The position numbers and the translations under genes are program-made. A model generated the notes under the pieces. The model saw only the letters and a program-made list of their open reading frames with translations. It did not search any database and had not been told where the DNA came from. From IMG/VR virus record IMGVR_UViG_3300025132_000119, positions 1 to 37,016 of that record: 37,016 nt of DNA, one strand, 5' to 3'. This DNA comes from a virus (lineage: Duplodnaviria > Caudoviricetes). Shown in pieces: positions 1 through 37,016 of this stretch. Numbering within the stretch: the stretch's first letter is position 1; each line of letters opens with the position of its first letter.

Positions 1-1
1 G

Positions 2-241
2 GCAGCAGGTCAGTGGGTATGGGATAAATTAGATAGTTGTTCAGGTATTAGTTTCTTACCACGAACAGATCATGTTTATCAGCAAGCACCTTATGAAGCT
101 GTAGATGAAAAAACATATAAAGACTTACTTAAACAAATGCCAAAAGATATTGATTGGAATAAACTAGGTGAGTTTGAAAAAGAAGATACTACTACTGGTA
201 CGCAAGAACTAGCTTGTGTGGCAGGTGGTTGTGAGATATAG
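2..241 (+). CDS. nrdJ: Class II (adenosylcobalamin-dependent) ribonucleotide reductase, C-terminal fragment (5' truncated)
   Basis: Frame 2 reads ...WVWDKLDSCSGISFLP..HVYQQAPYE...ELACVAGGCEI*; GISFLP/YxQAPYE motifs and terminal CxxGxCE pair typical of monomeric NrdJ. Confidence 0.9.
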   Translation, partial: AAGQWVWDKLDSCSGISFLPRTDHVYQQAPYEAVDEKTYKDLLKQMPKDIDWNKLGEFEKEDTTTGTQELACVAGGCEI

Positions 242-313
242 TTGGATAACATGGTTGGAGATAATTACTTGTCTCCATATCATATTTAATGTCTGGAATA
301 ACATGGGAATTAT

Positions 314-541
314 ATGAGTAAAAAAGAAGGAAACTTAATAAGCTTCAAAGTTCTTATAGATTCTAAAGGTTTTATATTTACAGAACTTAGTGCTGTCCCT
401 GAAGATAAATTGCTAAAAGCTTTTCAGGGACATGAACTAAGACTAATTAGAAAAATATTATCTACTTGCAGTAATAAACTAAAACCTTTACATAAAGAAT
501 TAGAAGCTGAAATACAAGCTTTAAATCATCCTACCACTTAA
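314..541 (+). CDS. Hypothetical phage protein, last gene of the plus-strand arm
   Basis: 75-aa ORF following nrdJ; overlaps the convergent gene by 11 nt. Confidence 0.7.
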   Translation: MSKKEGNLISFKVLIDSKGFIFTELSAVPEDKLLKAFQGHELRLIRKILSTCSNKLKPLHKELEAEIQALNHPTT

Positions 542-818
542 CTTTGTGCGACCAATAACGAGCTGACATCTTACTAGGATTAGCATCTTGTGCATTATGA
601 CGAGCATAGTAAGATTTCTTACGAGCTTTATCTTTTGCAGTAGTTGGATTCTTACCTGCACCTTTTACTCCTTGTTGTCCAAAGCGTATTGTCTTTATTT
701 TATCGCCTTGTTTTGCTACTACAACATGAGATTTAGTCGGGTGGCTAGGAGTTCTTTTAGGTTTATTAAATCCTGCTACTCCTGCTTTTGCTAATCGTGG
801 ATCTTTTTTATTAGCCAT
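531..818 (-). CDS. Small basic phage protein
   Basis: K/R-rich; KSHVVVAK..KTIRFGQQG..RKKSYYARH..SARYWS; TAATG-coupled to upstream gene. Confidence 0.8.
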   Translation of the reverse strand: MANKKDPRLAKAGVAGFNKPKRTPSHPTKSHVVVAKQGDKIKTIRFGQQGVKGAGKNPTTAKDKARKKSYYARHNAQDANPSKMSARYWSHKVKW

Positions 819-1060
819 TATTGTCTATGCCTCCTAGTTTTTCTAGCTATAGATTTAGGTTGCTTGCTATGTTGCTTACCTGCTTTAGTATCTTTGCGTT
901 TCTTTGCCGAAGTTCTAGCATACTCAGAAGCACTTAAAGATTTTATAGCTGATGAAGGTAAATATCTTTCCCCTGTTTTAGCAGAAGGCTTACCTGATTT
1001 TGTTCGCCACTTTTGTGCAGTCCATTTCTTCAAAGACTTTTGTGATTTTTTTAATGCCAT
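818..1060 (-). CDS. Small basic protein, C-terminal half of DUF5872-like domain
   Basis: QKSLKKWTAQKWRT..ERYLP..KKRK..GKQ motifs; TAATG coupling. Confidence 0.75.
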   Translation of the reverse strand: MALKKSQKSLKKWTAQKWRTKSGKPSAKTGERYLPSSAIKSLSASEYARTSAKKRKDTKAGKQHSKQPKSIARKTRRHRQ

Positions 1061-1344
1061 TACACTGTTCTCCTTGCTCTCTTTAGGGCTGCTTTAGCTT
1101 GTTTAGCTAACTGGGCTTGTGTATTTTTCTTTTGTACTTTAGCTCTTTGTTCTAAGACTGTAAGTATTTGAATCTTTCTAGCATAAGGTTTTCTAATTCT
1201 TTTTACTTTATTGATAGTGTCTTTTGCATCTTGAACAGTCGCATACTTTATACTAACAGTATCTTTAGGATTCTCGTCAGTATATAATCTTCTGCCAGAG
1301 CCTTTTGGTTTTTTACCTGTACCTACTCTAGGATCTTTAGCCAT
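1060..1344 (-). CDS. Small basic phage protein
   Basis: GTGKKPKGSGRRLYTDENPKDTV; TAATG coupling on both sides. Confidence 0.8.
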   Translation of the reverse strand: MAKDPRVGTGKKPKGSGRRLYTDENPKDTVSIKYATVQDAKDTINKVKRIRKPYARKIQILTVLEQRAKVQKKNTQAQLAKQAKAALKRARRTV

Positions 1345-1490
1345 TACTTTTTATGTACCTTTTGTATTTCAAAGTTTGCATTTAAAGTTGCTCCTTTATG
1401 TGGAACAAACTTACCTTTGTGTTTCATTAATTTATAGCTACCATTTTTTTGTAACATCCAATGATAACCATCAGGGGCTTTTACTTTCAT
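1344..1490 (-). CDS. 48-aa basic hypothetical protein (not in ORF track)
   Basis: MKVKAPDGYHWMLQKNGSYKLMKHKGKFVPHKGATLNANFEIQKVHKK*; AAGGAG upstream; stop overlaps next ATG. Confidence 0.75.
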   Translation of the reverse strand: MKVKAPDGYHWMLQKNGSYKLMKHKGKFVPHKGATLNANFEIQKVHKK

Positions 1491-1510
1491 AATTTATACT
1501 ACTCCTTTAC

Positions 1511-1621
1511 TTACTTATTATATCCTACACCACGATAAGTGTGTTTGTTTTGCTCTTTGTTAGATTTTTTAACTTCAGAATTTTTATTTACTTTAACGCC
1601 TCTATAATATTGTATAGTCAT
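1511..1621 (-). CDS. 36-aa DUF4278-like YRG peptide (not in ORF track)
   Basis: MTIQYYRGVKVNKNSEVKKSNKEQNKHTYRGVGYNK*; two YRGV motifs; GGAGG RBS; directly downstream of riboswitch. Confidence 0.85.
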   Translation of the reverse strand: MTIQYYRGVKVNKNSEVKKSNKEQNKHTYRGVGYNK

Positions 1622-1658
1622 AATATACCTCCAAAACATAATTGATAAAATTATCAAT

Positions 1659-1709
1659 GCGTTCCTTCAGCACTATTGCTTACTTCCGACCATATTATAT
1701 GGTTGAACG
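1659..1709 (-). promoter_or_regulatory. Glutamine riboswitch aptamer (glnA RNA motif, class I)
   Basis: Minus strand CGUUC-A-ACCAUA(UAA)UAUGGU-CGGA-AGUA-AGCA(AUAG)UGCU-GAA-G-GAACG-C: P1, P2, GGA junction, AGUA/GAA E-loop, P3. Confidence 0.9.
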
Positions 1710-1726
1710 AGATATTAATTTAATTA

Positions 1727-1939
1727 CTACTTATATCCGCCCCCTTTGGCTTTATATTCTTTAGCTAACAACTGAGCTTTCCTAGCAGACCATTGACCTG
1801 CTTTACCACCCTTCGTGCCTGCTTTTATTTTATTAAATAAATTCTTACGCATAGTAGGCTTAGTATAATTGCCTGCTTCGTTTACTCTAGAGCCTTTGTT
1901 TTTTTTAACTCTAGGCTTTTTAGTTGTGCAATGTCCCAT
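1727..1939 (-). CDS. Small basic protein, N-terminal half of DUF5872-like domain
   Basis: YTKPTMRK..GGKAGQWSARKAQLLAKEYKAKGGGY. Confidence 0.8.
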   Translation of the reverse strand: MGHCTTKKPRVKKNKGSRVNEAGNYTKPTMRKNLFNKIKAGTKGGKAGQWSARKAQLLAKEYKAKGGGYK

Positions 1940-1948
1940 TAGTTTCTC

Positions 1949-2437
1949 CTATCTTTTTCCTGCAGGTGTAAAATAAAATCCTATTATAGCTCCCAAAGTG
2001 GTAATCGAGACGAGGGAGATATGTCCTGTAGTGATTGCCGTTGTGATTCCTTCGTCGATAGGCATCTTATAGAGTCCCCACAAAACGCTGATCTCTTTCG
2101 CTTGCTCTGGTGGAACAAATGTGATGAGTTCGATTGTTGGGTAGATGGTACATAAGATCGAGATTGTGGCGAAGTTGAGCATCCCGATAAGAGCAATGAT
2201 CCTACGAGTAGTCCTAGTAAAAATCGTTGCTTCAGGGTCTTCACTCGCATCTCCAAATATTGCCTTTTGAAATTCAACATCAGCCTCCTTCATCTGCATA
2301 TCACGAATTAGTTCTCTTTTAGCTTCTGCTTCTTTAGCCTCGTTGCGACTTTGAACAGCACCTGCTACAATTTTTAGCATCGACCCCATTCCTGTAGCAC
2401 CTAGAGTCGATACTAGCATTGTTATTAATCCAAACAT
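1949..2437 (-). CDS. Membrane protein, putative holin
   Basis: Three hydrophobic segments, C-terminal IIGFYF plus basic tail. Confidence 0.55.
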   Translation of the reverse strand: MFGLITMLVSTLGATGMGSMLKIVAGAVQSRNEAKEAEAKRELIRDMQMKEADVEFQKAIFGDASEDPEATIFTRTTRRIIALIGMLNFATISILCTIYPTIELITFVPPEQAKEISVLWGLYKMPIDEGITTAITTGHISLVSITTLGAIIGFYFTPAGKR

Positions 2438-2446
2438 ATAGTCTCC

Positions 2447-2806
2447 TTATAATAAAGGATTTTTCTTATCAGTTAGTTTATTAACTTTTTCTTTAAGTCC
2501 TTTAACTTCTGTTTCGAGGACTTTAAGATTTGTTTCAACTTCGCTTGTATCTGGAATATCCAACCCTTCAACTTTACCTTCAAGGACTTTAATAGTTCCT
2601 TTAACTTCTTCAATTTGTTTGCCAATATGTCCAATATCATTGTCTTCTATCCTCGTTTCTAGTTTAGTTAATCTAGCTTCTAGATGTGTAGCATCTGTTG
2701 AAGCCTCCAAAGCAGATACCTTTTCTGTTAAAGTTCCATAACCTACAGCAGCTCCTCCAATAGAAGATGCTATACCTAACCATAAAGCTACATCTTGTGG
2801 TTTCAT
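2447..2806 (-). CDS. Membrane-anchored coiled-coil protein
   Basis: Hydrophobic N-terminus followed by heptad repeats; GGAGG RBS. Confidence 0.65.
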   Translation of the reverse strand: MKPQDVALWLGIASSIGGAAVGYGTLTEKVSALEASTDATHLEARLTKLETRIEDNDIGHIGKQIEEVKGTIKVLEGKVEGLDIPDTSEVETNLKVLETEVKGLKEKVNKLTDKKNPLL

Positions 2807-3612
2807 TGTTCTCCTCCAATTCTAGGTTCAGGATTAACCTGAATATCATTATAATAAAAAGGTACAGTAGCATACATATCATACATTAAACTATTTACAC
2901 CTACATTAGCTTGATTCCAATCAAGATTTAATTGAGTATAATTTAGCTGATCTATTGATACTGAAGCATTTGTAAAGAAATCCATAATAGTATTTGTAGA
3001 CATAAAAGCATGAGCTATAGTATCTATTACAAATGAATCTTGAGCATAGGCTTCAATCATATTCTTAGTCATACTAGCTTCTAACATACCATCTATAGAT
3101 GTATTAAACTTTTGTCTGCTAGATTCTTTAATAGCTCTAAGATCATTTTCAGTTGCATATGCTTCTGCATTTATCTTAGTCTCTTGATCTCCATTTACAA
3201 GTTTATCTGCTAATTCAGTTACTGCTGATATTTCTGAGGCAGCTTCAATTAGAGACTCTTTTTCACTTTCATAGGTTTCTTGCTCTAGGTCAATCATATC
3301 GTTCAATAGAACAAGCGAGAGAGCCTCTGGAGTGCTGTTTACAAGCCCATCTGCATATGCTTGGTTAAATACATCCATTTGTTCTGCTGTTAGTTCGTAC
3401 TCTTCACCGCTTGTAGGATGGTATATAATAGTTGTACCATCTGCCATTGACTGTGTGCTCCATTGAATATAGTCTTGTATTCTATTCTGTACTACATTCT
3501 TCATTTCTGATGAAGCGTCGTTTAGTGAAGTCATATCGTAATCGTTCTCCCCTGCACTCGTCTGTTGGCTCAAGCTTAGTGGAGCTATTAACAACAAGAG
3601 GGTCAGGAACAT
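2803..3612 (-). CDS. Acidic hypothetical protein with predicted signal peptide (start uncertain; track start 3645)
   Basis: MFLTLLLLIAPLSLS N-terminus; ATGA overlap with next gene. Confidence 0.6.
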   Translation of the reverse strand: MFLTLLLLIAPLSLSQQTSAGENDYDMTSLNDASSEMKNVVQNRIQDYIQWSTQSMADGTTIIYHPTSGEEYELTAEQMDVFNQAYADGLVNSTPEALSLVLLNDMIDLEQETYESEKESLIEAASEISAVTELADKLVNGDQETKINAEAYATENDLRAIKESSRQKFNTSIDGMLEASMTKNMIEAYAQDSFVIDTIAHAFMSTNTIMDFFTNASVSIDQLNYTQLNLDWNQANVGVNSLMYDMYATVPFYYNDIQVNPEPRIGGEQ

Positions 3613-4072
3613 ACTGTGGGTTTTTAACATAATATTCAATGGCATCTTCTCCTATTAATCCTTTTATTGGGCAGGGTGTTTGGGCATTTCTCATAGCCCA
3701 CCAGACACGAGGGTCTTGGCAAAGAATTGAAGTGGCAGCCACCTTCAAACCTAAACTACTTAATTGTCTTGAAAGCTTTAACATCTCACAATTCTTATCA
3801 ACTTTTAAAGTATTAAAACTAATACCAAGCTGTAATGATTGCAGTCCTCTGCCCGATGAAATAACACAGGCATCTTGATTATAAACAGGAACACCATTAC
3901 CGACTGCTGTGGTTACTGGCATACCTTCTTGATTAACTGTTGTTTCTGTAGTGGTAGTTATTGTTTCTGCTTGTTGATTAGTACCAAAGTCTCCAACAGT
4001 TGCTTCACTTCCACTAGCTTGTATGTGCTGACTGATAAGAATACAAACTATTAGTATTATTAATTTCTTCAT
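3482..4072 (-). CDS. Cys-containing hypothetical protein with signal peptide
   Basis: MKKLIILIVCILISQHIQA; DKNCEMLKLSRQL..LCQDPRV..TPCP. Confidence 0.75.
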   Translation of the reverse strand: MKKLIILIVCILISQHIQASGSEATVGDFGTNQQAETITTTTETTVNQEGMPVTTAVGNGVPVYNQDACVISSGRGLQSLQLGISFNTLKVDKNCEMLKLSRQLSSLGLKVAATSILCQDPRVWWAMRNAQTPCPIKGLIGEDAIEYYVKNPQYVPDPLVVNSSTKLEPTDECRGERLRYDFTKRRFIRNEECSTE

Positions 4073-4334
4073 TAAATATTAACTCTTCTATTTTAAGTAC
4101 CCAAGAAGTAGGTATTGCTATATGACCACCTCCTTCTTTTAAAGTGTCGTCTTCTGTTACTATTCTAGAACGCATCACTATTACTTTATTACTATCTCTA
4201 TGAACAAGCCATCCTATTTCTTGACAAATAGCAGGCTCATGTGCTACAATATCTTCAATATCTGTCCATGAACCATCACTGTCTTGAGCATCTAGCCAAG
4301 TTAAACGAACCATTGGAATATCTTCAATCTGCAT
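4014..4334 (-). CDS. Small hypothetical phage protein
   Basis: VRLTWLDA..W..C..IGWL..IAIP pattern. Confidence 0.7.
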   Translation of the reverse strand: MQIEDIPMVRLTWLDAQDSDGSWTDIEDIVAHEPAICQEIGWLVHRDSNKVIVMRSRIVTEDDTLKEGGGHIAIPTSWVLKIEELIFNEEINNTNSLYSYQSAHTS

Positions 4335-7300
4335 TTACTAACCCACCTTCAGCAAATTGAGGAAGACCATTTTCTAATACATCTTTTTTAAGTTTATCGT
4401 TAAATTTTAGAACATAAAAAGTTTCATCTAGATCTTCAAACATTTCATTATCACTTCTAATTTTTAATGGTTTTGTTTCAACTGTTAGTCCATATTTTTT
4501 TGCTAATTTATTTAAATAAGATCTTCCTTTTTTATCATAAAGCACATCAAATTTTTCTTCAAAACTTTCACCATATCTATTTGTATGAGTTTTTCCTAAA
4601 GTTAAAGCTATTCCATCATCCCCTTTATCTACAGCATCTATAACACTTTTATTTATTGCTAATTTATGCCATGTATCTTTAAAAGGAGCATCTTTTAATT
4701 TATTAGAATATCCACCTGTTTCTATTACAGGAAGCATAAGGTCAAAAGAATTACCATCAAACTCAGCTAGTAATGTTTGTAACTCTTCTGTTATCATTTT
4801 TTCTTTTAAAAATGTATTTTTTTCTTCTAGTTCAGATAACATTTCTCCAACTCGTTTTTTCATATATTTATTAAATTGATATTCTAAAATACCTTGTCTT
4901 CTAGGTTTTAAGTCTTTGCTTTTTAAATATTCTGGAAACTCTTTTACAAATCTTGTTCTTTCTACAATTAATTCGTTAATTAGTTCTTTATTTAAACCAA
5001 ATTTTCCTAAAAATTTAACTGCTTTATTTACATCTTCTGCATCAACATATCCTTCAAAAAGTGTAAATTTATTAAGATATTCTGGTGTAGGCATATCTTT
5101 ATCTAAAGGATCTTTAATGTTATCATATCTATACTCAGACTCATAAAAATTACTTTTTATATCTTCATAGAATCCTGAATCAAATATTTTTTCATAATCA
5201 TCACCTTCAAATAGTTGATCAATATTATAATTTATTTCAGCTAAATCTCGGTCAGTTGGAACAAACTCAGCATAAGGCGAAGTAGGATCTTTTGCATATC
5301 CATATTTTCGACCATCCCTATGATAATCAGATTGCATTTCTTCTATAATACTATAAGATACTTTATTTTCATCATAACCCTCAGACAGTCTTATATGCAT
5401 AAAGTTTTTATTGTAATTTGGTATATCTATATGATGTTCTGATTGACTTTTCATATTTTTAAATTTACCAACCTCAGGAAATTGAGCCACTATTTCTCTA
5501 TAATTAGTATTTTTAAAAGGCAAACTATCCATAAGAGAATCTATAATCATATCAGTATCTGTTATATCTACATTATCAAAAAAAGCTTCATTATATCTTG
5601 CATCATATTTATCTAATTCTAATGCAGGATCAAAATCATCATCATTAGTTAGTCTTTTCATAAACTGACCTAACGTAGGTACTCCTTCTGGAAACTCTGC
5701 TCTTATTTCTTCTGTTTCTTTCATTTTAAGATTGTTAATAAATTCATCATTTTCTGGATCAGGTTTTGTTTTCTCGTGTGCTATAGTATACTGTTCATAC
5801 TCAGGTCCAAAATCATCTATAGAATCTCTAAATATTATTTTAGGAGCTGATTTAGAAACAATTTCTTTTACTTCATCTTTAGTAAGATTTGGTTTCATAA
5901 ACAACTGATCCATTATTTCTGAATATTCTAGTTCATCTTGTGTAACAAAAGGTTTTTTCTTTAACTCATTATAAAAAGTTTTACCACTACCTTTTTGAGT
6001 TTTAAGTTGTTTAGCAGCTTCTTCTACTGCACTAAAAAAACCTTTACTTCCTTTAGCTGATAATGATCCATAAACAAATTTACTTCTATCTTCTGAGTCT
6101 TTTATTAAAGATTGTCTAGCTGCTAAGTCTTCTTCCCCAATAGAATTTAAATAATCTTGAGTATCTGAGTTAATCCAAAACTCTAATTCTCTAATTCTTC
6201 TTGGACCAAAGTCGTCTTTAAAATCTTTTAAGTTTTCTACAAAAGCTTTCCAATCTCCTGAAGTTGCTTGCTTCCAAGCATTAGGAGTTTTTGTTTTCAT
6301 ATTTCCATACTGTGTAGTAATACTAGCTAGTATAGTTGCTTTTCCTTTAGGTAAAGAACTAAATAAAGTTCCAGTATCTTCTTCCCACATTTCTCTTAAT
6401 TTAGATTCTACTTCTTTATGAATAGTTTCTTTAATAATATCATACTCTTCATCTGTAAGTTTTAATGGATTTAATTTTAAAAACTCTACAGCTTTTTCTT
6501 TCTTTAAACCTAAATAAGGAATTAATTTTTCTTGTAAAGATTTAGGTAATTTTTTTAAGTCTTCAACTTTTCTAGCTCCTAAATCATAACCAGTTGAAAC
6601 TGTTACTCCTGATTCAGATTTTTCAGGCATAGGCACTACTGCTTCTAAAGTTTTTAAAGCATCTTCTTGTTCTGATATAAAATCCCAATCTACTTTAGAT
6701 CTTTTTGATTTAATATTTTTTACAGCAGTAATAGCTTTATCATTTATTCTTTTATCTTTAATATTTTTAAGAGCATTTATTGCTTTATTTTTTATAACAG
6801 GAGCAGATATATTTAAAGTATCATCAACTGAAATATCATTCATGTTTCCTATTTCATTAACTTCCATTAAATTTTCTACTGTAGTATTAAATTTTTTAGC
6901 TATTGAAGATAAAGTATCTCCTTTTTTAATACTATAACTGTCTACTGTTTTAACTTTACTGCCTTCATTAAATATTAATCTTCCACCACTATAACGCATT
7001 TCTCTAAGATCTGTTAAATCATATTCTGCTGCGTTCATATTTTTAAATTGATTTGCATCAAATAAAATATAAGATGAAAAATCTTCTCCTTGTATTGGAG
7101 TTTCTTTAAAGTTTCTATATTGAATACCATCAAATCCTAATTCTTTTAGATAGTTTTGAAACTTTTTATCCATCAAAGAATATTCAAATCTTTCTTTTAT
7201 ATCTACATAAGTAGATAATTTTGGATTTATCATCTTTTCAATTTGATCTTCATCAGCTTTAAATCTAATATCTGATATTTCATTTCTTAGTTTATTTAAG

Positions 7301-10300
7301 TTAGCAAGTTCTTTTTTACTAAGCTTTCTTTTTAAACCATCTTCTAAACTAAATAATACATCATCATAAAAATTAGTTAATAAATTTTCTGAAGTCCAAA
7401 GTCCATAATCAGTATCAAACTTTAAAGGTTTTTTAAGATTAATATATCCACTCTTTATGGCTAAAGGCGGAGTTCCTATTTCATCTACACCAAGTTTTTC
7501 TGCAAGTTTTTCTGCTATTGCTCCCTGCTCTACAAAAAAATCTTGATAATCTTTCATTGACAATTGTAATGGAACATCTTTTTCAAGTCTTGCAGGTATT
7601 CCTAAATCTTCAGCTTTTCTAGAAAGAGCTTTAGCAAGTATAAAATTAGCTTGACCTACATTACCTACATGGACACCCATCTCTCTAGGAACAGCAAAAC
7701 CTATTTCATAATCTGTATCTATCATGTTTGTTATACCACGATATACTCTTGTTTTAACAACAGAGTCTTTTAACATTTCTTCTAAACTTTCGTTTCTAAT
7801 AACTGGATCAACTTCAGGAACATCTAATATAGAATTTTTAGGCGGTATAATTTTTGACATCTTTTTGAAGTCTTCTAATTTTGTAGGATCTTCTTTTACA
7901 ATCTTAGCTAAAATATTTTTAGCTGATTCTCTAGCTCCTTTTTCTGTTATAGTATCACTATTATTTTTATCTTTTAAAATACGCATAGCTGTGTAATTAA
8001 TTAGTGATCCTAATTCTTCATTTATATTAGAAGAATCTACATCTAAATCTATTAGATTTTCATGTTTAGTTACTATAGGATATAAAGACTGTGCAATATC
8101 TTTATTAATTTTAATATCATCTTTAACACTTAATCTTTTATCTTGTGTTATTGGTTTAATACTTAACATATTATCAACTTTACTAGCAATAATATCATCT
8201 ATATCATTAGCTGATATATTTAATTTTTGTAAAGAAGGCACTACTTTTCTTATATTTTCAGATGCTTCATTAACTATTTTAGTTTCAAAAATTTGGCTAG
8301 TTGCATTATTTATTTGTTTTGCTAAAGGTCCTGCAAGTTTTGTAAATAAAACACCACCGATAGCTAATCCAGTACGTTCTTCTCTATCTAGTATATCTGT
8401 AAAAGCATCTCCTGCTTGTTGATTATAAGGAATACCTGTTATTTTATCTATTCTTTCATCAGGCTCAGAAGCTGCTCTAGGTATATCAATTATACCACCT
8501 TTATTATTAAAGTCTCTTTTTGGAACAACTAATTCTTTAAATGCTTTATCCCAATCTTTTAACATCTCAGAATACTCTTGTTCAGCATCATCTCCAAATA
8601 TTAAATCTGCTGAAGTCCAAAAAGGAACTTTTTTACCAAAAAATTCTGCAGGATTCTTTTTGTCAAGTAATGATATAGTATCAGTTCCAAATGGACCAAA
8701 CGGAACACCTAAATAATAAAAAGGATTTCTAGTATATTGTACATTCTTTCTTCCTCTTTCTAGCTGATCATATATTATACCAAAACCACCTATTCTTGTT
8801 ACAGCATCTTTATAAATTTCATGTGGTGCTTTATCTTCTGATTTACCTCTAGTTCTAACATAGTTAGTAAACCTTGCAGTATTCAACATTAATAAAGCAG
8901 CTATAGCTACACTTGGAACAGTTTCAGGATATTTAGCTAATTGTTTAAGACCGCCCTTTAATACTGTATTAGAAAAAGCTGTTGGGTACGATAATAAACC
9001 ATATAAAAAACTTGAATTAGGACTACTATGCCATAATGGTTTTAAATTAGACATAGAATTTGGTTGTAATATAACACCATTAGTATATCTTGCAGCTCCA
9101 TTTAAAAGACCATTTTTATAAAATGAATCATCTAAATTTGATCCTGAATTATACCATCTTACTGCATCATCTATATCTATATCTAACTCTCTTAATCTTC
9201 CTTTAGCTACATTGACTCTTCTAGTTGCAGCCCTTGATCCTCTTAAAGCAACAGTTCTTATATCTCTTTCAATTGCATTTTTACCAGATGCAAAAGAAAC
9301 TGTTTGAACAAATCTTGTCCATTGATCTAGTAATGTAACTTTAAAAAATTTATTACTTATTTCTTGCATTGCTTTATTTTCTAATACATCACCAGTTAAT
9401 CTATTATCTATTTGACTAATTGATTGTTGAACTGCAATATTAAATCTTTTTAGTTCTGCCCAAGCTTCATTTACAGTTAAACCATGTTTAGTTATAAGTT
9501 TAGAATGTGCATCACCAAAAGCTGTTTTAAAACCTAACTCTAAAGATTGAATAAAACCTTTTGAAAATTGTAATGGTCCTCCTTTTGCTACATTTATAAA
9601 TATTTCACCAAGACTTGATAAAGTAGCTTCAGATAAGTAAGCCAGTCTATTTATTAAAGCATATCCACTACTTACATTTTGTCTAATAACACCATTACTT
9701 TTTATTTCACCTGTTGTAGTTTTATATAAATTTAAAATATCTTTTCTTTCTCGATCAGATAATATTTTACCTGAAGCTTCCATTTCTTTAGCAATTTTAT
9801 TTATCCAAACTGTTTCAAATTCTGTAGCATTAGTAGCTTTAAAAACTTTTTTCTTAGCTAAAGCTTTACCTGCTTGAAAAGAATATTGATGAAATATTGT
9901 TGTAAGATCTTGATTAAAAAACTTTGCAAACATAGAATCATCTTTAATATCTATAAGTTTTCGTTGTGCTGAAAAGAAATGACCTGTGCCAGTATTACCT
10001 ATTTGATTTTTAATTTCTAATAAACTTTTTAAAAGTTTTTCTGCTTCAACTATATTTTTAGATTGACCAGACTTAACTAATAACTCTTTAAACTCTTCTT
10101 GATTATTTTCAATAGTTTTTCTATTCCACATACGAGGAATATAATTTTCTACTTGTTTATCTATTAAACCTTCTTGTTCTAAAACATCACCCATTTCTTT
10201 AAATAAAGTTCTAATTTGTAAAGCTGCTTTATTTATTTCTGGACTTGTAGATTCACCACCACGAATAGCTACATTTAAATCTTCTAGTACTTTGTCTTTT

Positions 10301-12009
10301 ATTTTAATATTTTGTTTATTGATAGATAAAGGTTGTAGTATTCTAAAAAAACTTTGATTTACATTTCCTGTATAAAGTCTAGCAACTTCAAAGAAATCTT
10401 TTTCTATTCTTTTTTGTTGAGGTGTTCCAATCTTAAATTCTTCTGCAAACTCATGTGCTAAAAGTGTTTGAAGTTTTTTAGCTGTTGGAGAAAACTTAAC
10501 ATAAGGAGTTAAAATATTAGGAGCTTTACCACCTATAAGTTTTCCTGTAATATCTGATCCAATCTTATGAAATGTAAATTTTATTTTATTAACTTTTTCT
10601 TTTGGCGAAAGATTAGAAGCAAGAATATCTTGCACTTCATCTGAAATTATTTCTTTTGTTTCTTCTCCTGCATCTATTTTATTAACAAAATTATTTATAG
10701 ATGAATCAAATTTTTCAAAATCCAAATCTAAATTAGTTTGATAAAATTCATCTTCACTATCAAATTCTATTTGACGATTTATTAATGTTGCTTCAGATTT
10801 TTCAAGCTCCTTAGCTAATCTATTTAAATCTAAATCTGTAACAACTTCATCTGTTAAATTAGCTATAGTAGGATCTACTAAATCTAATTGCTCTTGAACG
10901 CTAATGTCATCCATAAAATCAAATTGCATTTGAGTTTCTAACGGACCATCATCAGGAACAGTATCTAAATTATGCTCTAATATTTTAGCTTCAGTTTTAG
11001 AAGCTACTTTATTTTTAGCCCAACCTAATGCTTTAGGAAATCCTTTACCAAATAAAGGAACACCAACAGCAGTTCCTGCTGCCGATAATCCTGTTTCAAA
11101 AAAACTATATTCTTTACTAGGATCAAAAGACATACCTAACTTTTGATATTGATCTCCATAGACAGTACCATAAGTTAGACCATATAAAGATAATCCTCCT
11201 GTAGTATTTAATTTATTAGCTGCAAATTTAACACCACTTTCTCCTGTTTTCAATCCTTTATATACAGCATCACCTCCAAGATTTTTTCCTATTCCTGAAG
11301 TAAGAGCTTTTTTTAATCCTTCTCTAGCTGCTAATACAGGACCTGCTGCTGTACCTCCTGAAAAAACTATTGCAAGAATAGTAGGCAATATTTCATAATT
11401 AGCTAATAAATCTACAGCATAATCACCTGTTGCACCAAGACCTTCTAAAAATCCTTTTATTTCAGTTTTATTATGCCATACATCATTTACCTCTTGCATA
11501 GCTTGTTTTATTTCGTCAGGAGCATCTTTAAAAATTGATTTATGATTAAACATAGTAGTTATTCTATTAGTTTGATCACGTAGTATTTCAGATGGTCTAG
11601 TATCTCCACCTGTATCAACAGTAGCTAAATCTAATTTGCCTAATAAACTTTCATTGTTATGTATATAGTCTGTAATTTTATCTATTCTTTCTACTATATA
11701 TGGAGATTCATTAAATTCTTTAACAGAAAGTTTAAATTCAGAATTATCTTCATTGCCTGTATAAGCTTCAGAATCAATAATATTTTGAATTTTTAAATCT
11801 CTAACTTTTTTATTAATTAAATCATCATCAATTAGATCAGGTTTAAAATCTGGTTTTCTTGCTTTTCTGCTTTCATTTATTGCACTTCTCCTGTCTATTT
11901 GAGAAACAGGTTCAACTTTTTCTATTGAGTCAATAGGTTTTTCTTCTTCTTTTTGATCAACATATTTTTCAATCAAAGATTGTGCATATTCATAAGAATC
12001 ATATGACAT
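4324..12009 (-). CDS. 2561-aa polyvalent internal virion/ejection protein with ADP-ribosyltransferase-like, LysM and pesticin-type muramidase domains
   Basis: VYRG..GVHVG..YINLKKPL..GFDGIQYRN..YILFDANQFK (ART-like); YSIKKGDTLSSIAKKFNTTVENL (LysM); SESGVTVSTGYDLG..LIPYLG (pesticin-like); EEMQSD domain at C-terminus. Confidence 0.8.
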   Translation of the reverse strand: MSYDSYEYAQSLIEKYVDQKEEEKPIDSIEKVEPVSQIDRRSAINESRKARKPDFKPDLIDDDLINKKVRDLKIQNIIDSEAYTGNEDNSEFKLSVKEFNESPYIVERIDKITDYIHNNESLLGKLDLATVDTGGDTRPSEILRDQTNRITTMFNHKSIFKDAPDEIKQAMQEVNDVWHNKTEIKGFLEGLGATGDYAVDLLANYEILPTILAIVFSGGTAAGPVLAAREGLKKALTSGIGKNLGGDAVYKGLKTGESGVKFAANKLNTTGGLSLYGLTYGTVYGDQYQKLGMSFDPSKEYSFFETGLSAAGTAVGVPLFGKGFPKALGWAKNKVASKTEAKILEHNLDTVPDDGPLETQMQFDFMDDISVQEQLDLVDPTIANLTDEVVTDLDLNRLAKELEKSEATLINRQIEFDSEDEFYQTNLDLDFEKFDSSINNFVNKIDAGEETKEIISDEVQDILASNLSPKEKVNKIKFTFHKIGSDITGKLIGGKAPNILTPYVKFSPTAKKLQTLLAHEFAEEFKIGTPQQKRIEKDFFEVARLYTGNVNQSFFRILQPLSINKQNIKIKDKVLEDLNVAIRGGESTSPEINKAALQIRTLFKEMGDVLEQEGLIDKQVENYIPRMWNRKTIENNQEEFKELLVKSGQSKNIVEAEKLLKSLLEIKNQIGNTGTGHFFSAQRKLIDIKDDSMFAKFFNQDLTTIFHQYSFQAGKALAKKKVFKATNATEFETVWINKIAKEMEASGKILSDRERKDILNLYKTTTGEIKSNGVIRQNVSSGYALINRLAYLSEATLSSLGEIFINVAKGGPLQFSKGFIQSLELGFKTAFGDAHSKLITKHGLTVNEAWAELKRFNIAVQQSISQIDNRLTGDVLENKAMQEISNKFFKVTLLDQWTRFVQTVSFASGKNAIERDIRTVALRGSRAATRRVNVAKGRLRELDIDIDDAVRWYNSGSNLDDSFYKNGLLNGAARYTNGVILQPNSMSNLKPLWHSSPNSSFLYGLLSYPTAFSNTVLKGGLKQLAKYPETVPSVAIAALLMLNTARFTNYVRTRGKSEDKAPHEIYKDAVTRIGGFGIIYDQLERGRKNVQYTRNPFYYLGVPFGPFGTDTISLLDKKNPAEFFGKKVPFWTSADLIFGDDAEQEYSEMLKDWDKAFKELVVPKRDFNNKGGIIDIPRAASEPDERIDKITGIPYNQQAGDAFTDILDREERTGLAIGGVLFTKLAGPLAKQINNATSQIFETKIVNEASENIRKVVPSLQKLNISANDIDDIIASKVDNMLSIKPITQDKRLSVKDDIKINKDIAQSLYPIVTKHENLIDLDVDSSNINEELGSLINYTAMRILKDKNNSDTITEKGARESAKNILAKIVKEDPTKLEDFKKMSKIIPPKNSILDVPEVDPVIRNESLEEMLKDSVVKTRVYRGITNMIDTDYEIGFAVPREMGVHVGNVGQANFILAKALSRKAEDLGIPARLEKDVPLQLSMKDYQDFFVEQGAIAEKLAEKLGVDEIGTPPLAIKSGYINLKKPLKFDTDYGLWTSENLLTNFYDDVLFSLEDGLKRKLSKKELANLNKLRNEISDIRFKADEDQIEKMINPKLSTYVDIKERFEYSLMDKKFQNYLKELGFDGIQYRNFKETPIQGEDFSSYILFDANQFKNMNAAEYDLTDLREMRYSGGRLIFNEGSKVKTVDSYSIKKGDTLSSIAKKFNTTVENLMEVNEIGNMNDISVDDTLNISAPVIKNKAINALKNIKDKRINDKAITAVKNIKSKRSKVDWDFISEQEDALKTLEAVVPMPEKSESGVTVSTGYDLGARKVEDLKKLPKSLQEKLIPYLGLKKEKAVEFLKLNPLKLTDEEYDIIKETIHKEVESKLREMWEEDTGTLFSSLPKGKATILASITTQYGNMKTKTPNAWKQATSGDWKAFVENLKDFKDDFGPRRIRELEFWINSDTQDYLNSIGEEDLAARQSLIKDSEDRSKFVYGSLSAKGSKGFFSAVEEAAKQLKTQKGSGKTFYNELKKKPFVTQDELEYSEIMDQLFMKPNLTKDEVKEIVSKSAPKIIFRDSIDDFGPEYEQYTIAHEKTKPDPENDEFINNLKMKETEEIRAEFPEGVPTLGQFMKRLTNDDDFDPALELDKYDARYNEAFFDNVDITDTDMIIDSLMDSLPFKNTNYREIVAQFPEVGKFKNMKSQSEHHIDIPNYNKNFMHIRLSEGYDENKVSYSIIEEMQSDYHRDGRKYGYAKDPTSPYAEFVPTDRDLAEINYNIDQLFEGDDYEKIFDSGFYEDIKSNFYESEYRYDNIKDPLDKDMPTPEYLNKFTLFEGYVDAEDVNKAVKFLGKFGLNKELINELIVERTRFVKEFPEYLKSKDLKPRRQGILEYQFNKYMKKRVGEMLSELEEKNTFLKEKMITEELQTLLAEFDGNSFDLMLPVIETGGYSNKLKDAPFKDTWHKLAINKSVIDAVDKGDDGIALTLGKTHTNRYGESFEEKFDVLYDKKGRSYLNKLAKKYGLTVETKPLKIRSDNEMFEDLDETFYVLKFNDKLKKDVLENGLPQFAEGGLVNAD

Positions 12010-12025
12010 AAATTATTTATCCTTT

Positions 12026-13843
12026 TTAATTAAATTGTGTAGCAGTATTTTCTTGTAATTGATTTAAACGATTAGCTATTACTCTTTCTATTCTAGAAAG
12101 GATTAATTTATTATTATCATTATAAACATCTTTATACTTTGTTATTTTTACAGATGTTCTTTCATCTGAATTATATAATGATTTTAAATCAGCAATATAA
12201 GATGCTAATTCTACAAGAGTAGTAAATTGCATTGTAGATACATCATTTAAAAAATTAACATCTGACATACCTGCAATTTCATCTACCATATCTACAAGAT
12301 CTTCTTCGCCTGAAAATTGCCCATATCCTGTATTTGCATTTTTTATATATTCATGATTTAAAGCTAAAGCAGCCATCATAGAGTTCCAACCACCTGTGTC
12401 TCCTCCTGCCATAAAACTAGATGTTAATGCACTTTTAGTTACATCTATTTCATTTTTATTATCTGCAAACTCTTCATCAAGAAAATTAAAACCTATTTTA
12501 GTTTTTACTTTAGCTCTATCTTTTTGTAATTTAATATTATGAACGTGCATAGAACTAGATAAACTTGCAGCAGTATCAAAATTCAAACCAAAATTATCCA
12601 TAAGACCTTTTTGTGTTACTCCAATAGTACCATAAAGTTCATTTAAAAATGCCATATCAGCAATATCATCTACTTTTCCTGTATCAGCTATTGCTGCAAA
12701 TACATTTAAATCTTTACCTGTTTTTAATTTAACATAAGATTCAACAACTTCCATATCTTTAAAATTAATATTATTAAAAAAAGTAGCAACTTGTGCTATT
12801 CTATCAACATATTTTTTATTTTGAAAATTTTCTCTAAGTTTAGTAGGAGACATAGGATTAAGACTTGTTATGTTTCCTTCTGGTGCTTCTTTAGTTATTG
12901 AATCTACTAATCGTATAGGTATGCCATTATGAAATTCTGGAATTAATGTTACTTTTATTTTGTCAAAAACTCCTCCTACTGCACTTTCTACTGAAATCTC
13001 AGTTTCAATTTTATTTTTAAAATCATATGTTATATCTGGTGTTTTGCTAAATACAAAATCTTTTCCTGTTGTTTTTTTATATTGAACTTTATGTTGAGCT
13101 AATTCATCAGCAAAATCTAAATCATTTGTTACATTTTCATAGACTTCAAAAAATGCTTGATTTTCTTCAGCAGTATCAAAAATATCTTTATTTGTTCTAA
13201 AGAAATTTTTTAAAGGATCTGTGCCTGTAAAAGTTTTTTGAACCTTATCAGCAAAATATCCAGATATAGTTTGAGGAGAATTTTCTCCAATTAATTTATC
13301 ATAATCTTCTATATTTTTTATTCCTCTATCTGCTAAACTTTTAACTGAATTTTTAACTTTATTATGTGCAGTTCTTAATTGATTAGCTCTATCTTTAATA
13401 AGAACAGTTTTATAATTATCAAGTTGAGTTTTACTATATTGATTACCTTGTTTAATTGCAAAATCATCAAAACCTAACGCAACATCATTTGTTGCTTGAT
13501 TTAAAAAATAAGCAGCTTCTCCGCCTTGAAATTTATTAATATTTTCTATTTCATTATTTAATTGTTCTACATTATTAAGAGTTGAACTAATCAAAGCTCT
13601 TTTAGCTAAAGCATCTTCACTATTAAAAAATTCTGTAGTTCTTTCTCTTACCATATCATTACCGATATTTAAAGCAGTATCTAAAATTCCTTTTACGGCT
13701 GTGCCTGCTAATCTATATTTTAAAGAATCTACAAAATAATCTTTTGCATCATTTCTTCGATCTCGTCTTAATTTTTTATATAGTTTTTCGTTTTTTGATT
13801 CTTGTGCAGAAAGTAACGAATTACCGAAATCTTCAATAGCCAT
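12026..13843 (-). CDS. Putative internal virion (ejection) protein
   Basis: 605-aa ORF; position just upstream of giant protein. Confidence 0.55.
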   Translation of the reverse strand: MAIEDFGNSLLSAQESKNEKLYKKLRRDRRNDAKDYFVDSLKYRLAGTAVKGILDTALNIGNDMVRERTTEFFNSEDALAKRALISSTLNNVEQLNNEIENINKFQGGEAAYFLNQATNDVALGFDDFAIKQGNQYSKTQLDNYKTVLIKDRANQLRTAHNKVKNSVKSLADRGIKNIEDYDKLIGENSPQTISGYFADKVQKTFTGTDPLKNFFRTNKDIFDTAEENQAFFEVYENVTNDLDFADELAQHKVQYKKTTGKDFVFSKTPDITYDFKNKIETEISVESAVGGVFDKIKVTLIPEFHNGIPIRLVDSITKEAPEGNITSLNPMSPTKLRENFQNKKYVDRIAQVATFFNNINFKDMEVVESYVKLKTGKDLNVFAAIADTGKVDDIADMAFLNELYGTIGVTQKGLMDNFGLNFDTAASLSSSMHVHNIKLQKDRAKVKTKIGFNFLDEEFADNKNEIDVTKSALTSSFMAGGDTGGWNSMMAALALNHEYIKNANTGYGQFSGEEDLVDMVDEIAGMSDVNFLNDVSTMQFTTLVELASYIADLKSLYNSDERTSVKITKYKDVYNDNNKLILSRIERVIANRLNQLQENTATQFN

Positions 13844-13845
13844 AA

Positions 13846-14505
13846 CTATGCTTCCTCATTTTGTGATGGTCTTTCTAATAAACTAGGCTCTGGTGTTTCT
13901 TCTGGTTGTTCTAGTTGTTCTGGTTGTTCTTGTTCATTGTCTTCTTTTAATTCTTCTTTAAGCTCAAGCTCTACTTCTCTAAGAGGAGTTTTTAAACTTG
14001 TTTCTATTTCTCTAGTTAAAGATCCTTCTGGAACTTTTAAATCTTTTAAGTTTTCTAGTAGCATTTCAAATTTTTCTTCATCTACTTTTAAACCAAATAA
14101 ATTTTCTTCTCCTTCTTCAGCATCATCTTCTTGTTGATCATATACTATATAATCTATATTTATTCTTTCTGCTAACGCAATAAACATATAAGCAACAGGT
14201 TCTACAAGCATCATCATTAAATCAGGATTCCATTGACCCTCTTGAAATCCATTCATTAAATATAATTCAGTAAGAGACATTACTGGAACTTGATCATCTA
14301 AAAGTTTCATACTAGCTATATAAAATTTAGGACTAATCATGTGTCCCCATATTTTTTCTAGTGTTTGATGTAATGCAGTATTTCTTGGTGCTGATTCAAA
14401 AGGTGCAGGATTTTCTGGATCATTAGTTAATGATTGTCCTGCTATAGGAGCACCAAAATTACTAGCAACTTTATTTTGTTCTTGTTGAGCTTCAGTTAAT
14501 TCCAT
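13846..14505 (-). CDS. Hypothetical virion-module protein with acidic tail
   Basis: APIAGQSLT..PFESAP..GQWNPDLM; Glu-rich C-terminus. Confidence 0.65.
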   Translation of the reverse strand: MELTEAQQEQNKVASNFGAPIAGQSLTNDPENPAPFESAPRNTALHQTLEKIWGHMISPKFYIASMKLLDDQVPVMSLTELYLMNGFQEGQWNPDLMMMLVEPVAYMFIALAERINIDYIVYDQQEDDAEEGEENLFGLKVDEEKFEMLLENLKDLKVPEGSLTREIETSLKTPLREVELELKEELKEDNEQEQPEQLEQPEETPEPSLLERPSQNEEA

Positions 14506-15908
14506 TATGATATTCCTATGCTTTGTCTATAATTATTATAAGTATCCCAACTATCTTGAGCATATCTATGTGCATTATAACCATATGCTCCTTCATTGGT
14601 AACATAATTTTGATATGATGGCATTTCTCCACCATAAGAAGTTCCAGACATTCCACCAGTGGCTACTGCAGAAGATGGCGAATAGTTTACAATTTCTGCT
14701 GTTGCAGGATCTAAAATTGCTTCTTGTAATTTTAAATTTACACTATCTTTAACAGCACCATAAGTTAAATTTGCAGGAGCATCTACTGCCATCTCTACTA
14801 CTCCATGTGCTGCACGAGAAGGAGCTGTAACTAATTTTTGTTTAAGTGTCATATCTTCTGGTCTTATAAGCTCACCATCTACTTTAAACTCTTCGTTTAA
14901 ATGTGATTTAAAAGGATTTAATTTACCAAAGAATCCTGCTTGATCTTCTCCACCTAATAAAGTTTTAAATTCAGATACATCATTAAATTTAAATGGACCT
15001 TCAGGTATATCAGTTAATTTTGTATCAAATACTTGTAAGTCATTTAAATTTTCAAATGCAGATGCATCTGCAAAAAACTCTCTTCCTGAAGTATCTGAAA
15101 TAATAAAATCTCCTTTTGATGGAGAAAATTTTCTTAGTCCAGTATCAGGATCTATTTCTAAAGTATTTTTAAATATACCCTCTCCTTTTGAATTTTTAAT
15201 ATCTTCTACATTTATAATTCCTTCTGTACCATCTACAGCATTTATTTTTATATCACCTGCTTGTCTAGCTACTGCATTAGGATCTGTAGCTTGAGCTATT
15301 CCAAAATCTACTTCAGCTATTTTATCTAAAAGTTGATCTTCACTTATAGCTAAGTTTTTATAATTTAATCTTCCTGCTTCTCCAAAGCTTTTAGAAAAAG
15401 CACTGTCTTTTCCTGCAAAGAAATTTTCAGGACCTGAGTTAGCAAAGAAAGATTTTAATTTACCATCAGGAAGAACATTTGCTATTTTATTTCCTAATGT
15501 TTTTGAAAAATTTGTAATAGTATCTGTTACTCCCTTAGTAACATTTCTATAAACATTACCTACTTTAGAAACTGATTTAGTTACAAATTGACCTACTTTA
15601 GCAACTCCTCTAGCTAGTTTAGCTGCTAAACCTGTGCCTTTTACACCTGCTAATGTATTAGTTACAAAGTTTACAGATTTTAAAAGAGCACCTCCAATAG
15701 CAGGTAACATAAGCGTAACTGCAATTTGTCCAAGTATTCCTATACTACCCATAAACTCACCAAACTTAGCAAGTCCACTTTTTATTGCTCTACCTGTTCT
15801 ACGAATCATACCATCTAAGCCTGTAGCTTTTGATATTTTTTTAATTCCTTTTCTAAGTTTTTTTCCTGCTCTTTTAATTTCTTTTCTTATACTTTTAAAT
15901 AAACCCAT
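14505..15908 (-). CDS. Putative ejection/pilot protein
   Basis: Basic amphipathic N-terminus followed by Gly/Ala-rich hydrophobic segment. Confidence 0.6.
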   Translation of the reverse strand: MGLFKSIRKEIKRAGKKLRKGIKKISKATGLDGMIRRTGRAIKSGLAKFGEFMGSIGILGQIAVTLMLPAIGGALLKSVNFVTNTLAGVKGTGLAAKLARGVAKVGQFVTKSVSKVGNVYRNVTKGVTDTITNFSKTLGNKIANVLPDGKLKSFFANSGPENFFAGKDSAFSKSFGEAGRLNYKNLAISEDQLLDKIAEVDFGIAQATDPNAVARQAGDIKINAVDGTEGIINVEDIKNSKGEGIFKNTLEIDPDTGLRKFSPSKGDFIISDTSGREFFADASAFENLNDLQVFDTKLTDIPEGPFKFNDVSEFKTLLGGEDQAGFFGKLNPFKSHLNEEFKVDGELIRPEDMTLKQKLVTAPSRAAHGVVEMAVDAPANLTYGAVKDSVNLKLQEAILDPATAEIVNYSPSSAVATGGMSGTSYGGEMPSYQNYVTNEGAYGYNAHRYAQDSWDTYNNYRQSIGIS

Positions 15909-15922
15909 TAATTTTCTCCTAA

Positions 15923-18007
15923 TTAAAAATCTAGTTCTGATAAAAATGCATTAATATTATCTAATGATCTAGTAAGTTCTGAGCTTTGTTTATATTTAGT
16001 CATATTTTCTAAACCTAACACTGTATTAAGTAATGTAGTTTTTCTATCTTGATCTCTTTGATAAGCATCTCTAATATACGAACCAGTGTCTCTCAGTTGT
16101 TGCCACAAGTTTGTTTGTTCTAATGTAGACATATTAAAAGCATTTTGAACATTTTGTTGATTAGCTGCATTAGTTGCTGCTGTGGCTGCTGTATTTGTAG
16201 ATCTTCTCCAAGCTATATTAGATTGTTCTATAGCTTGAGCATTAGTAACATTAAACTGTTCACGAGCTAATTCATTTTGTTCATAAAACTTAGCCATGTC
16301 ATTTATTTGTTGAGTATTAAATTGTTCAAACGCTAATTCATTACCTGCATTTAATGCTTCCATTTTATTTTGTTCTGTAATATTAAATTGTTTCATTGCA
16401 TTTTCTGCAGCAACATTAAACTGCTCTATATTGTTTTGAAGCGAAGCCATAAACTGTTGAGTTTGATTTTCACTTGTAGCATTAAATTGAGCTGCTGCAT
16501 TTTTAGATGCTTGATCTGATAACATATTTTCTTGTTTGAATTTTAACTTTGCCATATATGCTTCTTGCTGATTGCTTAAATTAGTTATTTTCATTTGTTG
16601 TTCAAACTCAGCTTCTTGAGATTTGAACTTAACTGCTGCATCTAATTTTTGAGCTGCTCTAGCTTGTAAAGCTTTTGCATTATCTTGAGCTATAGGCATA
16701 GCACTTTGTATAATGGCATTAAATAATTGATCACGACCTACAGTTGAAGCTGACATTCCTCGTGCTGCTAACATAGCATTAACTTTATCTACTGCAGGTT
16801 TAGCCCATAAAGGAGTTTTACCTTCTTCCATTCCTGCAAGAAGACCTTCCATTTGTGCTGACATAAGAGCTTCTTCTGGAAGATCTGCAATATTTGCACG
16901 ACTTTCAATATCTGTACCTTCTAGCTTTTCTAATGCTCCTTCTGGGTCATTAGCTATAGCATTACTTATTTCATTGTCTATACCTTGCTCTGCTAAACCT
17001 TGTCCTGTTTCTTTAGAACTTTTAACTGTTGTAACATCTACTTGCTCTAATACTTTTGCTGCAGAACCTTGAGGTGGTCCTAACTCGTCTTGTATTTCTT
17101 GAGTTAATGCAACATCTATTGTAGCAGTTTCAACTGAAGGTCGAGAAGAGCCTAGTTCTTGCTCCTTTTTTGCCATAAAAGCTTTTTGTTTTTCAGATAA
17201 TTCTTTATTCTTAGCTTCTAATGGAGCTCTTAACTCAGCAAGTTTTTTTTGTAATTCAATAACTTCTTTTGATTTTGAAGGGTCTTGACCTGCTGCTTGT
17301 TCCATGCTTGCTATTTGTGATAATTTTCTAGATGTAGATATATATTCTTCAGATTGAAATATTTGATCAGAAAGCTCTTTATACTCTTTCATTTCTGGAG
17401 TGTTTTGAAATTCTTGACTTGCTGCTTGTTGTTGTGCAGGAGTTAATCCTTTAGTGCTAAAAGCAGTAGATACTTGAGCAGCATCTTGTGGTGTTGCTTG
17501 CCCTGCATCTTCTTTAGTTATTGTTGCTGTATCTTGGGCTCTTCCAGTTTCTAATTGTTGAATATCTTCTTGTGCTGTAACATAAGGTTTAGATGCTTCT
17601 TCATCTGCAGAAATATCAGGAGCTAATCCTAATGTAGCATCTGGTAATGTAGCAGAGTCTGGTCTAGAAGCTGTTACTTCTGATAAATCTGCTGATTGTC
17701 CTGCTATAGCTTCTTGCCCAGTTGGAGTATCTTTAGCTGATGCCATAGCTTCTACATTTTGTTGTTGAACTTCTGATTGTGCAGTTGCAAGCTCTGCTTG
17801 TTTTTCATTTAACTCTGTTTGAGCTTTTTCTAAACTTTGATTTTGACTAGTTGTATCTTCACCTTGAGCAGAACGATTTGCTATATCTTGTTGTATTCTA
17901 GATATTTGTGCATTTAAAGTTCCTATTCGTCTTTGAATAGATTCAACTGTACCGCCAGTTTGAAATGCTTGTCTTCTCTTTCTTAAAGCTTCTAAATATT
18001 TACTCAT
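15923..18007 (-). CDS. Putative internal virion protein, Gln/Ala/Asn-rich coiled coil
   Basis: Repeated QFN motifs; position after tail genes. Confidence 0.6.
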   Translation of the reverse strand: MSKYLEALRKRRQAFQTGGTVESIQRRIGTLNAQISRIQQDIANRSAQGEDTTSQNQSLEKAQTELNEKQAELATAQSEVQQQNVEAMASAKDTPTGQEAIAGQSADLSEVTASRPDSATLPDATLGLAPDISADEEASKPYVTAQEDIQQLETGRAQDTATITKEDAGQATPQDAAQVSTAFSTKGLTPAQQQAASQEFQNTPEMKEYKELSDQIFQSEEYISTSRKLSQIASMEQAAGQDPSKSKEVIELQKKLAELRAPLEAKNKELSEKQKAFMAKKEQELGSSRPSVETATIDVALTQEIQDELGPPQGSAAKVLEQVDVTTVKSSKETGQGLAEQGIDNEISNAIANDPEGALEKLEGTDIESRANIADLPEEALMSAQMEGLLAGMEEGKTPLWAKPAVDKVNAMLAARGMSASTVGRDQLFNAIIQSAMPIAQDNAKALQARAAQKLDAAVKFKSQEAEFEQQMKITNLSNQQEAYMAKLKFKQENMLSDQASKNAAAQFNATSENQTQQFMASLQNNIEQFNVAAENAMKQFNITEQNKMEALNAGNELAFEQFNTQQINDMAKFYEQNELAREQFNVTNAQAIEQSNIAWRRSTNTAATAATNAANQQNVQNAFNMSTLEQTNLWQQLRDTGSYIRDAYQRDQDRKTTLLNTVLGLENMTKYKQSSELTRSLDNINAFLSELDF

Positions 18008-18018
18008 TGTTAAATCCT

Positions 18019-18219
18019 TTAAACTAATTTAAATAAAATTGCAACTATGCCTGTAAGTAGTATAGCATTAAAACCATATATTCTATTTTCAAGTCGTTGC
18101 ATTTTTTCTGCACCTTTTTCTAATTGTCTTTCTACATTCTTCCATCGTATGCTACATTCAGCTTCATGTTTTTCCATACGTGCTAATACATCTTTTGTAG
18201 TAATTCTTTTTTCAGTCAT
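18019..18219 (-). CDS. Small coiled-coil protein with C-terminal transmembrane segment
   Basis: HEAECSIRW..coiled coil..FNAILLTGIVAILFKLV. Confidence 0.65.
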   Translation of the reverse strand: MTEKRITTKDVLARMEKHEAECSIRWKNVERQLEKGAEKMQRLENRIYGFNAILLTGIVAILFKLV

Positions 18220-18221
18220 AA

Positions 18222-18959
18222 TTATTTAACCACTGGTGAAGTTAGTTTTCCTGTGATACCATCAAAAGGATCTACTTGAGTTGTTAATATAGCATCTAAA
18301 CATACACAATCATTTGAGCCACTAGCAACAAATTCAATTTCATGTTGATTATTTGTAGCAGATGATTGATAATATGCTGTACCACTAATACCAGTTGTTG
18401 ATGTATCTTCAAATAATTCTGTTCCTGTTTGTGCTGTCATAGTTTGACTTCCATCAAATATAACCATATTTAGTAGCCCACAAGAATCAGCATTCGGTGT
18501 ATATGATCTATTATAGATAGCATTTTTTGCAGTAACTGATTGTAATAAAGCAGATTGAACAAAACCATCAGTACAGACTACTGAAATTACTGCATTAGCT
18601 ACACTTGTTTCACTTACATTAAAACTTAATGATGCACTAACTGCACCTTCTCCTGATAAATCAAATATAGCTGCTCTAGCAACACGAACAGTATCTACAC
18701 CTGTAGTATCAGGATCATATTGTAAATCTGCTATTCTTGGCAAAGAACCCCATGTAATAGGATCATCTATTGTTAAAGTTGATGAGTTGTCTACATCAAC
18801 TGCTATTAATACTATTGCTGTTTTTGTTGTAGCAGGTGCAGTTGCTGTTACTGCATTATTTCCATGCACTACACTAACAGATGTTAATTCATAAAATGTA
18901 GTATCTGTATTTGCTTGAGTATTATCATTACCTGCATTTAAAATATTAGGTCCTGCCAT
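18222..18959 (-). CDS. Putative tail/structural protein
   Basis: Thr/Ser/Ala/Val-rich, beta-type; tail module. Confidence 0.55.
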   Translation of the reverse strand: MAGPNILNAGNDNTQANTDTTFYELTSVSVVHGNNAVTATAPATTKTAIVLIAVDVDNSSTLTIDDPITWGSLPRIADLQYDPDTTGVDTVRVARAAIFDLSGEGAVSASLSFNVSETSVANAVISVVCTDGFVQSALLQSVTAKNAIYNRSYTPNADSCGLLNMVIFDGSQTMTAQTGTELFEDTSTTGISGTAYYQSSATNNQHEIEFVASGSNDCVCLDAILTTQVDPFDGITGKLTSPVVK

Positions 18960-18977
18960 AATTAAAATCCTCGTTTA

Positions 18978-19250
18978 TTAAGCGTTATATTCAAATAACA
19001 TTACAACATTATTAGTTGCATTAGTACTTGCATCAGAGCTGCCTGCAACTTTCATAAATGGGCAAAGTTGAATTTCTTTAATAGTATCTGCATTAAAAGA
19101 TTCTATTAAAACAAAATCAGAATTATTTAAACTTCCAAATAAATATACTGCTGTGCCACTTGTATTTTTTACTTGTATTAAACCATTAGCATTACCTGAT
19201 TTTTTAATTTTAGGCTGTAATACAGTTCTATCATTATTAAAGGTTTTCAT
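18978..19250 (-). CDS. Small putative structural protein
   Basis: LFGSLNNSDFV; tail module. Confidence 0.55.
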   Translation of the reverse strand: MKTFNNDRTVLQPKIKKSGNANGLIQVKNTSGTAVYLFGSLNNSDFVLIESFNADTIKEIQLCPFMKVAGSSDASTNATNNVVMLFEYNA

Positions 19251-19279
19251 ATTTTTATTCCTGTGTTAAAAAGTTAAAA

Positions 19280-20011
19280 TTAAGATAAAGTTGCACCATG
19301 CACATTGACTATTAACCACTTACTCAATGATGCACTGTATACAAAGTCTACAGATTCTCCTACTGCATCCCAAGTAATTGATGAAGCCTGTGAAGTTACT
19401 AAGTTTCCATCTGAAGCTGACATTGTAGCATTATTGCCTGCAACTTCCATTGTTATTCTCATTTGTTGACCATCAGCTCCTGCAGCCATTGTTAGTGTTG
19501 TAGTTCCAGAGCCTGTGTTTAAAAACATTTGTGATTCAGTTATATCTACTGCTAGAGCACCTCCTGCCCCAGTAAGTGTTACAGGAGTAGTAGCTAAACC
19601 TCCTGAAGTTTTAATTAAAGCAGATGAAGTAATATCTAATTGTCCTGCTGTGCTTGAGTTTATACTTTGATTAGAATCTCTTAATAGAAGCTCTAGAGTT
19701 CCACTCATTATTATATCATTACTAAATCTAAAAAATCCACCACCATTCCAAGTAAAAGATCCATCACCTGAAGAAGCATTAAAATTTAAAGTAATAGTTC
19801 CAGATGAATTATCACCTAAAGTAATTGTATTTGCCATTAGTTTATCTATTGGTGCTCCTGCACCTGCAGTTCCATCATGGTTATGACCATCTGTTGCATG
19901 AAAAGAATTTGCAATTGCATTAAATTCGGTATTAAATAAAGTATGAGTAATTACCCCACCACTAGAATAAGTTCCTACTTTTGAACCATATAAATTATCA
20001 TTTGCTGCCAT
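19280..20011 (-). CDS. Tail fibre/spike-like protein
   Basis: N-terminal FNTEFNAI..F...GHNHDG attachment-type motif; follows nozzle gene. Confidence 0.65.
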   Translation of the reverse strand: MAANDNLYGSKVGTYSSGGVITHTLFNTEFNAIANSFHATDGHNHDGTAGAGAPIDKLMANTITLGDNSSGTITLNFNASSGDGSFTWNGGGFFRFSNDIIMSGTLELLLRDSNQSINSSTAGQLDITSSALIKTSGGLATTPVTLTGAGGALAVDITESQMFLNTGSGTTTLTMAAGADGQQMRITMEVAGNNATMSASDGNLVTSQASSITWDAVGESVDFVYSASLSKWLIVNVHGATLS

Positions 20012-20014
20012 TTG

Positions 20015-21670
20015 TTATCTCCTACCTGATGGGTAATAGTCTACATATATTCCGTTTATTATAAAATTATCTGCTGATTCTGCTTGTATTGTAAAACTAA
20101 CATTATGACCACTACCTTGTACTGGTTGTTTCTCAGAAGATTTTTTTGGTGAACTAAATATATTAGTTCCAAAAACTGCTGTACCAAATAATGAAGGAGC
20201 AGTTAAAGTATTCATAGTATACGTGGGTGGCTGTAATGTATCTGTATCTCCATTATCAAAATTTATTGATAACTTAGGAGTTACTGTTCCTTCTGCTTTT
20301 ACATCTAGTTTTACAAAGTTTAAAGTTTTTCTAGTTGCTAAATCTCCAAAATCTAAATGTGGAGTTGTGTATGAACATTCTATATCTACACTAGCACCTG
20401 CTAATTTAAAAACACTTGAAGTATCGTTATCTGAATTAATAATATAGCCATCATTAGTTCCATGAAAAGTTGATTCAATTCCTAAATGATTAAATGCTGT
20501 TGCAGTACAAGTTGCTTGAAATCCATGTATCTCAGACCATGCAAAACCACTTTTAGTTAATGTACCTATTATTCCTTTGCCTAATGATTCTGCTTCTGAT
20601 AAGTTAGAATAGTATAGTCTGTATTGATTTTTACGTCTAATTACTGTACTTCTAATTGTTAAATTATTTATATTATTAACTATATCATCTACTATTAAAG
20701 GTTGTATTTGTCTACTTACAGAACCTAATTCTGTATCACCTATTTTTTCTGTAGCTGCTAAAGTTCTAATTCCATCAGGAGCTAAGAAAACTAAGTCTCC
20801 TCCTATTTCTTGAATACTATCACCTGATAAACAGCCTACTTGTTTTGTAATAGGAACAACTGCTACATTGTTAGAATCGTTAATATTAATTAATTTATGA
20901 ATACTATCTTCACAAAAAATAATTATATCGCCTCTAAAGCTTTTTAATCCTACTACTTTATCTTCTAATGTTACAGATCCACCATTTCCAAAATCATCTA
21001 TATCATTAGCTTCTGAATAAAAAACTGTATTAGGATTAGATGTGTCTCCACTGGTAACTAATCTATTTTCATGTATAATTCCAAATGCAGGATTTGTTCC
21101 TGCTATTGTACCTGTATTTACAGTTATTGTAGTTACCCAATATGTTTTAGCTGTATGCTCTCCTGCTGCAGAAGCTTTAAAATGTAATGGAGCATTTACT
21201 CCATCAAATATTACAATTTCTGGATCTAATGCAGTTTCATATATTGTAAACTTTACATTGTCTTGACTTGTTCTAGCTGCAACACTTAATGCAGAAAAAT
21301 CAGTATAATTATTACCACCAGAAGCTGCAGGTACTACACCTCCAGATCTATTTATTTTTAACCATGTATCACTATCATGAGTACCATCAGATAATGTTGA
21401 ATCAGCAAGATAAATATCTGTACCAACAGCAGCTATAGCTCCACCATTTGTATAAGGAGTTATACCATGAATTTTTGTAGCTATACTATTAATACGACCT
21501 GCTGCTACTATTTCATGCCCACTAATTCTTCTATAGCCTCCATCAGAGTCTACTTCAAAGTTTATTAAGTCTACTGCTGTTCCTGCTTGTTGTTGTGCTA
21601 AAACAAATTGACTTTGATTTATGTCTAAGCCACCTTGACAAGCAAAACCATATGGTTGTGTTTGAGCCAT
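20015..21670 (-). CDS. Tail nozzle / DNA stabilization protein (P22 gp10 / T7 gp12-like)
   Basis: 551 aa, beta-propeller-like (GCLSGDSIQEIGGDLVFLAPDGIRTL); follows adaptor. Confidence 0.75.
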   Translation of the reverse strand: MAQTQPYGFACQGGLDINQSQFVLAQQQAGTAVDLINFEVDSDGGYRRISGHEIVAAGRINSIATKIHGITPYTNGGAIAAVGTDIYLADSTLSDGTHDSDTWLKINRSGGVVPAASGGNNYTDFSALSVAARTSQDNVKFTIYETALDPEIVIFDGVNAPLHFKASAAGEHTAKTYWVTTITVNTGTIAGTNPAFGIIHENRLVTSGDTSNPNTVFYSEANDIDDFGNGGSVTLEDKVVGLKSFRGDIIIFCEDSIHKLININDSNNVAVVPITKQVGCLSGDSIQEIGGDLVFLAPDGIRTLAATEKIGDTELGSVSRQIQPLIVDDIVNNINNLTIRSTVIRRKNQYRLYYSNLSEAESLGKGIIGTLTKSGFAWSEIHGFQATCTATAFNHLGIESTFHGTNDGYIINSDNDTSSVFKLAGASVDIECSYTTPHLDFGDLATRKTLNFVKLDVKAEGTVTPKLSINFDNGDTDTLQPPTYTMNTLTAPSLFGTAVFGTNIFSSPKKSSEKQPVQGSGHNVSFTIQAESADNFIINGIYVDYYPSGRR

Positions 21671-21671
21671 C

Positions 21672-22442
21672 TTAAATGAATCTCACTCTATCATCTGTTA
21701 TATAAGTAGGTACAGGCTCTAATAAATTAGAACGCATTTGATCATATAATCTTTTGTAATCGTCTAATGCAAAAGCTGCTTGTTGCGGAGCATCTTTGAA
21801 CTGCCACATATAATATCTTGCTTTTGCTAAAAGCACATTAGCGTACATATCTGGAAAAACTATAGTATCACTATGTGCTGATAATCTTGTTGGTTGATTC
21901 CAAGCATAAAACCATACTCTATATACTTTATCTGGTATTGGGCTAAGACCAAACTTTCTTGCATCAGGACTTCTTAGTACATGAGTAGGCACTCCACCTA
22001 CTGCTTGATCTGCATCATCTCTATTTTCTTGATCTCTTCTATGTCTTGTCCAATCTTCTAAAGTTAAAAAATTTAAACTTTTAGAAGTAAATGGAGCAGT
22101 TTCTCCTGCTACACCTACAGTCGTAACATGAAAATTATCCCAATCTATTGAACCATAATCATCTATTATATTTGAACTAGATTCTTTTAATTCATACCAT
22201 CTAGTTCCTGCTACAGTTTCTACATATACATTACCATACATAGGATCTGTTGTACCACTTTCACCTGCAGATAAAAAAGGTAATTGTGGTTCATCAATAA
22301 TAATATCCATGTATGCTCTATTTACACAATCTTTAATGTGTTGAGAAATACCTACTGCTTCTGAAAAAGTATTAGAATCTAAAGGTACTTCATTTAATTC
22401 ACGAAGCAATTCATTTGTTAGTTGTAGATATGTTGTAGCCAT
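21672..22442 (-). CDS. Head-tail adaptor (tail tubular protein A-like)
   Basis: TYLQLTNELLRELNE..VNRA..LSPIPDKVY; position. Confidence 0.75.
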   Translation of the reverse strand: MATTYLQLTNELLRELNEVPLDSNTFSEAVGISQHIKDCVNRAYMDIIIDEPQLPFLSAGESGTTDPMYGNVYVETVAGTRWYELKESSSNIIDDYGSIDWDNFHVTTVGVAGETAPFTSKSLNFLTLEDWTRHRRDQENRDDADQAVGGVPTHVLRSPDARKFGLSPIPDKVYRVWFYAWNQPTRLSAHSDTIVFPDMYANVLLAKARYYMWQFKDAPQQAAFALDDYKRLYDQMRSNLLEPVPTYITDDRVRFI

Positions 22443-22455
22443 ATATTATATACCT

Positions 22456-22704
22456 TTATTTGTCTTCTTTACGTTGACTTGATTCTTGATAGCCTGCCAT
22501 TGAATTACATTTTTTTTCCATATCTCTAATAGATGCAAAGCCACCATGACCATACATCATGCGACCACCACCCATTTTTTCTACTCTGCCACCATGCATC
22601 ATTTTTCCTTTGCCATCAGCAGCATAAAAAGGTACACGCTTACCATCTTTTTCTACCATTTTAAGTTTGCCACCATCAGCCATTTTCTTTTTGTCGTACA
22701 TCAT
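22456..22704 (-). CDS. 82-aa Met/Gly/Lys-rich protein with four xxGG motifs
   Basis: GGAGG RBS before MMYDKKK (start corrected from 22767). Confidence 0.75.
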   Translation of the reverse strand: MMYDKKKMADGGKLKMVEKDGKRVPFYAADGKGKMMHGGRVEKMGGGRMMYGHGGFASIRDMEKKCNSMAGYQESSQRKEDK

Positions 22705-22843
22705 TTTTAGATCCTCCAAAAATTTTGTCATAATTATCATTATAGTTTTTTCTAGCTTCACCACCATAAACAGAACTATTTATTCTTACTGTTCCTTTAT
22801 GACCTAATCTTACTGGTTTTCCTGTTGTTCCTATTTGACTCAT
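22676..22843 (-). CDS. 55-aa hypothetical protein
   Basis: GGAG RBS before MSQIG (start corrected from 22885); YNDNYDKIFG. Confidence 0.65.
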   Translation of the reverse strand: MSQIGTTGKPVRLGHKGTVRINSSVYGGEARKNYNDNYDKIFGGSKNDVRQKENG

Positions 22844-22853
22844 GTAAATCTCC

Positions 22854-22885
22854 AATAAAACAAGAGGGGTTTTTACACCCCTCAA
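22854..22885 (-). terminator. Rho-independent terminator after major capsid gene
   Basis: GAGGGGT-GTAAAA-ACCCCTC followed by TTGTTTT. Confidence 0.8.
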
Positions 22886-22900
22886 GTTAATTACCTAATA

Positions 22901-23896
22901 TTAGTCTGTGCTATAGAAAGCTTTAACTAATGCTTCTTTACGTAATACACTTGCACCATAAACATGAAGACCTCTAACAATATCACCAAAGCTAGAAGGA
23001 TCACGAATGACCTCAGTATTTACGATAGTTTGTGCAGTTGCAGTAGCAGAAACATGACCTGCTAATACTTGTTTAACTACACCACCTGTTGAAGTAGCAG
23101 GAATGTTATTAGACTTATACATTTCAAAGCCACGTAATTTTCCAGAACTAACTAGACCATTACGAATAGAGCCTTGACCTGCATTGAAGTCTACAGACAA
23201 CAATTTAGAACCTGACTGACTTAACTCTTCATAAAAATCAGGAGATGCTACAAAGAATCTTCCTTCTTCTGGTACATTAGCTTCGTCAAGTAAACGAGCC
23301 ATACGTGCTAAAAGATCAAGAGGATCTGTTTCGCCAGAATCAAAACCTAAATCAACTGGAGAAGAAGCACTATCCAAAGTAGAGTTATTGTTATGAGCTG
23401 CATCAGCACCTAAGATGTGGTCAGTACTTGCTTGACCATCACCAAAGCGAGTAAAGTTTCCATCAGCACCTGCAAGCATTTCTGTAATTACACCTGTATC
23501 AAATGCATCACGTAATGCATAAGCTGCTGAAGATGCTGCTACTTCTTTAAAGTTTACGTGAGACATATTTTCTTCAATGTCATCTACGATAAATTTAAAT
23601 GCGTTAGCTACATCAACTACTAAAGTACTTTCAGTATCTGTTAAAGTAGTTTTAGTAATATCAGCACCACGCTCATACTGATGAACATCAATAGTTGGTT
23701 CTTTAATTATTTTTACTGTATCACCGAAAGATGCAATTTCACCTGCATAGTCAGTGTTTGTTATTGCTTCTGCAACTGAAGCTTTACGGAAAAAGTTTAA
23801 AACCTTTTTCGAATAGACTTCAGGTAAGAAGTTATTTCCTGTGAAGTTACTGCCACTTGATTGGGCAAAGTTCACATCTGATTGGTTAAAAGCCAT
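22901..23896 (-). CDS. Major capsid protein
   Basis: NFLPEVYSKKVL..TNTDYAGEI..GDTVKI..FGDIVRGLHVYG; follows scaffold; terminator downstream. Confidence 0.9.
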   Translation of the reverse strand: MAFNQSDVNFAQSSGSNFTGNNFLPEVYSKKVLNFFRKASVAEAITNTDYAGEIASFGDTVKIIKEPTIDVHQYERGADITKTTLTDTESTLVVDVANAFKFIVDDIEENMSHVNFKEVAASSAAYALRDAFDTGVITEMLAGADGNFTRFGDGQASTDHILGADAAHNNNSTLDSASSPVDLGFDSGETDPLDLLARMARLLDEANVPEEGRFFVASPDFYEELSQSGSKLLSVDFNAGQGSIRNGLVSSGKLRGFEMYKSNNIPATSTGGVVKQVLAGHVSATATAQTIVNTEVIRDPSSFGDIVRGLHVYGASVLRKEALVKAFYSTD

Positions 23897-23937
23897 GATT
23901 AGTTACCTCATTATAAAAAGAATAAAAGTTATAGAAA

Positions 23938-24771
23938 CTAACGTACTCTTCCTTCTCTAACGGCTAGATCAATTTCTTGTTCATATTTGTCATAATCATC
24001 CATAGAAAGAGCGTTAATTTCCTTCCGAGTCCAGATCTTAGGCTCTTTAGTATCTATTGAAGTTGTTCGAGTAGATACCATGTCTGCTGCAGATCCAGTA
24101 GATTGCGACTTACTTGACTTTCTTTTAGAACTATTTGTTTTAATACCATTTTCTAATTTATATAAATCAATAGCTTTGACTGCTAAATTAACATTATCTG
24201 GGTTTTGATAGATCCACTTTTGAATTTCTTCAGGTTGTGATTCTGCCCATGAATGAAAAGCATCACTTCTTTTAAGATCTTCATAATCAGGATGAGCCTG
24301 TTTTAAAGTTGTTTCAGCTTCTCGTTTAGTTATTGCTGCTTCTTTTTGTTCAAGAACAGATAACTTAGCTCGTAAGCCGTCAGTTTCTTCTTGACTTCGA
24401 AGATGAGCTACAGTTTCTACAGTATCATATAGATCGGGATATTGTTGTTTAAACTGTTCAAGATCTTCAGGTGTCTTAGGAGGAGCATAAGATGGTCCTT
24501 CTTTTGATGCCATTAGTTCTTGCTCACGTTGCTTAAATGTAGCAACTTTTTCATCATAATGTTTTTTTAAATCATCATATCGTTTTTTATAATTAGTTCT
24601 TTGTTTTTTTGTTTCTTCTTCTACAGGGGCTTCATTACTGGAGGTAGCCTGTGGTGTATCATCAAAAAATAAAGAATCAGCATCTCCTTTACTAGGTTTA
24701 TCTGGTGTATGCCAAGATTTATTTCTATTATAAGGGTTTGCTGTTGGTTCTTGTTCTGTTTTATCTGTCAT
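23938..24771 (-). CDS. Capsid scaffolding protein
   Basis: YKKRYDDLKKHYD coiled coil; C-terminal EIDLAVREGRVR; directly upstream of MCP. Confidence 0.85.
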   Translation of the reverse strand: MTDKTEQEPTANPYNRNKSWHTPDKPSKGDADSLFFDDTPQATSSNEAPVEEETKKQRTNYKKRYDDLKKHYDEKVATFKQREQELMASKEGPSYAPPKTPEDLEQFKQQYPDLYDTVETVAHLRSQEETDGLRAKLSVLEQKEAAITKREAETTLKQAHPDYEDLKRSDAFHSWAESQPEEIQKWIYQNPDNVNLAVKAIDLYKLENGIKTNSSKRKSSKSQSTGSAADMVSTRTTSIDTKEPKIWTRKEINALSMDDYDKYEQEIDLAVREGRVR

Positions 24772-24779
24772 TGTCGCTC

Positions 24780-24913
24780 TCCTTTTGGGGCTTTTAGTCT
24801 TTCAAGGTGGCTATATTGTTAGCTACACAATATAAGGGCTTGAACTTAAAAGGTCGCCTCTAGGTTAATTATTATTTATGTAAGGGGCTAAAATAAATTT
24901 AGGTAGCCTTACG
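24780..24913 (-). promoter_or_regulatory. Putative structured cis-regulatory leader of scaffold gene
   Basis: Two stem-loops carrying three GCNACC/GCCC internal-loop motifs adjacent to the RBS. Confidence 0.6.
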
Positions 24914-26599
24914 TTATCGTTTTTGCATTTGGCTTGATTGTATCATCATAGAATTAAGTTCTTTATCAATATTATTTTGATTATTATTCATCATAACATT
25001 GCTAGTGCTTGAATCCTGCATCATACCACCAACTGCTTGTTGTTGTCGTTGATCAAAACTTCGTTCAGCATTATCCATTAACATTTGGAGATTATCTGCA
25101 CCAAGTTCTTCAACTGACTTTGCGGTGAATACAAATTCACCATCCGATAACCTAGCAGGTATCGAATCTGATGTTCCAGTGCCCATACCATTTACAGTAC
25201 CTGCACCAGAAAATTCTGTTGCTACATCCATAACTCTATCAAAGATAGTACTTAGTTTTGGATCTTGTTCTAAAGCTTCCATAAGATAATCTTGATCTCT
25301 ATCATTTAAAGCTTCATCAATAATAAATTCTTCATGTTTTTCTTCCATTACATCATCAGGTAGTTGAGAAGCTTTTACTGCTTCCATTTCTTCAGGTGGA
25401 ATATTTGAGTATGTATCTACAGGCATACCACCTTCTTGAAAAGGTTGTCTAACAAAACTTTTAAATTTTTCACCTAATCCTACCATCATTGTTCCTTCTT
25501 TATTTTTTGTTAATGTTTTTGATCCACGAAAAAATTGTTCTCTTTCTTCATCCCCTTCTTCTGCTTGTTCTATTTTTGATTTAGCTTCTTCATTAATATT
25601 ATACATTTTATTATTAAATTCAAACTCAGTTTCATTCTTTACTACAGCTTCAGATACAGCATTTTCAAAAGGAACCACTTCTTCAGGCTGTGGAGGTGTA
25701 GTATTTTCTGCAAACCATATATCAGCAAGAACTGGTGCAGGGACATTTACTTGTTCTATTTGTATTTGTTCTTCTTCTGGATCTTCTCTATCTAATGTTC
25801 TAGGTCTACGCTCTTCTTGTTCTCTAGGCATTGGAGTTTTTCTTTCAGGAGTAGATAATAAAGTTTCTTCTGAAGGTCCTCTGTTTATTTCATTAACATC
25901 ATCTTTAGCTGCTTGAAGTAATGAATCAGCTCCTTTAGCAGCTTCTTGTGCTACTGAGCCTACAGCTTTTTTAGTTCTTTTAGTTTTTTTCATTTTATCA
26001 CCTTCATTTTTTTTATTTTTATCTAAAAATGTTTTATTTATAATTTTTATAATTGAAGGATCATAGATTGTATATTCTAATTCACCTCCTACTTGTTTTA
26101 TTGAAGATCCTCTTGCATCTTTTATAGATCCTTTAATTCCATATTTAGAAAATAATTCATCTGCATCTTTTTCTGTTGCTTTTAGAATCTGTCTCCAAAA
26201 TTTAGGTTTATCTAAATTTAAGTCATCTATATTAATATTTTCTTTTTCAATTAAAGTTTTTAATTTTTTTTGTACTTGTTTATTTTGATTATCAAAATTT
26301 TTTCTAACTATTAAGGTTTCGTTATCTTTTAAATTTGCTTCTACTTGATATAATAAAGGTTCGCCTTCTTTTTTTCTTTCAATAGCTGCATCTAAATATT
26401 TTTTACCATAAAGTTTTTTAAGTTCAAAAGGAGTAATTTTAGCGTAACTTTCAGCTACTTTTTTATCAGGAGTAAATGAAAAACCTTTTCCAAAAGCTGT
26501 TTCAGTAGCATATTTAGAATCAAAAGATTTAAAATCTTTTTTAGCTCCATGAAAAAGTTTTACTGCTCCTTTAGCTAAAAGAGTACCTGCTCCTGACAT
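24914..26599 (-). CDS. Fusion of N-terminal ADP-ribosyltransferase-like domain with a head-module protein (GTGTSDSIPARLSDGEFV domain; protease candidate)
   Basis: LFHG..F..FD..FGKGFSFT..AESYA..YTIYDP; between portal and scaffold; possible internal start at 25993. Confidence 0.65.
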   Translation of the reverse strand: MSGAGTLLAKGAVKLFHGAKKDFKSFDSKYATETAFGKGFSFTPDKKVAESYAKITPFELKKLYGKKYLDAAIERKKEGEPLLYQVEANLKDNETLIVRKNFDNQNKQVQKKLKTLIEKENINIDDLNLDKPKFWRQILKATEKDADELFSKYGIKGSIKDARGSSIKQVGGELEYTIYDPSIIKIINKTFLDKNKKNEGDKMKKTKRTKKAVGSVAQEAAKGADSLLQAAKDDVNEINRGPSEETLLSTPERKTPMPREQEERRPRTLDREDPEEEQIQIEQVNVPAPVLADIWFAENTTPPQPEEVVPFENAVSEAVVKNETEFEFNNKMYNINEEAKSKIEQAEEGDEEREQFFRGSKTLTKNKEGTMMVGLGEKFKSFVRQPFQEGGMPVDTYSNIPPEEMEAVKASQLPDDVMEEKHEEFIIDEALNDRDQDYLMEALEQDPKLSTIFDRVMDVATEFSGAGTVNGMGTGTSDSIPARLSDGEFVFTAKSVEELGADNLQMLMDNAERSFDQRQQQAVGGMMQDSSTSNVMMNNNQNNIDKELNSMMIQSSQMQKR

Positions 26600-26602
26600 T
26601 TT

Positions 26603-26833
26603 TTATTCCTCTATTCTTTTTCGAGCTTCTATACTTTGTTCTCTTAATGTTAATAGTTTATCCAGAGAATTCACTCTCCCCTGCCTGCGGAACATTTCCT
26701 GTTCCGATGTTGCCACCACCAGTGCCTGTAACTCCAACGTCTTGAGGTTGTTCAGGTGCTCCTTGAACGCCTCCCATAGCTCCTTGTTGTTCGTTAGGGG
26801 AGACAGCTTGGCTGCCAGTTGCTTGTCCAACAT
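26603..26833 (-). CDS. Small protein downstream of portal
   Basis: GGAG RBS; W..FKEHL..EMFRRQG; overlaps the portal 3' end. Confidence 0.7.
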   Translation of the reverse strand: MLDKQLAAKLSPLTNNKELWEAFKEHLNNLKTLELQALVVATSEQEMFRRQGRVNSLDKLLTLREQSIEARKRIEE

Positions 26834-28829
26834 TTTGTGCTCCTATTATCTGTGCCATGATTGCTGCTTCTTCAGGATCATTTAATATTTCATCTGGATC
26901 TAAATCTAAACTATAAGCAAGCTCACTGACAATTTTAGAGATCTTAACAAACGGAGCAATGGCAGGATTTTGTGCCGTTTGTAAGAACATTGTTAATCTT
27001 TGACTTCGTACTTCTTTCTGCATTAAACTATTTGTACCCATAGCTTTAACTTCTAGATCACCTTGTATATCTATAGGACCTTCAAAGAATTGCATATTCC
27101 ATTGATAATAAGCTTCACCTAATGGTTTAAGTAAGAAATCATCTAAATTCTTTACTACTGTTTTAATATTTAAAGATGCTGCACCTAATAACATAGACAT
27201 ACCTGATGCAGTACGAGTCATAGATTGTACTCCTGTTTGACCATGAGAATAGCTAGGAATACCTGTTTGTTCATCTGCAAGCTGTCTAAACTTATCAAAC
27301 ATCATCATATTTTCTTGTGTAGTATTAGGAAACTTAATTCCATGTATTGCTTGACCACCCATGCCTGCTTGTCTTCTAAAAACTTTACCTGCATAAATAT
27401 CCATAGACTGTCCACCAACTAAAGCAGATTCATCTACATCAAATACTACTGATCCACTTAATGCAAGATTATCAATAGCCATTCTTGCATGACCATTCAT
27501 AATCTGTTGTGAATCATCCATGTTTTCTGCTACACCAATACCAAAGAAACTATAAGGATTCTTTTCGTATGTAAAAGCATTGTAAGGTATTCTATGTGGT
27601 GTAAATGGATTAACTACAGCTCTTAATACTTTACCATTACTTATCCAAGCATTAATTTGAACTTCATCTAAATCATCTACATCTTCAGATAATTCCATTC
27701 CTACTTCACGAGCATACTGAGCATCCATAATTCCCCAGTATTCTAATACTTCGTATTTATCTCCAACGCTTTCTTCGTTTCTTCTATCATCTTTTAATTC
27801 ATATTCATAATCTTTTTCTTCGTAATTACCACCCATTTGTAAACACTCACGAATAGCATCTTTATCAAAGTAAGGCATTTTAGATAATGCACGAAGTTGT
27901 GTTCTATTATATTTATGTCTATGAATTACAAACTCACATTCTTCTACTGTTGTTGCAGTTGGATCAGGAAAGAAATCCCATATACTTACAAACTCTATAC
28001 GAGGAACACGAACTGATACAGGAGTATAAGTACGAGTCTTTGCTGTTTCATCTGTATTCCATTTACCTATTTCTTTATTAAAATTAAATGGACCTTTTAC
28101 TATTCCTGTACCAAATAATGCAGATTCAAATATAGCATTGCGTAACTCACTTGATCCATTTGATTCTTCTATTTGGTCATGGATAAGCTTTTGCATTTTT
28201 CTAGCAGCTTCTTTAGCAGGAGATATTTCTAATGCTTTTGGATCTGGACTTGGACCTTCTTTAAATGTAAGACCTGCTTTTTTTATTTCATCTTCAAAAA
28301 GAGATTCACCTTTAGAAAAAGTAGCCCCTGCTTTTAATACCTTACCATCTCCTTCAAATCCTACATCAAAAGGATTTACCATTTCTTTTTGTTTTTGTTC
28401 AGGCGGAGCTTCGGAACTTTCTATGTCTGAGGGGCTTAAACTTAAATGCTTGTAGGTTTCAATACCTTCTGGAATTTTAGTTTCTGTAACACCTATAGGA
28501 AACTGTCCAGTTCCAAAGATAACATCTACAAGCTGTCCAAAAGCTGCAAGTACTTTTGTTTTAGTTACTTTAATAAATACTTTAGATTTTTCTGATTCAC
28601 GAAACTTAATGTGTTTAGGATATAAGCCTCTAAAGTTATGATAAGCAGTTAGCCATCTTCTTTCATCTTGATCTCTTGCATCTTCTGCTTGTTGATAACG
28701 ATCTTCAATTAAACCTACAAGTCTAGATCTTATGTCGTTTTCTAACTCTAATTGTAATGCAGACTCACCTTCAACAGGTTTAAAATATATTTCATCTGCA
28801 TTTTGCATTAATGAATTTTCTTCTTTCAT
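26658..28829 (-). CDS. Portal protein
   Basis: 723 aa after TerL; SKVFIKVTKTKV, GTGIVKG, WDFFPDP, FGIGVAE, RTASGMSML. Confidence 0.9.
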   Translation of the reverse strand: MKEENSLMQNADEIYFKPVEGESALQLELENDIRSRLVGLIEDRYQQAEDARDQDERRWLTAYHNFRGLYPKHIKFRESEKSKVFIKVTKTKVLAAFGQLVDVIFGTGQFPIGVTETKIPEGIETYKHLSLSPSDIESSEAPPEQKQKEMVNPFDVGFEGDGKVLKAGATFSKGESLFEDEIKKAGLTFKEGPSPDPKALEISPAKEAARKMQKLIHDQIEESNGSSELRNAIFESALFGTGIVKGPFNFNKEIGKWNTDETAKTRTYTPVSVRVPRIEFVSIWDFFPDPTATTVEECEFVIHRHKYNRTQLRALSKMPYFDKDAIRECLQMGGNYEEKDYEYELKDDRRNEESVGDKYEVLEYWGIMDAQYAREVGMELSEDVDDLDEVQINAWISNGKVLRAVVNPFTPHRIPYNAFTYEKNPYSFFGIGVAENMDDSQQIMNGHARMAIDNLALSGSVVFDVDESALVGGQSMDIYAGKVFRRQAGMGGQAIHGIKFPNTTQENMMMFDKFRQLADEQTGIPSYSHGQTGVQSMTRTASGMSMLLGAASLNIKTVVKNLDDFLLKPLGEAYYQWNMQFFEGPIDIQGDLEVKAMGTNSLMQKEVRSQRLTMFLQTAQNPAIAPFVKISKIVSELAYSLDLDPDEILNDPEEAAIMAQIIGAQNVGQATGSQAVSPNEQQGAMGGVQGAPEQPQDVGVTGTGGGNIGTGNVPQAGESEFSG

Positions 28830-28840
28830 TTAATTATCCT

Positions 28841-29179
28841 TTATGGTAATTCTTTAAATATGCTTAGTGTTGCTCGGTCTTTACCTACAGAAGCTGTAAT
28901 TTTTGCATTATTTTTTGTTGTGTGAGTATAGCTAAGTTCTTTATCTTTATATTTAAATTTATTACTTCCATATTTATTTTTAATTCTATCTATACTTCTT
29001 GTTTCAGTAAACCTTAATGGACCATATTTTGCAGTTGCAGAAGCAGATCCAAAATAGTTTCTTTTACCTGATCCTATGCCACCCTCTGCTGATCCACTTA
29101 AACTTATATCTAAATCACCAATAGATTTTTTAGTTACTAGACTTCCTTGATTATATTTCATTCTATTTTGTTTTTTCAT
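28841..29179 (-). CDS. Basic, beta-strand-rich hypothetical protein
   Basis: 112-aa ORF between TerL and portal. Confidence 0.7.
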   Translation of the reverse strand: MKKQNRMKYNQGSLVTKKSIGDLDISLSGSAEGGIGSGKRNYFGSASATAKYGPLRFTETRSIDRIKNKYGSNKFKYKDKELSYTHTTKNNAKITASVGKDRATLSIFKELP

Positions 29180-29181
29180 AA

Positions 29182-30846
29182 TTAATATCCAAATGTTGAG
29201 TCTGAGGGTTGATAAGACTTTTCTAGTTTTAATTGTCTCATTCTATCTAAGGGGTTACTCATTCTAGGTCTAGACATAATTAAATATCTAAGAGCATCAT
29301 AAGCATGATCAGAAGCTTTTGTATCTACATCTTCTGGATTTGATTTATCCAGAGGAATACTTTGAAGTTCTCGTATCAGATTAGGACAAGTATTAAATAT
29401 TTGTAATCGTGGTCTTCCGCTTGGAGTAATCTTCAAGTATTCATGGATTTGTATTTTGCCTTGAATACGATTTTTATCAGCCCTTCGTAGTTTATGACCT
29501 GCACGAACAAGTGTTTCACCTACTGTAGGACCAGTTGTTCCTGTTCTATTCCAACAGGCAGTATCAAGGACACCTGCAACTGAAAAAGGATCTGCTAGTT
29601 CCATATTAGTTATTAGATCTGCTAATTCTGTTCCTAATAGATTCTTTTGATATAGTTCTCTATATATTACTAATGTTCCATCACTAGGATCTACTGCACC
29701 CCAAACACAAGCTGATTCTGATGCATATCCATAGTCAATGCCTTTTACACGCTCCCAAGATATAGGTATATCAAAAGGAGTAACTACATGAACATTTCTA
29801 TCGAACTCTGTAAATGCTGCACCTTCTGCAACATCCCAGTTACCTTCTAGTAATTGTTGTCGTTGAGTTGGCGGCAATGCTTTCAGCATTTGCTCATATC
29901 TGCCATCTTCTGCTAGATATGGATTGTCATCTAACCTAGCAGGAATAAATCGCCTAGAAAGCCCATCAGAGCCTCTGTAAGCCAAGTTTGGAGGGTGAGG
30001 GTCTATATATCGCTTCTTGACCCAATACGACCCTACACCATCTGGGTTTGCCGTACAACGCATATACGGAACTATCTCAGGATCTGTCGTTCTTAAACGA
30101 GATGCTAAGTAGTTCCATGAAAATTCTGTAGGTAGATGTGTAATCTCATCAAAGCCTATCCATGAATATGCTTGACCTTGATAACGATACACATCTGCAT
30201 CTCTTTCCAAGAAACCAAACTCTATCTTTGCTCCGCTTGGAAAGTTCCAAAGCTTTTCTACTTCTCGGTACTTTGCACCCTTAAAAGCTTTGGGATATAA
30301 TTCTCTTGTCTTGTCTATGAGTTCTCTAAGTTCTGGCATAGACCTTCTTAGTATTAATGCTCTGTGTTTTGATTTATGAGCATATCGGAGTGGATCAACA
30401 ATCATTGCATATGATTTACCACCACCTGCTGCACCACCATACAATACATCTGTTTCGCCTGCAGCTAAGAAATCTTCTTGAGGACCTACATTAGCTTTGA
30501 ATATTACATTCTTGTCTGCTTCTTGACGTAAAGACTTAGGTAAGGCTGCAAGCTCTTCTTTGCTGAATACTCCATCTTCTTTTAGAGCTTCATTAGTTTT
30601 TTGTATAGATTTTTTATATCTATCTACTTTAGCTTGAGCACTTTTTAGTTTCTTTTGCTTTTCTCGTACTGATCGTTTTGCAGCCTGTTTAGCTTTTGTT
30701 TCTGAATGGTAATTATACCCTTTGCCCTTAGAACCTTTAGCTCTCCCTGTCTTTTTCTTGGGAGTTCCATCTTTCTTTAATATAAAGTTTCCTTCAGCAT
30801 CTGTAGCATAGTTCTCAGGATTTAATTCCCAATCTTCTTTATTCAA
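29182..30846 (-). CDS. terL: Terminase large subunit
   Basis: Walker A YGGAAGGGKS, Walker B IGFDEITH, TANP coupling motif, nuclease GIDYGY and DHAYDALRY. Confidence 0.95.
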   Translation of the reverse strand: MNKEDWELNPENYATDAEGNFILKKDGTPKKKTGRAKGSKGKGYNYHSETKAKQAAKRSVREKQKKLKSAQAKVDRYKKSIQKTNEALKEDGVFSKEELAALPKSLRQEADKNVIFKANVGPQEDFLAAGETDVLYGGAAGGGKSYAMIVDPLRYAHKSKHRALILRRSMPELRELIDKTRELYPKAFKGAKYREVEKLWNFPSGAKIEFGFLERDADVYRYQGQAYSWIGFDEITHLPTEFSWNYLASRLRTTDPEIVPYMRCTANPDGVGSYWVKKRYIDPHPPNLAYRGSDGLSRRFIPARLDDNPYLAEDGRYEQMLKALPPTQRQQLLEGNWDVAEGAAFTEFDRNVHVVTPFDIPISWERVKGIDYGYASESACVWGAVDPSDGTLVIYRELYQKNLLGTELADLITNMELADPFSVAGVLDTACWNRTGTTGPTVGETLVRAGHKLRRADKNRIQGKIQIHEYLKITPSGRPRLQIFNTCPNLIRELQSIPLDKSNPEDVDTKASDHAYDALRYLIMSRPRMSNPLDRMRQLKLEKSYQPSDSTFGY

Positions 30847-31078
30847 AGTTTCTTTTCTCTATTATCTTCTTTAAACCTACATGACTGATTGATCTTCCTG
30901 TCATGTGTGATAAATAAGCACTCCCATCTCTAAGTGATAAAGTTTTATCTTTTATCATGGGTACTATAGATTGTAATACTTCTAGTTCTTCTGGTATTTT
31001 ATCTAGCTTAGTATTATCTTCTTTGTTTAATTTATAACCAAATGGTATTGTACTACTCGACCTCTTCATAATCACCAT
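30839..31078 (-). CDS. Small DNA-binding protein (recombinase-domain/HTH-like)
   Basis: IPFGY..E..V....SLR..AYL..TGRSISHVGL. Confidence 0.6.
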   Translation of the reverse strand: MVIMKRSSSTIPFGYKLNKEDNTKLDKIPEELEVLQSIVPMIKDKTLSLRDGSAYLSHMTGRSISHVGLKKIIEKRNFE

Positions 31079-31451
31079 CTATAATTGTTTCTTTTTTAGT
31101 CGGTAATATAAACAATCCACTTGTATCATTTACATTCACATCTAGTGTATCTTTTTTACCCAATCCAACTCTATCTAGAATCGTTTGAGCTGCTTGTATT
31201 CTTACATTAGCTTGTGGTATTGGTTGCGTTGAGTCCATAATGTCTACAAGCTTCATAGCTGCTTTGGGTGCAGACTGTGCTAAGATGCCTGTAGCTATAT
31301 CAATAATCTCAGATCTTAAAGCTTTCACAACTGCAGGATAGCTAGATTCCGAATATCCTGCTAGTTGTGCAGCTTTTTTCGGATCACCTCCTGTAGTTGG
31401 TAAGTGTTTAAGGAATAGTTCTTGCTTCTCTGTAAGTTCTTTATTCTTCAT
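31053..31451 (-). CDS. terS: Terminase small subunit
   Basis: LTEKQELFL..AAQLAGYS HTH; AAQTILDRVG; first gene of packaging module. Confidence 0.8.
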   Translation of the reverse strand: MKNKELTEKQELFLKHLPTTGGDPKKAAQLAGYSESSYPAVVKALRSEIIDIATGILAQSAPKAAMKLVDIMDSTQPIPQANVRIQAAQTILDRVGLGKKDTLDVNVNDTSGLFILPTKKETIIDGDYEEVE

Positions 31452-31458
31452 ATCCTAT

Positions 31459-31487
31459 ATTATACACCTATATTATAAGTTTGTCAA
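31459..31487 (-). promoter_or_regulatory. Sigma70-type promoter for the terS operon
   Basis: TTGACA-17 nt-TATAAT, perfect consensus. Confidence 0.8.
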
Positions 31488-31516
31488 GTCTTATTCTAAA
31501 ATAATATAAAGAAAAC

Positions 31517-31545
31517 TTGACAAATTGCTAAATTAGATGTATAAT
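31517..31545 (+). promoter_or_regulatory. Sigma70-type promoter, divergent
   Basis: TTGACA-17 nt-TATAAT, perfect consensus. Confidence 0.8.
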
Positions 31546-31726
31546 AGATATTAGTGTCCCCCCCGTTATATAGTTATATCACTCATCCTACCTTATTTGT
31601 CTCCAACCCCTCCCCTTTGAAGCACTTTAAAGTCTGCGACTCAATCTGGTTTACAATTGATTTTGGCTCAAAATGTATAAGATTTAATATATATAGGGGG
31701 GGTGGGGGGTGGCAACCTGCCCCCAT

Positions 31727-32140
31727 AACTTTAAAGACTCTAAAGAGTCTTAAAAGTTCTATAAATTTATTAGACTTTTAGTCTAATAAATTACACACAC
31801 ACGCTTTGAAGACTTTTAAAGTCTTCGGAGACTTCAAAGCTGTAAACCTAGTTTACAGTTTGAGAGATTTCTAAGTCTTTAAAGAAACTAAGAGTTTCTT
31901 TAATATTTACTTATAAGTCTCAAAGACTTATAAGAATTTTAATCGTAGATTAAATAGGGCTAGGAAGCTTCAAAAACTTCGAAATTCAAAAAGGTTTTAA
32001 AGTTTCTAAAAGAAACTTTAAAACCTTTTTGGGCTAGGTATTCTCTCTTGAATTATGTGAAAATGATAAAAAAACTAATAAGACCTAAAGGGATTATTAG
32101 TTTTTTTATCTTTATTTTCACAATTCAAGGAGAATACCTA
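31727..32140. repeat. Array of short-loop inverted repeats
   Basis: About 10 consecutive hairpins, e.g. TTTATTAGACT-TTT-AGTCTAATAAA and CTTATAAGTCT-CAA-AGACTTATAAG. Confidence 0.9.
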
Positions 32141-32541
32141 TGGCTGACTTTTCAAACATCGACTCAAATCGAATTGCTTCGAAGAAGCAAATCTGGGCTG
32201 TAGCAAATAGATTTGCTACCTTGACAGCTTCTGACAAATCTGAAAGATTTGGCAAAGTGAAAGTTTTCAACGCAATTTTAAACTCTTTACATGGTAAAGA
32301 GTGTAAATTGACTCATGGCGACATTCAAAAGTATTTTGAATGTGAAGTTGTGCCAAAAGAAATTTTGGCAAGAGTTCAAAAGCCTTCTTCGAAGGCTTCA
32401 AAAGCTAAAAAGGTTTCTTCGAAACCTGTTGCCAAGAAAACTGTAGCAAAGAAGGTTTCAAAGAAACCTACTTTGACAAATCGAGTAGACTCTTTAGAGT
32501 CTAAACTTGACCAAATCTTAGAAGCTTTAGCTTCTAAGTAA
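32140..32541 (+). CDS. First early gene; basic protein with Lys/Ala-rich linker and C-terminal coiled coil
   Basis: AAGGAG RBS; ASKKQIWA; AKK repeats; RVDSLESKLDQIL. Confidence 0.8.
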   Translation: MADFSNIDSNRIASKKQIWAVANRFATLTASDKSERFGKVKVFNAILNSLHGKECKLTHGDIQKYFECEVVPKEILARVQKPSSKASKAKKVSSKPVAKKTVAKKVSKKPTLTNRVDSLESKLDQILEALASK

Positions 32542-32546
32542 CCTTC

Positions 32547-32593
32547 AAAGCCTAGTAGATATTTATTATCTACTAGGCTTTTTTATTTTTTTT
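32547..32593 (+). terminator. Rho-independent terminator
   Basis: AAAGCCTAGTAGATA..TATCTACTAGGCTTT followed by T-run. Confidence 0.85.
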
Positions 32594-32682
32594 TATTAAT
32601 TTATACACAAAAATGTTTTGATAGGCTTGTATAATATATATTTCTATATTATAATCTTATAAACTTTGATGGAGTTTTAAAT

Positions 32683-32904
32683 ATGAAATATAATACTGAT
32701 GATAGATTAATGATCCATGTTGATAATGAAATCCCTAGAATAGGATCTGGATATAGAATAGTTGATATAGCTCAGATGGGTTGGAAGTGGGTTAAATTAA
32801 AATCTATTCATGATGATCCTAGATTGATCTCCACCCAAAAGATCAAGAGATCTGTATGGGATAAGATTAAAGTAATCAAACAGTTAGGCGGTGATAATGT
32901 ATAA
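32683..32904 (+). CDS. Hypothetical early protein
   Basis: GGAG RBS; PRIGSGYR..GWKWVKL. Confidence 0.75.
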   Translation: MKYNTDDRLMIHVDNEIPRIGSGYRIVDIAQMGWKWVKLKSIHDDPRLISTQKIKRSVWDKIKVIKQLGGDNV

Positions 32905-33016
32905 ATCTGAAAAATTAGAAAAAGTAAATAGTTTATCTAGGTCTGAAACTAAAAGACAAAAGAAAAGAATTAGATCAAAAGCTAGACAGCAATACAAAAA
33001 ACTTTGTAATCAATAA
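32897..33016 (+). CDS. 39-aa basic hypothetical protein (not in ORF track)
   Basis: MYKSEKLEK...KKLCNQ*; overlaps previous stop; GGCGGTG upstream. Confidence 0.55.
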   Translation: MYKSEKLEKVNSLSRSETKRQKKRIRSKARQQYKKLCNQ

Positions 33017-33039
33017 CTTAACTTTGAGGATATAATATT

Positions 33040-33219
33040 ATGAGAGAACTTATTGAGCTTATGGAAAAATCAAAAGCTGAAAGCCTTGAAAGACAGAGAG
33101 TTTATCTAACTGATTTTATGTTAGACTTAGCTTCGCATCAAGATGAGAATAATAATCCTTTAGATATATTAATTGCCGTTGAACAAGAGCATCAAGATAC
33201 TGAATGGGATTTTGATTAA
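33040..33219 (+). CDS. 59-aa acidic hypothetical protein (not in ORF track)
   Basis: GAGGA RBS; MRELIELMEK...DTEWDFD*. Confidence 0.65.
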   Translation: MRELIELMEKSKAESLERQRVYLTDFMLDLASHQDENNNPLDILIAVEQEHQDTEWDFD

Positions 33220-33267
33220 TAACAAATAAATAATAATAATAATAAATAATTAATATATTTTAATTAA

Positions 33268-33303
33268 TTTTTAAAACACATTCACTTGTGAATGTTTTAA
33301 AAA
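33268..33303. repeat. 36-bp near-palindromic element, copy 1
   Basis: TTTTTAAAACACATTCACTTGTGAATGTTTTAAAAA, identical to 35470-35505. Confidence 0.9.
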
Positions 33304-33322
33304 TTAATTAATTATAAATGTT

Positions 33323-33538
33323 GTGATGGAGTCCGATATGGCAAATGCAGATAAGTTAGCGAATGTTACACATATTAGATATGAGCCTTTTTTTGGTGGT
33401 AGTACAATAGTTATGACTATAGATGATGCTAGAGATCAATTTGGTTGTCTAGTAGAGGCTTTGCAAGGTTATTGTTCTGATGGTGCAGTATTTGCAATGG
33501 ATAAAAATGGTGAAGATATATTTATTGAGTGGGAGTAA
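33323..33538 (+). CDS. Hypothetical early protein (start possibly 33338)
   Basis: ORF; GGAG precedes the ATG of MANADK. Confidence 0.65.
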   Translation: MMESDMANADKLANVTHIRYEPFFGGSTIVMTIDDARDQFGCLVEALQGYCSDGAVFAMDKNGEDIFIEWE

Positions 33539-33544
33539 TAGATT

Positions 33545-34159
33545 ATGTATAACAATCATGCGATAAAATGCCAAGAATATGCTATGCAATCCGCAGATAA
33601 TTTGATGAATGTTGCTATGCTAGTTAGTGTTAGCATACAACAGAATTGGTTGTCATGTGGTGATCAGCTAAAAGATGTCAAGGAAAATGGTATTAATTCC
33701 AAGTTTTTGTGGGGAGTTAAATCAAAGACTTATAAGTACTTGAATTCTAATAAGCATAAGTTATATAGCCAAGTGTTAGCTATATCGAATAGTTACAAAT
33801 CAGATGATGCTAAAGCATATAGTCTTATGAAAGTATTTCTAAGAATTGATGGACTAGCTTTAGTTAAAGCGGGATTTTTGTGTCAATTGACTATGGGATT
33901 AGTTGGCTGTATGGATATTCATAATATTAGAATGTATGAGATAGATCCTAAGACACTTGTCTTAAATAAAAATGTTAAGACTATCAAGGGTTTAGAGTCT
34001 AACAAACAAAAGATTGAAAATTATATTAAACTATGTCATAAGTATGGCACTGAAAATTTATGGAATGATTGGTGTAACAATCTAGCTACTAAGTCTAAGA
34101 GTTGGAGAGACGGCAATCATGTTTCGGAAGTTCACATTAACTATCTATTGGGAGTATAG
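33545..34159 (+). CDS. Putative HhH-GPD DNA glycosylase-fold protein
   Basis: IDGLALVKAGF (HhH-like) followed by GCMDIHN (Asp-x-His). Confidence 0.5.
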   Translation: MYNNHAIKCQEYAMQSADNLMNVAMLVSVSIQQNWLSCGDQLKDVKENGINSKFLWGVKSKTYKYLNSNKHKLYSQVLAISNSYKSDDAKAYSLMKVFLRIDGLALVKAGFLCQLTMGLVGCMDIHNIRMYEIDPKTLVLNKNVKTIKGLESNKQKIENYIKLCHKYGTENLWNDWCNNLATKSKSWRDGNHVSEVHINYLLGV

Positions 34160-34164
34160 ATGAT

Positions 34165-34485
34165 ATGACAATTAACTATTGGATAAGTAGGGATAAAGTA
34201 GATGACTGTTTTGTATTAACAACAGATGCACCACACTTGACTTTACTATTTGAAAACTTTGAAGAGTTATCTTTTTCTACCAAAGAAAAGGTTTGGGAAT
34301 TTATTACAACTCAGCGACAATTTTATAAGAAGTGTGAACACACTATAACATGGAGAGCAGATGATCCAAAAGATGATGATCTTTATGATGTGGACTATGA
34401 AAAGGGTATTGATTTGGCATATCAACCACAACTAGACCATGTAGCACTTAAATGTTTAAAGGAGAGAGATAATGATAAGCGATAA
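34165..34485 (+). CDS. Hypothetical early protein
   Basis: GGAG RBS; operon spacing. Confidence 0.7.
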   Translation: MTINYWISRDKVDDCFVLTTDAPHLTLLFENFEELSFSTKEKVWEFITTQRQFYKKCEHTITWRADDPKDDDLYDVDYEKGIDLAYQPQLDHVALKCLKERDNDKR

Positions 34486-34801
34486 TCAAAGATTATTAGT
34501 AGCAAGAGAATTAAAATTAAATGAATTAAAAACTAATACTACAGATTATATTGTAGTAGGTGATACTATTGGTGATAAAACTATTACTGAAATATGGTGT
34601 ACTAGTATTGGCACTGTTCAGTTTAGTATTGATAATGATGGTTTGTTCTTATCATATCCAGAACTAATAAACTTAATAAAGATAGAAGAAATAAATAAAA
34701 GCGAGGAAGAACAACAAGATGAAGATTATTTGGAAGGTGTCGTGGCAGAAGAAGAATATGAAACAATGAGACAAATTGCAATGGATAATGGAGAACTATA
34801 A
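34472..34801 (+). CDS. Hypothetical acidic early protein
   Basis: AAGGAG RBS; N-terminal RLLVAREL shared with 34927..35223. Confidence 0.7.
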   Translation: MISDNQRLLVARELKLNELKTNTTDYIVVGDTIGDKTITEIWCTSIGTVQFSIDNDGLFLSYPELINLIKIEEINKSEEEQQDEDYLEGVVAEEEYETMRQIAMDNGEL

Positions 34802-34802
34802 T

Positions 34803-34940
34803 ATGAGTGGATATATATTATGGGTAAATAGTATTGATCATTATTATGATACCTATGAAGAAGCCTACGATGCTTCATTTGAATGGTTTAATAAAGGTTT
34901 TGACGATGTAACTATTGAGGAGATAAATGATGCAAGGTGA
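34803..34940 (+). CDS. 45-aa hypothetical protein (not in ORF track)
   Basis: MSGYILWVN..YDTYEEAY..W..KGFDDVTIEEI; GGAG RBS; fills the gap between neighbours. Confidence 0.65.
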   Translation: MSGYILWVNSIDHYYDTYEEAYDASFEWFNKGFDDVTIEEINDAR

Positions 34941-35223
34941 TTATAGATTATTAGTAGCAAGAGAGTTATTTGATGGTTTAGATACAGCAACAGTAGATAT
35001 ACTTGAGTTTAATTTTCCGTATGCTAAGATTAAAGCGACGATACAAACTTTTCGTGGTGATTTCTTTGAACAGTTTACTAAGTTAGATAGCTTTCATGTT
35101 CGTGATATGCATAACTTATCTAATGATGGTGAAAAAGTATGGCACATGGAAATAAAATTTAATAAACTTTTTGAAGAAGATATTAAAAACTTTAAAGATA
35201 AATATATTGGAGAAGGATCATGA
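34927..35223 (+). CDS. Hypothetical early protein
   Basis: GAGGAG RBS. Confidence 0.7.
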   Translation: MMQGDYRLLVARELFDGLDTATVDILEFNFPYAKIKATIQTFRGDFFEQFTKLDSFHVRDMHNLSNDGEKVWHMEIKFNKLFEEDIKNFKDKYIGEGS

Positions 35224-35450
35224 AAACATATATCCATGTAAATCAACACATTATTAAATCTAATTTAAAGAATGGTGAAAATAAACCTGCGATTACAGTA
35301 AAGACAAGTAAATCAAATACTTACTGTCATAAAGCTATAGTCAAGGGTGAGGTAGAAGTTATACAATCTACTACTGATAAACCTATATTATCTTGTGGTG
35401 CTAGAATAGTTATGGTAACACATGATGAAGTTGAAACAATTATATATTAA
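35220..35450 (+). CDS. Hypothetical phage protein
   Basis: IHVNQH.I..N...PAITVK..NTY..KP.LSCGAR; ATGA coupling. Confidence 0.75.
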   Translation: MKTYIHVNQHIIKSNLKNGENKPAITVKTSKSNTYCHKAIVKGEVEVIQSTTDKPILSCGARIVMVTHDEVETIIY

Positions 35451-35469
35451 TTATTAAATACCTTATAAG

Positions 35470-35505
35470 TTTTTAAAACACATTCACTTGTGAATGTTTT
35501 AAAAA
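35470..35505. repeat. 36-bp near-palindromic element, copy 2
   Basis: Identical to 33268-33303. Confidence 0.9.
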
Positions 35506-35652
35506 CTTAATAAGGTATGATTGTTGTTGTTACGAGTAGGGAATAGAAATACTAGAGGATTACAGCGTAAATCTAGGGCTTCTGAGCCGTATCCAAGCTG
35601 TGAAAGTAACAAGGCTCTTTGGTAGTTTAAGCCTTCAAACCGAAACTACCGC

Positions 35653-35681
35653 TTGACTTTTGTTTTAAATTATGATATAAT
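35653..35681 (+). promoter_or_regulatory. Sigma70-type promoter
   Basis: TTGACT-17 nt-TATAAT with extended -10 TG. Confidence 0.75.
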
Positions 35682-35704
35682 ACCTTTTAAATTATTTAAA
35701 TTTC

Positions 35705-35998
35705 TTGGAGAATATTATGAAAAATGTTATTTATTTTGTACCAAATGTATTAATAAGTGTATTAGTTTTTATATTCTTTAAACTTAATAAGTTTAAAAGA
35801 AATAAAAATAAAATGTTTGGAAGATCATTTATTATTCGTAAGCGTAAAAACTTACAAAGAAAATTTAGTTTTACAAAAGGCGAATGTTTTTATGTTATGC
35901 ACATAGGATTGTGGGCTATTAATATGGAACATAAACAAGGAAGATCAGTTAGTTTTAAAAGTATTAAAGATGATGAAGGCAAAGAAACAATAGATTAA
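35705..35998 (+). CDS. Basic hypothetical protein with hydrophobic N-terminus (start likely 35717)
   Basis: GGAG precedes the ATG of MKNVIYF. Confidence 0.6.
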   Translation: MENIMKNVIYFVPNVLISVLVFIFFKLNKFKRNKNKMFGRSFIIRKRKNLQRKFSFTKGECFYVMHIGLWAINMEHKQGRSVSFKSIKDDEGKETID

Positions 35999-36031
35999 TT
36001 TAAATTAACCCTTAACCAAAAGGAAAATATT

Positions 36032-36988
36032 ATGACTAATGTAACTAATATGTTTACAAACAATGAAGATGTAAGTGTGTTAAGAAATAATGGCTATGGC
36101 TCTGCTAATTTTAATATAGCTACCACACCATTAATGTATGATACAGGTACAGATACATTAAATATCAGTAAGAAAAAAGTTATATATCGTACAGATACTG
36201 GTGTTGAGCTAGGTGTTCATGGTAAAAATTATAAAGCAGTAGCACCTAAACACATGATAGATACTACTAGAAGTATCTTAGAAAGATCCGACTTAAATCT
36301 TACTAATGTTACTGAAGATATTGCAACATCTCATGATGGTAGCAGAACTTTTGTTAGATACAATATGCCTACTCATGAATATACTACTCCAGATGGAGAC
36401 ACTGCTTCACTTCAGTTGTTAGCAACTACTTCATTTGATAGTACTTTTCCATTCTTAATTAGTGTTGGTGCATTACAAAATGCTTGCTTGAATACTCAGA
36501 TATTTACTGACGGCACAGTATGTTTGTTTAAATCTAAACATACACAAGGGTTAGATATTAATCATGGTGCTAGTGTTATATCAAAAGCTTTAGATGTATT
36601 TGAAAGCGAGCGAGAACTATGGACTAAATGGCACAATACTTCTGCTATTACTTGGGAAGTGTTTGAAATATTTGCTAGAACAGTTGGTTGGAAATCTGCT
36701 TTACCACATATTGCATCATGGACAGGTGAAGGTACTTTATATAATCATGTTTCAAGTGAAGTTCCAATGAATAAAAACTTTCAATACTTATGGAAAGTTT
36801 ATAAAGAAATATATTCTAAAAAATTAGGTAATAACTTTTGGGCAGTTTACAATGCTCTTACGGACTGGTCTAGTCATGCACCAATAGGCAAAAGACAAGA
36901 CCCTAAGAATATTGCATCTGTATTAAATCGAAGACAACAGACTGTAAGAGATACTATCAGTCGAGTAGATTGGGGGATAGCAGTATGA
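36032..36988 (+). CDS. DUF932/DUF945-family protein
   Basis: LGVHG..Y, SFDST, ACLN, KHT, WAVYNALTDW motifs. Confidence 0.8.
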   Translation: MTNVTNMFTNNEDVSVLRNNGYGSANFNIATTPLMYDTGTDTLNISKKKVIYRTDTGVELGVHGKNYKAVAPKHMIDTTRSILERSDLNLTNVTEDIATSHDGSRTFVRYNMPTHEYTTPDGDTASLQLLATTSFDSTFPFLISVGALQNACLNTQIFTDGTVCLFKSKHTQGLDINHGASVISKALDVFESERELWTKWHNTSAITWEVFEIFARTVGWKSALPHIASWTGEGTLYNHVSSEVPMNKNFQYLWKVYKEIYSKKLGNNFWAVYNALTDWSSHAPIGKRQDPKNIASVLNRRQQTVRDTISRVDWGIAV

Positions 36989-37016
36989 CATTTAAATTAT
37001 TTAATAAAACATTAGC

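Follow-up and report, generated by a model that had tools for sequence, protein, structure and literature searches.

The pattern R-x5-G-[G/S] is non-random in the 37,016-nt window (the whole stretch of DNA analysed here), and the evidence supports that it marks the module joints of likely head-packed proteins, whose cargo modules are swapped at the motif. The contig is an HMO-2011-type podovirus, marine and short-tailed; cultured phages of this type infect SAR11, SAR116 and Roseobacter. That the motif is a docking-and-cutting signal on likely packaged, injected cargo is suggested by its sharing the form of the measured cut site of the T5 tape-measure protein pb2, and we give this reading about an even chance.

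Motif statistics and consensus

In the 42 ORFs of the window (11,544 aa), 19 matches to R-x5-G-[G/S] were counted, against 3.8 +/- 1.9 (maximum 11) in 2000 within-protein shuffles, and the homologues contained 248 where 49.5 were expected. These excesses already refute a chance pattern, to which we leave practically no probability even though chance accounts for about 4 of the 19 and two of the sites listed by an earlier sequence-only reading fail. The 14 exact matches and four variants of that list were all present; five exact matches were absent from it, which is about the chance number. With a weight matrix trained solely on outside homologues (n = 125) of the 561-aa protein, 16 window sites scored at least 3 vs 1.7 in shuffles, 15 of them already on the list. 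The fuller consensus of the tag was [R]-x-x-[F/Y/M/K] ↓ [A/N/Q/S]-x-G-[G/S]-x-hydrophobic (the arrow marks the measured or presumed cut position). The earlier reading noted F/Y/M/K at position 4 and a hydrophobic residue after the motif; in the 2561-aa giant protein, conservation of F/Y at -3 and of a hydrophobic residue in the second place behind GG exceeded that of R. Within the 561-aa family R is dominant (239 of 420 upstream GG/GS sites, background 4%). The R-x5 form represents one local version of a signal, x↓A-x-G-G-x-hydrophobic, that is far more widespread. No description of the motif, or of the GEFV module (below) as a family, was found in the literature searched, where subscription journals were thinly covered.

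Two listed sites failed as tags: KNKKNEGD of the 561-aa protein is a ribosome-binding sequence read in frame (GAAGGTGA, 4 bases, ATG at 25993), and RVKKNKGS (1889-1912) of the 70-aa protein is unconserved, being absent in the 12 homologues displayed (of 26), a family that keeps a C-terminal [Y]-K-[A/S]-x-G-G-G-Y-K in its place. Judging from the sequences, the tag of the 70-aa protein is more likely KEYK↓AKGG. Also rejected were RTVALRGS in the giant core (9235-9258), whose homologues have A or S at -3, two exact matches in the portal (27828-27851 and 27354-27377) and an early-gene match near 33377. The statement that portal and early proteins hold none is therefore wrong for the bare pattern, although the fuller tag is rare in portal homologues (Table 1); like those of capsid, scaffold, portal and terminase, tube homologues almost never have it. 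A further exact match, RIKNKYGS at 28964-28987, was unlisted.

Tagged proteins and the GEFV module

The gene of the giant protein is placed after the tail genes, as is gp37 of phiRIO-1, and in its product tag-separated cargo modules come after a conserved core (aa ~76-1160). A scan of genome contigs gave 12 loci; one of IMG/VR for giant-protein loci found none. Among the homologues analysed (the best 120 of 202), tag density was 2.06 per 1000 aa in cargo vs 0.07 in the core (29x), and each of 121 giant proteins had 2-6 tags after the core. The motif was kept at the same joints across the 120 homologues. Internal alignment ends lay at most 15 aa from a tag in 28% of 25,722 cases vs 5% for random points (the pairs are not independent), and whole cassettes were lost between two tags. 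The earlier placement of tags between core, ART region, LysM-muramidase and last domain and at the C-terminus was correct in position, but its ART region lacks Pfam support: neither this module nor the last one had a Pfam or PDB match, and the former looks ART-like only by the pattern of its consensus. The optional EPDER cassette had no match in the Atlas, isolated phages, Pfam or PHROGs. Regarding the smaller proteins, genes at the position of the 694-aa one carry tag pairs in HMO-2011, CRP-1, CRP-2 and ctYwJ313, related loci hold many poly-tag proteins of 46-145 aa, of which some (46-80 aa) consist almost wholly of tags, and the single homologue found of the 112-aa protein has KIKY↓NKGG.

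Table 1. Tags, modules and untagged proteins of the window
Feature	Position	Strand	Observation
70-aa basic protein (1727-1939), C-terminal KEYK↓AKGG	1739..1762	-	Y-K-[A/S]-x-GGGYK end, 12/12 homologues displayed
2561-aa likely internal virion (ejection) protein	4324..12009	-	phrog_7348; phrog_6958 virion structural; position after tail genes
C-terminal tag LPQF↓AEGG, 5 residues from end	4342..4365	-	32/32 aligned homologues, F at -3 in all
Tag RSKF↓VYGS, precedes last module	6064..6087	-	17/32 aligned homologues
Pesticin-type muramidase cargo	6247-6696	-	PF16754, E 1.4e-36
LysM cargo	6808-6936	-	PF01476, E 3.9e-13
Tandem tags REMR↓YSGG and RLIF↓NEGS, before LysM	6958..7005 (6982-7005; 6958-6981)	-	64/80; 22/33 aligned homologues
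ART-like cargo module	7006..7812	-	consensus from 85 aligned sequences
Tag RTGL↓AIGG, precedes ART-like module	8353..8376	-	56/87 aligned homologues
Optional ~48-aa EPDER cassette, tag each side	8353..8505	-	carried by 66/120 homologues
Tag RDFN↓NKGG, core end	8494..8517	-	G[GS] in 74/97 aligned homologues; F/Y at -3 in 66
694-aa likely internal protein (15923-18007), N-terminal tag RQAF↓QTGG	17951..17974	-	matrix score 9.0
82-aa basic protein after capsid gene, four tags	22456..22704	-	7/7 homologues tagged
Tags of 82-aa protein	22669-22692, 22588-22611, 22564-22587, 22540-22563	-	
Head module without conserved tags	22901..31451	-	
Capsid	22901-23896	-	tag in 1/76 homologues
Scaffold	23938-24771	-	tag in 0/77 homologues
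561-aa protein, between portal and scaffold	24914..26599	-	
Tags of 561-aa protein	25955-25978, 25520-25543, 25427-25450, 25025-25048	-	
GEFV module, ~50 aa (aa 463-515), candidate reader	25055..25213	-	
359-aa unit of 561-aa protein, in-frame fused to ART-PolyVal-like domain	own start 25993	-	
ART-PolyVal-like domain of 561-aa protein	26219-26563	-	below Pfam cut-off
Portal	26658-28829	-	tag in 2/74 homologues
112-aa protein (28841-29179), N-terminal tag RMKY↓NQGS	29141..29164	-	weight-matrix site
Terminases	29182-31451	-	tag in 0/47 and 0/30 homologues

The candidate reader of the tag is the GEFV module of the 561-aa protein. A profile of its tape-measure-type copies matched residues 461-531 of the 561-aa protein (E 9e-19) and 732-787 of lambda gpH (E 2.5e-5), with shuffles at 0.06 or above; the module is homologous to lambda gpH 732-787, JBD30 gp46 1016-1088 and Douge gp16, and its PDB matches were 8zdo, 8rk3 and 8iyk. 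It is very common, with 17,072 clusters at 50% identity, and neither Pfam nor NCBIfam yielded a family specific to it; its invariant residues are D478, S485, G487 and E488 (all but D478's neighbours partly fixed by the search pattern). The module is small for an enzyme. Copies from giant proteins (n = 89) open with A-x-G-G (G-G in 88) and usually close with F-A-x-G-G; the window copy opens with F-S-G-A-G, not F/Y-A-x-G-G, and G-G stood at the opening in 49 of the 80 rows scored in a mixed alignment. It is followed by a second tag, RQQQAVGG at 518-525, in which R and GG are nearly invariant among 37 sequences. The 561-aa protein is unlike a tape-measure protein, lying in a podovirus-type module and being no long helical ruler in a long-tail cluster. 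The AlphaFold2 model of GEFV had a pLDDT of 72 (about 52 for the opening 20 residues); Foldseek with two such models gave no fold match at E <= 0.001 and VIA-align a best Z of 3.5, on the helix alone, so that the fold searches test little beyond this helix and exclude no family. A complex prediction that paired aa 470-515 of the module, using an 81-row alignment, and the tagged N-terminus of the 694-aa protein scored 0.01, which is uninformative either way.

Among 11 related phages, tag excess occurred in the 6/6 where a module gene lies between portal and scaffold and in 0/5 lacking this gene, a split that follows phylogeny, is not independent and may reflect one or two events. The second pattern in this test was added after a first look; with the first one CRP-1 was not significant (p 0.11). 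phiRIO-1 has neither the tag excess nor the module gene, and the available text on its mass spectrometry reports no clear processing (PMC4819975). In the literature searched, cutting was measured neither in this phage nor in any HMO-2011-type phage.

Readings of the tag

According to the docking-and-cutting reading, the tag would be a transferable signal placed where modules of likely head-packed proteins meet and where these proteins end. During head assembly it would probably be bound by the GEFV module and probably be cut immediately before A-x-G-G; the muramidase, the ART-like module and other cargo would thereby become separate pieces that can be injected. Packaging of the tagged proteins is likely given gene position and the phiRIO-1 precedent; binding is likely considering the co-occurrence and the tape-measure modules that open with the motif itself; the cut and its register are likely by analogy with T5 and crAss001. 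The least certain step, proposed only tentatively, is that the GEFV module itself acts as catalyst via its conserved Asp and Glu. The two roles suggested by the sequence-only reading, protease site and capsid-loading tag, are not exclusive. Joints and module swapping agree with that reading, and cutting, which would apply here by analogy, is backed from outside by T5 and the crAss001 register. Its choice of the 561-aa protein as putative partner is favoured by co-occurrence and the GEFV module. A more far-reaching version, in which GEFV and its sister modules would be undescribed miniature Asp/Glu self-processing proteases reading the post-cut A-x-G-G-x-hydrophobic (the gpH catalyst and a stand-alone enzyme in the podovirus), seems rather doubtful to us. 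If true, long- and short-tailed phages would share a 'load and cut here' code, and any domain with the eight-residue tag would be packed, cut free and injected by abundant marine podoviruses.

It is also possible, though we incline against it, that the tag only docks: it would bind the module (or portal or scaffold) and bring cargo into the head, many tags per protein and poly-tag mini-proteins would cross-link an internal core, and no cut would occur in podoviruses. Conserved tags a few residues from protein ends, the small proteins made almost entirely of tag, the portal-bound residues 425-552 of crAss001 gp45 and the P22 ejection proteins, which load via scaffold contacts according to the text consulted (PMC8402733), all point this way. 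Cleavage at the C-terminal tag of the giant protein would trim only 9 residues; that conservation is nonetheless highest there fits docking no less well. No known protease family was found among the late proteins, nor a prohead protease in the 30-34 proteins of this partial genome. Against docking alone, one tag per chain would suffice for loading, yet each module is tag-flanked, and both the cut in T5 and the first residue of the resolved crAss001 domain coincide with one and the same residue of the motif. Cutting by a host or other phage protease, with GEFV as merely another tagged cargo piece, appears unlikely. P22 gp7 is trimmed by host OpdA to the N-terminus K-G-G-K-G (available part of PMC8402733), at least four unrelated module bodies begin with the tag, and a protease gene could be encoded beyond the contig, which covers the genome in part; yet the P22 register is off by one residue, different residues (R, F, K, P) precede the site, the tags accompany the module gene, and the signal is unchanged across hosts spanning Bacteroidetes, enterobacteria, SAR11 and actinobacteria.

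We consider it very improbable that the motif is a mere flexible linker or recombination joint, spread by module shuffling without any reader. Gly-Gly is flexible, homology breaks at the motif and cassettes are lost whole between two tags, but there is selection for R at -6, for F/Y at -3 and for a hydrophobic residue at +3, and tags are kept at protein ends, where a linker is unneeded. Adenovirus and poxvirus proteases cut after G-G; a cut there was rejected for the tag, the only measured site (T5 pb2) being cut before A-x-G-G. If the eight-residue tag loads and releases a domain, this would explain how these phages swap injected enzymes. Genes for head-packed cargo could also be recognised by the tag in HMO-2011-type phages and in crAss-like phages; the internal proteins of the latter are mostly unannotated.

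Comparison with known systems

The T4 capsid-targeting sequence with its gp21 protease and the head proteolysis of phiKZ and SPN3US are similar in that proteins are chosen for the head by a short common sequence, which is cut at maturation. In contrast, the window has no prohead protease family, its capsid, scaffold and portal are untagged, and its tags are internal and repeated; unlike in T4 and phiKZ, no Glu precedes the site and the -3 residue is F/Y/M/K/R. Phage polyvalent proteins (Iyer et al. 2017, PMC5512222) are described, in the sections available, as large, likely capsid-packed and built of swappable enzyme domains including ART-PolyVal, with release by proteolysis proposed. The giant protein resembles them in its LysM, muramidase and variable modules, and the 561-aa protein in its ART-PolyVal-like domain, whereas no MPTase or LPD Pfam match occurred here and those sections name no linker motif. 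A phi24B preprint concerns other motifs, and the DT57C paper describes no conserved motif among resolved C-terminal helices.

The crAss001 cargo protein C1 (gp45; PF25725 crAss_CARG1) is likewise head-packed cargo, with about nine A-x-G-G-type tags. Its portal-bound domain (425-552) is resolved from residue 425 (PMC10172136, in part), the A of N↓AFGGWL and hence in the register of the T5 cut, and tags at 207 and 261 flank the other resolved piece (214-245); the authors, in the same portion, describe one chain that spans the portal and report having detected peptides from the stretch in between. Differing from the window, gp46, gp47, gp49 and gp50 show few or no tags. In a comparison of language-model features the closest named family was PF25725 (0.83, no more than a lead), with no hmmscan hit at E <= 10 and hhalign values of 0.1-0.5% for an 8-sequence alignment.

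The T5 pb2 protein is cut after R1127 (Linares et al. 2023, PMC10038345), in R↓AEGGMM. This cut at x↓A-x-G-G-x-hydrophobic splits off an enzyme-bearing piece, and window sites of the same form are F↓AEGGLV, L↓AIGGVL and M↓ADGGKL. T5 differs in being long-tailed, with one site in cis to a VGExGPELF-type module, and the text available gives a position but no motif. Its site matches the VGExGPELF family (E 7.5e-6; hhalign 89%), whose profile finds T5 and no window protein and which aligns with GEFV over the tag only (hhalign 2-8%); beyond the tag, no link of GEFV to CARG1, the T5 module or the EPDER cassette was detected.

Closest to the window module are the C-terminal region of lambda gpH (gpH -> gpH* + gpHC), the JBD30 gp46 'hook' (1022-1066) and Douge gp16, in which homologous GEFV modules lie between F/Y-A-x-G-G tags. 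The JBD30 authors interpreted this module as a 'hook' and saw no peptidase motif. According to the accessible text of PMC12617516, which calls both the site and the catalyst unsettled, a C-terminal piece of ~14 kDa is lost from lambda gpH; cuts at F733↓A734 and Y778↓A779, needing E755, would be predicted, and a hypothetical one at F733↓ATGG would release 12.5 kDa. Compared with these three, the window module belongs to a head-module protein of a short-tailed phage, its opening motif is without the first Gly, and the window phage has free tags over five or six other proteins.

Tags in the window and in related loci

The R-x5-G-[G/S] tag was matched 19 times in the 42 ORFs of the window, against 3.8 ± 1.9 expected (2000 shuffles), and all 14 exact matches listed by the sequence-only reading were recovered. 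That reading had seen none in portal or early proteins, which needs correction, as two portal matches and one in an early gene exist; the five matches absent from its list, these three among them, are about the number expected by chance. Training a weight matrix on outside homologues of the 561-aa protein (125 sequences, 680 GG/GS sites) gave 16 window sites scoring ≥ 3 (1.7 expected), 15 from the earlier list and one in the portal, with lower scores for RDFNNKGG (0.3) and REMRYSGG (1.9). Two listed sites were discarded: RVKKNKGS was missing in the 12 homologues shown, and KNKKNEGD is encoded by GAAGGTGA-TAAA-ATG, i.e., the ribosome-binding sequence ahead of M203, an inner start of the 561-aa protein.

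The window is an entire 37,016-base contig holding a partial genome. Its capsid had its top matches in the Pelagibacter phages HTVC115P (58%), HTVC103P, and HTVC104P, followed by HMO-2011 and Roseobacter CRP phages, and because of these matches the phage is classed as an HMO-2011-type marine podovirus. Four likely internal proteins (694, 467, 219, and 605 aa) and the 2561-aa giant protein follow the fibre gene; judging from gene order and from phiRIO-1, a precedent according to the accessible text of PMC4819975, the large genes past the tail genes probably encode internal virion proteins. The 467-, 219-, and 605-aa proteins had no clear tag, therefore likely cargo is not all tagged.

Tag carriage was compared in 80 related IMG/VR loci (the best 80 of 596, picked by similarity to the 561-aa protein and thus biased for its family). 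Tagged homologues were found for the 561-aa (79/80), 82-aa (7/7), 95-aa (9/27, though the window copy is untagged), and 70-aa (4/26) proteins. Among unclassified ORFs on the same strand, 24 of 223 were tagged, and many of these encode tiny chains of tandem tags rich in Lys, Arg, and Met. The counts in these best 80 of 596 loci were 1/76 for capsid, 0/77 for scaffold, 2/74 for portal, 0/47 for large terminase, 0/56 and 2/42 for the tube proteins, 2/24 for fibre, and 1/140 for unclassified opposite-strand ORFs. Proteins of 46–66 aa consisting of four or five tags in tandem (L035:3876-4040, L005:5747-5917, L050:5218-5400, and others) are Lys/Arg/Met-rich and frequently terminate in K-[A/P]-[N/C]. 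In the 561-aa family, R stood six places ahead in 239 of 420 GG/GS sites upstream of the module (background 4%), at varying positions and with 0–6 tags per protein. The residue pattern of the 112-aa protein, which has one homologue (L004:1036-1413), suggests a small beta-sheet protein.

Features of the window
Feature	Position	Strand	Description
Late module	1-31,451	-	Terminases, portal (PF23899), 76-aa gene, 561-aa gene, scaffold, capsid, two tube proteins, fibre, then internal-type proteins
Four small, strongly basic proteins	531-1939	-	phrog_7595, 14910, 17747; the 95-aa protein is one of the four
Last module of giant protein	4360-6060	-	Conserved H-x-R-x-x-D and E-x-Q-S-D motifs
EPDER cassette	8353-8505	-	Optional, 48 aa, between the first two tags of the giant protein
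82-aa protein	22456-22767	-	Maximal ORF 103 aa; start at 22704 (sequence-only reading) suits homologue lengths of 52-85 aa better
ART-PolyVal-like domain	25991-26599	-	In-frame ahead of 359-aa module protein; ribosome-binding sequence and ATG retained at 25993
112-aa protein	28841-29179	-	Terminase-portal interval; N-terminal tag, then alternating Gly/Ser/Thr/aromatic stretches
Skew switch	~31500-32100		Sign change of GC and AT skew at the divergence of late (-) from early (+) genes

A selected signal at the joints of cargo-type proteins

Similarity of homologues to the giant protein begins or ends near aa 1160–1300, 1660–1740, 1960–2000, and 2540–2560. In the best 120 of 202 homologues of its core, the matrix found 248 sites against 49.5 in shuffles; density was 0.07 per 1000 aa in the core (9 sites) and 2.06 per 1000 aa past it (239 sites). 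At six sites of the giant protein G-[G/S] occupied the same column in 74/97, 56/87, 64/80, 22/33, 17/32, and 32/32 aligned homologues, most of which had F or Y three residues upstream. When cargo parts were compared all-vs-all, a tag lay no more than 15 aa away from 28% of 25,722 internal alignment ends and from 5% of random points. Splitting at tags yielded 266 segments, which fell into 29 groups including a lumped one. The earlier proposal that tags mark domain boundaries in the giant protein is supported, as alignment ends cluster at tags and the sites are kept in homologues. At the level of sequence, the comparisons show an eight-residue signal under selection in cargo-type proteins, at their joints and ends.

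The EPDER cassette occurs in 66 of the 120 homologues (best 120 of 202) and has the layout of the GEFV module, with no homology to it and no family detected. The last module had no Pfam or PDB match; we take its motifs to resemble a nuclease-fold domain of polyvalent proteins.

The GEFV module and its gene

Residues 463–515 of the 561-aa protein, the conserved part across its family, form the GEFV module, whose profile matched 17,072 clusters at 50% identity; a 72-aa piece had matches in 603 isolated-phage records, mostly tape-measure proteins among the 60 matches listed. Homologous matches include lambda gpH 732–787, JBD30 gp46, and Douge gp16, and no Pfam or NCBIfam family covers the module by itself. 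Giant proteins with the module hold 3–6 copies each; every copy begins with A-x-G-G, and the usual end is F-A-x-G-G. D, G-E, and N were invariant in 89 copies of this sort (G-E in part owing to the search pattern) and S almost so. Because the copies open with the same signal, the free tag is, by its residues, a detached opening piece of the module. The comparisons also show that the module starts with this signal and lies in the head gene cluster; the opening of the window copy lacks the first Gly, and other podovirus versions are variable. In HMO-2011 gp49 (L082:18773-21061) and CRP-1 gp49 (L296:27143-29290) the module is N-terminal and has a different loop; both proteins end in a common Cys-containing domain.

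The ART-PolyVal-like domain (E 2e-6, below cut-off) had no counterpart among the related proteins compared and homologues (e.g., that of locus L001) start at about M203, so the 561-aa gene probably originated in a recent fusion of cargo and would give two products.

In the late regions of 11 related phages, the six with a module gene between portal and scaffold (the window, HMO-2011, HTVC115P, CRP-1, CRP-2, and ctYwJ313) had 6–12 tags vs. 1.9–2.9 expected (p 0.003–0.05), whereas the five without it (phiM6, RIO-1, CHOED, Slicky01, and MQM1) had 1–3 vs. 1.5–2.6, a split that tracks kinship and was obtained with a pattern refined after a first look, the CRP-1 excess being not significant under the first pattern.

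Proposed docking and cutting, and known systems

We give an even chance to a reading in which the module would bind tags in trans while the prohead assembles, collecting tagged chains close to the portal, and the chain would be cut ahead of A-x-G-G. The resulting units would be small enough for tail passage and independently active (cell-wall hydrolase, ART-like enzyme), and the poly-tag mini-proteins would become short basic peptides. Docking without cutting is possible but rather doubtful: its strongest point is an invariant tag nine residues from the C-terminus of the giant protein, while the best argument for cutting is the agreement of T5 and crAss001 on one residue. T5 pb2 is cleaved after R1127, as placed by intact mass and proteomics in the excerpts of PMC10038345, and the sequence there is R1127|AEGGMM. 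The cut piece (pb2 1128–1186; Pfam coverage of pb2 is limited to its final 36 residues) belongs to a second, very common tape-measure module family, VGExGPELF, with ~18,000 stretches estimated in IMG/VR (e.g., L305-L424) and the layout A-x-G-G, 11 residues, VGExGPELF. GG stood 11 residues upstream in 79 of 113 sampled members, usually as x-A-x-G-G (x = R, F, K, or P), and alignment with the GEFV module was confined to the tag. In crAss001 gp45, which has about nine tags, the resolved portal-bound domain spans 425–552; residue 425 is the A of N|AFGGWL and the end lies just before a tag at 560. Its authors treat gp45 as one chain, and cleavage is not mentioned in the available portion of PMC10172136.

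Lambda gpH loses ~14 kDa from a glycine-rich region, with no catalyst or site given in the accessible part of PMC12617516, and a cut at F733|A734 would yield 12.5 kDa. In the excerpts of PMC11445458, the JBD30 authors named the module hook, saw no peptidase motif, and guessed a cut at 1066. PhiRIO-1, which lacks both the module and the tag excess, has no clear processing in the text available (PMC4819975). Cutting by a host or another protease seems improbable to us; a host enzyme does trim P22 gp7, to K-G-G-K-G (PMC8402733, in part), yet in a register unlike the A-x-G-G start of T5 and crAss001. That the tag is a mere linker we consider very unlikely.

Neither motif nor module was found by name in the literature covered, including the available parts of PMC5512222, PMC10713586, and the phi24B preprint. 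The tag system is real, widespread, and apparently undescribed. Head-targeting signals with cutting, of the T4 type, are of a known kind, but the window tag system does not match that type; tape-measure cleavage is likewise a known kind of process, but the tagged system of the window is not a tape-measure protein.
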